Positions 1-64,000 of a stretch of 64,000 bases of DNA are shown piece after piece. The position numbers and the translations under genes were made by a program. The DNA lies in assembly GCA_031551135.1 (NCBI GenBank), contig JAVBOA010000026.1:26683-90682 (forward strand), in the 5' to 3' direction. Positions within the stretch are counted from its first letter, which is position 1; each line of letters begins with the position of its first letter. Below the pieces are notes generated by a model, which saw only the letters and a list, made by a program, of their open reading frames with translations, was not told the DNA's origin and did no database searches. The DNA comes from Eubacteriales bacterium. Lineage in GTDB: Bacteria; Bacillota; Clostridia; Lachnospirales; JAITVM01.

Positions 1-71
1 TATAGACGAGTATTTAAAGCGCATTGACGAAATGTGCGAACGCAAAGAAACTATCTTAAAGGAGTGGTTTT

Positions 72-1331
72 GTGAAAATAATTGCCCCGAAAGGAACAAA
101 TGATATCTTAGGTGATGATATCTATATTTGGCAGAAAATTGAAAATGAAATACAGGAAATCTGTAAATTGTTTAATATAGAAGAAGTCCGCACGCCGATT
201 TTTGAATATACTGAATTATTCAGCCGCGGAGTAGGCGAAACAACAGACGTTGTTCAAAAAGAAATGTATACTTTCACTACAAAAGGTGAAAAATCTTTGA
301 CGCTTAAGCCGGAAGGCACGGCAGGAATTGTGCGTTCTTATTTGCAGCATGGACTTTTCGCAAATAAAATGCCTTGCAAATTATATTATGTTGCGCCGAA
401 TTTCAGATATGAGCAGCCACAGTCGGGACGCTACAGGCAGTTTCATCAATTTGGTGTGGAGTATTTCGGTTCGGATTCGCCTGCTTGTGATGCTGAGGTT
501 ATTGGAATAGCGGATATGCTTTTAAAAAAGCTTGGAGTTAAAAATAATACGCTCTTTTTAAATTCGCTTGGCGGACCGGAATGCCGCAAAAAATATAATC
601 TTGTATTGACAGAATATTTGAAAAAGCATTATGACAGCCTTTGTCCGACTTGCAAAGAACGTCTTGAAAAAAATCCGTTACGGGTTTTGGATTGCAAAGT
701 GGAAGCTTGCGCACCGATAATCGAAAACGCTCCTGTTACTTTGGACGTTTTGGATACAGAATGCCGCAATCATTTTGAGGATCTTCAGAAAATATTGACA
801 GCCTCCGGCATTGAGTTTAAAATTAATGCGAAAATCGTTCGGGGTTTGGATTATTATACAAGAACTGTTTTTGAATTTGTAAATGACGAGGTACATGGCT
901 CTGTCGGCGGCGGCGGACGCTACGACGGCTTGGTTGAACAATTGGGCGGCGCAAAAACTCCGGCTGTTGGATTCGCAATGGGCATGGAGCGGATTATTTT
1001 GGCGCTAAAAAGTCAAAATGCCACTATTGCTTCGAAACCAAGAACAGAAATATTTATTGGATTTATCGGCGACAACGGTTTTTTGAAATCTCAGAAATTT
1101 GTAAAGGATTTGCGTGAAAAAGGAATCATTGCGGAATCGGATATTATTAAACGCTCGGTTAAAGCGCAGATGAAATACGCTGACAAAATAAATGCGAAAT
1201 ATACAATAATTCTCGGAGACAGTGAAATTGAATCGGGCAGAGCCAATATTAAAAATATGGATATCGGCGAATCAGTGGAAATTAATATAAATGAAATTTA
1301 TGAGTATATAAAAGGAGAAAGCCATGAGTGA
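72..1331 (+). CDS. hisS: histidine--tRNA ligase
   Basis: 419-aa ORF with a GTG start after AAGGAG. Has class II aaRS/HisRS motifs FRYEQPQSGRYRQFHQFGVE and GGGGRYDGL. Confidence 0.95.
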   Translation: MKIIAPKGTNDILGDDIYIWQKIENEIQEICKLFNIEEVRTPIFEYTELFSRGVGETTDVVQKEMYTFTTKGEKSLTLKPEGTAGIVRSYLQHGLFANKMPCKLYYVAPNFRYEQPQSGRYRQFHQFGVEYFGSDSPACDAEVIGIADMLLKKLGVKNNTLFLNSLGGPECRKKYNLVLTEYLKKHYDSLCPTCKERLEKNPLRVLDCKVEACAPIIENAPVTLDVLDTECRNHFEDLQKILTASGIEFKINAKIVRGLDYYTRTVFEFVNDEVHGSVGGGGRYDGLVEQLGGAKTPAVGFAMGMERIILALKSQNATIASKPRTEIFIGFIGDNGFLKSQKFVKDLREKGIIAESDIIKRSVKAQMKYADKINAKYTIILGDSEIESGRANIKNMDIGESVEININEIYEYIKGESHE

Positions 1332-3108
1332 ATCAATGCTGGGTATGAAAAGAACGCATTATTGTGCGGACGTAAATGAAGAATTTATTGGTCAGGAAGT
1401 TACCGTTATGGGTTGGGTAAACCATAATCGAAATTTCGGTCCGTTTTTATTCATCACGCTAAGAGACCGCACGGGAATTGTGCAAGCATATTTTAATCAG
1501 GAAGAGAACAAAGAACTTTTTGATAAGGCTTCGGCTTTGCGCGGCGAATTCGTTGTTGGGATAAGCGGCAAAGTTATTGCACGTACGGAAAAAAATATAA
1601 ATCCGGCTTTGAAAACCGGAAAAATCGAAATTCAGGTGAATAGTCTGAAAATTCTTTCTGAGGCTGAAATTCCGCCGTTTACACCGTCTGATGTGGGCGT
1701 TAAGGATGATTTGAGATTAAAATACAGATATATAGATTTACGCCGTGCCGAATTGCAAAAGAATTTCTTTGTAAGGCATAAAATGGCGCAAGTTGTGCGG
1801 AGTTTTCTGGATAAAGAAGGATATATCGAAGTTGAAACACCGGTTTTGACAAAATCAACTCCGGAAGGCGCACGCGATTATCTTGTGCCCAGCCGTATTT
1901 ATCCCGGAAATTTTTATGCTTTGCCGCAATCGCCACAGCTTTTTAAACAATTGTTAATGATTTCGGGTTTTGACAGGTATTTCCAAATAACAAAATGCTT
2001 TAGAGACGAAGACCTTCGAGCCGACCGTCAGCCGGAATTCACTCAAATAGATACCGAATTGTCTTTTGTTGACCAAGATGATATCCTGGAAATAAACGAA
2101 AGACTGTATAAGGAAATTTTCAAAAAAATGCTTGATGTGGAAATTGAACTTCCGATTCAAAGAATGCCGTATATTGAAGCAATGACACGATACGGTATTG
2201 ATAAACCGGATATTCGTTTTGGTATGGAGCTTGTAAATATTACCGGTATCGTTAAAAATTCCGAGTTCGGAGTTTTCGAAAATGTGATAAATGCAGGCGG
2301 TTCTGTACAGGGAATTTGCGTTAAAGGCGCAGCTTCTATGCCAAGAAAACAAATCGATTCTTTGGTTGAATTTGTGAAAGATTACGGCGCAAAAGGTTTG
2401 GCTTGGATAAATGTTCTCGAAAACGAAATCAAAACGACTTTATCAAAATTCTTTGATGAAAATAGATTGAATGAAATCCTAAAAGCGTTCGGCGCAGAAG
2501 CGGGCGATTTAGTTTTAATTTGTGCGGATAAAACAGAAACGGTTTGGGATTCGCTTGGCAATTTGAGGAACGAAATCGCAAAAAGATTGAATCTATACAA
2601 TCCGAATGAATATAAATTGCTTTGGGTTACTGAATTTCCGCTTTTTGAGTGGTCAGAAGAAGATAACAGATTTTATGCGAAACATCATCCGTTTACTTCT
2701 CCAATGGATGAAGATATAGATTTGATGGACAGTGACCCGATTAATGTACGTGCGAAGGCTTATGACCTTGTTATAAACGGTTATGAATTGGGAAGCGGCT
2801 CAATCAGAATACATCAGCGTGAAGTTCAAGAAAAAATATTCAAGATTTTAGGGTTCACGCCTGAGGAAATAAATGAAAAATTTGGATTTATAATTGAAGC
2901 ATTTAAATACGGCGCGCCGCCGCACGGCGGAATTGCTTTCGGTTTTGACCGTCTGACAATGATTATCACGGGCTGCAATAATATCCGTGACGTAGTTGCT
3001 TTCCCGAAAGTAAAAGATGCTTCCTGCCCGATGACAGACACACCAAGTTCTGTCGATGAAAAGCAGCTTCTTGAATTAGGGATTTCTGTTTGTAAAAAAG
3101 AAAATTAG
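1324..3108 (+). CDS. aspS: aspartate--tRNA ligase
   Basis: 594 aa, overlapping the hisS stop by 8 nt. Has an N-terminal OB fold and class II motifs FRDEDLRADRQPEFTQID, GSGSIRIH and GGIAFGFDR. Confidence 0.95.
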   Translation: MSESMLGMKRTHYCADVNEEFIGQEVTVMGWVNHNRNFGPFLFITLRDRTGIVQAYFNQEENKELFDKASALRGEFVVGISGKVIARTEKNINPALKTGKIEIQVNSLKILSEAEIPPFTPSDVGVKDDLRLKYRYIDLRRAELQKNFFVRHKMAQVVRSFLDKEGYIEVETPVLTKSTPEGARDYLVPSRIYPGNFYALPQSPQLFKQLLMISGFDRYFQITKCFRDEDLRADRQPEFTQIDTELSFVDQDDILEINERLYKEIFKKMLDVEIELPIQRMPYIEAMTRYGIDKPDIRFGMELVNITGIVKNSEFGVFENVINAGGSVQGICVKGAASMPRKQIDSLVEFVKDYGAKGLAWINVLENEIKTTLSKFFDENRLNEILKAFGAEAGDLVLICADKTETVWDSLGNLRNEIAKRLNLYNPNEYKLLWVTEFPLFEWSEEDNRFYAKHHPFTSPMDEDIDLMDSDPINVRAKAYDLVINGYELGSGSIRIHQREVQEKIFKILGFTPEEINEKFGFIIEAFKYGAPPHGGIAFGFDRLTMIITGCNNIRDVVAFPKVKDASCPMTDTPSSVDEKQLLELGISVCKKEN

Positions 3109-3154
3109 ATTGCATTAAGATTTTTATTGTGATATAATTCTTTACTGTAAATAC

Positions 3155-3192
3155 GGATGTTCCTCTTTTGCAAATGGCATTACCGAACATCC
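3155..3192 (+). promoter_or_regulatory. possible rplS (L19) leader hairpin
   Basis: GGATGTTC ... GAACATCC stem lies between a TTGCAT-17-TATAAT promoter (3111-3139) and the rplS RBS. The position matches L19 autoregulatory leaders known in Firmicutes; no covariance model was run. Confidence 0.3.
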
Positions 3193-3212
3193 TATAAAAA
3201 GGAGAAAGTCAG

Positions 3213-3575
3213 ATGAACAAAATTATCAAAGAACTTGAAGACGCTCAATTAAAGCAAAATATTACTAATTTTAAAGTCGGCGACACTGTGCGTGTTTTCG
3301 CAAAGGTTGTCGAGGGCGCAAGAGAGCGTATACAGGTTTTTGAAGGCGTAGTTATTAAAAGGCAAAACGGCGGTATCAAAGAAACTGTAACGGTTAGAAG
3401 AATCGCCAGCGGTATCGGAGTAGAAAGAACATGGCCGATACATTCGCCAAGAATTGATAAAATCGAAGTAATTCGCCGCGGTATCGTAAGACGCGCTAAA
3501 TTATTCTATCTTCGAGGTAAATTCGGAAAATCTGCAAAAATCAAAGAAGACATTAAAGCCAGACAATCTAAATAA
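3213..3575 (+). CDS. rplS: 50S ribosomal protein L19
   Basis: 120 aa with a typical L19 sequence (FKVGDTVRV..., RRAKLFYLR); strong RBS AAAGGAGAA. Confidence 0.95.
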
Positions 3576-3580
3576 TATAA

Positions 3581-3615
3581 AAGGTGTTTCAAAATTTTTT
3601 GAAGCACCTTTTTGT
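3581..3615 (+). terminator. intrinsic terminator after rplS
   Basis: AAGGTGTTTC / GAAGCACCTT stem followed by TTTTTGT. Confidence 0.7.
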
Positions 3616-3651
3616 AATAAAGAAGGAAAAGCTATACTTTGGGGGTAAATC

Positions 3652-4209
3652 ATGCTGGATAAATATATAAAAAATAAAGTTTTGAAAGAAATTTTGGACT
3701 GGGTCATTGCCTTTGCCTTTGCATATATAATGTTTCTTATTGTTCAGACATTTTTATTTCAGAATGCGAAAGTCGATGGAATTTCTATGGAGCCGACTTT
3801 GCAGGACGGAGATTTTGTTATAATAAACAGACTCCAATATTATTTGAATGAGCCGGAATATAACGATATAGTTGCTTTTCCGTATCAGCAAAATAGATCT
3901 AAAAAATTTATAAAAAGGATTATCGGAAAACCGAAAGATATTATTGATATAAAAGACGGAAACGTATATGTAAACGGGAATTTAGTGGAAAATACTTTTT
4001 CGAATTTTGCAACCGAACCGCGTGAATTAGATTATCCTGTAGAAGTTCCCGAAGGATATTATTTTGCACTGGGCGATAACCGTGCGGACAGCCACGACAG
4101 CCGATTCTATGACGTTGGATTTGTTGAGCGGAAAGATTTGATCGGAAGAGTGAAAACCCGCATTTGGCCTTTGGGAAAATTCGGAACTATTACAGAAAAC
4201 AAGGATTGA
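3652..4209 (+). CDS. lepB: signal peptidase I
   Basis: N-terminal TM helix; S26 motifs GISMEPTL (catalytic Ser) and GDNRADSHDSR. Confidence 0.9.
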   Translation: MLDKYIKNKVLKEILDWVIAFAFAYIMFLIVQTFLFQNAKVDGISMEPTLQDGDFVIINRLQYYLNEPEYNDIVAFPYQQNRSKKFIKRIIGKPKDIIDIKDGNVYVNGNLVENTFSNFATEPRELDYPVEVPEGYYFALGDNRADSHDSRFYDVGFVERKDLIGRVKTRIWPLGKFGTITENKD

Positions 4210-4213
4210 TAAA

Positions 4214-5062
4214 ATGGATATACATTGGTACCCCGGCCATATGGCCAAAACGAAAAGAATGATTGTAGAAAATATTTCGCTTGTTGATATAGTGATTGAG
4301 CTTTTAGATGCTCGGATTCCAATCAGCAGTAAAAATCCTGATATTGACGATTTAGCAAAAAATAAAAAGAGAATAGTTATTTTAAATAAATCCGATTTAG
4401 CCGACGAAAATATCACGAAAAAATGGGTTGATTATTTTGAGAAGCTGGATAAAAAAGTTATTTTGGCAAATTCGGTAAAAGGCATTGGCTTGAACGAAAT
4501 ACTTTCGGTTTCCAATCAGCTAATGGAAGAAAAAATCGCCAGACAAAAAGCTCGAGGCAGGATTTTTGTGCCGATACGTGCTATGATTGTCGGAATCCCG
4601 AATGTCGGAAAATCTACTCTTATCAATAAAATTTCCGGGAGAAATATCACACAAACCGCCGACCGCCCGGGCGTTACAAGGAATAAACAATGGGTTAAGC
4701 TCAGAAAAGACTTCGAACTTTTGGATACGCCGGGGATTCTGTGGCCGAAATTTGAAGATATTGAAATCGGAATAAAATTAGCGGCTACCGGCGCTATAAA
4801 AGACGAGATTATTGATATCGAGACTCTTGCGCTAAGGCTAATAGAAAAACTAATGGATTTTTATCCAATGGCGGTTTCCGAACGCTACAAAATTGAAATA
4901 ACTGAAAATGATACTGCATTAGAGATTTTGGAAAAAATCGGAGAGCGTCGCGGATTCAAGATGAAAGGCGGCGTTATCGATTTAAATAAATCGGCGATAG
5001 TGCTATTGGATGAATTCAGAGATTGTAAATTAGGCAGAATTTCTTTGGAAATTCCGAATTGA
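4214..5062 (+). CDS. rbgA: ribosome biogenesis GTPase A (YlqF/RbgA)
   Basis: WYPGHMAKTKR N-terminus; circularly permuted G motifs NKSDL ... GIPNVGKST ... DTPG. Confidence 0.9.
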   Translation: MDIHWYPGHMAKTKRMIVENISLVDIVIELLDARIPISSKNPDIDDLAKNKKRIVILNKSDLADENITKKWVDYFEKLDKKVILANSVKGIGLNEILSVSNQLMEEKIARQKARGRIFVPIRAMIVGIPNVGKSTLINKISGRNITQTADRPGVTRNKQWVKLRKDFELLDTPGILWPKFEDIEIGIKLAATGAIKDEIIDIETLALRLIEKLMDFYPMAVSERYKIEITENDTALEILEKIGERRGFKMKGGVIDLNKSAIVLLDEFRDCKLGRISLEIPN

Positions 5063-5080
5063 TTACTATATTGACAACCG

Positions 5081-5129
5081 AAAAAAAAGTACACCCCTTC
5101 CGCCCAACCTACCTGCGCGGAAGGGGTGT
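5081..5129 (-). terminator. intrinsic terminator of the 5154-5861 gene (possibly bidirectional)
   Basis: 13-bp perfect stem ACACCCCTTCCGC / GCGGAAGGGGTGT. An A8 run on the + strand gives a U-tract on the minus strand. It lies between convergent genes. Confidence 0.8.
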
Positions 5130-5153
5130 CAAAATCTAATCGTTCGCCGGTAC

Positions 5154-5861
5154 TTAAGAATTAATAAATTTCAATATTTTTTTGGGATTGGCGTTTGGAT
5201 TTAGTTTATAAATTTGTTCGGTTATGATTTCTACAGCTGTATCTTTTTCTATTTCAGAAGCTTTTGAAATAATTTCACTACCCCAAAAATCTTCGGTCAT
5301 ACAAAAAACTGTTGATGACCAACCGTATTCTTCACCTTTTTGAGAAATTTTTTGCTGTCTACCGCACATTGTTATATACATTTTTGTTTGTAGTTCAACT
5401 AAGGCGCGCTCAAACTGCGGCTTTTCTTCCTTGGCGAATCCGCCGATTTGTTTTATTCCGTGAAGTGGAAGCGTACCGTTTTCATTGATTGTATCATAAA
5501 TTCTTTTTGCATGATTGCTGATAAGACCGTCGGAATATTCCTCATCAAATGATTTATTTTCTCTGCGTACTGCCAAAAAATATGAAATCCAATCTTTCGT
5601 GATAAAGCCGCTTTTTTTGAAGAAAAACTTTGCATAAGCGATGTCATTGCGTTCGTCTAATACTCTCATCCGCCATTCCCAAGGGTCGGTTTCCGGGTCG
5701 CCGGTATGCCAGCGCACCGGCGTTTCGTACGGAGGATCTTCGTTCCAGCTCCATGGCACTATTGAGTAAATCCCTTCGTTATTCCCGCCGCCCATAGAAA
5801 ATCCGGCATTAATCAGTCCTTTGATAAAATCATCATAATTTTTTATTTGTAAATCATTCAA
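5154..5861 (-). CDS. conserved hypothetical protein, possibly AlkZ-related/winged-helix family
   Basis: 235-aa ORF with clear coding character. The WHTGDPETDPWEWR and IAYAKFFFKKSGFIT motifs resemble proteins I recall being named AlkZ-related; this rests on memory only. Confidence 0.45.
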   Translation of the reverse strand: MNDLQIKNYDDFIKGLINAGFSMGGGNNEGIYSIVPWSWNEDPPYETPVRWHTGDPETDPWEWRMRVLDERNDIAYAKFFFKKSGFITKDWISYFLAVRRENKSFDEEYSDGLISNHAKRIYDTINENGTLPLHGIKQIGGFAKEEKPQFERALVELQTKMYITMCGRQQKISQKGEEYGWSSTVFCMTEDFWGSEIISKASEIEKDTAVEIITEQIYKLNPNANPKKILKFINS

Positions 5862-6047
5862 AATAAAATCCTCCTTCGAGATTCATCTCAATAATTAAGT
5901 CAAATTCCTATAAAAATAAAGTGTTTTCTACATTTTATCACGCTTAAACAAAATAAAAAATTACTATTAAGATAAAATTTTAAATGTCGATAAAAATTAT
6001 ATTAGGATTTTCGGAAAAAAAGAAATCATAGGTCTTTTTTTAAATAA

Positions 6048-6159
6048 TACTATTTTCATTTTGATAAGTAGAAAAAAATTTTTCACAGCGGAGCGTTTCG
6101 CGCAATGTTTCTAGCGCGAAATGAAATATTTTTTTCTGTCCTTTATAATGAAAATAGTA
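6048..6159 (+). repeat. TIR-hairpin element, full length (112 bp), orientation A
   Basis: TACTATTTTCATT ... AATGAAAATAGTA termini; about 38-nt inverted arms; central hairpin TTTCGCGC-N10-GCGCGAAA (6096-6121). Near-identical to the copy at 62422-62533. Confidence 0.95.
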
Positions 6160-6162
6160 TAA

Positions 6163-6200
6163 TACTATTTTCATTATGGAAGATAAAAAAATAAAAAAAC
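6163..6200 (-). repeat. truncated TIR-hairpin element (left arm only), abutting the previous copy
   Basis: TACTATTTTCATTATGGAAGATAAAAAAA matches the orientation-B left arm. It sits 3 nt after the preceding copy and runs into the 5' UTR of the sensor kinase. Confidence 0.6.
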
Positions 6201-6209
6201 GGTGATACG

Positions 6210-9200
6210 ATGACTGACGACGAAAATAAATTATTTACGAATTTTACAGAATTAATGGCGCTGGACAATATTTTGCTATTTGAACTTTATCCGGAAAAAG
6301 AACAATTAATTCTGCATAAGAGTGATTTTACAAAATTTCTTTTAGGGTTTGAAAATAAAACCACTATAAATAATTGCATGTCTTTTTTTAATAAAGTAAT
6401 TCATCCGGATGATTTTGGAAAGATAGACAATGCAATTAAGAATATTTCCTTGGGAAGAGAAGTAAGACATACGCAATGCCGGATAAGGCATTTTGAATTG
6501 AAAGAATGGACTGAAGTAATGATTTCCTCAAATAGGGATTCATCTAGTCTCGGTCTGCATGTTTTAGGGATAATCCGGGTGTTATCCGAAGATGAAATAT
6601 ACAGCATGAAATACAAAACGGATTTAAAACTAAAAATGATTTTGGATTATAATCCGACAATTTGTATTATTTTCGATTCAGAAGGAAAAATACTTGATAT
6701 TAATAAAGCGGCTTGTATTTTGTTCAATCTGCCAAATAAACAAAGTTTTATTGAAAAATTTCTCGAGCTTTTTCCTGAGCTTCAGCCGGATGGAAAGAAT
6801 TCTATTGAAAAAATGAGATATTTAATTTCTGAATCGGTCAAAGGCAAAAAAATAGTTGTTGACTGGCTGCATCAAGATCTGCTTAATAGACCGATTGAAA
6901 CAAAAGTCACTTTGGTACCGGTTAAGGCCAATAATAGCTCCTATGTTTTGGCATATATTGAAGATATGCGCATGACGCACCAAATGATCAGAGCGATAAA
7001 AGAGCTAAAAACCGAAATGGAAAATTCCAAGGGCTTGATGCTCGATTCGTCGCCTCTGGCTTGTGATATGTGGGACGATGAAATGAATATGATTTTTTGC
7101 AATAAATCGGCGTATGAACTTTTCGGATTATCGAGTATCGAAGAATATTGTGAAAATCACAGACTTTTATCGGCTGAATATCAGGAAAACGGCCGTCTTT
7201 CTTCGGAATATGCGCCCGAGATGGTATCGATTGCGATAAAAAACAGCGAGCATACTTTTAATTGGCTGCACAGAAAAATCACCGGCGAAATTATTCCGGC
7301 AAGAGTTACGTTAAAAAAAGTTAATTACGGAGATTCTTTCAGAATAATCGGTTATATATATGATTTAAGGGCGGAGATGCAAGCGAATAAGCAAGCGTTT
7401 GAGGCTGACCAAAGAAGTAAATTGATGACAGAAATAAATCCGATTACGACTACTATCTGGAATAGTAAATGTGAACTTATAGATTGTAATGCGTCTGCTC
7501 TAAAAATGTTTAGAGTCGAAAGCATAGAAGAGCTGCAGGACAATTTTATGAAATTCTTTCCGGAATATCAGCCGGACGGCAGGCTAAGCGAAGTTGCTTT
7601 TAAAGAGAACATGAATTTTGCTAATCTTGAAGGTAAAAGAACATTGGAAAGTGTTCATAAAGACTCAAAAGGAAATTTATTTTTAACGGAAGTTATTATG
7701 TTTCGTGTGAAATTAATGGATGAAGAATGTATTGTTGCATATACAAGGGATATCAGCGCCGAACGTGAAATTATTTCTGTAATGAAAAAGGCGAAAGAGG
7801 CCGCAGAGCAAGGCGAAAAAGCTAAATCCAGCTTTTTGGCAAATATGAGCCATGAAATCCGCACACCGATGAATGCCATAATCGGAATGTCCGAATTGCT
7901 TTTGCATGAGGAGCTTAGCGAAAAACAACATCGTTTCGTTCAAGATATTAACGTTTCATCAACAAGCCTTTTATCGATTATCAATGATATTTTGGATTTT
8001 TCTAAAATAGAGGCCGGCAAATTGGAGCTTGTTAAAAACAATTATTCGATTCGCAGTCTTTTGGATAATATTGCTTCGAGTATGAGAGTTGTTGCAGAAA
8101 AGAAAAATCTAGAATTTATTTCGTCAATTTCGGATGAACTGCCAATATGTCTTTACGGCGACGATGTGAAATTAAGACAGATTTTAACGAATTTATTAAG
8201 CAATGCAGTGAAATTTACAAAATATGGTTTTGTTTCTTTCCATGCGGATATTTCTAATAACGATGGCGAAGAATTGGTTTTTAGTATAAAAGACAGCGGA
8301 ATTGGCATAAAAGCAGAGAATTTTAACAGATTGTTTAATCCTTTTGAGCAATTGGACAAAGTTGAAAATAAAAATGTTGAAGGCACGGGGCTTGGCCTTG
8401 TAATAACTAAGCGGATAATTGAAATGATGAACGGCGGCATTGAGATGATTTCCGAATACGGAAAAGGCACAGAGTTTATCGTCAGACTTCCGCTTATTAT
8501 CGGTGACGTTTCTAAAATGAACAGTGATATAAAAGATTTCAGATTTGTAAAAGCCAAGAATGCAGAAATTTTAGTGGTAGACGATGTCGAAGCGAATCTG
8601 CGGGTGATTTCGGCGCTTTTAGAAATGTCGGGAATTATTTGCGATACTGCAAGCAGCGGTTCGGACGGAATCGAAAAGATTAAAAATAAAGATTATGATA
8701 TTGTATTTATGGATCATATGATGCCCGAAATGGACGGAATAGAAACATGCAGGAAAATACGTTCTTTGGGCGGAAAATTCGAAAATATAAAAATTATTGC
8801 ACTCACGGCGAATGCTGTTTCCGGCGCGCGCGAAACAATGCTCGAAGCCGGAATGGATGACTTTTTGTCAAAACCCATTGATAAAATGTTATTAAATGGA
8901 ATACTTATTAAACATTTGCCAAACTCTAAAATAGATGAGATACAGGAAATCGAAGAAAATTTCATTGGTGAGCTTTCGGATATTCTTAAAAAAGTTAAGT
9001 TAATTAAGGGAATCGACCTTGAATATGCGCTTTCGCTTATGGGAAATAATCAAAAAATTTATGAAAATGCTTTAGCTTTCTTTTTAAAGCAATATGAAAA
9101 TACTAGGAAGAAATTAGTTCAGCATCTCGAAAGCTTAGATTCAAAGGCTTTTGCAGTAGAAATTCACGGTGCGAAAGGTTATTTAAGAACATTGGGGGCT

Positions 9201-9578
9201 ATAAAATTATCAGACGAAGCCAAGAATATGGAAATGGCGGCTAAACAAGGCGATATTGGATTTTGTTTAGAGCATTTTGACAGTTTCCTTAGAGGCTATC
9301 AAAAAATGAATGATGATTTGTCGGATGTTTTTCTGAGTACAGATTGTGTTTCTTTAGAAACCGTGGAGATTGATGAGCTGGTTAATGCGCTTGAAAAAGT
9401 AAAAGATGACCTTGAAAATTATCTTTTGGATGCTCCCGAAGAAATTGTATCGAGATATATAAAAATGACATTTGGAGAAAAAATAGATACCAAGCTTTCT
9501 GAGCTAATGGATAAAATTTCGCAAATGGATTATTTTGGAGCTATTGAAACCGTTGACGAAATATTATTACTTGATTGA
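6210..9578 (+). CDS. hybrid sensor histidine kinase (multi-PAS, HisKA, HATPase, REC, HPt)
   Basis: 1122 aa. H-box SHEIRTPMNAI; N/G boxes LLSNAVKFT and GTGLGLVITK; receiver DIVFMDHMMPEMDG; C-terminal HPt-like EIHGAKGYL. The N-terminal ~530 aa carry repeated PAS-like modules. No TM segment is obvious. Confidence 0.9.
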   Translation: MTDDENKLFTNFTELMALDNILLFELYPEKEQLILHKSDFTKFLLGFENKTTINNCMSFFNKVIHPDDFGKIDNAIKNISLGREVRHTQCRIRHFELKEWTEVMISSNRDSSSLGLHVLGIIRVLSEDEIYSMKYKTDLKLKMILDYNPTICIIFDSEGKILDINKAACILFNLPNKQSFIEKFLELFPELQPDGKNSIEKMRYLISESVKGKKIVVDWLHQDLLNRPIETKVTLVPVKANNSSYVLAYIEDMRMTHQMIRAIKELKTEMENSKGLMLDSSPLACDMWDDEMNMIFCNKSAYELFGLSSIEEYCENHRLLSAEYQENGRLSSEYAPEMVSIAIKNSEHTFNWLHRKITGEIIPARVTLKKVNYGDSFRIIGYIYDLRAEMQANKQAFEADQRSKLMTEINPITTTIWNSKCELIDCNASALKMFRVESIEELQDNFMKFFPEYQPDGRLSEVAFKENMNFANLEGKRTLESVHKDSKGNLFLTEVIMFRVKLMDEECIVAYTRDISAEREIISVMKKAKEAAEQGEKAKSSFLANMSHEIRTPMNAIIGMSELLLHEELSEKQHRFVQDINVSSTSLLSIINDILDFSKIEAGKLELVKNNYSIRSLLDNIASSMRVVAEKKNLEFISSISDELPICLYGDDVKLRQILTNLLSNAVKFTKYGFVSFHADISNNDGEELVFSIKDSGIGIKAENFNRLFNPFEQLDKVENKNVEGTGLGLVITKRIIEMMNGGIEMISEYGKGTEFIVRLPLIIGDVSKMNSDIKDFRFVKAKNAEILVVDDVEANLRVISALLEMSGIICDTASSGSDGIEKIKNKDYDIVFMDHMMPEMDGIETCRKIRSLGGKFENIKIIALTANAVSGARETMLEAGMDDFLSKPIDKMLLNGILIKHLPNSKIDEIQEIEENFIGELSDILKKVKLIKGIDLEYALSLMGNNQKIYENALAFFLKQYENTRKKLVQHLESLDSKAFAVEIHGAKGYLRTLGAIKLSDEAKNMEMAAKQGDIGFCLEHFDSFLRGYQKMNDDLSDVFLSTDCVSLETVEIDELVNALEKVKDDLENYLLDAPEEIVSRYIKMTFGEKIDTKLSELMDKISQMDYFGAIETVDEILLLD

Positions 9579-9589
9579 GGTGGAAATTG

Positions 9590-10648
9590 ATGAAGAAGGA
9601 ACTTTTTTTTAGGACGGCTGACTTACTTAGTATCAAAGAATTGGATAATGGACCAATTTATAAAAATGAATTGACACAGTATTTTTTCTATCTTGATACG
9701 TATCTTACTATTGCGGAAGAATTTTTTGTCTCGTTTGATTTAGATAGTATTGCAAATAAGACTGATTTATTTATAGAGGGGCTAAATAAACAGATTTATG
9801 CTTTGAAAAAATTGAATCTGGAAAAATTGATGGAACAAACAGAAAATCTGATAAAACTCATAGAAAATAAGGAGTTTGAAAAATCGAAAGAGGAATACAA
9901 AAAATTGGCCATTGATAACGAAGAATTGTATTCTAAAATAAATAACGCAAATATAAGTAAGGGTATTGATGGAGAAGTTATTAAATATAACGAAACTATC
10001 AGAAAAAATTCAGTTTTTTATAAAAAAGTTCAGAAATATAAAACTTTGCCTCTGGAAACATTGGATAAAGGAAAAGTAGAGGAAATGCTTAAACTGGTAA
10101 ATGATTTTCAGCTTTTGGAAGCAGGGCATGTTCTGAGCACTGTAATGCAAAAAAAATACGGCGAAAAAATTGATTATTTATTAATTGAGCTGAAACACAA
10201 TTTTGATAATTTCGAGGCTGCCGCCGCACAAAAAACTCTGACAAAAATTGCGTTTGCTTCAGCCGATAAAAATGCAGTGGCCACAGAAAAGAAAAGCATA
10301 CTTGCGATAGATGACAATGTCGGGGTTTTAAATACGTTAAAGGCCATGCTGAAAGATTATTATGAATTATTTTGTATTCCGAATCCCAATGCAGTTTTTA
10401 AATTTTTGGAAAATAGAGAAAGCTTAGACATGATTCTGCTTGATATAGAAATGCCTGAAATGGATGGCTATGAGCTTTTGACATTAATCAAAAAATATAC
10501 TAAATATGAAAAAATACCGGTGATTTTTCTAACCGGAAATGCGACCAAAGACCATTTATTAAAAGCAGTTGAAATGTCCGCTGTTGATTTTATCAGTAAG
10601 CCGGTAGATTTGGAGACACTTTTATCAAAAATAAAAAAACATATATAA
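9590..10648 (+). CDS. response-regulator receiver protein with uncharacterised helical N-terminal domain
   Basis: C-terminal REC (ILAIDDN, LLDIEMPEMDG, FLTGN, SKPV). The N-terminal ~230 aa have no recognisable output domain. ATG 9590 follows GAGGTGG and overlaps the kinase stop. Confidence 0.8.
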   Translation: MKKELFFRTADLLSIKELDNGPIYKNELTQYFFYLDTYLTIAEEFFVSFDLDSIANKTDLFIEGLNKQIYALKKLNLEKLMEQTENLIKLIENKEFEKSKEEYKKLAIDNEELYSKINNANISKGIDGEVIKYNETIRKNSVFYKKVQKYKTLPLETLDKGKVEEMLKLVNDFQLLEAGHVLSTVMQKKYGEKIDYLLIELKHNFDNFEAAAAQKTLTKIAFASADKNAVATEKKSILAIDDNVGVLNTLKAMLKDYYELFCIPNPNAVFKFLENRESLDMILLDIEMPEMDGYELLTLIKKYTKYEKIPVIFLTGNATKDHLLKAVEMSAVDFISKPVDLETLLSKIKKHI

Positions 10649-10673
10649 TCTACCTATCTTATTTTATTATAGA

Positions 10674-10702
10674 TTGACAATTACGAAATTATTTAGTAGA
10701 AT
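10674..10702 (+). promoter_or_regulatory. sigma-A type promoter of the malonate decarboxylase operon
   Basis: TTGACA - 17 nt - TAGAAT. Confidence 0.6.
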
Positions 10703-10706
10703 AATT

Positions 10707-10780
10707 GTGAGAGATTTGAGAGATATATTTAGAAATTTGAGACAAATTTAATAATTTAGAGTGTATGAGGATACAGTAAG
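10707..10780 (+). promoter_or_regulatory. leader with periodic (G/U)AG repeats, candidate HutP-family binding array
   Basis: TTTGAGA 10715, TTTAGA 10728, TTTGAGA 10736, TTTAGAG 10755, then GAG 10767, CAG 10774 and AAG 10778. The register is about 9-10 nt, and the last triplets lie in the 5' arm of the terminator. Confidence 0.5.
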
Positions 10781-10819
10781 CCATGTTTGGTCATGGTTTT
10801 TGTGTCCTTTTTTTATTTT
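10768..10819 (+). terminator. leader (attenuator) terminator upstream of the mad operon
   Basis: AGGATAC..GCCATG TTTGGT CATGG..GTGTCCT extended stem followed by TTTTTTTATTTT. It sits between the promoter and the first RBS (AAAGGAGGTG). Confidence 0.65.
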
Positions 10820-10838
10820 CGCTAAAGGAGGTGAATAT

Positions 10839-11138
10839 ATGCTGGCAGGACAGGACATATCGTTTGCACAATCAATTGTAATTTCTTTATCCGGCATGGC
10901 AATCGTAATGCTGGAATTGGTATTATTGGCTTTAGTAATTATTGCATTATCCAGAATAATAGCTAAATTTGAAAAAAAAGATACACCGCAAAAAGCAGTT
11001 GCACCGGCACCGGCGCAAGTAGTAACAGCGATTCATGATGAAAATGATGATGAATTGGCGGCAGTAATGGTAGCTGTTTGTGAAGAATCAAAAATTCCGC
11101 TGAACGAAATCGTATTTAAGAATATTCAAAAATTATAA
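10839..11138 (+). CDS. OadG-like small membrane subunit of Na+-translocating decarboxylase
   Basis: ATG 10839 follows AAAGGAGGTG; the track ORF from 10761 would read through the terminator. One TM helix plus an Ala/Pro stretch; it lies next to the biotin carrier and beta-subunit genes. Confidence 0.6.
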   Translation: MLAGQDISFAQSIVISLSGMAIVMLELVLLALVIIALSRIIAKFEKKDTPQKAVAPAPAQVVTAIHDENDDELAAVMVAVCEESKIPLNEIVFKNIQKL

Positions 11139-11158
11139 AATAAAAGAGGAGAATTGAA

Positions 11159-11548
11159 ATGAAATATATCGTAAAAGTTAATGGAAAAGCATATGAAGTT
11201 GAGATAGAAAGAAGCACAGCAGGAGGATATGCAGCACCACAAATGGCAGCACCGGCATACGCAGCACCACAAATGGCTGCACCTGCATATGCTGCACCGA
11301 CACCTGTACATACACCTGCGCCTGCTGCATCCGCCGGAGCAGAAGTAAGAAGTCCGCTTGCCGGAAATATATTCAATATTTTAGTAAATGTCGGAGACAG
11401 AGTTGCTTTCGGTCAAAATTTAATTGTTATTGAAGCAATGAAAATGGAAAATGAAGTTGTTTCTCCATGTGAGGGAGTTATTAAACAAATTTTAGTATCA
11501 AAAGGCAGTGTTGTTGACGCAGATGATGTTTTGATAGTTATCCAATAG
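11159..11548 (+). CDS. biotin carboxyl carrier protein of malonate decarboxylase (MadF-like)
   Basis: C-terminal biotinyl domain with EAMKMENE. The Ala/Pro linker contains a tandem AAPQMAAPAY duplication. Confidence 0.85.
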   Translation: MKYIVKVNGKAYEVEIERSTAGGYAAPQMAAPAYAAPQMAAPAYAAPTPVHTPAPAASAGAEVRSPLAGNIFNILVNVGDRVAFGQNLIVIEAMKMENEVVSPCEGVIKQILVSKGSVVDADDVLIVIQ

Positions 11549-11577
11549 AATTACAAAATTATAAAGAGGTGAAATAA

Positions 11578-12723
11578 GTGAACTTTATTGATGTAATTGT
11601 TGAAACTGCCAAAGCGTCGGGTTTTGCGGCTATGACTTCTCAGCAGGGTATAATGCTGTTGGTTTCTTTCGCGCTTCTGTACCTCGCGATTGTAAAAAAA
11701 TTCGAGCCATTATTACTTCTTCCGATTTCTTTCGGAATGCTTTTAGCAAATTTGCCTTTGGCAGGGCTAATGTATGAATCGACTGAACATTGGTATGACT
11801 CCGGTGTTCTGAGAAATATTTATTATGGTGTAAAATCCGGAATTTTTCCATGTTTAATATTTATGGCTGTTGGTGCGATGTCGGATTTCGGTCCGCTTAT
11901 TGCAAATCCGATAAGTTTATTATTGGGAGCGGCAGCTCAATTAGGAATTTATATGGCGTTTACTATTGCTAATAATATAGGAATTTTCACGCCCGAACAA
12001 GCGGCGGCTATTGGAATAATCGGAGGCGCAGACGGTCCGACCGCTATTTTTCTGGCCTCAAAGATCGCGCCGGAGCTTCTGGGGCCGATTGCCGTCGCGG
12101 CGTATTCATATATGGCGCTGATACCATTAATTCAGCCGCCGATTATGAGATTGCTCACAACTAAAAAAGAACGTGAAGTAAGAATGGATCAATTGAGAAA
12201 AGTAAGTAAAACTGAAAAAATTATGTTTCCTATTTTTGTTACGGTAATTTGTTCTTTAATGCTTCCATCTGTTGCACCATTGATTGGTATGCTTATGTTG
12301 GGAAATCTTTTTAAAGAATCCGGAGTTGTTGACAGGCTCAGCGACACGGCTCAAAACGCTTTGTGTAATATCGTTACAATACTTCTCGGTGTGACTGTCG
12401 GCGCGACAGCAGACGGAAAAGTATTCCTTCAAGTTCAAACTCTTGCTATCGTTGCGCTTGGACTTATCGCATTTGCTTTTTCTACAGCCGGTGGTGTATT
12501 ATTAGGTAAACTATTATATATTATTACCAAGGGAAAAGTAAATCCGTTAATCGGCTCCGCCGGTGTTTCGGCAGTTCCGATGGCAGCGCGTGTTTCTCAA
12601 GTAGAAGGCAAGAGGGCAAATCCGACAAACTTTTTATTGATGCACGCTATGGGACCGAATGTTGCCGGTGTTATTGGGTCGGCGGTTGCCGCAGGATTCT
12701 TCTTATTGCTTTTCTCTAAATAA
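11578..12723 (+). CDS. madB: Na+-translocating carboxybiotin decarboxylase beta subunit (OadB/GcdB/MadB family)
   Basis: 381-aa polytopic membrane protein with [14 protein letters not shown] and [13 protein letters not shown] motifs typical of the beta-subunit family. Confidence 0.9.
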
Positions 12724-12774
12724 TATATAATTCTCCTAATTATTGCGGAGAGAATATTTAGAGAAGGTGGAAGT

Positions 12775-13221
12775 ATGGACTCGATTTTTAACCCGAATTG
12801 TGAAGGAATAGGTTCAACGGTCGGCTATGCGGCAATGCTTTTGGCTATGACCAGAACTTTAATGGACGAAGATATTTTAAAAAAAATTATAGAAAAAGAA
12901 AAAAAATTGAAATTTGTTGTGACAGAAATGGGTGGAAAATCTAACGGAGATTTTCAGGAAAAAATAAGCAAAGCGGTTTTGGGCGCAAGCCTGAACGGCG
13001 GTATTATAAAAAAAGACGCGGCGAGTATTCACGCTGTTTTGCATGCCGCAGAGGAAGCGAAACGCGGAGTTTTGATTAATATGACTTCGATTACTCAAGT
13101 TGCGCTGAAAATAGCCATAGTGCGTGATGAAACATGGATAGCCGTGGCGATGTTTGGCGAGTCGTTTATTCACCCTGTTACAAATCATGAACGTTGTGGG
13201 CTTGGGATAATGCATATTTAA
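12775..13221 (+). CDS. hutP: HutP-family RNA-binding antiterminator-like protein
   Basis: 148 aa, the same size as B. subtilis HutP. The C-terminus ...AVAMFGESFIHPVTNHERCGLGIMHI parallels HutP ...AVSLYGTIGAPIKGLEHETFGVGINHI, and LHAAEEA parallels LYHATMEA. Confidence 0.75.
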   Translation: MDSIFNPNCEGIGSTVGYAAMLLAMTRTLMDEDILKKIIEKEKKLKFVVTEMGGKSNGDFQEKISKAVLGASLNGGIIKKDAASIHAVLHAAEEAKRGVLINMTSITQVALKIAIVRDETWIAVAMFGESFIHPVTNHERCGLGIMHI

Positions 13222-13290
13222 AGCGGTTTGTTTTTTTTGAAAAATATCATTTGAATAAGAAATGAACCGCATATGATGAGGAGGTATCAG

Positions 13291-14955
13291 ATGCAGAACC
13301 AAAAACGTTGGAACACTTTGAAAAGAGATTATGTAGATAGAATCAGATCGGCGATACCGTATGTTAAGTTTGGAAAAAACGTTGACGCGAAAGATGCGGT
13401 CGCGCTTTTGGAAACTGTGATAAAACCTTTTGATAAAGTAAATATAGAGGGCGATAACCAAAAACAGGCAGATTTTTTGGCAGAATGTCTTTGCAAAGTG
13501 AATAAAGAAAAAATAAATAATCTTCATATAGTACAGTCGGCGGTTTCCTTGAGCAGCCATTTGGAGCTTTTTGAAAAAGGAATTGCAAAAAAACTTGACT
13601 TTTCTTTTTCCGGACCGCAGTCGCAGAAAGTCGCGAAACTATTAAAAGAAGGAAAATTGGAGCTTGGCGCGATACATACATATATGGAGCTTTACGCCAG
13701 ATATTTTATGGACTTAACGCCGCGTGTTGCTTTAGTAGCCGCATATCAGGCAGATAGGCAAGGTAATTTATATACAGGCTTTAATACCGAAGATTCGCCG
13801 GTTGTTATTGAAGCTACGAAATTTAAAAATGGAATAATTATTGCACAAGTAAATGAAATTGTTGACCGGCTTCCTAGGGTTGATATTCCTGCGGATTGGG
13901 TCGATTTTGTAATACAATCTCCAAAACCGTTTTATGTTGAACCGCTTTTTACAAGAGACCCGTATTTAATCAGCGATGCGCAGATTTTGCGTGCTATGAT
14001 GGCGATTAAAGGAATTTATGCGGAATACGGCGTACAAAGATTGAATCACGGTATTGGTTTTGATACGGCGGCTATCGAACTTTTGCTTCCGACTTATGGT
14101 GAAGAACTGGGTTTGAAAGGCAAAATTTGTTCTTATTTCGCTTTGAATCCGCATCCTTCATTAATTCCGGCTATCGAAAGCGGCTGGGTAAAATCTATTC
14201 ATTGCTTCGGCGGTGAATTGGGAATGGAAGAATATATTCGCAACCGTACAGATATTTTCTTTGTCGGGCCGGATGACAGTCTGCGTTCGAATCGTGCTTA
14301 TTCGCAAATGGCAGGGCATTACGCTTTGGATATGTTTATCGGCGGAACTCTGCAAATTGATGAATTCGGAAACAGCTCTACGGCAACCGCCGACAGAATA
14401 GCAGGATTTGGCGGAGCGCCGAATATGGGAAGCGATTCGAAAGGAAGACGGCATTCCACAGCCGCGTGGTTAAAATGCGGAAGTGAATACGGTATGCAAA
14501 AGCAATTGATTGGCGAAATGCCGCGCGGAAAACGCCTTGTTGTTCAATTGCAGGAGACCTTCAGAGAAAAATTAGCGCCGGGTTTTGTAGAAAAATTAGA
14601 TGCATGGGAATTGGCTGAAAATTCCGGATTAGATATTCCGCCGGTAATGATTTACGGTGATGATGTTACTCATATCGTAACCGAAGAGGGAATCGCGTAT
14701 CTTATTAAATGCGAAAGCCTTGAGGAACGAACTGCGGCAATCAGGGCAGTTGCCGGATTTACAGATGTCGGATTAAAAGCGGATTCTTTGAAAACAAAAG
14801 AATTACGAAAAAAAGGAATTGTTAAAACTCCGGAAGATTTAGATATTGATATAACACGTGCTAACCGAAACCTTTTGGCCGCCAAAAACGTAAGAGAATT
14901 GGTCAAATGGTCCGGCGGTCTTTATAATCCGCCAGCGCGTTTCAGAAACTGGTAA
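13291..14955 (+). CDS. mdcA: malonate decarboxylase alpha subunit (acetyl-S-ACP:malonate ACP transferase)
   Basis: About 554 aa. The EGDNQKQADFL motif and overall length match MdcA/MadA. ATG 13291 follows AGGAGG. Confidence 0.9.
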   Translation: MQNQKRWNTLKRDYVDRIRSAIPYVKFGKNVDAKDAVALLETVIKPFDKVNIEGDNQKQADFLAECLCKVNKEKINNLHIVQSAVSLSSHLELFEKGIAKKLDFSFSGPQSQKVAKLLKEGKLELGAIHTYMELYARYFMDLTPRVALVAAYQADRQGNLYTGFNTEDSPVVIEATKFKNGIIIAQVNEIVDRLPRVDIPADWVDFVIQSPKPFYVEPLFTRDPYLISDAQILRAMMAIKGIYAEYGVQRLNHGIGFDTAAIELLLPTYGEELGLKGKICSYFALNPHPSLIPAIESGWVKSIHCFGGELGMEEYIRNRTDIFFVGPDDSLRSNRAYSQMAGHYALDMFIGGTLQIDEFGNSSTATADRIAGFGGAPNMGSDSKGRRHSTAAWLKCGSEYGMQKQLIGEMPRGKRLVVQLQETFREKLAPGFVEKLDAWELAENSGLDIPPVMIYGDDVTHIVTEEGIAYLIKCESLEERTAAIRAVAGFTDVGLKADSLKTKELRKKGIVKTPEDLDIDITRANRNLLAAKNVRELVKWSGGLYNPPARFRNW

Positions 14956-14969
14956 GGAGGGTTCAAGAA

Positions 14970-15296
14970 ATGGCGTTAAATGAAATTACTTTTAGTTTTA
15001 CACCGCAAAGTAAATTTATTACTATAGATAAAGAATGGTCACATAACGGCGTTGTTGGGTCGGGAGATTTAGAGGTACTGATTCGTTTTAAAGAACAAAA
15101 AGGACTTGTTAATGTAAAAATTAATACACCTGTGAGCGGATTCGATGACGTTTGGAAAAAAGTAATCAGCAAAACTCTTTCAGAAATTAATTTGGGAAAC
15201 GCTGACATAGAAATTAATGATAATAACGCTACTCCTTTTATAGTGGCAATGCGCATAAGGCAAGGGATTATTGAGGCAAAAGGAGGCGCTGTTTAA
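14970..15296 (+). CDS. mdcC: malonate decarboxylase acyl carrier protein (delta subunit)
   Basis: 108 aa. GVVGSGDLEVL surrounds the prosthetic-group serine, as in MdcC/CitD. Confidence 0.85.
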   Translation: MALNEITFSFTPQSKFITIDKEWSHNGVVGSGDLEVLIRFKEQKGLVNVKINTPVSGFDDVWKKVISKTLSEINLGNADIEINDNNATPFIVAMRIRQGIIEAKGGAV

Positions 15297-16261
15297 TGAT
15301 TAAATGGAAAGATGCTCAGAATTTGAGCTTTTATGAATCGTCGGCAAGAACAAGAGCGTTTAATCTTCCTGACGAAAATACTTTTACAGAGCTTTTAGGC
15401 CCTGATAATTATGTTACTTCTCCGCATTTGCCAGTACTTGGCGAAGCTGTATCTTTTGATGACGGCGTTGTAACCGGTGTTGGCATGATTGGTAAAAGAC
15501 CTGTTTTTATAATTTCGCAAGAAGGAAAATTTATCGGCGGTGCTGTCGGCGAAGTTGGCGGCGCAAAGATGGTTGGGATTTTCAAGCTTGCACTTCAAGC
15601 TTACGATAAAATAAAAGCAAAATATCCGAATGATTATGAAAGCCGCATTCCGGCTGTAATTATATCTTTTGAAACAGGCGGTGTGCGCCTGCACGAAGCT
15701 AACGCCGGACTTTTGGCACATGCCGAAGTTATGGAACTCATACAATATTGCCGTGGAAAAATCCCTGTAGTTTCGCTTATTGGCAGTAAGCTTGGATGTT
15801 TTGGCGGAATGGGATTTGTTTCGGTTGCAACCGATGTTGTAATAATGAGCGAATTAGGAAGAATCGGTTTGACCGGTCCGGAAGTTATTGAAGAAGTAAT
15901 GGGTAAAAAAGTATTTGATTCGTCGGATAGAGCTATGATTTACCGTACTACGGGCGGCAAGCATAAATATATACTCGGAGATTGCAATTATCTTGTTTCT
16001 GATACAATCGGCTCTTTCAGAGAACAATTAATTGATTTATTAAAAATGTCTTATGCGGATATCGCTGCACATAGAATAATCGGAACTTTTGATTTGGTTC
16101 AGGAACAGCTTGGACTTGTAGATTTAGCCGTAAGGCTTGCCCCAAAAGATTCTAAAGATGTTTGGGCGTATTTCGGAAATCCAAATCCGGATATTATTCA
16201 AGACCAATCCTACGAAGAATTTATTTCAAGCGCAAAAGTAAGACAAAGGGGGACAGTGTAA
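15296..16261 (+). CDS. mdcD: malonate decarboxylase beta subunit (carboxyltransferase, MdcD/MadC)
   Basis: 321-aa carboxyltransferase-fold protein. The ATGA overlap with mdcC indicates translational coupling. Confidence 0.85.
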   Translation: MIKWKDAQNLSFYESSARTRAFNLPDENTFTELLGPDNYVTSPHLPVLGEAVSFDDGVVTGVGMIGKRPVFIISQEGKFIGGAVGEVGGAKMVGIFKLALQAYDKIKAKYPNDYESRIPAVIISFETGGVRLHEANAGLLAHAEVMELIQYCRGKIPVVSLIGSKLGCFGGMGFVSVATDVVIMSELGRIGLTGPEVIEEVMGKKVFDSSDRAMIYRTTGGKHKYILGDCNYLVSDTIGSFREQLIDLLKMSYADIAAHRIIGTFDLVQEQLGLVDLAVRLAPKDSKDVWAYFGNPNPDIIQDQSYEEFISSAKVRQRGTV

Positions 16262-17127
16262 TGGCAGGTTTAGTTGGAAAAGGCAGAGATGCTATTGCAA
16301 TGATTGTTGACCCAAATAGTTTTAACGAAAATATTATCGGAAATTATTCTCAAGACCCAAACCTTGGGCCGGGAGCGGTTATCGGTACGGCTTTGATAAA
16401 TGGAAAAAATGCAACAATTATTTCGAATGATGCGATGGCTAAAAATAAAAAATTCCCTCTTGTTTATTCGGGCGTTATTGGCTTGGAAGAAGGCTATAAA
16501 ATGGCTATAGCTGTTTACAAAACAATCGAGGCAGACGAAAATTCACCTGTAAAGCGACCACTGGTATTGATTGTAGATACACCCGGCAATGGTTTGGGAA
16601 AAATCGAAGAAATTTTCGGTATGAATAAATCTACAGGCTCGTATCAATTGGCTTTGACGGAGGCTAGGCAAAAAGGACATCCCGTAATTGCGGTTATAAT
16701 CGGAAGAGCGATAAGCGGCGCATTTTTATGCCACGGATTGCAGGCTGACCATATTATTTCGCTTTCGAAGGATTTCGGAACAATGATTCATGTTATGCCG
16801 CTTGTTGGTATTGCGCGCATCACAAAAATGGATATTGAAACATTAGAAAACCTTGCAAAAGTCAATCCGGTTTTTGCCGCCGGTTCAGATTTCTTTTATA
16901 AACTCGGCGGAGTTGAAGAAATAATCGAAAAAATCGAAGATATTAGAAATATTGTGATTAAGCATATAAACGAGGTTTATGCTTTGACAGCATCGGGAAG
17001 CTTAGAAAAAACAGGACCTTGCAGCCGCGGCGATTTGGGCAATCAAAGAGGCGGACGGAAAACAAGACCTGAGGTACTCAAAAAAATGTACGCTCAATTT
17101 GATGAAATTGAGTCGAAATATTTGTAA
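16261..17127 (+). CDS. mdcE: malonate decarboxylase gamma subunit (carboxyltransferase, MdcE/MadD)
   Basis: ATG 16261 overlaps the mdcD stop (TAATG). The 33-codon extension in the track ORF lies inside mdcD. Carboxyltransferase-like (VDTPGNG). Confidence 0.8.
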   Translation: MAGLVGKGRDAIAMIVDPNSFNENIIGNYSQDPNLGPGAVIGTALINGKNATIISNDAMAKNKKFPLVYSGVIGLEEGYKMAIAVYKTIEADENSPVKRPLVLIVDTPGNGLGKIEEIFGMNKSTGSYQLALTEARQKGHPVIAVIIGRAISGAFLCHGLQADHIISLSKDFGTMIHVMPLVGIARITKMDIETLENLAKVNPVFAAGSDFFYKLGGVEEIIEKIEDIRNIVIKHINEVYALTASGSLEKTGPCSRGDLGNQRGGRKTRPEVLKKMYAQFDEIESKYL

Positions 17128-17156
17128 TACTATTTACCTTTAGGCGGGAAATAGTA
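17128..17156. repeat. TIR-hairpin element, minimal form (29 bp, two termini only)
   Basis: TACTATTTACCTTT AGGC GGGAAATAGTA starts immediately after the mdcE TAA. Confidence 0.8.
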
Positions 17157-17177
17157 TGAAAATCAGAAAACGGCTTA

Positions 17178-17219
17178 TACTATTTTCAATATAAAGAATA
17201 GAAAAAAATGGAAATAGTA
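17178..17219 (-). repeat. TIR-hairpin element, short form (42 bp)
   Basis: TACTATTTTCAATATAAAGAATAGAAAAAAATGGAAATAGTA. Confidence 0.9.
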
Positions 17220-17254
17220 TTAAACGCCGTTTTCGATTCTTTGGAGTGATATAT

Positions 17255-18331
17255 ATGAATCCAATTGATGATTTAAAATTTTTTTTGGAAAATTGCGAAA
17301 CGGCACCGAATTTTTCGGAAATGCCGAGAAGAAGCTTGAGTGATAAGGGAGTTGACGGGCCTACAGGTGCTCATGTTATAGAAGAAATCCATACACCGTT
17401 TAATTTGGCGTATATCAGTATTACAACGGGAACAACGGCTTTCCAGAATATCGCCGGTGTCACGCACAACGAGATTTCCGACAGAATTTCAGCTTCGATT
17501 AAAGCTCTTGAGCTTTCCGGCGTAAAACGGGGAGATAAAATTTTAATCACATACCCTCCGCTTGTTAATGTCTTTTCAAAAGAAGCTTTGGAAATATACG
17601 GCGTTGAGCATTTTTTTCTGGAGCGTTCGTGCCGTGATGCATTACTTTTGGCATTGGCCGAAAAAAAGCCGAATATCGTAATCGGTGAATCTAGCTTTTT
17701 GCGCGCATCTATTGAGGATGCAAAAAAACTAGATATCATCGATTTAATCCCAAAAGGGATTGTTTTTTTGGCGGCAGGAACTCCGCTTGATTTGGATTTT
17801 GTTCCTGCGGCGGAAAATTTAGTCGGCGGCGTGGTGCACGACCTTTATGGATGTCAGGAATTTGGCTGGCTTGCGGTTGACGGTATTCCTTTGCGAAAAG
17901 ATATTTCTCTTGTTCCGGAAAAAGGTGAGAATTTTCATTTAGTTGCCGGCGGACTGCCTACAGGCGATTGCTTTCCGAAAATCGATAACGGGCATATTTG
18001 CAATATAGACGGCAAAATTATCACCTATTCAAGAATCCGTACAAACGAAGAATTAGAATTGACTGTTTTGGAGTCTACAGCAAAATCGATTGATACTTTG
18101 TATCGTTTGGCGAAAACTATTTTGCGCATAAAAGGAAAAATTGTCCGGATATCAAAAAATGTTGTTCTGAATAGCGAAAAAACTGTGCTTTCGCTTGCAA
18201 ATTATGGCGAAAACGAAGGCTTTATTATCTCCGGAAAAGATAAAACCCTTATGTTTGACACTTTATTAGAAGCACAAATGGCGTATCAATCGGAAAACAA
18301 AACTGATCCGACTTGGCTTAAAAGGAGGTAA
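17255..18331 (+). CDS. adenylate-forming ligase-like protein, candidate ACP-SH:acetate ligase (MadH-like)
   Basis: ITTGTTAFQ resembles the AMP-binding T(S)GTTG motif. Its position between the carboxyltransferase and holo-ACP synthesis genes mirrors madH in the Malonomonas-type cluster. Confidence 0.5.
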   Translation: MNPIDDLKFFLENCETAPNFSEMPRRSLSDKGVDGPTGAHVIEEIHTPFNLAYISITTGTTAFQNIAGVTHNEISDRISASIKALELSGVKRGDKILITYPPLVNVFSKEALEIYGVEHFFLERSCRDALLLALAEKKPNIVIGESSFLRASIEDAKKLDIIDLIPKGIVFLAAGTPLDLDFVPAAENLVGGVVHDLYGCQEFGWLAVDGIPLRKDISLVPEKGENFHLVAGGLPTGDCFPKIDNGHICNIDGKIITYSRIRTNEELELTVLESTAKSIDTLYRLAKTILRIKGKIVRISKNVVLNSEKTVLSLANYGENEGFIISGKDKTLMFDTLLEAQMAYQSENKTDPTWLKRR

Positions 18332-18333
18332 AA

Positions 18334-19815
18334 ATGTTCAAAAGGCATAATCTTTTGGAGATAAATAACGAAGGAAGAGAATTTGCGCTTAATCAAGCTT
18401 TGGAATTAAATCAAAAAATTTCTCCCGAGTTATTGAGAGAGCTGATTGTAGATTCGAAAACCCCCGGCATAGTTAAGCGTCAGAACAGCGTTAGAGAAGG
18501 ATTTATCGAAATCGGATTTTCTTCTTGGAAATATATTGATGGCCGAAGATTGAGAGCTGAGTCATTTGTACCGCTTTCGGCGGTTGAGAAAGTCATTACT
18601 CCTTTTGAATTAATGAATTACCGTGAAGACGGCAATTTTATTTTAAATGAATTAGTAAAAATAGCTGATGATTTAAATATTTCTCTTGGAGTATTCGGGT
18701 CGGCGGCGATGCAAATTTATTCAAAAAAGAATTATATGAACGAAAATTCTGATTATGATATTTATATTTCGTGTAAAAAAAGAAGGGATATTGAATTATT
18801 CTACGAAAATATAAAAAATAACGAACGTTTGAAAAATGTAAAATTAGATATAGAACTTGAGATAGCGAATAATTACTCTGTGAAACTCATTGAAATTTTT
18901 TCGGGTCAGAAAACCGCATTGGCAAAAGGAATTTGGGATGCAAGATTATTTGATATCGAGGATATAATAAATGGTTTTTCCTATGATATCCGTGAAATTG
19001 TATCGAGAAACGCCGTTCGGGCTTTGCTTTATGAAGTGGCGGTGACTCCAAAACCCGGGCTTGTGGATATGAACAATAACGGTTCGCATAAAGATATGGA
19101 TTTTTTTAGATTTATCGATAGCGCAACCGTATTAACGCCGTATTTTGCAAAATTATTTGATTCGGGTGTAAAAAACAGGGATAAACATGAATTATTCGAA
19201 AAAATCAGATACATTGGAATGACTGCAGAGGACGCGATGAAAAAAGCTACAGACGGCGTAAATACTCATAAGGGCGCGATATTTTCTTTGGGTGTTTTTT
19301 GTGCGGCTGTCGGATTTTTTTATGCTGAAAAAAATAAATATAATACTGATGAAGTTTTTGAAATTTGCGGCTCTATGAGCGAGCTAATGCTGAATGATGA
19401 GTTGAACTCGATTACTCTTGAAAACGCAAAAACTTTTGGGGAATTTTTATATATAAATCACGGCATAAGCGGAATCAGAGGAGAAGTCGCTTCGGGGTTC
19501 AAAACGATTCGTGAAATCGGACTTCCGATTTTAAAGGATTTATTAAGCAAAGGCTATTCTATCAATGATGCTTCATTGCTCGTGCTTCTGAATTATATTG
19601 CAGAGACTACCGATACTAATATGATAAAAAGAGGCGGCTTCGAAATTAATGAAGAAGCTAAGTGGAAAGCAAAAGATATTCTGGAAAATCCCTATAAAAA
19701 GCTTATTTTTGATTTAGATAAATATTTTATTGAAAGAAATTTAAGTCCCGGCGGCTGCGCCGATTTATTAAGCGTAACGCTTATGGCGTATTTTATGGAA
19801 AAAGAAGCTTTATAA
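18334..19815 (+). CDS. fused phosphoribosyl-dephospho-CoA transferase (MdcG) / triphosphoribosyl-dephospho-CoA synthase (MdcB/CitG)
   Basis: The N-terminal ~200 aa carry MdcG-like GVFGSAAMQ...SDYDIYIS...KLDIELEI. The C-terminal ~285 aa carry the CitG/MdcB signature VAVTPKPGLVDMNNNGSHKDMDF. Confidence 0.8.
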   Translation: MFKRHNLLEINNEGREFALNQALELNQKISPELLRELIVDSKTPGIVKRQNSVREGFIEIGFSSWKYIDGRRLRAESFVPLSAVEKVITPFELMNYREDGNFILNELVKIADDLNISLGVFGSAAMQIYSKKNYMNENSDYDIYISCKKRRDIELFYENIKNNERLKNVKLDIELEIANNYSVKLIEIFSGQKTALAKGIWDARLFDIEDIINGFSYDIREIVSRNAVRALLYEVAVTPKPGLVDMNNNGSHKDMDFFRFIDSATVLTPYFAKLFDSGVKNRDKHELFEKIRYIGMTAEDAMKKATDGVNTHKGAIFSLGVFCAAVGFFYAEKNKYNTDEVFEICGSMSELMLNDELNSITLENAKTFGEFLYINHGISGIRGEVASGFKTIREIGLPILKDLLSKGYSINDASLLVLLNYIAETTDTNMIKRGGFEINEEAKWKAKDILENPYKKLIFDLDKYFIERNLSPGGCADLLSVTLMAYFMEKEAL

Positions 19816-19853
19816 AGCGGAAGTATCTTCTGCTTCATAAAGCTTCTTTTTTT
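19804..19853. terminator. bidirectional terminator between convergent genes
   Basis: Perfect 10-bp outer stem GAAGCTTTAT / ATAAAGCTTC with an inner hairpin, followed by T7. It overlaps the stop codon of the mdcG-mdcB fusion. Confidence 0.8.
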
Positions 19854-19857
19854 AGTA

Positions 19858-21660
19858 TTATCTTTTTGGAGTGTAGATATCAAAAGTATCATAAATAGTT
19901 TCTTTAATGGAGTTTGCTATTTTTTGCTGATAGCTGTCGTTTGACAAAAGTTTTGATTCTTCAACATTCGAAACAAAGCCGACTTCCATTAAAATTGCGG
20001 GTATATTTGTAAATTTAATAACGTCAAAAGGTTCGGTTTTTACTTTACGGTCGATACCTTTTGTAGCGTTTATTATATTTTTCTGGCAGATTTCTGCAAA
20101 TTTTTTGCTGCTTAATCCAAGTTTGTTCACAGTTTCGTTATTATAAAAATATGTTTCGATTCCTTTTGGAGCAGAGCTTGGATTTGCGTTTGCATGAACA
20201 GAAATAAACAAATCCCCAAGACTATTTGCAAAAGCGATTCTGTCCGGTCTTGTTATAAAAATATCTTCATTTCTGGTTAAATATATTTTTATATCCGGAT
20301 TATTTTTGAATAACTCATTCACTTTATTAGCGATGCTGAAATTGATGTCTTTTTCTTTGATTCCGTTGCTTGCCGCGCCGGGGTCTGTACCGCCGTGACC
20401 CGGGTCGATTATTACAATATTTTTATATCGCTCTTTTGGCAGAGCGAAATTTATGTATATACTTTTTTCGTCTTCCGAAAGAATCGGAGCGAGAATTTGT
20501 TTTTCGTGAATAGTAATTGCGGATAAATTATTCACGGTACTAAACTCTAAATAATCGACTTTTGAATTATTTATGTTTAATTTTGAGCTTTTATAATTTA
20601 TTTTGAAATTTGACGGAAAAACAAAAGAGTATTTCTTTTTATTATAATCATCAAATTCTATAACATCGGCAAGTTTTATATCTGCGCCGTTTTTGCTGAT
20701 AACTACGCGGTTGTTGCTGAAAGAAACTTCGGATGTGCTTGTGTTCGCCGGTGTAGGTTTTTCAACGACTTCCTGCGTCTCACTTCCGGAAAAATCCACA
20801 AAAACATATTTTTTGTCCTCAGATATCGTGGAAGAATAATCGATTGATTTATTTAGCTCAAAAACGATTCGGGTGCGCAATTTTCCGTCGATTTCTTCTT
20901 TTCCGATTCTTATTTCTTTCACAGCATCATTTTCAAGATTCGAAAAAACAGAATCCGTTGAATAGCTCGAATTATAAATATCCAGTATTAGACGGTTGTC
21001 TTGTATAAAATCTTTCTCAAGATGTTCTACCGGTTTTTCAAATTCAATTATAAATTGATTTTTTTCTTTTTTATTAGGAATTTTAATATCTATGATTTGA
21101 TTTTCTTCAGTTGAATTATTTGTTTCGTTTGTTTCGTCCGTTTCGTCATTCGAAATAATCGGCTCGTTATTTTCTATTTCTGCCGATAGCACTTCTACAT
21201 CAGAATTATTTAGTTTTTCCAAAACAAAAGCGGTGCTGTTTTTCGAGTCCCATTTTACATCGATTCCTAAATTTTCGGATACCGAACGAAGCGGAATCAT
21301 TAATTTATTTGCGACAATTTTTGGCGGGATGGCCATTTCAATTTCCTTTTCACCAATTGTTGCAATCTTATTATTTACTTGCAGTGTCAGCAGCTTATCA
21401 TTATACATGATGTAAACTTTTTTTTCACTGTCTCTGTATTCAACATATGCTCCAAGAGGCACAAAAACCTCTCTGGAAGGAACAAGCAAGTAATTGTTAT
21501 AAAATAAAGGATTCATTGGTAAGTTTTTTAATGTTACGTTATTTACAACCAAATCTATTTTTTTACTGTAATATGTGTTTGCGGCATCGGCGGCATGCAA
21601 AGTTTTTACACTAAATAAAGTAATTAACGCAACAATGCTAAGTCCACGCAATAAAGACAT
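19858..21660 (-). CDS. N-acetylmuramoyl-L-alanine amidase with N-terminal stalk/AMIN-like domains
   Basis: Signal peptide; C-terminal Amidase_3 motifs IIDPGHGGTDPGA and SVHANA. Confidence 0.85.
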   Translation of the reverse strand: MSLLRGLSIVALITLFSVKTLHAADAANTYYSKKIDLVVNNVTLKNLPMNPLFYNNYLLVPSREVFVPLGAYVEYRDSEKKVYIMYNDKLLTLQVNNKIATIGEKEIEMAIPPKIVANKLMIPLRSVSENLGIDVKWDSKNSTAFVLEKLNNSDVEVLSAEIENNEPIISNDETDETNETNNSTEENQIIDIKIPNKKEKNQFIIEFEKPVEHLEKDFIQDNRLILDIYNSSYSTDSVFSNLENDAVKEIRIGKEEIDGKLRTRIVFELNKSIDYSSTISEDKKYVFVDFSGSETQEVVEKPTPANTSTSEVSFSNNRVVISKNGADIKLADVIEFDDYNKKKYSFVFPSNFKINYKSSKLNINNSKVDYLEFSTVNNLSAITIHEKQILAPILSEDEKSIYINFALPKERYKNIVIIDPGHGGTDPGAASNGIKEKDINFSIANKVNELFKNNPDIKIYLTRNEDIFITRPDRIAFANSLGDLFISVHANANPSSAPKGIETYFYNNETVNKLGLSSKKFAEICQKNIINATKGIDRKVKTEPFDVIKFTNIPAILMEVGFVSNVEESKLLSNDSYQQKIANSIKETIYDTFDIYTPKR

Positions 21661-21714
21661 ATATTCCCCCCCTAGAAACTTTTAAAACTCAAATCCTGCT
21701 TAAGGATATTCTGA

Positions 21715-21825
21715 TACGATTTCCCTTCTAAAGAATAGAAAAAAATATTTCATTCCGCGCTTGAAGCGTTGCGCGGAACGCTTCGCTGTGAAAATTTTTT
21801 TCTACACATTAAATGGGAAATAGTA
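21715..21825 (-). repeat. TIR-hairpin element, full length (111 bp), orientation B
   Basis: Near-identical to 30374-30484. Central hairpin TTCCGCGC ... GCGCGGAA. Confidence 0.95.
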
Positions 21826-21829
21826 TGAA

Positions 21830-21885
21830 CAACAATTTCATGCGAAATTATTCGCATAGCAAGTCAAACATTGAATTGCTGTAGT
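21830..21885. repeat. second palindromic element family (copy 1)
   Basis: Shares TAGCAAGTCAAACAyyGAATTGC and an ACTACAGCAATTC arm with 56621-56673. Confidence 0.6.
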
Positions 21886-22091
21886 TGAATAATATATCGT
21901 AAATACCAGAATTATCTTTAGCAAAAATAAGGTAAAAAAAGCTCTCCGACAAAATTATCGAAGAGAGGAAGGGCGTAATCTTAAAATATTTTTTTGATAT
22001 GTAACAAATTTGTAAAAAGAAAAAATTTTTTTCGACTAATAATCGGAAAATTTCGATTATATATATTTTGTGCGGAAAAATAAATCACGGT

Positions 22092-22820
22092 TTATCGGTT
22101 TATAATTTTTTTCTCTGCAAAACTAAAATAATTTTCGCCAGAAACAATTAAATGGTCAAGTAATTCTATATCGATACTGGAAAGAGCCTTTTGGATTTTT
22201 TTTGTACATTCAATATCAGAGTTTGAAGGGGTTAGGTTTCCGGAAGGATGGTTATGAGCTAAAAAAACACAGGAGGATTTATGTTTTAAGGCTTGTTCGA
22301 TTACTATGCGCGGATAAACGGGCGTTTCGTCAATCGTTCCCTCAGATATCAACTGCGGATAAATTAATTTTCGCTGGGTATCAAGGCAGATTAAATAAAA
22401 ACATTCGTATTCTGTGCCTAAAAAAAGACTTACCGCGTATTTTCCGGCTTTTGAGGAGGAATTCAAAATAGTTTTCTTTTCCCATTTTGAGAGCGAGTAT
22501 CTTTTTGATAGAGACGGAACAAGGGAGACTAATACAGCGGTGTTTTCACTTACTTTGCATCTATTGGAGATTTCTTCGGCACTCGATTCGAATAGATTCG
22601 AAAGTGTACCGAACTCCTTAATCATTTTATGAGCGATTTCGTTGGTATCTTTCAGCGGATAACAATAAAACAGCAATAGTTCTAAAACCTGATGGTCTTC
22701 AAAAGAATCAAGTCCGCCGGAAATATAGCGTTTTTTGACTCTTTGGCGGTGACCTTTATGATAATTATCAGACACTTTTTCACCTTGTTTCATATGGTAT
22801 TTTATGTATTTTTTATTCAT
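22092..22820 (-). CDS. radC: RadC-family JAB-domain protein
   Basis: 242 aa with the JAMM motif LAHNHPSGNLTPS and an N-terminal HhH-like region. Confidence 0.85.
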   Translation of the reverse strand: MNKKYIKYHMKQGEKVSDNYHKGHRQRVKKRYISGGLDSFEDHQVLELLLFYCYPLKDTNEIAHKMIKEFGTLSNLFESSAEEISNRCKVSENTAVLVSLVPSLSKRYSLSKWEKKTILNSSSKAGKYAVSLFLGTEYECFYLICLDTQRKLIYPQLISEGTIDETPVYPRIVIEQALKHKSSCVFLAHNHPSGNLTPSNSDIECTKKIQKALSSIDIELLDHLIVSGENYFSFAEKKIINR

Positions 22821-22894
22821 ACATTATAAGAATATCTTAAAAATCGTTGAAAGTTCTATATAATAATAAATTAATACGCTAATTTTGTCAATTA

Positions 22895-22986
22895 TACTCG
22901 AAAATTAGAAATTCACACCCATTCAGCGCCTTTAAGCAGAAAGTGGGTGTGAATATTTTTTTCTATCCTTTATAATGAAAATAGTA
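22895..22986 (+). repeat. TIR-hairpin element variant (92 bp) with a different central hairpin
   Basis: The right arm ATATTTTTTTCTATCCTTTATAATGAAAATAGTA is conserved. The central stem is replaced by TTCACACCCA ... TGGGTGTGAA. Confidence 0.8.
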
Positions 22987-23019
22987 TTATATAAATATAA
23001 TTTCGTGCAAATCGAAATC

Positions 23020-23601
23020 TCAACTATTTATTGTATCTACAATAATCAAGTTATCATAGGATTTAACAGCGCTGTATTTAGAATGTTGAAAATTGAGTTT
23101 GTTAAACAGAGAATAATTTCCCGTTAGTAAATATGAAAAAATACATTTCAAAGTGCCGTTATGAGCACAAATTAAAATATTATTGTGTGTCGAAACGATA
23201 TTTGTATATTCATTTATAACCCGATTGTAAAACTCTTTAAAAGATTCTCCCGAGGGAAATCTAAAATCGAATTGGTTCGTATAAAAACTGTTTAAATTAT
23301 CTTTGTCAGTCTCCAATAGTTCTTTATAGGATTTTTTCTCCCAGTCTCCAAAATTGATTTCGTTTAGATTTTTAGATTTTATTATTTCGAGATTAAAATT
23401 TTCGTTTATAATTGCGGCAGTTTTATTGGCACGAGTTAAAGCACTTGAGTAAATAATATCGAATTCGAAACATTTTAATTTATCTTTCAAAACATAAGCC
23501 TGATTAATTCCGGTTTTGTTAAGCGGCGCGTCGAAAAAACCGTAATACAAATTTTTATAATCAGTTTCGCCATGTCTTACAAAAACAATGTTCTGAACCA
23601 A
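23020..23601 (-). CDS. cobC: histidine phosphatase family protein, likely alpha-ribazole phosphatase
   Basis: RHGETD motif; operonic with and overlapping cobS. Confidence 0.7.
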   Translation of the reverse strand: MVQNIVFVRHGETDYKNLYYGFFDAPLNKTGINQAYVLKDKLKCFEFDIIYSSALTRANKTAAIINENFNLEIIKSKNLNEINFGDWEKKSYKELLETDKDNLNSFYTNQFDFRFPSGESFKEFYNRVINEYTNIVSTHNNILICAHNGTLKCIFSYLLTGNYSLFNKLNFQHSKYSAVKSYDNLIIVDTINS

Positions 23602-24374
23602 TTAACGATATCCAATCCCAATAAAGTTTTATAAATAACGCCGCTTAATAAAAAAATAATTTCCGAAAGTTCGATTCCGCCTCCGATAATGTCGCCGGTT
23701 ATGCCGCCGATTTTCGAAATGCAGTAGTTTTTGTAATTAAAATTAAAAATTAAAGTTAAGAAAATTAAAATGATTCCGGCTGATTTTAAGACCACAAAAG
23801 TAAATAAAACGCTCAATAAAATAGATGTAAGGAAAGCTGTAAAAGAAATTTTACCGATAAAAGGCGAAGCAATTCCGCTATGTTCCGCCGGATAATAGGT
23901 TTTGTACATAAAAACAGAGGCAAGACCGCGGCTGACGATAGGCATTGCAATTATATAAAATAAAAGCTCGTCTCTTAATTCATAAAGAAGAAAAATTTTA
24001 AAAAGCACGCAAAAAACTATTGCTAAAACTCCATGTGTTCCAATACGGCTGTCCTTCATAATTTCCAATTTTTTTTCGGTTGAACGTGCCGAAAAAAAGC
24101 CGTCGAATGTATCTGCGAGTCCGTCCAAATGCAGTGCGCCAGAAAAGCAAAATTCAGAAAGCACAATAAAAGTTATCAGCAAATATCCTTCAAACGCCAA
24201 GCCAAATATAATATACACCAAATAATTTAATATTCCGATAATATTTCCGATAAGCGGAAAATACACAATGCTTGCCCTAAAAGAATTTTCGTTGTATTTA
24301 GCAGCCCTTCCGACGGGTATTGTTGTCAAAAAAGATAGAATTAATAAAAAATCATTTAACATGAAACACCTCAT
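23577..24374 (-). CDS. cobS: adenosylcobinamide-GDP ribazoletransferase
   Basis: Polytopic membrane protein with the LDGLADTFDG motif. ATGA overlap with cobU. Confidence 0.9.
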   Translation of the reverse strand: MRCFMLNDFLLILSFLTTIPVGRAAKYNENSFRASIVYFPLIGNIIGILNYLVYIIFGLAFEGYLLITFIVLSEFCFSGALHLDGLADTFDGFFSARSTEKKLEIMKDSRIGTHGVLAIVFCVLFKIFLLYELRDELLFYIIAMPIVSRGLASVFMYKTYYPAEHSGIASPFIGKISFTAFLTSILLSVLFTFVVLKSAGIILIFLTLIFNFNYKNYCISKIGGITGDIIGGGIELSEIIFLLSGVIYKTLLGLDIVNWFRTLFL

Positions 24375-24904
24375 TTCAACCTTAATGGTAATCCTGACAT
24401 TATCATATAGACTTCATCACAAATAGAAGCAATTTTTTGGTTTGCTCTGCCTTGTATATCACGAAAATTCCTAGATAAAGCGTCTGCGGGAACAATTCCA
24501 AGCCCGATTTCGTTTGTAATAAAAAGCACTTCGGCTTTAGTGGATTTTGATTGCTTGAGTATCTCGTCAATTTGTGCGATAATCTGTGCTTCGACTTTGG
24601 TGTAATTTATCTTTTCGGCATCGAATCCTCCGAAATGGAATAATAAATTTGTAATTAAAGTTGTAATACATTCTAATAAAATAAAATCATAATTGTTGCC
24701 GTTCGACGAAATAATTTCAGAGAGGTCTAAAAAGCCTTCGTAGGTGTCCCAATTTTTTGGTCTGGAAGCTTTGTGTATTTCAATGCGCTCACGCATTTCA
24801 GCGTCAGTTGCAACTGCTGTCGCAATATAAAGTACTTTGCCATTAACATGGCTTTCGGCGAATCTGCTTTTTCCGCTTCTTGCGCCGCCGGTAACTAAAA
24901 TCAT
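24371..24904 (-). CDS. cobU: adenosylcobinamide kinase / adenosylcobinamide-phosphate guanylyltransferase
   Basis: 177 aa with P-loop GGARSGKS and a CobU/CobP-like length. Confidence 0.9.
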   Translation of the reverse strand: MILVTGGARSGKSRFAESHVNGKVLYIATAVATDAEMRERIEIHKASRPKNWDTYEGFLDLSEIISSNGNNYDFILLECITTLITNLLFHFGGFDAEKINYTKVEAQIIAQIDEILKQSKSTKAEVLFITNEIGLGIVPADALSRNFRDIQGRANQKIASICDEVYMIMSGLPLRLK

Positions 24905-25185
24905 AAAATCCTCCTAACATTAATTACGAAATATGTTAAAATGTATTATTTTTTTCGGAAAAAATTCGATAAAAATATGTCGAGTGTTTTTTTAATTTCT
25001 ATATAATAACATTATAGCGAATCAAGAAAATTACGCAAGTTTTGTTCGGCGGGTAGAAGCGAAATTTAATGGGTTTAGGATTTATACAAAAATCAAAAAT
25101 ATTGAATTGAAATATACTTGGTGTAAAATATATAAATGAGTCGAAAAAAATCAGAATATTGTTAGATTAAGATTTATTACATTTA

Positions 25186-25214
25186 TTGATTAAAATTGCG
25201 CATTTTGCTATAAT
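25186..25214 (+). promoter_or_regulatory. sigma-A type promoter in an ORF-free region
   Basis: TTGATT - 17 nt - TATAAT, about 440 nt upstream of the LCP gene. Confidence 0.45.
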
Positions 25215-25496
25215 GATATCAAATAAATTGCTAAAATTCCGTTTAATTCTAAAATATTTTATTTTAGGCGTATCTTTGATAATTATTTGCATATTTTGAC
25301 GCTGCGTTTTATAATTCAAAAATATTACCCGATGCTAATCTCTGAATAAATTGCAGAATTCGAAGGAAGCTGAGCGCGAAACGTTCTGACCGATGGATGC
25401 TGCGCTTTTGATGGAGAGCCGGAATGAGTGTATTTGAAAATATGAATTAATACGAATACCGAGAAAACACATGATTTACTTAACAGCATGTGGGAA

Positions 25497-25545
25497 TCGC
25501 AATACTGTGGAAAAAATTTTTCTGTTTATCAAAATGGAAATAGCA
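25497..25545 (-). repeat. partial TIR-hairpin element (one arm)
   Basis: CGCAATACTGTGGAAAAAATTTTTCTGTTTATCAAAATGGAAATAGCA matches the right half of orientation-B copies. Confidence 0.7.
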
Positions 25546-25584
25546 TTACTTATAACAAATTGAACAAAGAATGTTTCGTGCTGA

Positions 25585-25624
25585 TACTATTTTCATTATA
25601 GAAAATAGAAAAATGAAAATAGTA
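25585..25624 (-). repeat. TIR-hairpin element, short form (40 bp)
   Basis: TACTATTTTCATTATAGAAAATAGAAAAATGAAAATAGTA. Confidence 0.9.
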
Positions 25625-25655
25625 TGAATGCACAAATCGATAGGAGGGGTATTTT

Positions 25656-26975
25656 TTGGGCAAGAGAAATAACCTGTTTTCTAAATTTGCCTTGATTGTT
25701 TTGGGGACTGTTGGTATATTTTTGATTTTTTCATCAATTGTGGTGTATGCTTATAAATTTAAACAACCTAAAGCTCCATTGCAACGTTTTAAAGATGAAT
25801 ATGGCAACGAGATTACAGAAACAGACGGAATCGATACTACGGATAAGCATTTTATGGATGCTCCGGATAGAACAAATTTTTTGGTGGTTGGTGTTGACGC
25901 AATTACAGAAGGTCTCACGGACGTTATGTTGGTAGGATGCTTTGACACAAAAACCCAAATGATAAATCTTATGAGCATACCGAGGGATACAAAAATCGAT
26001 TTAGACCCAAAAACAACTCAACGTATTAAAGAAAACGGATACGGAAACTATGAGTATATGAAAATTAATTCTGTCAATAATTTCATTGGTAAAAAAGACG
26101 GTATGGAATATGTTAAGCTGGAAGTCGAAAACCTATTGAATATTAAGATCGATTATTACGCCCTTATTAACACTAAAGCTTTTAGAGAAATTGTTGATAT
26201 TTTGGGCGGCGTTAAAATGACGCTGGACAGAAATTATTTTTATGAAGACCCATTGCAGGATTTGTATATAAACCTCAAAGCAGGAGAGCAGATTTTGGAT
26301 GGTGATGCCGCCGAAGGCTTGGTTAGGTACAGAAACGATTATATTCGCGGCGACGAAGACCGTATCGAAGTTCAGCAACGTTTTATGAAAGAACTTTTCT
26401 CGCAGGCGCTTAATAAGGATAATATTATAAAAAACGCTCCGGCACTTTTGGATCAAATGTTAAAATATGTCCGTACAGATTTCAATGTTTTGGACGCGCC
26501 GCCGTATTTGCAATATATAGACGCAATCAAAGGTGAAAATTTTCATTTTTATACAATGCCGGGTGCCGGTGAAACAGTTGTCGGCGACGATGGAAAAGAT
26601 GTTTCGTATTTCTTTTATGACAGGCAAAAGACAAATGAATTGGTGTCAAATATTTTTTACGGAAGTACTGTGAAGAGCACGGCGAATAATAATATCAACG
26701 CAAATTCGAAAAATGCGGAAATTGTTGTTTTAAACGGCTCCGGAGTAAAAAATGCAGCGGGTGACAAGCAAATTGAGCTTATTGGAGAAGGATTTAATGT
26801 AACCGGAATTGGAACTTATGACGGAGTGCAGCAGAAGCAAACTCGAATTTTTGTAAAATCATTAACTACAGGCTATGATTTGCTGCCGTATTTTAATGAT
26901 GCTAAAGTCGAGCTTGATACGATTAATATAACGAGTAATTCTGATATAGTAATTGTTTTAGGAACGAACGAATAA
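25656..26975 (+). CDS. LCP family (LytR-CpsA-Psr) cell-envelope transferase
   Basis: TTG start after AGGAGGGG; N-terminal TM helix; LCP core motif NLMSIPRDT; C-terminal LytR_C-like domain. Confidence 0.85.
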   Translation: MGKRNNLFSKFALIVLGTVGIFLIFSSIVVYAYKFKQPKAPLQRFKDEYGNEITETDGIDTTDKHFMDAPDRTNFLVVGVDAITEGLTDVMLVGCFDTKTQMINLMSIPRDTKIDLDPKTTQRIKENGYGNYEYMKINSVNNFIGKKDGMEYVKLEVENLLNIKIDYYALINTKAFREIVDILGGVKMTLDRNYFYEDPLQDLYINLKAGEQILDGDAAEGLVRYRNDYIRGDEDRIEVQQRFMKELFSQALNKDNIIKNAPALLDQMLKYVRTDFNVLDAPPYLQYIDAIKGENFHFYTMPGAGETVVGDDGKDVSYFFYDRQKTNELVSNIFYGSTVKSTANNNINANSKNAEIVVLNGSGVKNAAGDKQIELIGEGFNVTGIGTYDGVQQKQTRIFVKSLTTGYDLLPYFNDAKVELDTINITSNSDIVIVLGTNE

Positions 26976-26989
26976 TTAAATTATATTTT

Positions 26990-27017
26990 AAGGCATAAAT
27001 ATTTGTATTTATGCCTT
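26990..27017 (+). terminator. terminator after the LCP gene
   Basis: AAGGCATAAATA TTTG TATTTATGCCTT followed by TGTTGTTG. Confidence 0.6.
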
Positions 27018-27240
27018 TGTTGTTGTATAATGTAACGTAAGTTCGACAAAGTCGAACTTACGTTATGAGTATAAAATTGAGTGCTTTTTGCTCAATTTTG
27101 TACGAATATTCAATTATAGTAAAAAAAGTTTTGATTATCGGAATATTTTTTTGATACTAATGTTTTTATATTCTGCTTTCTCTGATTTCGTCTTGATTTC
27201 TAATACTTTTAAAATAATGAAATTAAGCCGAAAATAATTA

Positions 27241-27269
27241 TTGACACATAAATTTAAAGCTGATATAAT
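27241..27269 (+). promoter_or_regulatory. consensus sigma-A promoter for tRNA-Asp
   Basis: TTGACA - 17 nt - TATAAT, 30 nt upstream of the tRNA. Confidence 0.75.
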
Positions 27270-27299
27270 CTTTAATTGTCGGAACAAATTAATCTGTCC

Positions 27300-27373
27300 G
27301 GTCCAGTAGCTCAGTTGGTTAGAGTGCCGGCCTGTCACGCCGGAGGTCGAGGGTTCGAGCCCCTTCTGGATCG
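27300..27373 (+). tRNA. tRNA-Asp (GTC)
   Basis: Cloverleaf readable by eye: acceptor GGTCCAG/CTGGATC, anticodon arm CCGGC-CTGTCAC-GCCGG (GTC), T-arm GAGGGTTCGAGCCCCTT. No CCA is encoded. Confidence 0.9.
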
Positions 27374-27513
27374 TTTTTTAATCGAAATCTTTTTGGGATT
27401 TCTTTTTTTTTGCTCTGTTTGTGAATTTTGTTTTTCATGATAAAAAATCAAACTGTTAAAACTGATGTAAATGTTGTTGAACATATTTTATATTTATAAG
27501 GTGGATATTTTAA

Positions 27514-28866
27514 ATGACTAAGAAATTTATTTTGGTTTTGTGTTTTTTATTTTGTATGCCTAATCTAATTTTTGCAGCCCAAATCGAGGAGATTTCTGCA
27601 AAATCCGCTATGCTGGTTGACCAAAAAACCGGAAAGGTTTTGCATGCAAAAAACGAACATGAAAGAGTTTTTCCGGCCAGCACAACAAAAATTTTAACAG
27701 CGATTTTGGCTATGGAATATTTGGACATGGACGAGCTTTATGTTGTCGGTAGGGAAATAAATGATATCCCGTTAGATTCCAGCAAAGCCGGACATGTTGT
27801 CGGTGAGAGTATTATCGGATTGAATTTGATACGCGGTCTCATTATTCCATCCGGTAACGAGACGGCGTGTGTTGTAGCGATGCAGGTTGCAAAAAAAGCC
27901 TCGGGACAGGACTTAAATTACGCACAGGCCGAGCAGTATTTTTCTGATATGATGAACGAAAAGGCAAAGGAATTGGGCGCGCTGGATTCGAATTTTGTAA
28001 ATCCGCATGGTTACCATAATGAAAACCACTATACAACTGCTTATGATATGACATTGATTGCGCGCGAAGCAATGAACAATGAAGTGATTCGCGATATTGT
28101 GAAAGAAAAATCTTTCGTCGGCAACGGCGCAGGCGACAAAAAAACGGATGACTTAATTACGAATGACTATTCTTGGAATTCGCATAATTTATTATTGAAT
28201 AGCAATGAATATTCATATCCTTATGCAAACGGAATAAAGACCGGTTTTACTAACGAAGCCGGATCTTCGGTTGTTGCATCGGCAGAAAAAGACGGTAAAT
28301 TTTTTATCGCAACGGTTTTTTTCTCACCGGAACCGGGAAGATGGATTGACTCGAAAAATTTATTCGAGTTTGGTTTCGATAATTTCAATTATGAAACTTT
28401 AGTCGGAAAATTAGCTCCGGTCAGCAATATGGTTTTGGATAAGCCGCTGTTGGGCCAAAGTGAGGATATGGAACTTGTGGCCGAAAATGAGTTTGTCGGG
28501 CTTTTTAGCAAGGAAGAAATGCAGAAAATAACAAATAATATAACGATTAATCCCGAAAATCTAGTGACTGTGGAAAATTCAGAATCTACTTTAAAGACTC
28601 CGCTGAAAAAAGGCGATTTAGTCGGCTCCGTTGTTTATACATTGGACGGTCAAGAAGTATTTAAAACAAATTTATTGGCCGGTCAAGATGCCGAACGCCG
28701 TACAATTGTCACCGATATCAAATATTATTTTAATCTGGCAAAAACAAACGCTTTTACATTAAAAGCCGTTCCATATTGGGGCGGCGGAATTTTGTTTATT
28801 GCGTTAGTAGTTTTTATAATCTCCAAAATCAAAAAAGGCGGTCGAAAAGGTTACGGATATTATTAA
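27514..28866 (+). CDS. D-alanyl-D-alanine carboxypeptidase (S11, PBP5-like)
   Basis: Signal peptide; SxxK (ASTTK) and SGN motifs; C-terminal membrane anchor. Confidence 0.9.
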   Translation: MTKKFILVLCFLFCMPNLIFAAQIEEISAKSAMLVDQKTGKVLHAKNEHERVFPASTTKILTAILAMEYLDMDELYVVGREINDIPLDSSKAGHVVGESIIGLNLIRGLIIPSGNETACVVAMQVAKKASGQDLNYAQAEQYFSDMMNEKAKELGALDSNFVNPHGYHNENHYTTAYDMTLIAREAMNNEVIRDIVKEKSFVGNGAGDKKTDDLITNDYSWNSHNLLLNSNEYSYPYANGIKTGFTNEAGSSVVASAEKDGKFFIATVFFSPEPGRWIDSKNLFEFGFDNFNYETLVGKLAPVSNMVLDKPLLGQSEDMELVAENEFVGLFSKEEMQKITNNITINPENLVTVENSESTLKTPLKKGDLVGSVVYTLDGQEVFKTNLLAGQDAERRTIVTDIKYYFNLAKTNAFTLKAVPYWGGGILFIALVVFIISKIKKGGRKGYGYY

Positions 28867-29037
28867 TTAGATTGACTCTTGTTTAAAAACAATGCTGTTT
28901 TCTATTTGGGAATCTGAACTTTGTGTATAATACTTTCAGCTCCCTGAACTTATGTTTATTATTCTATGGCTCGAGAGCTGAAGATTAATGCTGTTCAGAG
29001 AGCTATTTTTTTGAGAAGATTTGATTCTTTAAATACG

Positions 29038-29074
29038 TATATATTTTTTTCTATCCTTTATAATGAAAATAATA
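29038..29074 (+). repeat. partial TIR-hairpin element (right arm)
   Basis: ATATTTTTTTCTATCCTTTATAATGAAAATAATA lies 18 nt upstream of the 29092 start codon. Confidence 0.75.
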
Positions 29075-29091
29075 TAAGGAAGGTGAATATT

Positions 29092-30333
29092 ATGGATTCA
29101 AAATTAAAGCGTATAATTTTCATAATGTTGCGAATTGCCGCAAGTCTTTTTATCGCGTACGTCTTTTATATTATCTGGGCTATAATTGCAGAGGATATGT
29201 ATTATGATAACTATTATGGCCCTCTGGATTATTTAGGTGCTTCTTGGAATGGTTCCCATACGATAGCAATAATCTGTATCGGAATATATATAATTACTTT
29301 GTTTTTCATATGGAAATTGCTTAAGCTTAAATGGCGCCTTATAGTAACGGGTTCTATCTTTATTTTTGTTATCTGCTGCGGAATATTTTACGTGTATCAA
29401 AAGGATATGCTCGAAATACGTGCATTGGGAGAATCGGGAGATGAAATCAATCTAAGGGATTATGAACCTTTTTGTGAAAACACTCTAGCGAAAAGCCTTG
29501 ATGAAGAGTCGTCATTAATTCTTCAAAATCATCTGCCGCGTATGGATGGCGCAACTGCGCTTTATCCTCTTTATTCTGCATTCGCCCGCGCGACATATCC
29601 AGAAGCGGTATATTTCGTCTATGGAGAAAACAGTGCTGTTGATTGCTCGAGAACTTCCGGTGCATTTAACAGTTTGCTCAAGGGAACTGCCGATGTAATA
29701 TTTCTTATGGGCATTTCAGATGAACAGCGTAAACAGGCTGATGAGCTTGGCTTAGAATTGACGCTGACACCAATAGGGAAAGAGGGATTTGTTTTCTTTG
29801 TTAATAAGGCAAATTCCATGAAAAATCTGTCTGTCGAAAATATTAAAGGTATTTATTCCGGCAAAATAAAAAACTGGCATGAGCTTGGCGCTGGAAATAG
29901 AGAGATACTTGCATATCAAAGACCGGAAGCTTCGGGAAGTCAAATAATGCTCAGAGAAATTATGGGAGATACGCCGATTGTCGAAGTACCCGAAAAAGAT
30001 AATTATTATTTAATGATGGATATGTACAAGGCTGTAGCTTACAAAAACCACAAAAATGCCTTAGGATATTCATTTCTATTTTATATACGGGATATGATTG
30101 CAGAAAATAAAATTAAGTTTCTTTCGATAGACGGAGTTGAACCTGTAGCAGCAAATATCGCAAGCGGAGATTATCCCTTTGCACATGATTTTTATGCAAT
30201 TACTGCTACGCGGCAGTACACGACGGACGACGAAAAGGCGCGTGCTGATAACACACAAAAACTTATTGAATGGATACTTTCCTCCCAAGGTCAAAGCCTT
30301 GTTGAAAAAACGGGATATGTACCACTTTCATAA
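29092..30333 (+). CDS. membrane-anchored PstS-like (PBP_like_2) substrate-binding protein
   Basis: ATG 29092 follows AAGGAAGGTG; the track ORF from 28966 reads through a repeat. About 4 N-terminal TM helices, then a PstS-type domain (KGTADVIF, NIKGIYSGKIKNW, RPEASGS). Confidence 0.7.
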   Translation: MDSKLKRIIFIMLRIAASLFIAYVFYIIWAIIAEDMYYDNYYGPLDYLGASWNGSHTIAIICIGIYIITLFFIWKLLKLKWRLIVTGSIFIFVICCGIFYVYQKDMLEIRALGESGDEINLRDYEPFCENTLAKSLDEESSLILQNHLPRMDGATALYPLYSAFARATYPEAVYFVYGENSAVDCSRTSGAFNSLLKGTADVIFLMGISDEQRKQADELGLELTLTPIGKEGFVFFVNKANSMKNLSVENIKGIYSGKIKNWHELGAGNREILAYQRPEASGSQIMLREIMGDTPIVEVPEKDNYYLMMDMYKAVAYKNHKNALGYSFLFYIRDMIAENKIKFLSIDGVEPVAANIASGDYPFAHDFYAITATRQYTTDDEKARADNTQKLIEWILSSQGQSLVEKTGYVPLS

Positions 30334-30373
30334 TTTATTAAGCTATAGCAATTTCATGGTTGACTTGCCATTA

Positions 30374-30484
30374 TACTATTTCCCTTTTAAAGAATAGAAA
30401 AAAATATTTCATTCCGCGCTTGAAGCGTTGCGCGGAACGCTTCGCTGTGAAAATTTTTTTCTACAAATCAAATGGGAATTAGTA
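30374..30484 (-). repeat. TIR-hairpin element, full length (111 bp), orientation B
   Basis: Near-identical to 21715-21825. Confidence 0.95.
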
Positions 30485-30659
30485 TTACATGCCGGAAAAT
30501 GGTTAAACGATTTATTCCCAAAAAAATATAATTGCTTGATTTCTAGGAATTTTTTGGTATAATAGAAAACAATAAAAGCTTGTTTAAGACGTTTGATACA
30601 AATTTCTATTATTAGCACGAATTTTCAACGAAGCTGAATTAAAAATTGGAGTGATAATT

Positions 30660-31307
30660 ATGGCGGCTTCAAATGGTAATTGCTTTATCTGCGGAAAGAC
30701 TACCGGTAAAATAGCGATTAAAAACCATATCATGAAAGAACACAATAGCGGCAACGAATCTTGCTATCTCCTCAAGGCTGAAGGAGCATACGACAAAGAT
30801 TTCTGGCTATTTTTTACTGTACCTATTAATGCGACTTTGACTGCTGTGGATGGATTTTTGCGCGATATTTGGTGTGAATGCTGCGGGCATTTGAGTGCGT
30901 TTCGAATGGGTGGCCGCGAATTGGGTGAAAGACAAAAACTCTCATCATTAAAGATTGGCGATAATTTTTTGTACGAATACGACTTTGGTTCAACAACAGA
31001 AATAATAATTACAGTTGTTGATAAAATTTCAAGAGAGAAGCTCAAGGAAAAGGTGCAATTACTTGCAAGAAACGCTCCGCCGCAGGAAACTTGCATGCAA
31101 TGCGGCGCACCGGCCACAATAGTGGATTCTTGGGAAGGTGACCTGCTTTGCGAAGAATGCGCTAAAGAAGTCGAAGACGAAGATGCTATAATGCCGATAG
31201 TAAATTCGCCTCGAATAGGTGAGTGCGCCTATGACGGAGAGCTGGATATTTGGACATTTGACCCAAATGGGCCTTTTCCACAACCACAAATATCAAAATC
31301 AAGATGA
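30660..31307 (+). CDS. Cys-rich protein with pRiA4b ORF-3-like (MM3350-like) core
   Basis: FLYEYDFGSTTEIIITV resembles the YxYDFGDxWxH core. CxxC pairs occur at both ends. The family assignment is from memory. Confidence 0.45.
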   Translation: MAASNGNCFICGKTTGKIAIKNHIMKEHNSGNESCYLLKAEGAYDKDFWLFFTVPINATLTAVDGFLRDIWCECCGHLSAFRMGGRELGERQKLSSLKIGDNFLYEYDFGSTTEIIITVVDKISREKLKEKVQLLARNAPPQETCMQCGAPATIVDSWEGDLLCEECAKEVEDEDAIMPIVNSPRIGECAYDGELDIWTFDPNGPFPQPQISKSR

Positions 31308-31332
31308 GCCGTATCCTTCTGAGAAAGAATAT

Positions 31333-31376
31333 AAAGACCTAAATTGCTGAACAGAACAGCATTTTAGGTCTTTTAG
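31333..31376. terminator. hairpin between convergent genes
   Basis: AAAGACCTAAA ... TTTAGGTCTTT with an inner TGCTG/CAGCA stem. Confidence 0.6.
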
Positions 31377-31425
31377 ATTTCTACATAATACTTATTTTAC
31401 TTTAATTTGCAGAGCAACAGTTTTA

Positions 31426-31911
31426 TCAGAAATTATTCCTACGCTCCATCAAAATTACGTTATGCCAATTTCCAAAACGGTCGCGGGCTATTTTTTCGCG
31501 GTAGCCGATTTTTCGAAAATTAAATTTTTCATGTAATTTTATGCTGGGAACATTTTCTTCAAAAATAATTGATTGCAATGACCAAAAACCATTTTTTTCA
31601 GATTCTTCGATAAGTGCGTTTAGAAGCATAGAGCCTACACCTTTGGATTTATAGCCGTCGGATATATAAATACTCAATTCTGCCGCGCCCCAGTATGCTT
31701 TTTTTGCAGAAATCGGCGTGAGAGCTGCCCAACCAATAATTTTTTCGTTTTCCTCAATAACTAACCGGCAAATTTTTACATGCGCCGAATCCCATTTTTC
31801 AAATTCAGGTAATTCATTGTCAAAAGTCGAAATCAAATTATCTATTCCCATTTTATAGATTTCCATTATCTGATTCCAGTCCGAATTTTTCATTTCTCTG
31901 ATTTTATACAA
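31426..31911 (-). CDS. GNAT family N-acetyltransferase (phosphinothricin acetyltransferase-like)
   Basis: 161 aa with a GNAT fold pattern (KSKGVGSMLLNALIEESEKNGFWSL). Confidence 0.8.
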   Translation of the reverse strand: MYKIREMKNSDWNQIMEIYKMGIDNLISTFDNELPEFEKWDSAHVKICRLVIEENEKIIGWAALTPISAKKAYWGAAELSIYISDGYKSKGVGSMLLNALIEESEKNGFWSLQSIIFEENVPSIKLHEKFNFRKIGYREKIARDRFGNWHNVILMERRNNF

Positions 31912-31913
31912 TG

Positions 31914-32522
31914 TCAGAATCTCCTAAACAGGCCGATAACTTTGCCGGAAATATTTAAATCATCAACAAAAATCGGCTCATAAGCCGGGTTTTCCGGTTG
32001 CAGCTTAAAGCAGTCTTCGAGTTTATAAAATGTCTTAACTGTGGCTACATCATCGATTAATGCAACGACTATATCTCCGTTATTCGCAGTCGATTGTTTG
32101 CGGACAAGAACTAAATCCTTATCCATAATACCTGCATTTATCATGGAATCGCCTTGAATTTTTAGCATAAATACTTCATCATCTTTGACATATTCAGAAG
32201 GAATCGGAAAATAATCTTCGGTATTTTGCAAAGCAAGTATTGGTATTCCGGCAGTAACTTTACCGATAATAGGAACATTTACATAATCGTCTGGACTTGT
32301 ATAAAAACCCACTTCTAAAATTTCAATAGAGCGGTTTTTCAGCGGCGAACGTTTGATGAACCCTTTTTTTTCTAACGCGGTTAAATGTAAATGAACTGTC
32401 GAAGTAGATTTTAAATTCATTGATTTGCAAATTTCTCTAACAGAAGGCGGATAGCCGTTTTTTCTAATCTCTTTTTTCAGAAGTTCATAAATTTCAAGTT
32501 GTTTGTCAGTTAATTCATGCAT
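31914..32522 (-). CDS. lexA: LexA repressor
   Basis: N-terminal wHTH (GYPPSVREI) and an S24 domain with GDSMINAGI. Confidence 0.95.
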   Translation of the reverse strand: MHELTDKQLEIYELLKKEIRKNGYPPSVREICKSMNLKSTSTVHLHLTALEKKGFIKRSPLKNRSIEILEVGFYTSPDDYVNVPIIGKVTAGIPILALQNTEDYFPIPSEYVKDDEVFMLKIQGDSMINAGIMDKDLVLVRKQSTANNGDIVVALIDDVATVKTFYKLEDCFKLQPENPAYEPIFVDDLNISGKVIGLFRRF

Positions 32523-32623
32523 AAAAACACCCCTTATAATTTTGAAATATTACTATATAAATGAAAGAGTAATCGTTAGAAAAACTTTGCCTAATTTATT
32601 GTACCACATAACTAAATTATTTT

Positions 32624-32637
32624 CAAACAAATGTTCT
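32624..32637. promoter_or_regulatory. candidate SOS (LexA) box upstream of lexA
   Basis: CAAACAAATGTTCT compared with the Gram-positive consensus CGAAC-N4-GTTCG; one half-site is imperfect. Confidence 0.45.
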
Positions 32638-32800
32638 TGTTAAAGAAATATTTTTTTCAATCGAAACCAGTTAAAAATTGCTATAGAAATCTTTTGTAAT
32701 ATATCGGCATTTATAATTTTTGTAATCAAAATATTTTTGAAATTAATTTTTGTTCGAGGTATAATATAATTTAATAGTATAAGATACATTGGGAGGAAAT

Positions 32801-33796
32801 ATGGACAAAAAAATTATTTTTAGCGGAATGCAGCCGACTTCATTGCCGCATTTGGGAAATTATTTAGGAGCAATAAAAAATTGGGTTAAAGAGCAAGAAA
32901 ATTATAATTGCTTATTTTGCGTTGTTGATATGCATTCGCTCACAGTGCGTCAAGAACCTGCAGTTCTTCGAAAAAACAGCAGAGATTTAGTTTTGCTTTA
33001 TATAGCTTGCGGTTTAGACCCTGTAAAAAATATTATTTATTATCAATCGCATGTTCCGGCGCACGCAGAATTGGCTTGGATTTTAAATTGCTATACTTAT
33101 ATGGGTGAGCTTAATAGAATGACACAATTCAAAGATAAATCCCAAAAATTTGAAAACAATATAAATGTCGGACTTTTTGAATATCCGGTGCTAATGGCCG
33201 CTGATATACTTTTGTTCCAAACAGATTTAGTTCCTGTCGGTGAAGACCAGCGTCAGCATTTGGAATTGAGCCGCGATATCGCTATTAGATTTAATAATAT
33301 TTACGGCGATGTTTTTAAAGTTCCCGAGCCGTATATTTCGCAAGTCGGTTCAAAAATCATGGGGCTTGCCGACCCTACTAAGAAAATGTCAAAGTCTGAC
33401 ACGGACAACGAAAACAATACAATATTTTTATTGGATGACCCGAAAAGAATCGCTTCTAAAATAAAAAGAGCGGTTACTGATTCGGATAATGAAATTCGTT
33501 ATACCGCAGAAAAACCGGGCATTAAGAATTTGATTGATATTTATATGACGATAACGGGAAAAAGCGTAGCGGAAGCGGAAAAGGAATTTTCGGGAATGGG
33601 ATATGGAACATTTAAGGAGATAATCGCAGAAGCCGTTGTTGAGGAGGTTTCAAAAATTCAAGAAAAATATTTAGAGTTAAGTAAAAACAAAGATTATATC
33701 GATAATATAATAAAGGACAATACTGAAAAAGCTAATTATCTTGCTTCTAAAACTCTAAATAAGGTTAAGAAAAAAATTGGTTTTGCCGCAAAATAA
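32801..33796 (+). CDS. trpS: tryptophan--tRNA ligase
   Basis: PHLGNYLG (HIGH-type) and KMSKSD motifs. ATG 32801 follows GGGAGGAA. Confidence 0.95.
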   Translation: MDKKIIFSGMQPTSLPHLGNYLGAIKNWVKEQENYNCLFCVVDMHSLTVRQEPAVLRKNSRDLVLLYIACGLDPVKNIIYYQSHVPAHAELAWILNCYTYMGELNRMTQFKDKSQKFENNINVGLFEYPVLMAADILLFQTDLVPVGEDQRQHLELSRDIAIRFNNIYGDVFKVPEPYISQVGSKIMGLADPTKKMSKSDTDNENNTIFLLDDPKRIASKIKRAVTDSDNEIRYTAEKPGIKNLIDIYMTITGKSVAEAEKEFSGMGYGTFKEIIAEAVVEEVSKIQEKYLELSKNKDYIDNIIKDNTEKANYLASKTLNKVKKKIGFAAK

Positions 33797-33861
33797 TTTC
33801 TTTGTAAAACCGCTTAATTAGTATTGCACAAATAAAAACACATAATTAGGAGGTTAATTAC

Positions 33862-34233
33862 ATGGAAAGTAAAAATTGCGCCAAGTGCGGCAGGCTGTAC
33901 TCATCTTTTGGCTCACCGATTTGTAATTCCTGCAAAGCGGAAGAAGAAGAGACTTTTTTGAAAGTAAAAGAATATATCGATGAGAACCCGAGCAATGATT
34001 TGAAAACAATCGAGTGTGAAACAGGAGTTTCGGCTCGTAAAATTTTGAAATATATAAAAGACGGACGAATAGTTATTACAAAAGGAATCAGCGGCGAGGT
34101 TAAATGCGATCAATGCGGAAAGCCGATAAGCAGCGGTAGGTATTGCGATAGATGTGTTTTGAAAATACAAGCTGTTGCAGAGGAATTGAAAGTTAAAAAA
34201 ACTCCGACGATTAAAATGCATAGCAGAAATTAA
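33862..34233 (+). CDS. zinc-ribbon protein resembling the YvyF/TIGR03826 flagellar-region family
   Basis: CAKCG...CNSCKAEEEETFLKVKEYI N-terminus and a second CDQCG...CDRC ribbon. Confidence 0.5.
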   Translation: MESKNCAKCGRLYSSFGSPICNSCKAEEEETFLKVKEYIDENPSNDLKTIECETGVSARKILKYIKDGRIVITKGISGEVKCDQCGKPISSGRYCDRCVLKIQAVAEELKVKKTPTIKMHSRN

Positions 34234-34278
34234 AAAACTTTCTCATGAAGCGGCGTATTTACGCCGCTTCAAAGCTTA

Positions 34279-34320
34279 TACTATTTTCATTATTAAGGAT
34301 AGAAAAAAATGAAAATAGTA
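34279..34320 (-). repeat. TIR-hairpin element, short form (42 bp)
   Basis: TACTATTTTCATTATTAAGGATAGAAAAAAATGAAAATAGTA, directly after the hairpin GAAGCGGCG/CGCCGCTTC (34247-34270). Confidence 0.9.
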
Positions 34321-34489
34321 TTAGAGGAGTATAAAAAACGTATACGTGATTTTTATAATAATGTCTGATTTTTACGGGCAATATATTTTGCTGTAATTTA
34401 TTGATTTATTCATCAATCAGTAGTATATTTATAGTATAATATAATAGAGTTATTGTTGAATTTCTCTTAGTGTAAAGGGGGAAAATATT

Positions 34490-34972
34490 GTGCTTACTAT
34501 TTCAATTTCACTTTTGCTAATCGGTTTGATTTTATTGCTGACAGAGGCGATGATTCCCGGTTTTGGCTTGCCCGGTATATCCGGAATAGTAGCTTTGTTG
34601 GTGTCTTTTATAATTACGATGTTTTATTTTCCGATTGCTATGGCATTAATGATAGTTTTTGGTGAAATATCCGCTATAGCTTTGATTATTTATATGGTTT
34701 ACCGGATTTTGAAACGCAGACAATTAATAAATAAACTAATCCTAAACGAAACACTGGATCAAGATAAAAATGAAATAGGCGGGCTTGATTATTTTTTAGG
34801 CAAAGAGGGCACTACTAAAACCGCTTTAAGACCTTATGGTTCTGCTGATTTTAATGGTTTTGTGGCGGAAGTATGCTCTGATGGTAATTTTATTCTGGAA
34901 AATAAAAAAGTCAAAGTTATTAAAATCACTAACAATAAAATTGTTGTAAAAGAACTCAGTAATTCTAATTAA
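34490..34972 (+). CDS. NfeD family protein
   Basis: GTG start; three TM helices plus a C-terminal OB-like domain; immediately upstream of floA, the usual pairing. Confidence 0.75.
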   Translation: MLTISISLLLIGLILLLTEAMIPGFGLPGISGIVALLVSFIITMFYFPIAMALMIVFGEISAIALIIYMVYRILKRRQLINKLILNETLDQDKNEIGGLDYFLGKEGTTKTALRPYGSADFNGFVAEVCSDGNFILENKKVKVIKITNNKIVVKELSNSN

Positions 34973-35041
34973 TTTAATGCAAATTAAACTAATTAGCTTG
35001 ATTTTAACATAGGTTCTTATTAAATGAAGGGTTGTGATTTA

Positions 35042-36031
35042 ATGGTACCGTTCTTGGCAATTTCCGGTATAGTATTTGTTGTTATTATTTTATGTGTATT
35101 TTTGAGTTTTTTCCCGTTGGGCTTATGGGTTTCCGCTATAGCAGCAGGAGTTAATATAAGCATATTTACATTATTCGGAATGCGCTTGCGCCGTGTTAAG
35201 CCGGAAAGAATTGTAAGACCGCTTATCAAAAGCCGCAAAGCAGGATTGAATATCAGTATAAATCAACTTGAATCCCACTATTTGTCCGGCGGTAAAGTAG
35301 ATAATGTTGTTGATGCTTTGATAGCCGCTCACAGAGCTAATTTGGAGCTTTCTTTCGAGCGTGCCGCGGCGATAGACTTGGCTGGTAGAGACGTTTTCGA
35401 GGCTGTTCGAATGAGCGTTACTCCTAAAATTATTGAAACTCCGTGGATTTCCGCAGTTGCAATAAACGGTATCGAAGTCAGAGTTATCGCGAGAGTTACT
35501 GTACGCGCTAATCTTCAAAGACTTGTCGGCGGTGCGGGAGAGGAAACTATTATAGCCCGTGTCGGCGAAGGTATTGTAACGACTGTTGGTTCTTCAGAAT
35601 CTCATAAAGATGTTTTGGAAAATCCAGACAGAATTTCTCAGACAGTTCTTAGCAAAGGCTTGGATTCCGGAACAGCATTTGAAATTTTATCAATCGATAT
35701 TGCTGATATTGATATCGGCAGAAATATCGGTGCTCAACTTTTGACAGAACAGGCCGAAGCCGATAAAAATATAGCTCAAGCAAAGGCAGAAGAAAGACGT
35801 GCAGCTGCTTTTGCACATGAACAGGAAATGAAAGCACATGTTCAAGAAATGCGCGCTAAAGTTGTGGAAGCAGAGGCGCAAATTCCTTTGGCAATAGCAA
35901 AAGCTCTTAACGATGGAAAAATCGGCGTTATGGACTATTATAATTTAGAAAATAAAAAAGCCGATACTAAAATGCGAGAGTCTATTGGAAACTTACAAGT
36001 AGATGTCGGAATTAAAGAGCAAAAAAAATAG
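35042..36031 (+). CDS. floA: flotillin-like protein FloA
   Basis: Long collinear similarity to B. subtilis FloA/YqfA ([47 protein letters not shown]). Confidence 0.9.
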
Positions 36032-36047
36032 TATAATAAAATAATTA

Positions 36048-36082
36048 AAAGGCTGAAGCAAACAAAATATGCTTCAGCCTTT
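36048..36082. terminator. bidirectional terminator between floA and the antiporter gene
   Basis: AAAGGCTGAAGCA - 9 nt - TGCTTCAGCCTTT. Confidence 0.75.
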
Positions 36083-36098
36083 AAATATTATTCAATCG

Positions 36099-37529
36099 TT
36101 ACGGCATCGAATCGAAATTTTCACCGCTCAATACCAGCACATCATTTTCAGAAATCAGAGTAGAGCCTTTTGGTACAATAAATTTTCCTTTGCGCTTTAT
36201 CATAACTATCAGGATTTCATCGGGTATTTCAGAATCAACAATCATTTTTCCAATCATTTTATTTCCTGGTAAAATTTTATAGTCCATTAATTTAGCATGT
36301 GTTTCTTCATGATAATCGTTAAAAGTTTTCATAACAGAATCAGAAGTACTTTGATCAATCAAATCCAATTTTTTTGCAATATTAGGCGTTAGCGTACCTT
36401 GAAAAACAACCGAAAACAGAGTGATAATGAAAACAATGTGAAAAATATCAAAAGGTAAACTGTCTCCAAGTTCCGAAACGGCAAATATCGTAAATGCAAT
36501 AGAAGCGGCCCCGCGCAGCCCCACCCAAGATACAAAAGTTTGCTGGTTTACAGGCATTTTAAACCAGCTCAAAATACTGAAAGTTGCAATTGGTCGTGCG
36601 ATGAAGATTATAATTAAAGACATTATTATTCCGGGAAGCAAAATATGTGGTAGCTTTGTTGGGAAAGAAAGCAAACCAATCATAAAAAAGAGTAAAATCT
36701 CCATAATCCAAGAAAACGAATCAAAAAAATGCACTAAACTCACTTTATGTAGGATTCTGCTGTTTCCGACGAGAATTCCTGTGATATAAACGCATAATAA
36801 ACCGTTTCCGCCGATTATATGGCAAAGTGCATAGCCTAAAAATATCATCGCTATAAACAATAAAGGCAAAATACTTTCTATTTCATCTATCAAATATTTG
36901 GACATCAATACAGTGATGATTGCAGTCAAAGCACCGACTATGATTCCAAAAATCATTTGCTTTGCAAATAAAAACGAAAAACCTGCCAACGAAAAGACTC
37001 CATTGGATTTAATCAGTGAAATCGAAAGAAAAGTCATTAAATAAGAAAAAGGGTCATTACTTCCGCTTTCCATTTCAAGTAAAGGCGCTAAACCGTTTTT
37101 TAAATTGAGCTTTTGAGAGCGCAATATCGAAAAAAGAGAAGCCGCATCGGTAGAAGAAATTACAGAGCCTAAGAGCATTGCATAAAGAAAATCTATTTTT
37201 AAAACGAAAACAGCGAAAAATGCTGTGACGAATAAAGTTATCAGAGTGCCGAGAAACGAAAGTAAAATAGCTTTAAACGCCACCGGCTTTGCAGTTTCCC
37301 ATTTTGTACAAAAACCGCCGTAGAACATAATAAAGATTAATGCGACGGTAGCAATATCGCCGGTTACCCTAAAGTCATCAAAATATATTCCGCCGATTCC
37401 GTCTGAGCCGAAAATCATTCCAAGCGCCATAAAAATTAATAGTGATGGTACTCCGAATTTGTATAACAATTTGTTTGTTAAAACGCTGAGTATTATAACA
37501 GCTGAGATAATTAGTAGTGTTTTTTCCAT
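36099..37529 (-). CDS. K+/H+ antiporter, CPA1 family with C-terminal TrkA-C domain (NhaP2-like)
   Basis: 476 aa with about 12 TM helices and a cytoplasmic RCK_C-like tail. Confidence 0.85.
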   Translation of the reverse strand: MEKTLLIISAVIILSVLTNKLLYKFGVPSLLIFMALGMIFGSDGIGGIYFDDFRVTGDIATVALIFIMFYGGFCTKWETAKPVAFKAILLSFLGTLITLFVTAFFAVFVLKIDFLYAMLLGSVISSTDAASLFSILRSQKLNLKNGLAPLLEMESGSNDPFSYLMTFLSISLIKSNGVFSLAGFSFLFAKQMIFGIIVGALTAIITVLMSKYLIDEIESILPLLFIAMIFLGYALCHIIGGNGLLCVYITGILVGNSRILHKVSLVHFFDSFSWIMEILLFFMIGLLSFPTKLPHILLPGIIMSLIIIFIARPIATFSILSWFKMPVNQQTFVSWVGLRGAASIAFTIFAVSELGDSLPFDIFHIVFIITLFSVVFQGTLTPNIAKKLDLIDQSTSDSVMKTFNDYHEETHAKLMDYKILPGNKMIGKMIVDSEIPDEILIVMIKRKGKFIVPKGSTLISENDVLVLSGENFDSMP

Positions 37530-37653
37530 AATTCTCTCCCGTCTATAGTTTTTTAAAATTCATCGGTTGTAAATTTCCCTCTGAAAATTTTTCGGATTAT
37601 ATTTATCTTTTCTTTAACTGGCCGAAGAAAAGATAAAAGGAAATTGTAATTTA

Positions 37654-37764
37654 TACTATTTTCATTTTGATAAGTAGAAAAAAATTTTTCACAGCGGAGC
37701 GTTTCACGCATGATTCAAGCGTGAAATGAAATATTTTTTTCTATCCTTAATAATGAAAATAGTA
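37654..37764 (+). repeat. TIR-hairpin element, full length (111 bp), orientation A
   Basis: Central hairpin TTTCACGC-N9-GCGTGAAA (37702-37726). This is a compensated variant of the 6048 copy. Confidence 0.95.
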
Positions 37765-37806
37765 TTATTAATCTTGCTGCGGAGCATCACCCTTTCCATC
37801 CATTAA

Positions 37807-37819
37807 CATTGAAATAGTA
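37807..37819. repeat. solo terminus of the TIR-hairpin element
   Basis: CATTGAAATAGTA, 43 nt after the full copy. Confidence 0.5.
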
Positions 37820-38066
37820 TTAATATTGCCCCCGGATTTATTTTACACGATTTTTGCAGAGAGTGGAAATTTTTTTGTCGGCGTAGATGATTTGTAATTT
37901 TTAGGATTCACTATAATGCATGAACAAGATATATTTTAAGGGATAAATCTATCCAAAATTTAGCACAATTTCAATCTTGCTCTATTATATTTATTAGTTT
38001 TTGATAATTGACATTAATTTTATATACGAGTATAGTTAAATTAAAATTCGAATAGGAGGCAATGAA

Positions 38067-38300
38067 ATGAAATCAATAAATATTTATTTAAAAGACATTG
38101 AAAGTGTAAAGACTTTTGTTAATTTTGTATCAACTCAATCCGGTGATTTTGATATAGTTTCTGATAGATATGTTGTTGACGCAAAATCGATTATGGGTAT
38201 TTTGAGTCTGGATATCAGCAAAGTATTAAGATTGAATATTCACGAAAATGCAAGCTACGAAGAAGCCGTAGCGAAATTGAAAAACTTCATCGTAGAATAA
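38067..38300 (+). CDS. HPr-family phosphocarrier-like protein
   Basis: 77 aa. DAKSIMGILSL resembles the HPr Ser46 region, but no clear His15 context is present. Confidence 0.6.
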   Translation: MKSINIYLKDIESVKTFVNFVSTQSGDFDIVSDRYVVDAKSIMGILSLDISKVLRLNIHENASYEEAVAKLKNFIVE

Positions 38301-38349
38301 TACTATTTGGCTTTGTTTTGTAATCGAAACAAAGCTTTTTTACTATTGG
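38301..38349 (+). repeat. terminator hairpin bracketed by direct TACTATT(T)GG repeats
   Basis: TACTATTTGG, then GCTTTGTTT-N8-AAACAAAGC and T6, then TACTATTGG. The first repeat abuts the TAA stop. Confidence 0.7.
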
Positions 38350-38364
38350 ATAAGGAGAGATCAT

Positions 38365-38829
38365 ATGAATTTTGAGATAAAACAAAAATTAATTGAGAGC
38401 CAAAATGTAATGTATATTTCGAAATCTTTGCCTCACGAAAAATTGCATGAAGTCGGAATTTATTTTGATAAAGTAATGCAATATATTATTTCGAACGGCG
38501 GAGAGATAACGGGTTCATTTTTAAGATATGTAGACAATAGCACAATGCAATTAATGAATTTAGAAATTTGTATAGCCGTTAAATCTTTCTTGCCTGAAAA
38601 TGACGAAATCAAATCGAAAACAATTGAAGAAACCAATGAAATTATGGCTTGCGGAATTCTTAAAGGCTCTTATAGCGGATTAGGCGAGTTTTATAAACAA
38701 ATGGACGATTTCATAAGGGCTCAAGGTAAAACTTACGCTGATGGCGCGATGTGGGAAATTTATCTTAATAATCCCGCTAATGTTCCAGAAGATGAACTTT
38801 TGACCGAAATTTTGATACCGGTAAAATAA
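38365..38829 (+). CDS. GyrI-like small-molecule-binding domain protein
   Basis: 154 aa with the pattern of AraC effector-binding/GyrI-like proteins (...WEIYLNNP...E..TEILIPV). Confidence 0.6.
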   Translation: MNFEIKQKLIESQNVMYISKSLPHEKLHEVGIYFDKVMQYIISNGGEITGSFLRYVDNSTMQLMNLEICIAVKSFLPENDEIKSKTIEETNEIMACGILKGSYSGLGEFYKQMDDFIRAQGKTYADGAMWEIYLNNPANVPEDELLTEILIPVK

Positions 38830-38952
38830 ATAATTTTTTAAAATACGTCGGAAAATCCGGCGTTTTTTTATAAAAAAATTCTTAGCATAAAAATATATCA
38901 ACAGAATTCTACAATTTTTCGATAATATATATAACACCATTTAAATTTTGAT

Positions 38953-38966
38953 AAATGGAAATAGTA
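38953..38966. repeat. solo terminus of the TIR-hairpin element
   Basis: AAATGGAAATAGTA. Confidence 0.5.
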
Positions 38967-38989
38967 TGAATAAATTGTGGAGTGGGAAA

Positions 38990-39556
38990 ATGCCAATAAA
39001 AAAAACAAAAATATCTGTTTCAATAGTAGTAATAATAATTGGACTTTTTTCGATTATCGCATTAGTATTGTATTCGATAAGTATATATAATCAAAAACCA
39101 AATTACTATACTCCGGAAAAAGCAAATAAAGGTGAAAAAATATATTCCGAGCTTTCTGAGATTGACTTTGTGAACGATTATCCTCAGTCTCCGGAAGAAA
39201 TTGTAGAATTAAATAATAAAATAATGCTTTTTTTATATGGGAATATTTTGGCGGATACTCGGAAAATTTCGGAGGTGCTGGAATTTCAGCGAAATTTATT
39301 TTCAACGGAATTAAATGAATTGAATACGCTGGAAAATCAGATCGAGAATACCAATGAAACTTTTGGCATATTTTTAGAAAAAGGAGTTTATGTTATAGAT
39401 ATAACACAAGGCTCGATTAAATATACCTCTCAGAATGATTATTCGTGCTCTGTTACCGTCGATTTTTATTTTAATAAACTGGAAAATATCAAAAAGCAAT
39501 ATCATCTCGTCAAAGAAGACGGCCGTTGGAAAATTAATAACTGGTCAAATATTTAA
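38990..39556 (+). CDS. membrane-anchored hypothetical protein (paralog of 48731-49261)
   Basis: ATG 38990 follows GGAGTGGG. It has one TM helix. It shares YPxxPEE..E.NN..M.LLY...L......E.QR.LFS..L...NTLE with the 48731 protein. Confidence 0.6.
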   Translation: MPIKKTKISVSIVVIIIGLFSIIALVLYSISIYNQKPNYYTPEKANKGEKIYSELSEIDFVNDYPQSPEEIVELNNKIMLFLYGNILADTRKISEVLEFQRNLFSTELNELNTLENQIENTNETFGIFLEKGVYVIDITQGSIKYTSQNDYSCSVTVDFYFNKLENIKKQYHLVKEDGRWKINNWSNI

Positions 39557-39686
39557 TCCTTTTGTATAATTGTTTTATAAAGATTTTGCAATTGACAAAT
39601 GGTTTAATGGGTGTATCCATATTTTATGAAATAGATATCTGTTTTGTATGATTAATACTGTACTTATTAAATGAAGGGGTGTTCGT

Positions 39687-40367
39687 ATGCAATATGAAAT
39701 AAAAGGCGGAAATTTTCCTGTAGCTATCTGCACTTTGTCAAAAGGAGAAACGATAGTCAGCGAAAAAGGCGGAATGTCTTGGATGAGTAAAGACATTGAA
39801 ATGGAAACTTCCACGGGTGGGGGTTTGCTAAAAGGTTTAACACGCTCATTTTCCGGCGAATCTATGTTTCTAAATTACTATACTTCTAAATCAGACAATC
39901 AAAAAATAGCTTTTGGATCCAGCTATGCAGGCAGAATTATGGATATCAAAATTGAACCGGGTAAAGAGATTATCGCTCAAAAATCTGCAATGCTTGCTAT
40001 GGAAAAAGGCGTAGATATAAATATGCATTTTAGAAAAAGATTGGGCGCCGGCTTTTTTGGCGGTGAGGGTTTTATTCTGCAAAGATTTTCCGGAAACGGT
40101 ATGGCTTTTTTAGAGATTGATGGCGAAATTATAGAATATAATTTAAGCTCCGGCGAAGAAATGATTATTGACCAAGGATATTTGGCGGCAATGGATGCAA
40201 CTGTTGATTTTGATATTGAAAAAGTCAAGGGTTTGAAAAATATTATGTTTGGCGGAGAAGGGCTTTTTGTGGGAATTGTCAGAGGTCCCGGAAAAATTTG
40301 GCTTCAAACGATGCCGATTTCGAATCTTGCCAATGCGATTATTTCAAGAATTCCTACGAGTAGCTAA
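39687..40367 (+). CDS. TIGR00266/AIM24 family protein
   Basis: 226 aa. MQYEIKGGNFPVAICTLSKGETI... and GEGLFVGIVRGPGKIWLQTMP are typical of the family. Confidence 0.8.
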   Translation: MQYEIKGGNFPVAICTLSKGETIVSEKGGMSWMSKDIEMETSTGGGLLKGLTRSFSGESMFLNYYTSKSDNQKIAFGSSYAGRIMDIKIEPGKEIIAQKSAMLAMEKGVDINMHFRKRLGAGFFGGEGFILQRFSGNGMAFLEIDGEIIEYNLSSGEEMIIDQGYLAAMDATVDFDIEKVKGLKNIMFGGEGLFVGIVRGPGKIWLQTMPISNLANAIISRIPTSS

Positions 40368-40371
40368 TTTC

Positions 40372-40463
40372 TTATACTATTTCCTTTTTAAAGAAAAAAA
40401 TATTTCATTCTGCGCTTGAAGCGCTGCGCTGTGAAATATTTTATACAAATTAAAGGAGAATTA
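40372..40463 (-). repeat. TIR-hairpin element (92 bp, internally shortened), orientation B
   Basis: TACTATTTCCTTTTTAAAG...GCGCTTGAAGCGC...GGAGAATTAGTA. Confidence 0.85.
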
Positions 40464-40490
40464 GTATCGGTAAAAAATCAAACCGCTATA

Positions 40491-40536
40491 TGAGCGTTCT
40501 TAAAAAATTAATTTCTTTGAAGAACGCTCATTTTCT
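40491..40536 (+). terminator. terminator-like hairpin between two repeat copies
   Basis: GAGCGTTCTT - 20 nt - AAGAACGCTC followed by ATTTTCT. Confidence 0.5.
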
Positions 40537-40542
40537 ATATCA

Positions 40543-40653
40543 TACTATTTACATTTTGATAAGTAGAAAAAAATTTTTCACAGCGGAGCGTTTCACGCAT
40601 GCTTCAAGCGTGAAATGAAATATTTTTTTCTATCCTTAATAATGAAAATAGTA
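40543..40653 (+). repeat. TIR-hairpin element, full length (111 bp), orientation A
   Basis: Central hairpin TTTCACGC-N9-GCGTGAAA. It differs from 37654-37764 only by a few bases. Confidence 0.95.
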
Positions 40654-40671
40654 TCAGTTCATCAATCATAT

Positions 40672-41106
40672 CTATGCTTTAGCTTTTGTTTTGTGATTGT
40701 TCCTAATAATAATTTGCAATGCTACTTCAAGAGCTGTTGAAATAATATCCGAGTCGGATTTTTCTAGAGGTTTGTCGTTAATTGTAATATTATCTGCAAT
40801 AATAAGCTTATCTATTATTCCTTCTACATAATCTGTTATATCGATTTCATTGTCAAAACAATCGGATTTTTTTTTATCAAAAAAGCCGCAAATTTCAAAA
40901 AAGCTTTTTGTATCAACCTCAAGGCTGTTAGCAATTTTAATTAGCGTGTCAATTGTAGGCGAAATTTCCTTACCGGTTTTATCGTCGATTCCTTTTTCAA
41001 GTTTATTCAAATATGCGTGGCTAATACCAAGGTAGTCAGAAAACTCTCTAAGGCTCATATTTTTTTCTTTTCTTATGGCTTTTAAATAATAGCTTAGTTT
41101 AGTCAT
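40672..41106 (-). CDS. XRE-family HTH transcriptional regulator
   Basis: ATG (complement of 41104-41106) follows GGAGGT. HTH MSLREFSDYLGISHAYLNKLEKG plus an ~80-aa C-terminal extension. Confidence 0.8.
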   Translation of the reverse strand: MTKLSYYLKAIRKEKNMSLREFSDYLGISHAYLNKLEKGIDDKTGKEISPTIDTLIKIANSLEVDTKSFFEICGFFDKKKSDCFDNEIDITDYVEGIIDKLIIADNITINDKPLEKSDSDIISTALEVALQIIIRNNHKTKAKA

Positions 41107-41410
41107 ACTTACCTCCAATAATAAATGTAAACTAAAAATTACAAATTCTCTTGGCAAAATGTATATTATAATTAACAGTTATAGTTAATAATACATTAAA
41201 ATGTAAGAGAATACAAGTAAACGACAATATAGCTTTGTAAATTAAAATTGACAAAATAACTTCTTTTTGTTATAATTTTTTCAATACAAATCAAATTTAT
41301 ACAAAAATATACTTTGTCAGTAAGTAAAAATGTTGAAATAAGTTCATATTTTGATGTCAGAAACAATTACACTCTTGTAATTTGTTGAACTTTTGTAAAC
41401 TATAGGATAC

Positions 41411-41719
41411 ATGCGGGGTGAAGCTGTGCAGGATTTCTTTACAAATTTATACAAAAAGTGCGCGTCTGAAAATGAGAAATATATCGAGCTTTTTAAATTA
41501 TATCTGACAATTGTCAATAAAAACAGTATTTTTGTAATATTAGGTAAGGAATTAATTGCTAATGAAAAAGAAAAAATACTTTTCGCTTTAGGTGATATTA
41601 GTAAATCTATAATTATTGGATTTAAGGAAAAAAATCTGGCACAGATGGAGGAGGCTGTTTTAAAACTAATTCTACTTTATAAACATATAGAAGACAAAAA
41701 CACTAATGAGGAGAAATAG
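41411..41719 (+). CDS. hypothetical protein (start uncertain; GTG 41426 possible)
   Basis: 102-aa ORF transcribed divergently from the XRE gene. Its stop is directly followed by the next start (TAGATG). No family recognised. Confidence 0.45.
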   Translation: MRGEAVQDFFTNLYKKCASENEKYIELFKLYLTIVNKNSIFVILGKELIANEKEKILFALGDISKSIIIGFKEKNLAQMEEAVLKLILLYKHIEDKNTNEEK

Positions 41720-42016
41720 ATGGAAGATATTTTTAGAAAAATGGCGCTTGAGACGCCGGAGTTGATTGAAAAAGATTATAGAGAATTTATGGAGAAAATT
41801 GGAGTAGATAACTTTTTTTACTTTATTAATTCTTTTGGAGGAACGGTTATTTATATCCCGAGAAATAAAAAAATTTTCTCACGCTGCATAAAAGAAAATG
41901 TCAAAAATGAATTTGACGGGTCTAATATTAAAATGTTGGCAAGGAAATATTATTTAAGCGAAAGGACGATAAGGAATTACATTCATAACTATAAAAAGAA
42001 GGAGATGGAAAAATAA
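41720..42016 (+). CDS. Mor-family transcription activator-like protein
   Basis: FGGTVIYIPRNKKIF ... ARKYYLSERTIRNYI matches the Mor pattern (GGxxxYIP ... HTH). Confidence 0.6.
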   Translation: MEDIFRKMALETPELIEKDYREFMEKIGVDNFFYFINSFGGTVIYIPRNKKIFSRCIKENVKNEFDGSNIKMLARKYYLSERTIRNYIHNYKKKEMEK

Positions 42017-42041
42017 TAAATAATACAAAGTAATTTTTTTA

Positions 42042-42095
42042 TACTGTCTGTGCAAAGCGAAAATATTTTTTCTATTCTTTAAAAGGGAAATAGTA
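42042..42095 (+). repeat. TIR-hairpin element, shortened (54 bp)
   Basis: TACTGTCTGTGCAAAGCGAAAATATTTTTTCTATTCTTTAAAAGGGAAATAGTA. Confidence 0.75.
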
Positions 42096-42133
42096 TACAA
42101 TTCAGCCAAGATTTTAAATTATTAGTAAACTGT

Positions 42134-42165
42134 GGCGTGTGTTTTCACACGCCGCTTTTTATCTT
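42134..42165 (+). terminator. intrinsic terminator
   Basis: GGCGTGTG TTTT CACACGCC followed by GCTTTTTATCTTTT. Confidence 0.75.
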
Positions 42166-42169
42166 TTGG

Positions 42170-42182
42170 AATGAAAATAGTA
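42170..42182. repeat. solo terminus of the TIR-hairpin element
   Basis: AATGAAAATAGTA. Confidence 0.6.
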
Positions 42183-42239
42183 TAGCATTTTAACCATATC
42201 ACATGAAAAAAGCATATTTTTATTTTTTTATAATTCGGT

Positions 42240-42268
42240 TTGACATTTGAATTCCGCTTTGATAATAT
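42240..42268 (+). promoter_or_regulatory. sigma-A promoter of purH
   Basis: TTGACA - 17 nt - TAATAT. Confidence 0.7.
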
Positions 42269-42277
42269 ATATTTAGT

Positions 42278-42365
42278 GTTTTGCATTACTGACGGATAAG
42301 GCTTTGGCCTGAACAGTGTTTACTGTGATGAAGTGCAAAATGTGTTATGCCGACCGTCTGGGCAA
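42278..42365 (+). promoter_or_regulatory. ZTP riboswitch (pfl motif)
   Basis: P1 TTTTGCA...TGCAAAA encloses ACTGACGG and a GGC-TTTG-GCC hairpin. The 3' subdomain CCGACCGTCTGGGCA matches the conserved CCGCCUGGGCA. Its location upstream of purH is the classical context. Confidence 0.75.
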
Positions 42366-42410
42366 TATTATTTAAACCTTTATGGCTTAAAATAATATTG
42401 TCCTTTTTGA
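42360..42410 (+). terminator. ZTP riboswitch expression-platform terminator
   Basis: GGGCAATATTATTT ... AAATAATATTGTCC followed by TTTTTGATTTT. The 5' arm overlaps the aptamer CUGGGCA. Confidence 0.7.
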
Positions 42411-42471
42411 TTTTGCGGAATTTTATACGGAATGAAACAAATTAGATAATATAAATGAGCGGAGGATAATT

Positions 42472-44025
42472 ATGAAAAGAGCATTAATCAGCGTTTCGGA
42501 CAAAACAAATTTGATTGATTTTACTAAAGAATTAAAAAATCTTGGATATGAAATTATTTCGACGGGCGGTACTTTGAAAGCTTTGCAAGAAGCCGGCGTA
42601 AAGGTTATTTCAATTTCAGACGTTACGAATTTTCCGGAATGTTTGGATGGAAGGGTAAAAACGCTTCATCCGAAGGTTCACGGCGGGATTTTGGCAATGC
42701 GTGACAACCCTGAACATATGAAACAATTGAACGATTTGGAAATTGAACCTATCGACATGGTTGTTGTGAATTTATATCCGTTTAAAGAGACTATTTTGAA
42801 AAACAGTCCTTTCGAGGAAGCAATTGAAAATATTGATATTGGCGGGCCGACTATCCTTCGTTCAGCCGCAAAAAATTATAAATTTGTCTCTGTTATCTGT
42901 GATTCTTCGGATTATCAAAAAATAATTGAGGAATTGAAATCAAATGGAAATGTTTCCGAAGAAACGAATCTTTATCTTGCACAAAAAGTTTTTGCACATA
43001 CTTCTGCATATGACACATTGATTTCGGATTATCTAGCCAAAAAATTAAATAAGCATGATTTTGGCGAAACCCTAACTTTGACCTATGAAAAAGTTTATGA
43101 TATGCGATACGGCGAAAATCCTCATCAAAAATCCGCATTTTATAAAGAAATTACAAGCTCCGGCGGGATGTTGACCGATATAATTCAATTGCACGGAAAG
43201 GAATTATCTTTTAATAATATCAACGATACTCACGGAGCTTTGGAATTATTGAAAGAATTTGACGCTCCGACAGTTGTGGCTTGCAAACATTCAAATCCTT
43301 GCGGTGTGGCATCTGGCGAAAATATTTATGATGCTTATATGAAAAGCTTCAGCGCCGACCCGGTATCGATTTTCGGAGGGATTGTTTGCTGTAATCGAGA
43401 AATCGATAAAAAAACTGCCGAAGAGATGTCCAAGATTTTCATTGAAATAATTTTAGCGCCGTCTTTTTCTCCCGAAGCTCTGGAAATCTTGAAGCAGAAA
43501 AAAAATATCCGCTTGTTAATTCTGGAAAATATAAACAATAAACAATCTGCGAATTCGATTGATATTAAAAAAGTATCCGGCGGAATTGTTGTTCAGCAAA
43601 TAGATTCTCAGCTTTTGAACGAAGATGAAATGACTTGCGTTACAGATAAAAAGCCGAGCGAAAAAGAAATGCAGGATTTATTATTTGCATGGAAAGTTGT
43701 GAAATATGTAAAATCAAACGGTATATGTTTGGCGAAAGATTTGCAGACAATCGGAATAGGACCGGGGCAGGTAAACAGAATTTGGGCAACAAAGCAGGCT
43801 GTTGAGCATGGAATCGAATTTTTCGGCGAAGAAAATATAAAAAATTCCGTTTTGGCATCGGATGCATTTTTTCCGTTTTCAGATTGCGTTGAAGAAGCAT
43901 ATAAGGCAGGCGTTACAGCGATTATCCAGCCGGGCGGCTCTGTGCGCGATAATGATTCGATTGAGCTTTGCAATAAATATGGTATTTCTATGATTTTTAC
44001 AAAAATGAGACATTTCAGACATTAA
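42472..44025 (+). CDS. purH: bifunctional AICAR transformylase / IMP cyclohydrolase
   Basis: 517 aa with an N-terminal MGS-like domain ([24 protein letters not shown]) and a C-terminal AICARFT domain. Confidence 0.95.
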
Positions 44026-44047
44026 ACAAAGTTATATCAAAGCTATG

Positions 44048-44103
44048 GGTTTGGGTTTTCGCTGATTTTATTCTGATAAAATCGGCAAAACCAAACCTTT
44101 TTT
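44048..44103 (+). terminator. purH terminator
   Basis: Long near-perfect hairpin GGTTTGGGTTTTCGCTGATTTTAT / ATAAAATCGGCAAAACCAAACC followed by T6. Confidence 0.85.
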
Positions 44104-44182
44104 ATTGCACAATTATTTTGAAAAAATCTCAAAATGTTGAAATCCGGAAATCTTTTGTATATAATAGCTTTTAGGTGATTTT

Positions 44183-44722
44183 ATGAAAATCTATATTGAT
44201 TTATTTTTAACTTTTTTTAAAATCGGAATTTTTACCGTTGGCGGCGGATACGCAATGATTCCGATTATTCAAAATGAAACGGTAGACCAAAAAAAATGGC
44301 TGAACGAAGAGGAATTTGCCGATTTCGCAACATTGTCACAGTCACTTCCCGGTGTAATTGCGATAAATTTATCGACCTGTGTCGGCAAAAAAATACGAGG
44401 ATTTAAAGGTGCAATAGTTTCGGTGCTTGGAGTAACATTGCCGTCTTTGATGATTATTATGGCTATTGCCGCGATTTATAATGAATTAATAAAAAATACG
44501 ATTTTGCAAAATGCGTTCAAGGGCGTTCGTGCAACGGTTGTTGCATTAATTTTCTACGCCGTTCTGAGACTGGCGAAATCTTCTGTGCAGTCAAAATTTC
44601 AATTATTTATCGCAATTTCTGCATTTATATTAGTTTTCTTTTTGAAAATTTCACCGCCGTATATTATACTTTTTTCTGCTATACTCAGCATTTTACTAAG
44701 ACCGAAAATCAAGGGTATCTAA
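44183..44722 (+). CDS. chrA: chromate transporter family protein (short ChrA, first of a pair)
   Basis: 179 aa with the FTVGGGYAMIP motif of the CHR family. Confidence 0.85.
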   Translation: MKIYIDLFLTFFKIGIFTVGGGYAMIPIIQNETVDQKKWLNEEEFADFATLSQSLPGVIAINLSTCVGKKIRGFKGAIVSVLGVTLPSLMIIMAIAAIYNELIKNTILQNAFKGVRATVVALIFYAVLRLAKSSVQSKFQLFIAISAFILVFFLKISPPYIILFSAILSILLRPKIKGI

Positions 44723-44763
44723 TGCTATTTACATTTTTTCTAGCTTTTAGAGTGAAAATAGTA
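44723..44763. repeat. TIR-hairpin element, short form (41 bp)
   Basis: TGCTATTTACATTTTTTCTAGCTTTTAGAGTGAAAATAGTA lies directly after the chrA TAA, between the two chrA halves. Confidence 0.8.
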
Positions 44764-44783
44764 TAAAAATTTAAGGAGAAATT

Positions 44784-45326
44784 ATGCATATTTTAGCTTT
44801 GCTTTTTATTGTTTTTTTTAAGATCGGCTTATTCAGTTTTGGCGGCGGATATGCGATGATTTCGCTTTTGCGTATAGAATGTTTGAATAATAATTTTATT
44901 ACGGCGAAAGAATTTTCTGATATTGTAGCACTGAGTCAAGTTACACCCGGACCGATAGCGGTTAATTTGGCGACTTTTGTCGGCTTCAAACAAATGGGAG
45001 TACTTGGTTCTTGCGTTGCAACTTTGGCTGTTATTCTGCCTTCAATAATACTAGCGTTGAGTCTTTATTCGATTATAAAAAAATTTAATGATTCGGATAT
45101 TATAAAGAATGCTTTTTACGGTTTAAAGCCTGCGGTTATTGGATTAATTCTCGTAGCGGCAGTAAATATAGGAATGGAAGAATTTTATATACAAGGGGAT
45201 TTTGAATTTATCTCAATTTTTATTGCTATTATTGCATTTATTTTATCTTACAAATTTAAAGTCAATCCGATATATTTGATAATCGCTTCCGCAATTGCCG
45301 GAATTATTGTTTTTTCAATATTATAA
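44784..45326 (+). CDS. chrA: chromate transporter family protein (short ChrA, second of a pair)
   Basis: 180 aa with the FSFGGGYAMIS motif. Confidence 0.85.
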   Translation: MHILALLFIVFFKIGLFSFGGGYAMISLLRIECLNNNFITAKEFSDIVALSQVTPGPIAVNLATFVGFKQMGVLGSCVATLAVILPSIILALSLYSIIKKFNDSDIIKNAFYGLKPAVIGLILVAAVNIGMEEFYIQGDFEFISIFIAIIAFILSYKFKVNPIYLIIASAIAGIIVFSIL

Positions 45327-45351
45327 AAAATTATAGAACTGAGGAAATTTT

Positions 45352-46260
45352 ATGATAGATGTAGCGCTTTTGGGAACAGGCGGAATGATGCCGCTTCCCG
45401 AAAGATTTTTAACTTCGTTTTTATGCAGGCTGAACGGCAAATTTTTGCTGACGGACTGCGGAGAGGGTACCCAGATTACAATGAAAATCTTGGGTTGGGG
45501 ATTCAAAAATCTTGAAATAATTTGCATAACGCATTTTCATGCCGACCATATTGCGGGATTGCCGGGACTTTTATTATCGGTTGGAAATTCGGGAAGAACA
45601 GACGATTTGACGATAATCGGCCCGAAGAATCTAAAAAAAGTGGTCGATTCACTTTGCATAATCGCACCCGAACTGCCGTTTAAAATTAATTTTATTGAGT
45701 TAAACGATGAGTTTGGCGAAATAAAAATAGGGGATTTTTTAATAAACTATGCTTTGATGGAACACCGTGTAAAATGTTTCGGTTACTCTTTCAGAGTTTT
45801 GCGAAGCGGAAAATTTGACCCCGAAAAAGCAATCAGCTTGGGTATACCGAAAACTAAATGGTCGGTTTTGCAAAAATCTCAAGAGATTGTTGTTGATGAT
45901 AAAATATTCAAACCCGAAATGGTGATGGGAGCAGAACGCAAGGGAATTAAAATTTGTTACGCCACAGACACAAGGCCGAATGAAAATCTTTTAAAACTTG
46001 CCGAAGAATCGGACCTTTTTATAACAGAAGGAATTTACGGAGACGACGAAAAATTGGAAAAGGCGATAGAACACACGCATATGCTTTTCAGCGAAGCCGC
46101 TAAAATTGCAAAAGAAGCGAAAGTGAAAGAGCTTTGGCTCACACATTATTCGCCGGCGCTCACAGAGCCGCAGGAATTTCTGCATGTTGCTCAAAATATT
46201 TTTGCGAACACAGTTTTAGGATATGACCGGATTTCGAAAACAATATTTTTTGAGGAATAA
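45352..46260 (+). CDS. rnz: ribonuclease Z
   Basis: Metallo-beta-lactamase motif HFHADH and an LGTGG..P N-terminus. Confidence 0.9.
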   Translation: MIDVALLGTGGMMPLPERFLTSFLCRLNGKFLLTDCGEGTQITMKILGWGFKNLEIICITHFHADHIAGLPGLLLSVGNSGRTDDLTIIGPKNLKKVVDSLCIIAPELPFKINFIELNDEFGEIKIGDFLINYALMEHRVKCFGYSFRVLRSGKFDPEKAISLGIPKTKWSVLQKSQEIVVDDKIFKPEMVMGAERKGIKICYATDTRPNENLLKLAEESDLFITEGIYGDDEKLEKAIEHTHMLFSEAAKIAKEAKVKELWLTHYSPALTEPQEFLHVAQNIFANTVLGYDRISKTIFFEE

Positions 46261-46375
46261 ACAGAAGATTTAGAAAATTCGCAAACTAAAATTTATAGTC
46301 TGCGTATATTTAGTATAAAAATTATAATTTAATCATTATTAATGCATAACTTTATGAAAAAAAGTGGGTGATAAA

Positions 46376-46909
46376 ATGGAGTTTACGGATTATGAATTGA
46401 TACAAAAAGTATTGAATGGTGAATTGGATTGTTTCAACGAGCTTGTCAATAGATATAAAAATTTAGTCTACTCCATAATCCTTAGAATGATAAATAATTC
46501 GGATGAAGCTGATGATTTGGCTCAAGAAGTTTTTATTAAAATTTATAAAAATCTAGATAAATATTATCCCGAATATAAGTTCAGCACTTGGATTATCAGA
46601 ATAACCACGAATCATGTTATCGATTACAGGCGTAAAAAGTTTAAAGAAACCGTACCGCTCGAGGATGTAGAATATGAACTTTCCACTTCGGATTCTCCGG
46701 AGAGCGAGTATATAAGAAAAGAAGAAAAACAAAAGCTGAAGAATGTTGTAAACAAGCTCCCTGATATGTATAAAATTCCGATAGTGCTTTATCATGAGCA
46801 GGGCCTGAGCTATCAGGAAATTGCCGATATTATTGATGAACCGCTTTCTAAAGTAAAGAACAGGATTTTTAGGGGACGAAAAATGTTAAAAGAAATTTTA
46901 ATGGGATGA
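46376..46909 (+). CDS. ECF-type RNA polymerase sigma factor
   Basis: Sigma-70 region 2 (DLAQEVFIKIY, WIIRITTNHVIDYRR) and region 4 (LSYQEIADII). Confidence 0.9.
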   Translation: MEFTDYELIQKVLNGELDCFNELVNRYKNLVYSIILRMINNSDEADDLAQEVFIKIYKNLDKYYPEYKFSTWIIRITTNHVIDYRRKKFKETVPLEDVEYELSTSDSPESEYIRKEEKQKLKNVVNKLPDMYKIPIVLYHEQGLSYQEIADIIDEPLSKVKNRIFRGRKMLKEILMG

Positions 46910-46910
46910 G

Positions 46911-47483
46911 GTGATGAAAATGGATTGTTTTAATTCTGAAGATTATTTTATGAAGTTTATGGACAATACTCTCGACGAGGATTCCGCACAAATTTTGAAT
47001 GACCATATTAAAACTTGCGGCAAATGCAGAGAAGAATTTCTTACTTATAATATGATGATGGAAGAATTTGAAAAAGAAGAGCTTCTTCTTGCGCCAGAGG
47101 GTTTTGAATTTAATGTAATGGAAAAACTCAGTGCAATGCCGGAAATTCATTATAAGCCGGAAAACAGAATGGAAAACGCTTTTTGCTTTGTTTTGGGCTT
47201 GGTTTCGGCATTAATGGGAATCGGTTTTATGATTGGATTTTATAAAGATCAAATTATTCAATTTTTTAGTTCTTATGAAATTTTGTCCGTATTCGTAGAT
47301 ATTTTTACTCCGATTTCAGAATTTGCGCATGATTTATTAAACAATGTTTCATCAAGCTTTACGCTATTATTAGCGGGAACTGTAGATTTGGTTTCTCAAA
47401 ACAGATTTTTTATTATTGGTATAATTCTGGTTTTTGCCGTATTAAAAGTTCTGTATTCAAGATTTGCAAATCAAAGGGAATAG
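46911..47483 (+). CDS. anti-sigma factor (zf-HC2) with TM segments
   Basis: H-x3-C-x2-C (HIKTCGKC) followed by membrane helices; adjacent to the ECF sigma gene. Confidence 0.75.
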   Translation: MMKMDCFNSEDYFMKFMDNTLDEDSAQILNDHIKTCGKCREEFLTYNMMMEEFEKEELLLAPEGFEFNVMEKLSAMPEIHYKPENRMENAFCFVLGLVSALMGIGFMIGFYKDQIIQFFSSYEILSVFVDIFTPISEFAHDLLNNVSSSFTLLLAGTVDLVSQNRFFIIGIILVFAVLKVLYSRFANQRE

Positions 47484-47724
47484 GATTTTTATCAATGCAG
47501 ATTAAAATATGCAGCGCCGTATATTTTAATCTGTATTTTTATGCAGAAATTTATTTTTGTGCGATTTGCAAAATTAGGGGGATTCAAATTTATGAAATCA
47601 CAAAAAAACCAAAAAAAATGCAAGAAAATTCTATAATACTTCCTAAAAAGATTTATTTTTGGTATAATTGTATTGCAACATTTATGCTGAATTTCAGCGT
47701 TACAAATTTTGGAAGGGATTATTG

Positions 47725-48720
47725 ATGATAAAAAAGGGGCTTCTATTAATAATAATTTTATTATCTTTTAGTACAAAAGTATTCGGAAGCTTCGATGAAA
47801 CCGATAAAAACGGGCCAAAACTCTATTTTTTTCAAAACTATGTTTTGAAAGAGCATCGCTCGGGCGTTAATATTTTTTTGTTTTCAAACGCTACTCTGGA
47901 AGCAAGAGGGCAGGATGATATATTTCTTTTTTTCAGCAATATTGAAATAGGAAGTGAAATAAGGGGAAATGTATATAGCTTTTTTTCGAATATAATTTTA
48001 AATTCCGACGGTAAAGTAAATTCGATATCTTCATTATCATCTACCATAACATATTTAAAAGATTCTCCGGAATTTCAAATAAAGCCTGTAGTAAAAGTCA
48101 TGGATTTTTTGATAAATATAAATGAGCAAAACGGATATGTTATATATAAAGATAAAATTCCAAGCTTTATTTTAATTCTCTTAATGATTTTTGTGAAAAC
48201 GTTTGTTTGTATGATTTTTTTCGCATTGAGGAAAGGCTTTTTCTTACAAGGTTCGATGACGGTTATTCATGATAAAAGTTATATTTTTAAAAACGGCATT
48301 TTGTCATATATAATCTTTATAGCAATGATTATAGTGTTTTTATTAAGTGTATTGGGTGTGCCGATATCACTGATGGTTTTTGCTGTATTTTATATTTGTA
48401 TAATCTGCGGACAGGTTTCGTTTTCCTTGTTTATCGGCAACGAAGTTTTATCCAATACCAATAAACGCTTTACGATTAATACAAAATTGATTTTGGGCGT
48501 AATTTTGCTGGAAACTTTGAGCTTCTTTCCATTTATTTATTATTTTATAAAATTCTTTGTTTATCCAATTCTGTTTACCGGAATATTTATGACATCTGTG
48601 ATAAATGTTTACATAAAAAAAATATTTTATAATATCCCGTATGTTTCGGAAAACGCTATAAAGCATTTTGACAGTAATAAAATAAAAGAAATAATTATGA
48701 AAGAAATTGACAAAGTATAG
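47725..48720 (+). CDS. membrane protein with N-terminal bactofilin-like (polymer-forming) repeat region
   Basis: Signal/TM helix, repeated FxFSN...G motifs (FLFSNATLEARG, FLFFSNIEIGSEIRGNVYSFFSNIILNSDG), then 5-6 TM helices. Confidence 0.55.
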   Translation: MIKKGLLLIIILLSFSTKVFGSFDETDKNGPKLYFFQNYVLKEHRSGVNIFLFSNATLEARGQDDIFLFFSNIEIGSEIRGNVYSFFSNIILNSDGKVNSISSLSSTITYLKDSPEFQIKPVVKVMDFLININEQNGYVIYKDKIPSFILILLMIFVKTFVCMIFFALRKGFFLQGSMTVIHDKSYIFKNGILSYIIFIAMIIVFLLSVLGVPISLMVFAVFYICIICGQVSFSLFIGNEVLSNTNKRFTINTKLILGVILLETLSFFPFIYYFIKFFVYPILFTGIFMTSVINVYIKKIFYNIPYVSENAIKHFDSNKIKEIIMKEIDKV

Positions 48721-48730
48721 GGGTGCTTTT

Positions 48731-49261
48731 GTGAAAAATAAAATATTGATTATTTTAATAGTGACATTATTTTTAATCGGGTCATTAGGGCTTTATTATT
48801 TTTATTATAGAAATGAGCAAGAGCCGCAATTTAAAGAAGTTGCTTTTGTAGATTATACCGTCGAATATCCGGCAACGCCCGAGGCGCTGATGGAAGAAAA
48901 TAATTATTTGATGGAATTATTATACAGCGGACAGCTTTCGGATGACGATTTCGCATTGGCTTTGGAAAAACAGCGCGTTCTTTTCTCGAATCAGCTTTTG
49001 CGGGCTAATACTTTGGAAAAATATGTTTCATATATGAGAGAAGATGTCGATAAATTTAAAAATGCTAAAATAAAATTACATGATATTAAAACAAATGCTA
49101 TTGTAAAAGATAAGTTTAGTGATAAAATATATATTGCCGAAGTTCAGCAGATATTTGACGAAAACTACATTAATAATGTAAAATATTATATTGCTGAGGA
49201 AAATGGAGTTTATTCTATTTTGGCTTGGGAATATACAGGAACTAACGGTTCCGGAAGTTGA
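48731..49261 (+). CDS. membrane-anchored hypothetical protein (paralog of 38990-39556)
   Basis: GTG 48731 follows AGGGGTG. One TM helix; shared motifs with the 38990 protein. Confidence 0.6.
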   Translation: MKNKILIILIVTLFLIGSLGLYYFYYRNEQEPQFKEVAFVDYTVEYPATPEALMEENNYLMELLYSGQLSDDDFALALEKQRVLFSNQLLRANTLEKYVSYMREDVDKFKNAKIKLHDIKTNAIVKDKFSDKIYIAEVQQIFDENYINNVKYYIAEENGVYSILAWEYTGTNGSGS

Positions 49262-49279
49262 AATTTTTAGGAGGAGAAA

Positions 49280-50296
49280 ATGCAATCTGATAAAATTATA
49301 TTGGGTATCGAATCGTCTTGTGACGAAACGGCGGCTTCGCTTGTTCTTAACGGCAGAAAAATTCTATCAAATGTAATTTCTTCTCAAATAGAAATACATA
49401 AAAAATTTGGCGGTGTTGTACCGGAAATCGCATCACGAAAACATATAGAGAGAATTTCAGAAGTTGTTGATATTGCAATGAAAGACGCAGGGGCGGATTT
49501 TTCGGATATAGATTCGATTGCCGTGACTTATGGTCCCGGATTGGTCGGGGCGCTGCTTGTTGGGCTCTCGTATGCAAAAGGCTTGGCTTTCAGCCTTTCA
49601 AAACCATTAATCGGTGTGCATCATATCGAAGGACATATTTGTGCCAATTATTTGGAAGATGAAAATTTTGAACCGCCTTTTGTTTGTTTAGTGGTTTCAG
49701 GCGGACATACGCATTTAATTTTAGTAAAATCTTATAATGAATTTGAAATAATCGGAAAAACACGCGACGACGCCGCAGGTGAGGCTTATGACAAAGTTGC
49801 AAGAGCCTTAGGACTGTCGTATCCGGGCGGGCCGAGTATTGATAAACTTGCAAAAGAATCGAAAAACCCAATAGATTTTCCGCGTGCGTATTTAGATAAT
49901 TATGATTTTAGTTTCAGCGGTTTAAAATCTTCGGTTTTGAATTATTTAAACAAAGCGAGAATGTTAGGCAACGAAATAAATTCGGCAGATGTAGCCGCAG
50001 GTTTTCAAAATTCGGTTGTCGAAGTTCTTGTTAATAAAACTATAAATTTATGCAAAGAAAAAAATTTTTCAAAAATAGCAATAGCGGGCGGAGTTGCGGC
50101 AAATTCAACATTGCGGCAAGTGATGACCGAAGCTTGCAATCAAAATAATTTTGAGATAAAAATTCCAAGTCCGGTTTTTTGTACGGATAACGCAGCAATG
50201 ATTGCTTCTTGTGCTTTTTTTGAATATAATGAAAGAAAACTTTCACTGAACGCTTATCCCAGTCTTGTATTGGGACAAAAAATACAAAAGAATTAA
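49280..50296 (+). CDS. tsaD: tRNA N6-adenosine threonylcarbamoyltransferase
   Basis: [11 protein letters not shown]-terminus and HHIEGH motif. Confidence 0.95.
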
Positions 50297-51463
50297 TTGA
50301 AAAGAGGGGTAAATTTGGACAGTATAAATCAAAGATTTGATTTTTTAGAACTCGTTCCGGTTCCGATTTCGATTTTGGATTTCGAAACAAAAACTTTTGT
50401 GAAAACTAACCGCTTGTTTAACAATATTTTGAAAATAGAAGAAAATCAGAATTTCAAGGCCAGCGAAATTATAAAGTCTTCGGATATTGCGCTTGATGAT
50501 ATTTTGGAAATCGGCGCTAAAGAAATTTTTATTTTTTTTAAAACTTCTGATTCGGCAATAATTCCGTTAGTTACAACAATTTCGAAATACAATATCGATA
50601 ATAAGGTGTATTTGCTTTTTTTTCATAAAGAAATTATTAAATCACTTGATAAAAACCTTGTTATAGAGGACTTTCCTTATTCGATGGATATAAAAAACAT
50701 TCTCGAAAATATTCCGATGTTCGCTTGCATTTTGAGCCTTAACAAAAAGGAAATTATTTTTGCGAATGCGTCTTGCCGCAGAATTTTTGGGAATAATTAT
50801 TACAAAAGACCTGCTTCGGATTTTTTTATTGAAATAGGAGAACTCGACGAATTGGATAACAATACTTTGTCTAATAAAGAATTTAATTCGGTTATCGGCT
50901 CAAAATGGTTTAGCTTATCTGCTTCTTACATTACTTTCGAAGACCGCAAATCCGTACTCATTTTGGGTAAAGATATAAGTATCCAAAAGAAAAACGAGGA
51001 CACGATTATTTTCAAAGCAACGATTGACGATTTAACAAAAACTTACAATAAACAAGCCGGAATAGATTTTTTAAACGATTACCTTTTGGGTCATAATATA
51101 AATAAAAATATTTTTACGGCCGTTTATATAGAATTTAAAGGTATCAAGGATATTATGGATACACATGGTCTTTCTGAAGGAGATAATTATATTTTAAATA
51201 TGGTGAGTATTATTCGGTCGGCGATTCGCCAAACTGATATATTTTCCAGATTATATCATGCGGAGTTTTTGATTTTATTTCCGAATTGCGTAAAAGAAGT
51301 TGTGCAAAATATAATGAAATCCATCGAAAATAAGCTTTCTTTCATAAATACGCAAGAACTCAACTATGATTATGAGATAAAATACAATATTTTGGAAATC
51401 ACGCCGAATATGGAATTGAATTCGGATGATGTCTTTAAAATATTGAGCCAAGAGATTAGATAA
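50297..51463 (+). CDS. degenerate GGDEF-domain protein with PAS-like N-terminal regions (start uncertain)
   Basis: C-terminal GGDEF fold (DDLTKTYNK, HGLSEGDNYIL), but the signature is YHAEF instead of GGDEF. Confidence 0.7.
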   Translation: MKRGVNLDSINQRFDFLELVPVPISILDFETKTFVKTNRLFNNILKIEENQNFKASEIIKSSDIALDDILEIGAKEIFIFFKTSDSAIIPLVTTISKYNIDNKVYLLFFHKEIIKSLDKNLVIEDFPYSMDIKNILENIPMFACILSLNKKEIIFANASCRRIFGNNYYKRPASDFFIEIGELDELDNNTLSNKEFNSVIGSKWFSLSASYITFEDRKSVLILGKDISIQKKNEDTIIFKATIDDLTKTYNKQAGIDFLNDYLLGHNINKNIFTAVYIEFKGIKDIMDTHGLSEGDNYILNMVSIIRSAIRQTDIFSRLYHAEFLILFPNCVKEVVQNIMKSIENKLSFINTQELNYDYEIKYNILEITPNMELNSDDVFKILSQEIR

Positions 51464-51496
51464 TACTTATTTCTATTCTTTATAGTGGAAATAGTA
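51464..51496. repeat. TIR-hairpin element, minimal form (33 bp)
   Basis: TACTTATTTCTATTCTTTATAGTGGAAATAGTA lies directly after the TAA stop. Confidence 0.75.
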
Positions 51497-51628
51497 TAAA
51501 TTATATTTTCAAACTTGAATATTTTAAATATTTATGTTAAACTTTATTTGCTAAAAATCCATTGCAAAGATATTGGAATCTCCGCCCTTTTTCTTTGCTT
51601 ATGGGGATATTTTATTATGGAGGATTTT

Positions 51629-51886
51629 ATGTTAAACAAAAAAGAAGTTATTGCAAAATTTGCACGTAAGGAAAATGACACAGGTTCGCCTGAGGTTCAA
51701 GTTGCTCTTCTGACTGAAAGAATCAATCATTTGAATGATCATCTTCGCCAGCATCCAAAAGATTTCCACTCAAGAAGAGGCCTTCTTATGATGGTTGGTC
51801 AAAGAAAAGGTTTGCTTAACTATATTAAACAAAAAGATATTGTAAAATATCGTGATTTAATTGGTCAACTTGGTATTAGAAAATAA
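51629..51886 (+). CDS. rpsO: 30S ribosomal protein S15
   Basis: 85 aa from ATG 51629 (RBS GGAGGA), with [21 protein letters not shown]. The longer track ORF is an upstream artefact. Confidence 0.95.
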
Positions 51887-51890
51887 TTTT

Positions 51891-51917
51891 CAGAGCGGAT
51901 TTTTTCCGCTCTGTTTA
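51891..51917 (+). terminator. rpsO terminator / pnp leader hairpin
   Basis: CAGAGCGG TTTTTTT CCGCTCTG followed by TTTAATT. Confidence 0.75.
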
Positions 51918-51990
51918 ATTAATCCGAGAAAAATTTTATAGTTTTGACTTGCGAACAGGACAAAATTTCGTTTTACGAAAGGAGTTATAT

Positions 51991-54099
51991 ATGTACAAAT
52001 CGTTTACTATGGAGCTTGCTTCCAGAAAGTTGACCATAGAAATAGGAAGAGTCGCGGAATTAGCCAATGGCGCTTGTATTGTATATTATGGCGAAACAGC
52101 CGTTTTATGTACAGCGACAGCCTCGGAAAAACCGAGAGCAGGAATCGACTTTTTTCCGCTTAGTATTGATTATGAAGAAAGGCTTTATTCGGTGGGCAAA
52201 ATCCCGGGCGGCTTTATAAAGCGCGAAGGCAGACCAACCGAAAAAGCTGTTTTAACATCACGTTTAATTGACCGACCTATGCGCCCGCTTTTTCCAAGCG
52301 ATTACCGCAATGATGTTTCGGTTATTTCTACGGTTTTATCTGTAGATCAAGATGCAAGCCAAGAGATTGCTGCAATGATTGGTTCATCGATTGCGCTATC
52401 GATTTCGGATATTCCGTTTTTAAAAACAACAGCGGCTGTGAATGTTGGAATGGTTGACGGAAAATTTATCATTAATCCGACAGCAGCAGAGCGTGAAAAA
52501 TCGGATTTAAATTTGACAGTAGCTTCGACAAAAGATAAGGTTATGATGATTGAAGCCGGCGCAAATGAAATTAGTGACGAAAAAATGTATGAAGCGATTA
52601 TGCTTGCTCACGAAGAAAACAAAAAAATTGTTGAATTTATAGAAGGCATTGTTGGGGAAGTCGGTAAAGAAAAACACAAATATGAAACGGTTGCTGTTCC
52701 CGAAGATTTTTACAAAGAAATCACGGAATTTATTACTGATGCACGTATGGAAGAGGCTGTTTTTACGGATATGAAACAAATTCGTGATGAGCGGATAAGT
52801 GCGCTGACAGATGATGTTTTTGCGAAATTCCTGCCTGAAGATTATGCCGGAGACGACAGGGCAGCACGCGAAAAATATATAAATGATTCGATTTATAATT
52901 TTGAAAAGAAAACCGTTCGAAGAATGATTTTAAAAGAAAAGAAACGTCCGGACGGCCGTAAACTTGACCAAATCAGAAATTTGGGCGCAGAAGTTGATAT
53001 TCTGCCTCGAACTCATGGCTCGGCACTTTTTCACCGCGGGCAAACTCAGGTTCTTACTATCACAACACTTGGCTCGATAGCCGAAGCGCAGCGTTTGGAC
53101 GGTTTGGACGAATTGGAAGAAACAAAACGTTATATGCATCATTATAATTTCCCTAGCTACTCGGTAGGTGAGACAAGACCAAGCAGAGGACCGGGCAGAC
53201 GTGAAATCGGTCACGGCGCTTTGGCTGAAAGAGCTTTGCTTCCTGTTATTCCGAGTGAAGAAGAGTTCCCTTACGCTATTAGGCTTGTTTCCGAAGTTTT
53301 GAGCTCAAACGGCTCTACCTCCCAAGGCAGTGTTTGCGCAAGTACGCTTTCGCTGATGGCGGCTGGCGTTCCGATAAAAACTCCTGTAGCGGGTATTTCT
53401 GTTGGACTTGTAACAGGCGATTCGGATGACGATTTTGTATTGCTGACTGATATCCAAGGACTTGAAGACTTTTTCGGCGATATGGATTTTAAAGTCGCAG
53501 GAACAAATAAAGGCATTACAGCTATTCAAATGGATATAAAAATTCACGGCCTTACTCCTGAAATAATTAAAGGCGCTCTTGCGGATACGAAAAAGTCGAG
53601 AGCTTATATTTTGGAAGAAGTAATGCTCAAAGCGATTGATAAACCGCGTGATAATATTTCCCCTTACGCTCCTAAGATTATGTTTATCGAGATTGACCCG
53701 GATAAAATGTCCGAAGTTATCGGAGCCAGAGGCAAAACAATTAAGCGCATAATGGAAGAATCCGGAGTTGACAAAATCGATACTGGCGATGACGGCAAGA
53801 TTTTTGTTTGTGATTCTGATATGAGCAAAGTAAAACGCGCTGTCGAGATAATCGAAGCGATTGTAAAACCACCGGAAATCGGAAAAATATATACCGGAAA
53901 AGTTTCGCGTATATTAAATTTCGGAGCTTTCGTTGAAATCGCACCGGAAAAAGAAGGTCTTTGCCATATTTCACAATTGGCGAAAGAAAGAGTCGGAAAA
54001 GTAGAAGATGTTGTTAAAGTAGGAGATATTGTTTCTGTCAAGGTTATTGAAATCGACGACCAAGGACGAATTAATCTTTCCAGAAAAGCAGCATTGTAA
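51991..54099 (+). CDS. pnp: polyribonucleotide nucleotidyltransferase (PNPase)
   Basis: Two RNase PH domains plus KH and S1 domains. ATG 51991 follows AAGGAG. Confidence 0.95.
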   Translation: MYKSFTMELASRKLTIEIGRVAELANGACIVYYGETAVLCTATASEKPRAGIDFFPLSIDYEERLYSVGKIPGGFIKREGRPTEKAVLTSRLIDRPMRPLFPSDYRNDVSVISTVLSVDQDASQEIAAMIGSSIALSISDIPFLKTTAAVNVGMVDGKFIINPTAAEREKSDLNLTVASTKDKVMMIEAGANEISDEKMYEAIMLAHEENKKIVEFIEGIVGEVGKEKHKYETVAVPEDFYKEITEFITDARMEEAVFTDMKQIRDERISALTDDVFAKFLPEDYAGDDRAAREKYINDSIYNFEKKTVRRMILKEKKRPDGRKLDQIRNLGAEVDILPRTHGSALFHRGQTQVLTITTLGSIAEAQRLDGLDELEETKRYMHHYNFPSYSVGETRPSRGPGRREIGHGALAERALLPVIPSEEEFPYAIRLVSEVLSSNGSTSQGSVCASTLSLMAAGVPIKTPVAGISVGLVTGDSDDDFVLLTDIQGLEDFFGDMDFKVAGTNKGITAIQMDIKIHGLTPEIIKGALADTKKSRAYILEEVMLKAIDKPRDNISPYAPKIMFIEIDPDKMSEVIGARGKTIKRIMEESGVDKIDTGDDGKIFVCDSDMSKVKRAVEIIEAIVKPPEIGKIYTGKVSRILNFGAFVEIAPEKEGLCHISQLAKERVGKVEDVVKVGDIVSVKVIEIDDQGRINLSRKAAL

Positions 54100-54169
54100 A
54101 ATATTAATTCAGAGCTATATCTTGCAGCTTTAAGGATATGCTCTTTTTTATTTTATTAAAATATAATAA

Positions 54170-54280
54170 TACTATTTTCATTATAAAGGATAGAAAAAAA
54201 TATTTCATTTCGCGCTTGAAGCCTGCGCGAAACGCTTCGCTGTGAAAGATTTTTTTCTACTTATCAAAATGAAAATAGTA
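54170..54280 (-). repeat. TIR-hairpin element, full length (111 bp), orientation B
   Basis: Reverse complement of the 6048 copy apart from the loop and a few bases. Hairpin TTTCGCGC ... GCGCGAAA. Confidence 0.95.
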
Positions 54281-54378
54281 TAAATAAAAATTAAATCAAT
54301 AGATATTAATTTTTTTGACGAGATTTAGGGTATAATATAACGAAGTATATATGAAAATATTTTGAATGGGGTGAGTTA

Positions 54379-55638
54379 ATGGTAAAAACAGTTTCTTTAT
54401 CAAATAATATTACCATTGTGTATGAAGAAATGCCGTCAATAATGTCAATTGCCTGCGGAGTTTTTGTGAAAAATGGCTCCAGAATGGAAAACGCTCAGAA
54501 TAATGGGATTTCGCATTTTATTGAGCATATGCTTTTTAAAGGAACAAAAAACCGGACAGCAAGGCAGATTGCCGACGAAGTGGACGCTATCGGCGGGCAG
54601 ATGAACGCATTTACTTCTAAAGAATATACAGGATATTATATTCGAACTTTGTTTAATCATATGGATAAGTCTTTAGAAATATTGTCTGATATGTTTTTAA
54701 ATTCGAATTTCGATAATGAAGAAATAAAAAAAGAATGTGGTGTGATTTTAGAAGAAATAGATATGTATGAGGACAGCCCGGAGGATTTGATTCACGACCT
54801 TTTGCAGAATAAAATTTTTGATGATTCGCTTGGATATTCGGTCATTGGGCGCAAAGATTCAATAAGCACATTTAATCACGATACATTTGTCGATTTTTTC
54901 GAAAAAAATTATCACCAAGACAATATATATATTTCGATAGTTGGAAAATTTGAAGAATCGGTTTTATTGGATGTATTAGAAAAATATTTTGGTTCATTGA
55001 ATCGAAATGACGCATATAAAGAATTTCAATTTTCTTCAAAATATCATAAATCCTTTGTTACAAAAGTGAAGGATATCGAGCAAGTTCATTTTATGCTTGC
55101 TTTTCCGGGTTTTCCGCTGGATTCGGAATTTAATTATGATATAGCTGCACTAAACTCGATTTTCGGCGGCTCGATGAGTTCCAGACTTTTTCAAACAATC
55201 AGAGAGGAAAATGGCCTGTCTTACGCAGTTTATTCTTATATGTCCTCTTATATCGATACAGGCGCTTTTTGTTTGTATGCCGGACTTAACCCAAACCAAA
55301 CTAATCTTTGCTATGAATTGATGATCAAAGAAGTTAAGCGTTTATTTACCGATAAAATTACTATCGAGCAATTAGACCGGACTAAGGAGCAATTGAAGTC
55401 GAATTACTTTTTGGGCATGGAATCCTCAATGACGCGTATGCTGAGTATCGGAAAAACGAAAACTGTTTTAAATAAAGTGCAATCGCAGGAAGAAATTCTT
55501 AAAAAAATTGATAGAATCTCTTTGGATAGAATTTATGAAGTGGCTGAGCGGATTTTTGATTTAAATAATATGAGCCTTGCGGCTGTTGGTAAAATAACCG
55601 ATATAGATTTTGAAGGAATGTATAATAATGCAAAATGA
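54379..55638 (+). CDS. M16 family (insulinase-like) zinc peptidase
   Basis: HxxEH motif [10 protein letters not shown]; 419 aa. Confidence 0.85.
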
Positions 55639-56074
55639 GTTTTTTATTTGTAAAACTGATGATGCGAAGGATTTGCCGGTTCCTTGCCGGCAGACAAGCG
55701 GATCTTCGGGCTATGATTTATATGCAAATGTCGATTCGCTTGTACTGAAACACGGTGATATCGCGCTTGTTCCGACCGGAATCAGAATACAAATTCCAAT
55801 GGGTTTTGAAGCCCAAATTAGACCGAGAAGCGGACTTGCATTAAAATATGGAGTCACGCTTCTAAATTCGCCCGGTACTGTGGATTCAGATTACCGCGGA
55901 GAAATAAAAGTTATCATGATTAACCACGGCAAAGAGGATTTTATTATAAAACGCGGAGACCGGATTGCGCAAATGGTCATCAGCCGGTTTTGCGATGTTC
56001 AGTTCGTGCATGTGGATGAATTGCTAGACTCAGCACGAGGCGAGGGAGGTTTTGGACATACAGGATTTAATTAG
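55628..56074 (+). CDS. dut: dUTP diphosphatase
   Basis: [25 protein letters not shown] and GFGHTG motifs. Confidence 0.9.
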
Positions 56075-56513
56075 GAAAAATATTTTGACTAATATTGACA
56101 ATTACTCCTCAAAACTCTCCATCTCTAAAGTAATCAAATTTTTTGAGCGGCATGAGATTTTTTTCACCAAAACGATGATTCAAAATTATGTTCGTGTTGG
56201 TCTGATTCCAATGCCGGCGGATAAACGTTATTATCAAAAAAAACATTTAGTGATTCTTTTGCTTGTCTACGACTTGAAAAATATATTTTCACTCGACGAA
56301 TTGAAATCTATGTTTGAAATATTTTACAGTGATGACGATTTTGATTATTTATATTTTGTTGATTGTTTTAATGAGTCCTTTAATGATGCCGTTAATAATG
56401 AAATGAATGTATTGAAGCCGCTAGAGAATACTAAAAGTTCGAAACTCGAGGCGCTTTTAAAACTTTCTGCCAGAGCCAGCGCATTGAAATATATTGTTCA
56501 GGAAAAATTATGA
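56052..56513 (+). CDS. DUF1836-like protein
   Basis: [28 protein letters not shown] resembles the DUF1836 core. TTG start after GAGGGAGG, overlapping the dut end. Confidence 0.55.
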
Positions 56514-56620
56514 TTTCCTTTATTGTACTTCATTTTTGTACATATTATATCTTCTATTAGAAATAATATATATAGCATTAATTAATTACGAATTTGAGAA
56601 CACAAAAATTCAGATTCGTT

Positions 56621-56673
56621 ACTACAGCAATTCCATGTTTGAGTTGCGAATAGCAAGTCAAACACGGAATTGC
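56621..56673. repeat. second palindromic element family (copy 2)
   Basis: 16-bp arms GCAATTCCATGTTTGA / TCAAACACGGAATTGC surround GTTGCGAATAGCAAG. Shares more than 25 nt with 21857-21885. Confidence 0.65.
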
Positions 56674-56697
56674 ATAACATAATTTAGGAGGTATTTT

Positions 56698-56931
56698 ATG
56701 AAATCCAGAGGTTTTGATTATACTGCACTTACCCTTGTTATTATCGGTGCTATCAATTGGGGACTTATAGGATTTTTTAGATTCGATTTGGTTGCGACTC
56801 TATTTGGTGAAGCTACTATGCTTAGCAGAACTATTTATGCGCTTGTTGGCTTGGCCGGATTATATGTCATCAGTCTTTATTCCAAAATTGACAATGTTGA
56901 TGTAGAATACGAAAGGCCTTATAAAGAATAA
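56698..56931 (+). CDS. DUF378 family membrane protein
   Basis: 77 aa with two TM helices and the GAINWGLIGFF motif. Confidence 0.8.
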   Translation: MKSRGFDYTALTLVIIGAINWGLIGFFRFDLVATLFGEATMLSRTIYALVGLAGLYVISLYSKIDNVDVEYERPYKE

Positions 56932-56939
56932 TAAATTTT

Positions 56940-56966
56940 AAAACTCGGCTATGCCGAGTTTTTTTG
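56940..56966 (+). terminator. intrinsic terminator
   Basis: ACTCGGC TAT GCCGAGT followed by T7. Confidence 0.85.
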
Positions 56967-56981
56967 TGTATGATTAGAAAA

Positions 56982-57596
56982 TCATTGTTTCAACAAATAT
57001 TCAAATAAATCTTTTGTTTCTTCAATGCGTTTGCACGAAAGCGGAACAAATAAGATTTTATCTGTGTAATCAAAATTTATTCTATCCAAAACGGGAGATT
57101 TTTCGAGCTTTATTGCGATAATTTTCCCGTTTTCTTTTATTACCGAGCCGTATTTTTCGATTTCGGGAAAAAGCTCTTTCAAATCCCAAAAAACATCTCC
57201 TTGCGTTTTAAAAACCTCAAAATCAGAATTTTCGGACAATATTAAATCTAAATCGCCTGCGAGCAATAAAGCGTTAAATTTTACAGCGTTTGCTGTATTA
57301 ACATCAGGACTTTCGGAATTATAAAAATTATTGATTACGGATTCAAAATTAATATCTTTCGGAACGAAATTTTCATCTAAATCATTTTTCAGAAAATTAA
57401 GTTTTTCGTCGTCAACGGCTTCGCCTATAAAAGTTATGGAAATATAAGTTTTCGCCGGTGGGTTTATAAAAAAATGATTTATCATGCTGAATAATGAATA
57501 AATGCAAATCAAAATTATGATAATATGTATTTTATAATATTCCCATATATAATCAACTTTTTGTTTAAAGCTCATGCCTTCTAAATTTTTTAGCAT
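56982..57596 (-). CDS. membrane-anchored hypothetical protein
   Basis: ATG (complement of 57594-57596) follows GGAGGAT. One TM helix; no family recognised. Confidence 0.5.
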   Translation of the reverse strand: MLKNLEGMSFKQKVDYIWEYYKIHIIIILICIYSLFSMINHFFINPPAKTYISITFIGEAVDDEKLNFLKNDLDENFVPKDINFESVINNFYNSESPDVNTANAVKFNALLLAGDLDLILSENSDFEVFKTQGDVFWDLKELFPEIEKYGSVIKENGKIIAIKLEKSPVLDRINFDYTDKILFVPLSCKRIEETKDLFEYLLKQ

Positions 57597-57730
57597 TTTA
57601 TCCTCCGAGTAATTTAATGGAATTAAGAAAAATCGATGCATTTTAAGAAATGCTATACAACAGAAAATAACTATAATATAATTATCTTGATTATAGCGCA
57701 TCAATTAACGACTTACAAGTGGGGGAAAAT

Positions 57731-58552
57731 ATGCAAATTGAAGTAAAAGATTTTGATATTGAAGAAACTCTGGAATGCGGACAATGCTTTAGATTTGAAA
57801 AAATCAGCAATAAAAAATATTTAGTAATTGCTCACAAAAAAGAGCTTATTGTTGAACAAAATGAAAAAAAATTGATTTTTCATGATTTGGACGAAGCGGA
57901 GTATTTTCGAATTTGGGAAAATTATTTTGATTTAAAAAGGGATTACGGCGAAATAAAAAAGATTTTGGGCAAAAAAGATAAAATTTTAAAAGAAGCGATT
58001 GAATTTGCGGGCGGAATCCGCTTGATTTCGCAAGACCCTTTTGAAACTTTGATTTCTTTCATAATTTCGCAAAACAACCGAATCCCGATGATTAAGAAAG
58101 TAATCAGAAATATTTCCGAAAAATACGGCGATAAAATCGAAAATGAATACGCTTTTCCTAGTGTAGCGCAACTAAAAAAAGCTGACGTTGAATCGCTTAT
58201 GGAATGTAAAACTGGGTTTCGTGCAAAATATATTTTGGACGCAGTAAACCGTGATATTGATTTTGCAGATATAAAAAATCTTCCGACAGCAGAATTGCGT
58301 AAATATTTGATGGAAATAAACGGAGTCGGACCGAAAGTTTCCGATTGTGTGATGCTCTTTTCTTTTAATAAATATGATGTTTTTCCGGTAGATGTTTGGG
58401 TAAAACGGGTAATGCAATATTTTTATTTCGAGAATAAAGAAACCTCGATCAAAAATATTGAGGAGTTCGCATACGAAAAATTTGGGGATCTAGCAGGATT
58501 TGCACAACAATACTTATTTCATATGGCTAGAATCAAAAAAATTGGAGCGTGA
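57731..58552 (+). CDS. HhH-GPD DNA glycosylase (8-oxoguanine glycosylase / 3-methyladenine glycosylase II-like)
   Basis: CGQCFRF N-terminal motif and the HhH-GPD loop INGVGPKVSDCV...D. Confidence 0.8.
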   Translation: MQIEVKDFDIEETLECGQCFRFEKISNKKYLVIAHKKELIVEQNEKKLIFHDLDEAEYFRIWENYFDLKRDYGEIKKILGKKDKILKEAIEFAGGIRLISQDPFETLISFIISQNNRIPMIKKVIRNISEKYGDKIENEYAFPSVAQLKKADVESLMECKTGFRAKYILDAVNRDIDFADIKNLPTAELRKYLMEINGVGPKVSDCVMLFSFNKYDVFPVDVWVKRVMQYFYFENKETSIKNIEEFAYEKFGDLAGFAQQYLFHMARIKKIGA

Positions 58553-58555
58553 GAA

Positions 58556-59254
58556 ATGTTAGGTACTTTTGCAAACTGCATAGCGATAATAATCGGAAGC
58601 ATTGTCGGAGTAATAATCAAAGGCAATATCAAGGAAAGATATAAAACTATTGTGATGCAGGTAATCGGGCTTTCGGTATTTTTTTTGGGAGCAAATGAGA
58701 TTTTAAAACGAATGTCAAACGCAAATCCGATTTTGTTTATTATTTCGCTTGTTATAGGCTCTCTGATTGGTGAATTTCTGGATCTCGACGCTAAAATAGA
58801 AAGCCTCGGAAAAATATTGGAGCGAAAATTCTCGAAGGGCAACGAAAGTACTTTCACGAAAGGTTTTGTAAATGCCTCTATCGTTTTTTGCGTTGGCACG
58901 ATGTCGATTTTAGGCTCTATTCAAAGCGGTACAGAAAATATACATACAATTTTATTCACAAAATCTATTTTGGACGGAATTACCTCGATAATTTTCGGAT
59001 CGACATTTGGAATCGGCGTGTTGTTTTCGGCTTTTCCCGTGCTTATTTATCAAGGATTTTTGACAATTTTGGCTTCTTTTATTTCGCCACTTTTATCGGA
59101 AGGATTATTAAACGAAATAAGTATTGTTGGCGGAATTCTGATTGTTGGAATCTCGCTAAATATGCTCGAAATTTTAAAAATAAAAGTCAGCAATATGCTT
59201 CCGGCGATTTTTATTCCGCCGATATATTTTTTAGTTCTTGCTCTTATTAATTAA
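58556..59254 (+). CDS. DUF554 family membrane protein
   Basis: 232 aa, polytopic, with an MLGTFANCIAIIIGSIVG N-terminus typical of DUF554/YdfK. Confidence 0.75.
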   Translation: MLGTFANCIAIIIGSIVGVIIKGNIKERYKTIVMQVIGLSVFFLGANEILKRMSNANPILFIISLVIGSLIGEFLDLDAKIESLGKILERKFSKGNESTFTKGFVNASIVFCVGTMSILGSIQSGTENIHTILFTKSILDGITSIIFGSTFGIGVLFSAFPVLIYQGFLTILASFISPLLSEGLLNEISIVGGILIVGISLNMLEILKIKVSNMLPAIFIPPIYFLVLALIN

Positions 59255-59436
59255 AATTTGAAAAAAATGAAAATACAATTAAATGAATATCTTTTGAAAA
59301 CTCGTAAAAAATAAAGATAATCAATGTATTTTAGAGCAAAGAGCAATGTAATCGAATTATTCAAATTAATTACATTAATATGACAATTATTTGGGCTTGC
59401 ATTTAGAATTTTTATAAATTAATATATTTGATGTAT

Positions 59437-59463
59437 TTAGCACTCTGTTTTGGTGAGTGCTAA
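59437..59463. promoter_or_regulatory. CIRCE operator (HrcA binding site)
   Basis: Perfect TTAGCACTC-N9-GAGTGCTAA, 86 nt upstream of groES. Confidence 0.95.
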
Positions 59464-59500
59464 TAATCCGATAGGAAATAATATTCTTTTCTGTGCTTGA

Positions 59501-61479
<1,979 letters not shown>

Positions 61480-61490
61480 TTAATAAATTT

Positions 61491-61520
61491 AAAGACGGTA
61501 TATTTCTGCCGTCTTTTTTT
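61491..61520 (+). terminator. groEL terminator
   Basis: AAAGACGG ... CCGTCTTT followed by a T-run. Confidence 0.8.
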
Positions 61521-61590
61521 GAATTTTTTTGAAAATAAAAATTCGCTGTGTTATAATACTTAATGATAAAATTACGTATATTTAAAAAAT

Positions 61591-61605
61591 ATAGTAATAC
61601 TATTT
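61591..61605. repeat. back-to-back TIR termini without element body
   Basis: ATAGTA A TACTATTT resembles the tail-to-head junction seen at 6154-6170. Confidence 0.4.
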
Positions 61606-61630
61606 ATAAATTTTAAGCAGGTGAAAAATT

Positions 61631-62302
61631 ATGGCTGAGTTAGGAATTATTTTAGCACTACTTATTTCTTTGTATGCTCAATATAAGGTTAGCTCAAATT
61701 TCAACAAATTTAGTAAAGTGAAATCCGAAAAAGGTTATACCGGCGCAGAAGTTGCAAGAATATTATTAGAAAAAAACGGAATCAGCAACGTTACGGTTAC
61801 AAAAGTTGCAGGCTCTCTGACAGACCATTTTGACCCGAGGAGCAATATTATAAGATTATCAGAGCCGGTTTATGACAGTACATCAATTGCGGCTATCGCT
61901 GTGGCGGCGCACGAAACGGGACACGCAATCCAGCACGATACGGGATATATTCCGCTGAACATCAGAAGCGGCATTTTTCCGGTAGCATCATTCGGTTCAA
62001 AATTGGGTATTTATTTAGTTATGATTGGCTTAGTAATCGGAAGCTTGGGAAATGTTTTTGTAAGCATTGGTATTTTGCTTTTTGCATTTTATGTAGCATT
62101 CAGTTTAATTACATTGCCGGTAGAGTTTAATGCCTCGAGCCGCGCGCTAAATATCCTGGAAGAGAATTACATTATATCGAATTCCGAAGTTTCTTCTGCA
62201 AAAAAAGTTTTATCAGCCGCCGCTTTGACATATGTGGCAGCAGCGCTGTCAGCAGTTTTTACATTATTGAGATATTTAAGCATGGCTTCCAGAAGACGCT
62301 AA
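61631..62302 (+). CDS. membrane zinc metallopeptidase (Zn_peptidase_2-like)
   Basis: HExxH in AAHETGHAIQH, flanked by TM helices; 223 aa. Confidence 0.8.
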   Translation: MAELGIILALLISLYAQYKVSSNFNKFSKVKSEKGYTGAEVARILLEKNGISNVTVTKVAGSLTDHFDPRSNIIRLSEPVYDSTSIAAIAVAAHETGHAIQHDTGYIPLNIRSGIFPVASFGSKLGIYLVMIGLVIGSLGNVFVSIGILLFAFYVAFSLITLPVEFNASSRALNILEENYIISNSEVSSAKKVLSAAALTYVAAALSAVFTLLRYLSMASRRR

Positions 62303-62421
62303 TAAAATTATTACAAAGGCTTCAATGATTTTTGGAGTCTTTTGTTTATGTATTATTGTTTTAAAGAAATAAAATTTTTCAGACAAATTCATTATTGTAA
62401 TCGTATTTTTATTATAGGTTA

Positions 62422-62533
62422 TACTATTTTCATTTTGATAAGTAGAAAAAAATTTTTCACAGCGGAGCGTTTCGCGCAATGTTTCTAGCGCGAAATGAAA
62501 TATTTTTTTCTACCCTTTATATTGAAAATAGTA
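62422..62533 (+). repeat. TIR-hairpin element, full length (112 bp), orientation A
   Basis: Same central hairpin and loop as the 6048 copy. Confidence 0.95.
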
Positions 62534-62558
62534 TTAATTACTTGTAGAGGTGAAAAAA

Positions 62559-63119
62559 ATGGACGATTTTAGAAATATGTTTGGGAAGATTACACAGAAT
62601 ATTACAAAAACATCCACAGGTGTTTTAAAATCAGTAAAGCTCTCTGTTAATTTAGCCAATGAAGAAGATAAATTAAAATCGATTTATTATGAAATTGGCA
62701 GAAAAGTACATGAAATATATGCTTACGGCGGCACTTTGGGTACTTTCTTTGATGAAAAATATCTGGAAATCACTGAATCCGAAAAACGTATAAAAGAACT
62801 TAAAGAGCAGATTGAAAATTCTAAAGGGACAAAACTTTGTCCGAATTGCAGCCGCTCAATCTCCGATTCGGCGGTTTTTTGTCCGAAATGCGGGCATAAA
62901 TTGACTTTCGAGGAAAGCAAAACAGAAACGCCGGCGGCGGAAATCAAACCGGAGATAAAGCCTGAAAACAAACAAGAAATTAAAATCGAGCCTACTCCTG
63001 TTGATATTGAAGAAAAGCCTGAAAATTTAGCAAATTCTGATATAAAAACCTGCTCTGCCTGCGGTCATCTCAATTCATCGTCAGATAGATTTTGTCTGGC
63101 TTGCGGCAGAAATTTGTAA
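62559..63119 (+). CDS. double zinc-ribbon protein with N-terminal coiled region
   Basis: CPNC...CPKCG and CSACG...CLACG ribbons. The N-terminus is paralogous to the next gene. Confidence 0.6.
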   Translation: MDDFRNMFGKITQNITKTSTGVLKSVKLSVNLANEEDKLKSIYYEIGRKVHEIYAYGGTLGTFFDEKYLEITESEKRIKELKEQIENSKGTKLCPNCSRSISDSAVFCPKCGHKLTFEESKTETPAAEIKPEIKPENKQEIKIEPTPVDIEEKPENLANSDIKTCSACGHLNSSSDRFCLACGRNL

Positions 63120-63191
63120 TAAAAGAAGTATTTTTTTGAAATAATCGCAGTCGATACGAAAACCGAATATTTCAAGCGGATTCTGAATGCA

Positions 63192-63671
63192 ATGTTGGGA
63201 GTGATTGATATTGCTAAAAATAAATTCCAAAGTTTTTTAGGTGACTTTGGAGATATGGCAAAGACAAAATATAACACCGCTATGCTTGAACATAAATTGA
63301 AATCTAATATTAATGAACTGAATTTAATTTATAAATCAATCGGAATTTTAGTATATGAAAAAAAATTATCTGACGATAAAGATGCATTGAAATTATTCGC
63401 TTCGATCGAACATTACAAAAATATTATTACTCAAATAGAAAAATCTCTTTTGGAATTAAAAAAATCAGACGGCAGAACGGAAATTCCAGAAAAGCGGCAG
63501 ACTGAAAAAATTGAGAAAGCCGATTATGCCAAACCGGTTTATGATGAACACGATTTGATTTTAACAAGAACAAACGACGGAATAAAGCTTGTTAGATTTT
63601 GTCCGAAATGCGACCACGCGAATGATTCGGATAAATCATTCTGCGAAAACTGTGGCGAAAAAATTCATTGA
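63192..63671 (+). CDS. zinc-ribbon protein, paralog of 62559-63119 (start uncertain)
   Basis: Shared N-terminal pattern (KLKS..x..IY..IG..V.E) and a C-terminal CPKCD...CENCG ribbon. Confidence 0.6.
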   Translation: MLGVIDIAKNKFQSFLGDFGDMAKTKYNTAMLEHKLKSNINELNLIYKSIGILVYEKKLSDDKDALKLFASIEHYKNIITQIEKSLLELKKSDGRTEIPEKRQTEKIEKADYAKPVYDEHDLILTRTNDGIKLVRFCPKCDHANDSDKSFCENCGEKIH

Positions 63672-63805
63672 TAATACGGTTAAAAATAATGCTGTAAATA
63701 CATAGTTTTTAATTTTTGTGTATACCGGCGGCGCAAAGTTTAAATATAAAATATAAAAATATATTGCAATATTATTTTTTTAGATTTACAATTAAATAGT
63801 TCGCT

Positions 63806-63832
63806 AAAACCCAAATGTTATTTGGGTTTTTT
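63806..63832 (+). terminator. intrinsic terminator
   Basis: AAAACCCAAAT GTT ATTTGGGTTTT followed by TT. Confidence 0.8.
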
Positions 63833-63843
63833 GAAAGATAGTT

Positions 63844-63870
63844 TTAGCACTCAAAAGGTTTTATGGCTAA
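63844..63870. promoter_or_regulatory. degenerate CIRCE-like inverted repeat
   Basis: TTAGCACTC-N9-TATGGCTAA. The left half is perfect and the right half matches 6 of 9. It lies 24 nt upstream of the mcsA-like start. Confidence 0.4.
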
Positions 63871-63893
63871 CAAAATGAATAGGAGGTTTTATT

Positions 63894-64000
63894 ATGCTTT
63901 GTGAAAAATGTAAATTAAATGAAGCAACGGTTTTTTTTCAGCAAACAATTAACGGTGAGACAAAAGAGCATTTTTTATGTCCTGTTTGTGCGTCACTTAG
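63894..64000 (+). CDS. McsA-like zinc-finger protein, 5' partial (runs off the window)
   Basis: MLCEKCKLNEATVFFQQTINGETKEHFLCPVCA parallels the B. subtilis McsA N-terminus (CxxC...CxxC). RBS AGGAGG. Confidence 0.5.
   Translation, partial: MLCEKCKLNEATVFFQQTINGETKEHFLCPVCASL

Follow-up and report, generated by a model that had tools for sequence, protein, structure and literature searches.

The 64-kb stretch of DNA analysed here (the window) carries, among other genes, the mdc (malonate decarboxylase) and chrA operons, pnp and a gene encoding a GGDEF protein, and scattered between its genes lie the copies of a short repeat. Seven full copies of 111-112 bp were recognized, with nhmmer E-values from 5e-35 to 1e-32, and the coordinates and orientations attributed to them in a preliminary description of this DNA were all borne out. 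Their ends are sharp, the similarity stopping exactly at TACTA...TAGTA, beyond which the flanks are unrelated. The same description had proposed 13-nt termini, inverted arms with A7/T7 runs and a GC-rich core with a hairpin, and all of these are present: the copies are bounded by 13-nt TIRs (TACTATTTTCATT / AATGAAAATAGTA), perfect in most of them, that extend into imperfect arms reaching ~34-38 nt and containing the A7/T7 runs, and the core consists of an invariant CACAGCG(G/A)AGCG bulge plus an 8-bp GC hairpin. The terminal 13-mer, with up to 2 mismatches allowed, occurs 40 times, compared with 9.5 +/- 2.9 times in shuffled sequences, none of the 100 shuffles reaching 40. Pairwise identity among the full copies is 81-98%, and they fall into the sub-families A, A', B and C, which are internally 95-98% identical and between which both TIRs change in concert. 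The full copies, with the 3-bp target-site duplication (TSD) that flanks each of them, are the following:

6048..6159, plus strand: 112-bp full copy, sub-family A; TSD TAA at 6045-6047 and 6160-6162
21715..21825, minus strand: 111-bp full copy, sub-family B; TSD TGA/TGA
30374..30484, minus strand: 111-bp full copy, sub-family B; TSD TTA/TTA
37654..37764, plus strand: 111-bp full copy, sub-family A'; TSD TTA/TTA
40543..40653, plus strand: 111-bp full copy, sub-family A'; TSD TCA/TCA
54170..54280, minus strand: 111-bp full copy, sub-family C; TSD TAA/TAA; located after the pnp terminator
62422..62533, plus strand: 112-bp full copy, sub-family A; TSD TTA/TTA; the next gene lies 16 nt further

The additional forms mentioned in the preliminary description were also found, namely two 92-bp variants, one 54-bp form, five forms of 40-42 bp, two minimal forms (29 and 33 bp) and about five solo or partial ends. 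With sizes from 29 to 112 bp, the units are too short to encode proteins. The shorter forms and four of the solo or partial ends are:

22895..22986, plus strand: 92-bp variant with a different core hairpin (ATTCACACCCA...TGGGTGTGAAT); left end only TACT; TSD TTA/TTA
40375..40466, minus strand: 92-bp variant with a shortened core; flanks mismatched (TTA/TCG)
42042..42095, plus strand: 54-bp truncated form with a sub-family B right arm; flanks mismatched (TTA/TAC)
17178..17219, minus strand: short 42-bp form, right arm through the A-run plus an 11-nt TIR; TSD TTA/TTA
25585..25624, minus strand: short 40-bp form; TSD TGA/TGA
29034..29074, plus strand: short 41-bp form with a degenerate left TIR; flanks mismatched (AAA/TAA); the next gene starts ~20 nt after its end
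34279..34320, minus strand: short 42-bp form; TSD TTA/TTA
44723..44763, plus strand: short 41-bp form in the chrA1-chrA2 spacer; TSD TAA/TAA, the left TAA being the chrA1 stop codon
17128..17156, unstranded: minimal 29-bp hairpin form; flanks mismatched (TAA/TGA), the left TAA being the mdcE stop codon
51464..51496, plus strand: minimal 33-bp form; TSD TAA/TAA, the left TAA being the stop codon of the GGDEF gene
6163..6185, minus strand: solo end of the right-arm type, adjoining the full copy at 6048-6159
25485..25545, minus strand: decayed partial copy (left arm and part of the core)
38945..38966, plus strand: solo right end, 23 nt upstream of a gene start
42160..42182, plus strand: solo right end, directly 3' of a GC hairpin and T-run (42132-42155)

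The decisive result is one that was absent from the preliminary description, in which a search for target-site duplications had been proposed as a check. A 3-bp direct repeat of the form T-N-A, identical on both sides, flanks all seven full copies and 13 of the 17 copies that retain two ends, matching flanks being absent from the other four. The middle base of this repeat varies (TAA, TGA, TTA and TCA), and for this base alone the binomial probability of 12 matches in 17 is ~4e-4. Among the first 13 two-ended copies, identical flanking 3-mers were observed in 11 at offset 0, while at other lengths or offsets the only matches came from the invariant terminal AT or TA, which is uninformative. 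The composition of the flanks pointed in the same direction, with a T at position -3 in 25 of 26 cases and an A at position -1 in 26 of 26. A matching T-N-A with a variable middle base indicates that the copies are real transposition products, that is, MITEs.

When the shorter derivatives are included, the window holds 22 traces distributed over 16 intergenic regions, in keeping with the earlier count of at least 20 per 64 kb, and the family accounts for 2.2% of the window, or ~16% when intergenic DNA alone is considered. The assertion that every trace is intergenic also withstood scrutiny: none of the 22 is found in coding sequence and, since the latter occupies 86% of the window, the chance that all 16 host loci are intergenic is P ~3e-14. 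The gene contexts of the full copies are divergent, convergent and tandem alike, and those located between co-directional genes are oriented 2:2 with respect to transcription. Several copies are placed 16-50 nt from gene starts or exactly at stop codons, and full copies avoid the interiors of operons, those of mdc and chrA containing short forms only. A preference for insertion at stop codons was considered and dropped, because 3 of 17 copies versus ~1 expected (a rough estimate) is not significant.

Comparison with other sequences provided a second line of evidence. In a sister MAG (PNPase 88% and ClpC 87% identical), no copy was found in 27.4 kb from three contigs, where ~7 loci would be expected (P ~0.001); its pnp-M16 spacer is free of the element, and its intergenic DNA is too diverged for a precise empty-site alignment. 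Of the 10 ends of short-read contigs that match the window at 100% identity, 4 (at positions 6065, 42068, 62503 and 62505) lie within copies, which constitute 2.2% of the sequence. Independent same-organism assemblies of two sequencing runs agree with the window at 100% identity over the forms at 44723 (41 bp) and 51464 (33 bp), and they are interrupted within longer copies, namely two full ones and the 54-bp form, which is the behaviour anticipated for a true multi-copy repeat. Regarding databases, no Rfam family was matched, the only hits of the window above the gathering score being tRNA-Asp and a ZTP riboswitch; two copies searched at permissive E-values gave only sub-threshold noise, with a best score of 25 bits where at least 52 would be required. 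Searches with blastn against plasmids and phages gave no match, and core and right-arm patterns had 0 matches in JGI metagenomes and IMG/VR. A 19-mer from the core matched at least 13 loci in a genome collection and, among the matches listed, all were chance ones that cover the pattern only. Judged by the Rfam, plasmid, phage, JGI metagenome and IMG/VR searches, the family is previously uncatalogued, in agreement with the initial impression that it was not a recognized one.

All these observations can be integrated by assuming that the repeats are a MITE family with a T-N-A TSD, moved by a transposase encoded elsewhere in the genome, an explanation to which, as a whole, we assign a probability of about 0.85. 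The MITE reading already advanced for this DNA is thus upheld by the TIRs, the matching 3-bp TSD, the unrelated flanks, the exclusively intergenic location, the non-coding nature and the existence of several sub-families, and several of the features by which prokaryotic MITEs are generally recognized (small non-coding units, TIRs, a TSD and dispersed copies with unrelated flanks) are found in the window. In the proposed mechanism, a DDE-type transposase encoded outside the window would bind the outermost 11-13 bp of the TIRs, and the element would be excised and then inserted at a T-N-A site by means of a 3-nt staggered cut, whose repair would leave T-N-A on both sides. From this 3-bp signature, the most likely kind of helper would be a member of the IS1031 group of the IS5 family. 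The sub-families may go back to at least three or four bursts of amplification of the 111-bp form, and the 92-, 54-, 40-42- and 29-33-bp derivatives would have been produced by internal deletion. Copies would persist only where the harm is small, in intergenic DNA and sometimes at a TAA stop codon regenerated by the TSD. As side effects, transcripts crossing a copy would be expected to form a hairpin with a folding energy near -36 kcal/mol; the core, built of A7, a GC hairpin and T7, has the appearance of a weak two-way terminator, and a TATAAT box is present at the right end of the element.

In line with the preliminary description, no transposase was detected in NCBIfam/Pfam scans of ~60 ORFs of the window, all the large ones included, and no IS with these termini was found in the 64 kb plus ~3 kb of genome. 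The TA-ended 13-bp TIRs and the strict T-N-A TSD do not match published IS1031 ends, which would point to an uncatalogued lineage for the helper. As for the smallest derivatives, those of 40-42 bp hardly contain anything beyond two 11-13-bp TIRs and the spacer of 16-20 nt between them, and four of them have one deletion junction in common and keep matching TSDs, suggesting that a 42-bp mini-element was probably itself mobile. That both propositions hold together, a helper of an uncatalogued lineage and 40-42-bp derivatives still competent for transposition, we regard as a rather unlikely combination. If still mobile, the 40-42-bp forms would rank with the smallest bacterial mobile DNA units known, and those of 42 bp would show how little DNA can serve a DDE transposase as its minimal substrate.

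A different interpretation is that the element is maintained by selection on the host for its structure, as a terminator, an mRNA-stabilising hairpin or a protein-binding site (SPRITE/REP-like), its mobility being secondary or already lost. The copies fold tightly (z-scores from -5.4 to -7.6), 98% of the alignment cells are paired, and compensatory changes affect 4 pairs, two of which (columns 51/72 and 53/70) lie in the inner hairpin, outside the TIRs, and hint at some constraint beyond transposase binding. The layout of the core (A7, an 8-bp GC stem closed by a 10-nt loop, an interval of 8 nt and then T7), the position of several copies near gene starts or at stop codons, and the restriction of operon interiors to short forms would also fit a role of this kind. 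However, the compensatory changes come from only two lineages, and both strands fold about equally well, with a strand preference of only 1.6-4.5 kcal/mol, which also led to the dismissal of a strand-specific RNA, an idea raised by a second hairpin (GGAGCGTT/AATGTTTC) that is preserved through G-U pairs and had seemed to favour one strand; nor does the mixed orientation relative to genes, including the 2:2 ratio described above, support a strand-specific RNA role. The consensus terminator scan did not call the core, owing to the 10-nt loop and to a T-run that starts 8 nt after the GC stem, and pnp retains its own terminator upstream of the copy at 54170..54280. An outward promoter at the right end (ATGAAA-17-TATAAT) was likewise discarded, since its 9-10/12 match corresponds to the background frequency in this AT-rich DNA; the right end points toward gene starts in 7 of 19 cases, that is, with no bias. 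Considering, in addition, the lack of an Rfam match and a sister species without the element at the same genes, host selection as the primary explanation is improbable. Through their proximity to several gene starts (16-50 nt) and their presence in two operons, copies may shape gene expression.

Three further explanations were contemplated. Every copy begins and ends with TA, and this dinucleotide could be the duplicated target of an IS630/Tc1-mariner-type MITE like Correia or RUP, with the element proper running from CTATTTTC; a 5'-TA-3' end is shared by the majority of bacterial MITEs, and TA is the target of RUP (PMC2229807). The terminal TA is, however, invariant and hence uninformative on duplication, and this proposal, somewhat less credible still than host selection, leaves unexplained the identity of the three outer bases, with a variable middle one, in 13 of 17 copies. 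That the family consists of REP/REPIN-type palindromes dispersed by a RAYT (IS200/IS605-like Y1) transposase is very improbable: it does form short, dense intergenic palindromes with a GTAG tetranucleotide in the left arm (AAGTAGAAAAAAA), but REPs are 20-40 bp long and lack a TSD, whereas here the units are of 111 bp, with 13-nt TIRs and a 3-bp TSD, and no Y1 transposase was found in the window. Local segmental duplication or an assembly artefact, for which nothing speaks other than the clustering of copies in one window, is the least plausible of all and can be practically discarded, because the flanks show no relationship even immediately outside the TSD and the independent assemblies of two runs confirm short and minimal copies while breaking inside longer ones.

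Dense MITE families are familiar in bacterial genomes. The MITE family described here is a clean new example of this well-known kind of element and leaves the current understanding of bacterial repeats unchanged; it supplies a repeat family that can be cleanly annotated in an uncultured Clostridia lineage near Anaerotignaceae/Defluviitaleaceae, and it accounts for the fragmentation of the short-read assemblies of this organism.

Among known systems, REP, BIME and REPIN sequences are also abundant intergenic palindromes, but of 20-40 bp and marked by a GTAG/CGTC tag; they lack both TIR and TSD, and their associated transposases are of the Y1 type (PMC3733652). SPRITE is likewise an interspersed repeat with a terminator-like hairpin core between A-rich and T-rich runs (PMC3049150), but its TIRs are only AAAA/TTTT, it has no demonstrable TSD and it is enriched at gene 3' ends, in contrast with the 13-nt TIRs, the clear TSD and the core hairpin 8 nt from the T-run of the present family. 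The resemblance to the Correia elements of Neisseria (CREE/NEMIS) is wider: these are AT-rich units of ~100-155 bp with long TIRs and TA termini, dense in intergenic DNA, often just upstream of genes, with size variants that have or lack an internal segment and with transcripts that fold into long hairpins (PMC2229807; PMC10969869). Nevertheless, their TIRs are of 24-26 bp and of unrelated sequence, they possess an IHF site, proven promoters and RNase III sites, and their hosts belong to another phylum. Correia elements duplicate TA. RUP, from pneumococcus, where IS630-Spn1 mobilises it, is a Firmicutes MITE of 107 bp that is also AT-rich, TIR-bounded and tightly folded, with ~110 copies per genome (PMC2229807; PMC3049150), but it targets TA (PMC2229807), not TNA, and its TIRs are like those of IS630-Spn1. 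Going by these descriptions, the present family is set apart from Correia and RUP by its duplicated bases, which are the T-N-A outside the terminal TA. The likeness to Correia or REP suggested in the preliminary description therefore holds only in general terms for Correia and RUP, the TSD being T-N-A and not TA, and fails for REP. Given that RUP, the best-known Firmicutes MITE checked, belongs to the TA type, a bacterial family with a T-N-A duplication constitutes a useful addition.

The closest correspondence is with the IS1031 group of the IS5 family, characterized by insertion at 5'-TNA-3' and an exclusive 3-bp direct repeat (PMC12016507), both of which are observed here. The inverted repeats of this group start with GA/GG, judging from the one published repeat compared (ISLrh, GAACCTGTCTAGTATCT; PMC12016507), and the present termini start with TACTATTTTC. 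No IS5-type transposase was found in the window plus ~3 kb of genome; on the other hand, the MITEs derived from the IS1031 group are, like the present family, short, TIR-bounded and non-coding. The eukaryotic counterpart of such IS1031-type MITEs is found in the Tourist MITEs of PIF/Harbinger, which duplicate TAA/TTA.

The short palindromic repeats scattered through the intergenic DNA of this contig had been taken for miniature elements (MITEs), and this reading proved correct, being now backed by target-site duplications (TSDs) and by lineage specificity. The seven full copies of 111-112 bp were found at the coordinates and in the orientations originally reported, and a profile built from them recovered each one (E = 5e-35 to 1e-32). 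Similarity between copies ends exactly at TACTA...TAGTA, beyond which the flanks are unrelated, and the consensus reads TACTATTTTCATTTTGATAAGTAGAAAAAAATTTTTCACAGCGGAGCGTTTCGCGCAATGCTTCAAGCGCGAAATGAAATATTTTTTTCTATCCTTTATAATGAAAATAGTA. The architecture was likewise as described, that is, 13-nt terminal inverted repeats (TIRs), imperfect arms running into an A7 or T7 run, and an asymmetric GC-rich core, which comprises an invariant unpaired CACAGCG(G/A)AGCG and an 8-bp GC hairpin. Positions 14-22 consistently distinguish the left arm from the right one in every sub-family, giving the element a defined polarity. The terminal 13-mer, with up to two mismatches, occurs 40 times, against 9.5 +/- 2.9 in shuffles (0/100 shuffles reached 40).

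A census combining profile search, arm search and inspection of the window yielded 22 traces, which occupy 16 of the 42 intergenic regions measuring 40 bp or more. Together they span 1,436 bp (2.2% of the whole window; 15.7% of the intergenic part), and none of the 22 lies in coding sequence (P ~3e-14). The shorter forms claimed in the preliminary description (92-bp variants, short forms, minimal hairpins and solo ends) are all present.

Traces of the element, in window positions
6048-6159, 37654-37764, 40543-40653, 62422-62533: full copies, 111-112 bp, one orientation (seven full copies in all)
21715-21825, 30374-30484, 54170-54280: full copies, 111-112 bp, the other orientation
22895-22986: 92-bp variant with a different core hairpin
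40375-40466: 92-bp variant
17178, 25585, 34279, 44723, 29034: 40-42-bp forms (five)
42042: 54-bp form (one)
17128-17156, 51464-51496: minimal forms (two)
6163, 25485, 37794 (weak), 38945, 42160: solo or partial ends (about five)

The key observation came from the flanks, where a search for TSDs had been proposed. With TACTA...TAGTA as the limits of the element, the flanking triplets were identical on both sides in 11 of the first 13 two-ended copies, among which TSDs of other lengths or offsets matched solely via invariant bases. With four more two-ended copies added and two ends shifted by one base, the 3-bp match held in 13 of 17, including all seven full copies. The duplicated triplet is T-N-A in every case, with N variable (TAA, TGA, TTA, TTA, TCA, TAA and TTA on the + strand of the full copies); flank position -3 is T in 25/26 and position -1 is A in 26/26, and matching of the middle base alone gives a binomial P of ~4e-4 for 12/17. 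A direct duplication of this sort is what a staggered transposase cut leaves behind, which marks the copies as insertion products rather than palindromes that have simply been conserved. The terminal TA is part of the element, which rules out a TA-duplicating mechanism such as that of IS630, Correia or RUP.

The best-supported account is that of a non-autonomous cut-and-paste element, which would be moved in trans by a DDE transposase recognising the 11-13-bp TIRs and cutting TNA targets with a 3-nt stagger. As had been noted, the window itself has no transposase gene: NCBIfam or Pfam scans of ~60 ORFs, including every large one, revealed none. A preference for 5'-TNA-3' targets and an exclusively 3-bp repeat are reported for the IS1031 group of the IS5 family (PMC12016507), and we infer, at about one chance in three, that the helper belongs to this group; the assignment stays tentative because the one IS1031-group inverted repeat compared, GAACCTGTCTAGTATCT, does not resemble the element end TACTATTTTCATT. 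The shorter forms would derive from internal deletions, several leaving just TACT at one end. Those at 17178, 25585, 34279 and 44723 share one junction, at which the right arm runs through the A-run and then directly into TGAAAATAGTA, and that at 29034 has the same layout with a degenerate left TIR. That the 40-42-bp forms have a junction in common, carry matching duplications and differ from one another suggests independent amplification of a 42-bp derivative.

Inside operons only short forms are found (in the spacer between mdcE and the next gene and in the chrA1-chrA2 spacer), full copies lying between transcription units, a distribution that, in small numbers, is consistent with the hairpin core being selected against inside operons. 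In three short or minimal copies, the left duplication is the TAA stop of the upstream gene (mdcE, chrA1 and a GGDEF gene), an excess over chance that is not significant; insertions at TAA stops are harmless, the stop codon being restored by the TNA duplication. A GC-rich hairpin other than the standard core is present at 22895-22986 (ATTCACACCCA...TGGGTGTGAAT) and at 42132-42182 (GTGGCGTGTGTTTTCACACGCCGC), the latter called as a canonical terminator and followed by right-arm-like TTTTTATCTTTTGGAATGAAAATAGTA; judging from these two sites, ordinary terminators may have become joined to the right arm or may be its origin. A previously unlisted ORF of ~78 aa at 38063-38299 (+) has a strong promoter-like TTGACA-17-TATAGT at 38008-38036 and a terminator at 38309-38336; TACTATTT immediately after its TAA stop and a second TACTATT past the terminator may be remnants of further element ends. 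Element copies also lie on both sides of a small divergent module at 40672-42016 (an HTH_3 regulator on the minus strand, a 102-aa ORF without family and a Mor-family activator), possibly left over from a phage- or Mu-like regulatory region. The 750-bp spacer at 24905-25655, upstream of the cobU-cobS-cobC operon, contains two traces; an Rfam search as permissive as E <= 0.1 gave no cobalamin riboswitch there and no other family.

Each strand forms a single long hairpin (-34 to -40 kcal/mol; z-scores -5.4 to -7.6), with 98% of cells paired across copies. Four pairs show compensatory double changes, half of them within the TIR and half within the inner hairpin, in two lineages only. Concerted change in both TIRs is expected if the transposase altered its specificity or a different master copy took over; the inner-hairpin changes hint, in a small sample, at some constraint on hairpin formation. 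A strand-specific RNA role is not supported, since full copies between co-directional genes are oriented 2:2 relative to transcription. The core layout of A7, hairpin and T7 is that of a two-way intrinsic terminator; a consensus terminator scan did not call it, the loop being 10 nt and the T-run beginning 8 nt past the GC stem. A right-end promoter, ATGAAA-17-TATAAT (AATAAT in some copies), was discarded, its 9-10/12 match being background for AT-rich DNA here.

Outside the window, contigs of Logan short-read assemblies of the same organism (SRR23967709, SRR23967707) are 100% identical to it, and four of the ten contig ends within it fall inside copies (6065, 42068, 62503 and 62505; contigs L015, L019, L021 and L022). 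This is short-read assembler behaviour at a genuine multi-copy repeat, and in practice the repeat fragments assemblies of this organism. The nearest other genome, a JGI MAG (PNPase 88%, ClpC 87% and PurH 74% identical), contains neither copies nor arms in 27.4 kb spread over three contigs, where ~7 loci would be expected at window density (P ~0.001). Its pnp-M16 spacer lacks a copy, the window counterpart being filled (54170-54280), and divergence of the MAG's intergenic DNA is too great to place an empty site to the base. Exact-pattern scans of JGI metagenomes and IMG/VR returned nothing, plasmids and phages gave no blastn match, and one scan of a species-representative genome collection gave chance matches only, among the matches listed.

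The window carries hisS, aspS, rplS, lexA, purH (behind a ZTP riboswitch), rpsO-pnp and groES/EL, among other housekeeping genes, together with a malonate decarboxylase cluster. By PNPase, PurH and ClpC, the closest relatives come from uncultured Clostridiales MAGs; among named organisms, Tyzzerella, Anaeropeptidivorans, [Clostridium] colinum, Defluviitalea and Epulopiscium share 69-77% identity. The ZTP (pfl) riboswitch lies at 42275-42370 (+), upstream of purH (50.1 bits vs a gathering score of 39), after a promoter-like TTGACA-17-TAATAT at 42240-42268. The region upstream of purH in the JGI MAG (L017 1-400, ~245 nt readable) shows a terminator and a promoter with no Rfam match, and the riboswitch is apparently missing there. 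A split chromate-transporter pair, chrA1/chrA2 (44183-45326), separates purH from a metallo-beta-lactamase-fold gene, which in the MAG directly follows purH (L017 1799-1832) with no chrA pair between; the pair is therefore an insertion or deletion difference between the two genomes. The cluster at 6210-19815 resembles a biotin-dependent, membrane-bound (Na+-pumping type) malonate decarboxylase, with OAD-gamma, biotin carrier, OAD-beta, mdcA, ACP, two carboxyltransferase subunits, an MdcG-CitG fusion, a HutP-like RNA-binding regulator and a 361-aa member without Pfam family (17246-18331); upstream are a 1,122-aa hybrid histidine kinase and a response regulator.

The general features of MITEs, namely a size below 200 bp, TIRs, TA at the termini, AT-richness, a TSD and a long stem-loop in transcripts (PMC2229807; PMC10969869), are all present. 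The family has no match in Rfam, in line with the initial impression that it was not a described one, and the suggested likeness to REP did not hold. That to Correia elements stood for size, folding and placement, but not for their defining TA duplication, which here is T-N-A; RUP is alike in the same three respects and differs by its TA duplication, and SPRITE is alike solely in the A-run/hairpin/T-run core (PMC3049150). The repeats are a new MITE family, useful for annotation of this lineage and no surprise to a specialist, MITEs being a known kind of element, among which its TNA signature and very small derivatives are mildly interesting.

What the first reader, a model, noticed from the sequence alone, without database searches (positions are those of the whole stretch)
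10674..13221. HutP-family protein embedded in a malonate decarboxylase operon, with a (G/U)AG-repeat leader and attenuator
- **Leader layout.** The operon starts with a good promoter (TTGACA-17-TAGAAT), then a leader of about 130 nt. The leader contains AUUU(G)AGA-type repeats with NAG triplets at 10711, 10720, 10730, 10739, 10757 and 10767, a register of about 9-10 nt. It ends in a strong terminator (10768-10819) whose 5' arm contains the last NAG triplets.
- **The protein.** A 148-aa HutP homolog is encoded between madB and mdcA.
- **Comparison with known HutP.** B. subtilis HutP is a hexameric antiterminator that binds UAG triplets with 4-nt spacers in the hut leader when L-histidine and Mg2+ are bound. 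Here the family member sits in a different catabolic operon, with a different repeat spacing, and downstream of its presumed target, which would make it autoregulated.
- **Extra site.** A further UUUAGAG overlaps the hutP-like RBS (12757-12763).

This suggests an undescribed HutP-type riboregulatory switch, possibly responding to malonate or a related metabolite.
Basis: partly seen in the sequence, partly recalled or inferred. Interest (0 to 1): 0.7.

Follow-up and report, generated by a model that had tools for sequence, protein, structure and literature searches.

The report
HutP-type attenuator controlling malonate decarboxylase genes
A distant relative of the Bacillus RNA-binding antiterminator HutP sits inside a malonate decarboxylase operon and, in more than 100 related loci, always travels with GAG-repeat RNA sites that overlap a transcription terminator, which points to an undescribed protein-based RNA switch for malonate use.

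Summary
The window has a near-consensus promoter (10674-10702) and a leader of about 130 nt with AUUU(G)AGA repeats. A strong terminator follows (10767-10819, -22.7 kcal/mol), then a ten-gene biotin-type malonate decarboxylase operon with a 148-aa HutP-family gene at 12775-13221.

- About 56 of 80 related genome loci place this HutP clade in a malonate decarboxylase cluster. Another 21 place it next to a family III CoA-transferase.
- Nearly all carry the same cis element on the hutP strand: two or three GAG-type units, the last forming the 5' arm of an intrinsic terminator.
- Many also have the element over hutP's own ribosome-binding site.
In the window only the terminator-proximal site follows it (GAG-N5-GAG-N4-CAG).

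The protein keeps the HutP fold and, by my numbering, the three metal-binding histidines, but not three of the four histidine-pocket residues I compared (Glu81 is kept).

The best reading is effector-dependent antitermination, probably by malonate with a divalent metal, plus translational feedback. RNA binding, effector and direction of control are all untested. I found no prior description. I rate it a new variant of a known kind.

The parts
10674..10702 (+). sigma-70-type promoter TTGACA-17-TAGAAT; the expected transcription start is near 10709
   Evidence: It matches 11 of 12 positions and is the top site in the scan. The sequence was read.
10709..10744 (+). Upstream repeat cluster ('site I'): GAGAGA (10709), GAGAGA (10718), UAGAAA (10730) and GAGACA (10739), separated by U-rich spacers with spacings of 9, 10-12 and 9 nt
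   Evidence: The leaders of L081, L087, L089, L001 and L002 have a comparable cluster, mostly at an 8-nt period.
10757..10776 (+). Terminator-proximal site ('site II'): UAGAGUGUAUGAGGAUACAG, read as GAG(10759)-N5-GAG(10767)-N4-CAG(10774)
   Evidence: It matches the family element, for example UCAGAGUGAAUGAGGGACAGAG in L018 and GGGUAUUAGAGGAUAGCAG in L089. It is one of only two terminator-like sites in the window that pass the family motif rule.
10767..10819 (+). Intrinsic terminator (attenuator): hairpin 10767-10809 plus a U-tract at 10810-10819
   Evidence: -22.7 kcal/mol, z = -7.2.
10839..11138 (+). OadG-like gamma subunit of a Na+-translocating decarboxylase
   Evidence: Pfam OAD_gamma 50 bits; TIGR01195 42.7 bits.
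11159..11548 (+). Biotin carboxyl carrier protein (plays the MadF role)
   Evidence: Pfam Biotin_lipoyl 72 bits.
11578..12723 (+). Membrane carboxybiotin decarboxylase beta subunit, OadB-type
   Evidence: Pfam OAD_beta 529 bits; TIGR01109 491 bits; below the MadB equivalog cutoff.
12748..12774 (+). hutP 5' region with GAG units over the Shine-Dalgarno sequence: GAGAAU (12750), GAGAAG (12761), GGAAGU (12769)
   Evidence: Relatives have three GAG units at an 8-nt period here; 24 of the 74 period-8 triples on the hutP strand fall at a hutP RBS.
12775..13221 (+). HutP-family protein, 148 aa, the proposed RNA-binding regulator
   Evidence: Pfam HutP 112 bits. The AlphaFold2 model has pLDDT 88.7. 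Foldseek's top hit is 1wmq HutP, TM 0.73-0.75.
13291..14955 (+). mdcA/madA, malonate decarboxylase alpha subunit (acetyl-ACP:malonate ACP transferase)
   Evidence: TIGR01110 957 bits, above the 789 cutoff.
14970..15296 (+). Malonate decarboxylase acyl carrier protein (delta subunit)
   Evidence: TIGR03130 95.6 bits, above the 84.1 cutoff.
15296..16261 (+). Carboxyltransferase beta subunit (mdcD/madC type)
   Evidence: NF005530 358.7 bits.
16261..17127 (+). Carboxyltransferase gamma subunit (mdcE/madD type). The likely start is the ATG at 16261, which overlaps the upstream stop; the listed ORF begins at 16162.
   Evidence: TIGR03134 281.5 bits. The start was read.
17246..18331 (+). MadH-like acetate:SH-ACP ligase
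   Evidence: Only a weak Pfam AMP-binding hit here. Orthologues carry PF27502 MadH_C.
18334..19815 (+). Fused MdcG (holo-ACP synthase) and MdcB/CitG (triphosphoribosyl-dephospho-CoA synthase)
   Evidence: Pfam MdcG plus CitG; TIGR03135 plus TIGR03125/03132.
19799..19853 (.). Long near-perfect hairpin that ends the operon; a bidirectional terminator shared with the convergent amidase gene
   Evidence: Sequence read. It explains the spurious miRNA-model hits.

Best explanation
**What it is.** The 148-aa protein is a HutP-fold RNA-binding antiterminator that has been re-purposed for malonate catabolism.

**How it most likely works.**
1. Transcription starts at the promoter at 10674-10702.
2. By default it stops at the leader terminator (10767-10819).
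3. When the protein is loaded with its effector, it binds single-stranded GAG/NAG units in the leader. The effector is most likely malonate held through a divalent metal on a conserved three-histidine site.
4. The terminator-proximal units (GAG 10759, GAG 10767, CAG 10774) form the 5' arm of the terminator stem. Binding there keeps the hairpin from forming.
5. RNA polymerase then reads into oadG-BCCP-oadB-hutP-mdcA...mdcGB.
6. The upstream repeats (10709-10744) would occupy the second face of the presumed hexamer, as sites I and II do in Bacillus.
7. A further set of GAG units over the hutP Shine-Dalgarno sequence would let the active protein damp its own translation.

Because hutP lies downstream of the attenuator in this window, induction is also transcriptionally self-reinforcing and depends on basal read-through.

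**Shown:** the anatomy, the fold, conservation of the metal histidines, and the co-occurrence, position and strand specificity of the cis element.

**Inferred:** RNA binding, hexamer formation, antitermination as the direction of control, and the identity of the effector. I put malonate as the effector at about 0.45-0.5.
For: **1. Protein.**
- Pfam HutP 112 bits.
- AlphaFold2 model at pLDDT 88.7. Its only significant PDB matches are HutP-RNA and HutP-metal complexes, TM 0.70-0.75, E = 1.6e-8.
- Aligned to B. subtilis HutP, window H86, H90 and H138 fall at HutP H73, H77 and H138. All three are invariant in 34 clade members.
- The histidine-pocket residues differ: Y69 is absent, R88 lies in a stretch missing here, and R98 is replaced by T.

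**2. Gene context.**
- 53 of 80 species-level loci have hutP immediately upstream of mdcA, and a few more lie in malonate decarboxylase clusters. They span Clostridia, Negativicutes, Ilyobacter and Neobacillus.
- 37 loci also carry the malonate transporter genes madL/madM.
- 21 other loci have hutP, then a terminator, then a family III CoA-transferase. One of these is Sporomusa malonica.

**3. Cis element.**
- In 61 non-identical elements after hutP, a GAG-GAG distance of 8 nt occurs 60 times against 1.8 expected. A distance of 16 occurs 15 times against 1.5. A distance of 7 occurs 6 times against 2.
- The triple GAG-N5-GAG-N5-RRG occurs 74 times on the hutP strand and 4 times on the other strand in 2.96 Mb. 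Of the 74, 27 lie within 200 nt after a hutP stop, 24 over a hutP RBS and 14 in upstream leaders. The period-7 and period-9 versions show no such concentration.
- The same trend holds in 54 metagenome loci: 16 against 1.
- Terminators whose stem starts with the motif: 81 of 545 near hutP against 40 of 1833 elsewhere, odds ratio 7.8, p = 2e-26.

**4. The element moves with the system.**
- Where the hutP-mdcA spacer is short and has no terminator (the window, L083/L084, L087, L089), every operon leader that could be read (the window, L087, L089; L083/L084 are cut off at the contig end) carries the element.
- In Phascolarctobacterium faecium there are three attenuators in one cluster.

**5. No rival RNA explanation.**
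- The window leader has no alternative antiterminator fold.
- It has no Rfam match.
Against: - There is no experimental evidence for RNA binding, for the effector or for read-through.
- The window's upstream repeats are spaced 9, 10-12 and 9 nt, not the family's 8. The third unit of its proximal site is CAG at +7.
- The strict period-8 triple does not occur in the window's operon.
- A sequence-only HMM built from 41 relatives' elements did not retrieve the window leader. Membership of the window's leader therefore rests on a looser motif rule and on alignment to close relatives.
- The loci are phylogenetically related, so the z-scores and p-values overstate independence.
- Shine-Dalgarno regions are purine-rich anyway, which inflates GAG counts at the hutP RBS.
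- I could not check conservation of the RNA-contact residues. No list of them was available in the held papers.
- The metal and histidine-pocket residue numbers are from my own recollection of Kumarevel et al. 2005.
- The CoA-transferase's substrate is unknown. It falls below every NCBIfam equivalog cutoff, so the link from that context to malonate is only suggestive.
Confidence: 0.6

Rival explanations
1. The protein does bind the GAG repeats, but the outcome is repression. It would either stabilise termination or act mainly by blocking translation at GAG-rich ribosome-binding sites, as TRAP does. The operon would then be switched off, rather than on, by the ligand.
For: - GAG triples sit over the hutP RBS in 24 cases, and binding there would be inhibitory.
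- TRAP, another (G/U)AG-repeat binder, represses (own knowledge).
- In the window hutP lies downstream of the attenuator, so a pure activator has a bootstrapping problem.
Against: - The last repeat units are the 5' arm of the terminator itself in nearly every locus. Binding there removes the terminator rather than an antiterminator.
- No alternative antiterminator hairpin is predicted.
- Every characterised HutP acts as an antiterminator (PMC2425495, PMC12591593).
- A catabolic operon is normally induced by its substrate.
Confidence: 0.12
2. The HutP-fold protein is not the trans-acting factor. It is an accessory or small-molecule-binding component of the decarboxylase system. The GAG-rich attenuators would be controlled by something else, or would simply be leaky terminators that set subunit stoichiometry.
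For: - The gene is embedded among structural genes.
- RNA-contact residues were not verified.
- NCBIfam's HutP equivalog scores only 30.6 bits against a cutoff of 155, so the protein is highly diverged from the characterised HutP.
Against: - The same protein-plus-element pair also occurs with an unrelated target, a family III CoA-transferase, in 21 loci. In several of the Sporomusaceae loci among them hutP also has its own promoter. That pattern fits a regulator better than an enzyme subunit.
- The element also sits on hutP's own RBS.
- The biochemically characterised Malonomonas-type enzyme needs no such subunit (own knowledge; not checked here).
Confidence: 0.12
3. The mechanism is as in the best explanation, but the effector is not malonate. 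It could be another dicarboxylate, malonyl-CoA or acetyl-CoA, a metal alone, or still L-histidine.
For: - The CoA-transferases next to hutP resemble succinate-glutarate, mesaconate and oxalate CoA-transferases without reaching any cutoff.
- One locus (L041) pairs hutP with an Amidohydro_2 enzyme.
- Phascolarctobacterium carries two paralogues at about 48% identity, which could sense different ligands.
Against: - Malonate decarboxylase and MadLM malonate transporter genes are the dominant context.
- Three of the four histidine-pocket residues I compared are not conserved; Glu81 is kept.
- Sporomusa malonica degrades malonate via malonyl-CoA, which needs a CoA-transferase (own knowledge of Dehning and Schink; not checked here).
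Confidence: 0.3
4. The repeats are a chance product of an AT-rich, purine-skewed intergenic region, and the hairpin merely terminates the upstream response-regulator gene (9575-10648).
For: - The window has 35% G+C.
- The loose motif TTTG?AG reaches the same density in 4% of shuffles.
- The terminator does lie downstream of the response-regulator gene.
Against: - A near-consensus promoter lies between that gene's stop codon and the terminator.
- The same promoter-repeats-terminator leader occurs in relatives with different upstream genes (L081, L087, L089, L001, L002).
- The element shows a 74:4 strand bias and is concentrated at hutP.
Confidence: 0.03

Closest known systems
Bacillus subtilis HutP (hut operon antiterminator; PDB 1wmq, 3boy, 2gzt)
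   Same: - Same fold (Foldseek TM 0.73-0.75) and same Pfam family.
- The three metal-binding histidines align.
- The target is a set of NAG triplet repeats in single-stranded RNA that overlap an intrinsic terminator ahead of catabolic genes.
- A two-cluster layout is seen in the window's clade.
- In most relatives the gene order is hutP, terminator, structural genes, exactly as in hut.
   Different: - About 25% identity. It fails NCBIfam's HutP equivalog (30.6 bits against 155).
- Three of the four L-histidine pocket residues I compared (Y69, R88, R98) are not conserved.
- The repeat register is 8 nt (5-nt spacers) instead of 7 nt (4-nt spacers; PMC2425495).
- The preferred triplet is GAG (UGG in Phascolarctobacterium) rather than UAG.
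- The target operons encode malonate decarboxylase or a CoA-transferase, not hut.
- There is an extra site over its own RBS, and several attenuators per cluster.
- In this window the gene lies downstream of the attenuator.
[quoted passage not shown]
   Same: It is a ligand-activated oligomer that reads (G/U)AG triplet repeats. It controls both transcription attenuation and translation initiation at repeat-containing ribosome-binding sites (own knowledge; the comparison with HutP is made in PMC2425495).
   Different: - Unrelated fold (an 11-mer beta-wheel).
- 2-3 nt spacers.
- It binds the antiterminator region and so promotes termination.
- Its effector is tryptophan.
Known malonate regulators: MdcR (LysR-type), MdcY and MatR (GntR-type)
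   Same: They control malonate decarboxylase or malonate-utilisation genes in response to malonate (own knowledge).
   Different: They are DNA-binding transcription factors in Proteobacteria and Rhizobia that act at promoters. None is RNA-binding, and none is encoded in this window's operon.
Malonomonas rubra mad cluster (biotin-dependent, Na+-pumping malonate decarboxylase)
   Same: Same enzyme type: MadA/MdcA, ACP, two carboxyltransferase subunits, biotin carrier, membrane beta subunit, MadH ligase, MdcG and MdcB. Relatives also carry MadL/MadM and true MadB.
   Different: - The window uses an OadB-type beta subunit plus an OadG-like gamma subunit instead of MadB.
- It fuses MdcG to MdcB and lacks madLM.
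- I did not check whether the Malonomonas cluster's unassigned genes include a HutP-fold protein.

Membership tests
HutP family (Pfam PF09021) | Sequence match to the family model above the curated cutoff | tested here: met
   112.3 bits against a cutoff of 25, covering model positions 1-128 of 128.
HutP family (Pfam PF09021) | HutP fold: a four-stranded antiparallel sheet flanked by helices | tested here: met
   The AlphaFold2 model has pLDDT 88.7 and pTM 0.84, with element order H-H-E-H-H-E-E-E. The Foldseek top three hits are all HutP, TM 0.70-0.75, and the next hit has E = 0.016.
HutP family (Pfam PF09021) | Divalent-metal site formed by three histidines (B. subtilis H73, H77, H138; numbering from my own knowledge of Kumarevel et al. 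2005) | tested here: met
   They align to window H86, H90 and H138. All three are invariant in 34 clade members.
HutP family (Pfam PF09021) | Homohexamer with two RNA-binding faces | not testable with these tools
   Only a monomer was modelled. The two-cluster leader layout is consistent with two faces but proves nothing.
HutP family (Pfam PF09021) | Conservation of the residues that contact the A and G of NAG | not tested
   No residue list could be retrieved from the held papers.
Canonical HutP (histidine-utilisation antiterminator; NCBIfam NF002838 equivalog) | Score above the equivalog cutoff | tested here: not met
   30.6 bits against a cutoff of 155. Relatives score 27-37 bits.
Canonical HutP (histidine-utilisation antiterminator; NCBIfam NF002838 equivalog) | L-histidine pocket residues (Y69, E81, R88, R98; numbering from own knowledge) | tested here: not met
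   Only E81 is kept, as window E94. Y69 has no counterpart, R88 lies in a 4-residue stretch absent here, and R98 aligns to T.
Canonical HutP (histidine-utilisation antiterminator; NCBIfam NF002838 equivalog) | Encoded at the head of a hut (hutHUIG) operon | tested here: not met
   In the window it lies between oadB and mdcA. In relatives it lies next to mdcA (53 of 80) or a CoA-transferase (21 of 80). I did not search specifically for hutH or hutU.
Canonical HutP (histidine-utilisation antiterminator; NCBIfam NF002838 equivalog) | RNA target: two clusters of three NAG triplets with 4-nt spacers, within or next to a terminator (PMC2425495) | tested here: inconclusive
   NAG or GAG clusters overlapping a terminator are present. 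The register is 8 nt in the family. In the window it is 8 and 7 nt proximally and 9-12 nt distally.
Biotin-dependent Na+-translocating malonate decarboxylase (mad type) | MdcA/MadA, malonate-specific ACP, two carboxyltransferase subunits, biotin carrier, membrane carboxybiotin decarboxylase, and ACP-prosthetic-group enzymes | tested here: met
   All are found in 10839-19815. mdcA, the ACP and the beta and gamma subunits pass their equivalog cutoffs.
Biotin-dependent Na+-translocating malonate decarboxylase (mad type) | Beta subunit of the MadB equivalog (TIGR03136) | tested here: not met
   184.5 bits against a cutoff of 596.9; it is OadB-like. P. faecium's subunit passes at 654.6 bits.

The most novel reading that the evidence does not exclude
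The HutP fold is a re-programmable, metal-assisted metabolite sensor for RNA control, not a histidine-only curiosity of Bacillus. This clade would sense malonate as a metal chelate on the conserved three-histidine site. It would read GAG units at an 8-nt register and control a small regulon through several attenuators plus a translational feedback site on its own mRNA. The regulon would include the malonate decarboxylase and transporter genes of the human-gut genus Phascolarctobacterium. The 30-50% identical HutP-like clades of unknown context would then be further sensors for other metabolites.
Probability: 0.45. Interest if true: 0.72.

Novelty: new variant of a known kind. Interest (0 to 1): 0.62.

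Why it matters
- **A second function for the family.** HutP is treated in the literature, including a 2025 review (PMC12591593), as a single-system antiterminator for histidine utilisation in Bacillus. A second, widespread clade with a different operon, effector pocket and RNA register would turn it into a family of ligand-gated RNA-binding switches. It would also give a natural experiment on how triplet spacing and ligand specificity co-evolve.
- **A regulator for anaerobic malonate use.** It would supply the missing regulator for malonate decarboxylation in Firmicutes, Negativicutes and Fusobacteria, including abundant gut Phascolarctobacterium.
- **Annotation.** Public names such as 'hut operon positive regulatory protein' look mis-transferred for this clade.
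- **A possible tool.** The system offers a compact protein-RNA part that may respond to malonate.

Tried and rejected
- **First genome scan.** The scan with the single protein found no relatives. The alignment-based scan worked.
- **Consensus structure.** RNAalifold on a MAFFT alignment of 37 elements gave no consensus structure, because the variable loops misalign the stems. I therefore did not build a covariance model.
- **Sequence-only HMM.** An nhmmer profile of the 5' motif, built from 41 relatives, did not retrieve the window's leader. Its best window hits (23356-, 53974+) have E > 2 and are not credible. This negative result is kept in the evidence against.
- **Other repeat clusters in the window.** The clusters near 39.89 kb (- strand) and 46.2 kb have no adjacent terminator, and most or all of each lies inside a listed ORF, so I dropped them.
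- **Known RNA families.** Rfam has no match for the leader or for relatives' elements.
- **The upstream two-component genes.** The hybrid PAS histidine kinase (6210-9578) and the receiver protein (9575-10648) are not conserved next to the operon in relatives. They have no ANTAR-type RNA-binding domain, so I do not count them as part of the switch.
- **Protein-RNA covariation.** Window position E129 is K or Q where the first RNA unit is UGG, and E, D or N where it is GAG. This is confounded by phylogeny and is only a lead.
- **Literature.** Searches for HutP with malonate, for HutP-like proteins, and for antitermination with malonate decarboxylase found nothing relevant.
- **Residue-level papers.** Papers on HutP residues were not held.

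Full report
**1. What is in the window**

- The promoter is TTGACA (10674), a 17-nt spacer and TAGAAT (10702). It is the best promoter-like site in 10400-20200, matching 11 of 12 positions.
- From the expected start near 10709 to the ATG at 10839 there are about 130 nt.
- The leader begins GAGAGAUUUGAGAGAUAUAUUUAGAAAUUUGAGACAAAUUUAAUAAUUUAGAGUGUAUGAGGAUACAG.
- NAG triplets start at 10709/11, 10718/20, 10730, 10739, 10757/59 and 10767.
- ATTTG?AGA occurs four times within 60 nt. There are 19 copies on the whole + strand, and no other + strand 60-nt stretch has more than one; the - strand has one with two.
- The hairpin at 10767-10809 folds at -22.7 kcal/mol (z = -7.2) and is followed by U7AU4.

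Pfam and NCBIfam give one transcription unit:

| Coordinates | Gene |
|---|---|
| 10839-11138 | OadG-like gamma subunit |
| 11159-11548 | biotin carrier |
| 11578-12723 | OadB-type beta subunit |
| 12775-13221 | HutP-family protein (112 bits) |
| 13291-14955 | mdcA |
| 14970-15296 | acyl carrier protein |
| 15296-16261 and 16261-17127 | two carboxyltransferase subunits |
| 17246-18331 | MadH-like ligase |
| 18334-19815 | MdcG-MdcB fusion |

A long hairpin at 19799-19853 closes the unit. The hutP-mdcA spacer is 69 nt and has no terminator.

**2. The protein**

- It is far from canonical HutP in sequence. NCBIfam's equivalog gives 30.6 bits against a cutoff of 155, and phmmer against PDB sequences gives E = 0.003.
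- It has the HutP fold. An AlphaFold2 model built on 34 homologues has pLDDT 88.7. Its only significant PDB matches are HutP complexes, with TM 0.70-0.75.
- In the alignments, window H86, H90 and H138 fall on B. subtilis H73, H77 and H138. From my recollection of Kumarevel et al. 2005, these three histidines hold the Mg2+ that bridges to L-histidine. They are invariant in the clade.
- Of the histidine-pocket residues I recall (Y69, E81, R88, R98), only E81 has a counterpart.
- The fold and the metal site are therefore kept, while the ligand pocket has changed.
- The whole HutP-like sequence neighbourhood is small. Only 84 clusters at 50% identity match at E <= 1e-3 among 1.84 billion representatives.

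**3. Gene context in relatives**

- An alignment-based scan of one genome per species returned 80 loci.
- Probing them with the window's proteins shows hutP immediately upstream of mdcA in 53 loci. A few more lie in malonate decarboxylase clusters in other arrangements.
- The hosts include Clostridia, many Negativicutes (notably Phascolarctobacterium), Ilyobacter and Neobacillus.
- 37 loci also carry the malonate transporter genes madL/madM.
- In 21 further loci, mostly Sporomusaceae and including Sporomusa malonica DSM 5090, the order is hutP, terminator, family III CoA-transferase. Four of these loci show a carboxyltransferase match just downstream; the one scanned, L030, is MmdA-like.
- From my own knowledge, S. 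malonica decarboxylates malonate through malonyl-CoA. If so, both contexts are routes of malonate breakdown. The CoA-transferase's substrate is not established, though, because it falls below all equivalog cutoffs.
- 74 of 79 metagenome loci also carry mdcA next to hutP.

**4. The cis element**

The hutP-mdcA spacers of the relatives share a motif that runs into an intrinsic terminator. Examples:
- AAUAGUGGUGAAUGAGAGAAUGAAGG... in P. faecium
- AAGAGUGAAUGAGGGACAGAGUGG... in S. malonica
- AUUAUGAGAAUAUGAGGAUUACAAAC... in L081

Read as units, these are two or three hexamers (GAGUGA, GAGGGA, GAGAAU, GAGGAU, or UGGUGA as the first unit in Phascolarctobacterium). They repeat every 8 nt, and the last one or two form the 5' arm of the terminator stem.

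The numbers are as follows.
- In 61 non-identical elements, a GAG-GAG distance of 8 occurs 60 times against 1.8 expected. A distance of 16 occurs 15 times against 1.5. A distance of 7, the Bacillus register (4-nt spacers, PMC2425495), occurs 6 times against 2.
- The strict triple GAG-N5-GAG-N5-RRG occurs 74 times on the hutP strand and 4 times on the opposite strand in 2.96 Mb. Of these, 27 lie just after hutP, 24 lie over a hutP ribosome-binding site and 14 lie in leaders within 4 kb upstream. The period-7 and period-9 versions show no such concentration.
- The metagenome set behaves the same way, at 16 against 1.
- Terminator-like sites whose stem begins with the motif are enriched near hutP: 81 of 545 against 40 of 1833, odds ratio 7.8.

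These sequences are related to one another, so the statistics overstate independence. The strand and position specificity is still hard to explain without function.

**5. Where the window fits**

- The window belongs to a minority architecture in which hutP is internal, and, wherever the operon's 5' leader could be read, the attenuator sits there. Its relatives with the same gene order are L081, L087, L089, L001 and L002.
- Those relatives have the same leader plan:
  1. a promoter;
  2. an upstream cluster of GAG units, for example GAGAAU-GU-GAGAAU-AA-GAGAAU in L081;
  3. a linker, about 55 nt in L081;
  4. a proximal cluster, GGGUAU-UA-GAGGAU-AG-CAG in L089, that runs into the terminator.
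- The window's proximal site, GAGUGU-AU-GAGGAU-A-CAG, aligns with these with a one-base deletion, giving spacings of 8 and 7.
- It is one of only two terminator-like sites in the 64-kb window, on either strand, that pass the family motif rule. The other, at 62703, has a weak stem.
- The window's upstream cluster is spaced 9, 10-12 and 9 nt.
- A sequence-only HMM of the motif did not recover the window leader, which shows how degenerate this copy is.

**6. The site on hutP's own mRNA**

- Relatives often have a cleaner version. L081 and L002 have three GAG units at an 8-nt period. S. malonica has GAGUGA-GAUA-GAGGGA-AU-GAG with spacings of 10 and 8 nt. The sequences are:
  - GAGAAU-AU-GAGAAU-GU-GAGAGG in L081;
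  - GAGGAU-UU-GAGAGU-UU-GAGGAG in L002;
  - GAGUGA-GAUA-GAGGGA-AU-GAG, which makes up the whole short 5' UTR, in S. malonica.
- Purine-rich Shine-Dalgarno sequences inflate such counts. Even so, 24 strict period-8 triples at hutP start sites, against 9 elsewhere on that strand, is far above background.

**7. Mechanism**

- The most economical reading is HutP-style antitermination.
- Effector-loaded protein binds the single-stranded GAG units as they emerge and sequesters the 5' arm of the terminator. Polymerase then reads through.
- No alternative antiterminator hairpin is predicted, and no known RNA family matches.
- Binding over the hutP ribosome-binding site would give negative translational feedback.
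- In this window, hutP sits downstream of the attenuator. That adds positive transcriptional feedback and requires basal leakage.
- The effector is most plausibly malonate, perhaps as a metal chelate on the three-histidine site. This step is inferred from context and pocket changes only.
- The rivals are repression rather than activation, a non-regulatory role for the protein, a different effector, and chance. They are weighed in the structured fields.

**8. Comparison with what is known, and novelty**

- The system works like B. subtilis HutP and belongs to the Pfam HutP family.
- It fails the tests for canonical HutP on four counts: equivalog score, histidine pocket, hut context and the 7-nt register.
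- It shares with TRAP the use of (G/U)AG repeats and dual transcriptional and translational targets, but the fold is unrelated.
- Known malonate regulators (MdcR, MdcY, MatR) are DNA-binding proteins.
- Literature searches found no description of a HutP-family regulator of malonate genes. A 2025 review lists HutP only for Bacillus hut operons.
- I therefore rate it a new variant of a known kind. It is well supported as a conserved module and untested as a mechanism.

Noticed in passing
window 10839-12723: The membrane module of this malonate decarboxylase is an OadG-like gamma subunit plus an OadB-type beta subunit (TIGR01109 491 bits). It is not the MadB equivalog (184 bits against a cutoff of 596.9). 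Most relatives, such as P. faecium L078 7936-9147, have true MadB (654.6 bits). This suggests the Na+-pump subunit was swapped in the window's clade.
   Followed up: partly
window 18334-19815: MdcG (holo-ACP synthase) and MdcB/CitG (triphosphoribosyl-dephospho-CoA synthase) are fused into one 493-aa ORF. They appear as two separate matches or genes in every relative examined.
   Followed up: no
L078 6962-10560 (Phascolarctobacterium faecium DSM 14760); also L044, L045, L054, L056, L059, L062, L077, L080, L092: These loci carry two hutP paralogues at about 48% identity in one malonate decarboxylase cluster. In L078 (read in full) there are three attenuators, two in tandem before madB and one before mdcA, all with the AGUGGUGA-type motif. 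Why two paralogues share one motif type is unexplained; hetero-oligomers or two effectors are possible.
   Followed up: partly
L016 8228-11702 (Sporomusa malonica DSM 5090) and 20 other loci: Here hutP has its own promoter and is followed by the GAGUGA..GAGGGA..CAGAG terminator and a family III CoA-transferase of unassigned specificity. In S. malonica a PocR-domain chemoreceptor gene and cheW lie directly upstream. L030, L035, L040 and L070 show a carboxyltransferase match downstream of the CoA-transferase (MmdA-like in L030, the only one scanned).
   Followed up: partly
L041 10001-11841: In this locus hutP and an attenuator are followed by an Amidohydro_2-family enzyme instead of malonate decarboxylase or CoA-transferase genes. 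This is a third target type for the clade.
   Followed up: no
L160 and L162, about 7989-8390: The mdcA-proximal hutP copy matches in two separate tblastn pieces, which suggests a frameshift or an assembly error in these metagenome contigs.
   Followed up: no
window 6210-10648: A hybrid PAS histidine kinase with a receiver domain (1122 aa), and a 357-aa protein with a C-terminal receiver domain and an unassigned N-terminal 240 aa, lie directly upstream of the operon promoter. Relatives have different neighbours (L081: a histidine kinase plus an AraC-type response regulator).
   Followed up: partly
window 19796-19853: A long near-perfect hairpin between the convergent mdcGB and amidase genes produces weak hits to plant and animal miRNA models in Rfam on both strands. 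It is a bidirectional terminator, not a miRNA.
   Followed up: yes
window residue E129 of the HutP-like protein (codon at about 13159-13161): This alignment column is K or Q in loci whose first RNA unit is UGG, and E, D or N in loci where it is GAG. It may be a specificity determinant, but the pattern is confounded by phylogeny.
   Followed up: partly
P0122-P0199, alignment A3: There are dozens of HutP-like clusters at 30-50% identity to the window protein, and most keep the His-x3-His...His pattern.
   Followed up: no
P0032, P0050, P0118 and others: Public sources name members of this clade 'hut operon positive regulatory protein'. Among the loci inspected they sit next to malonate decarboxylase or CoA-transferase genes, so the name appears to have been transferred by homology only. 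I did not search specifically for hutH or hutU.
   Followed up: partly
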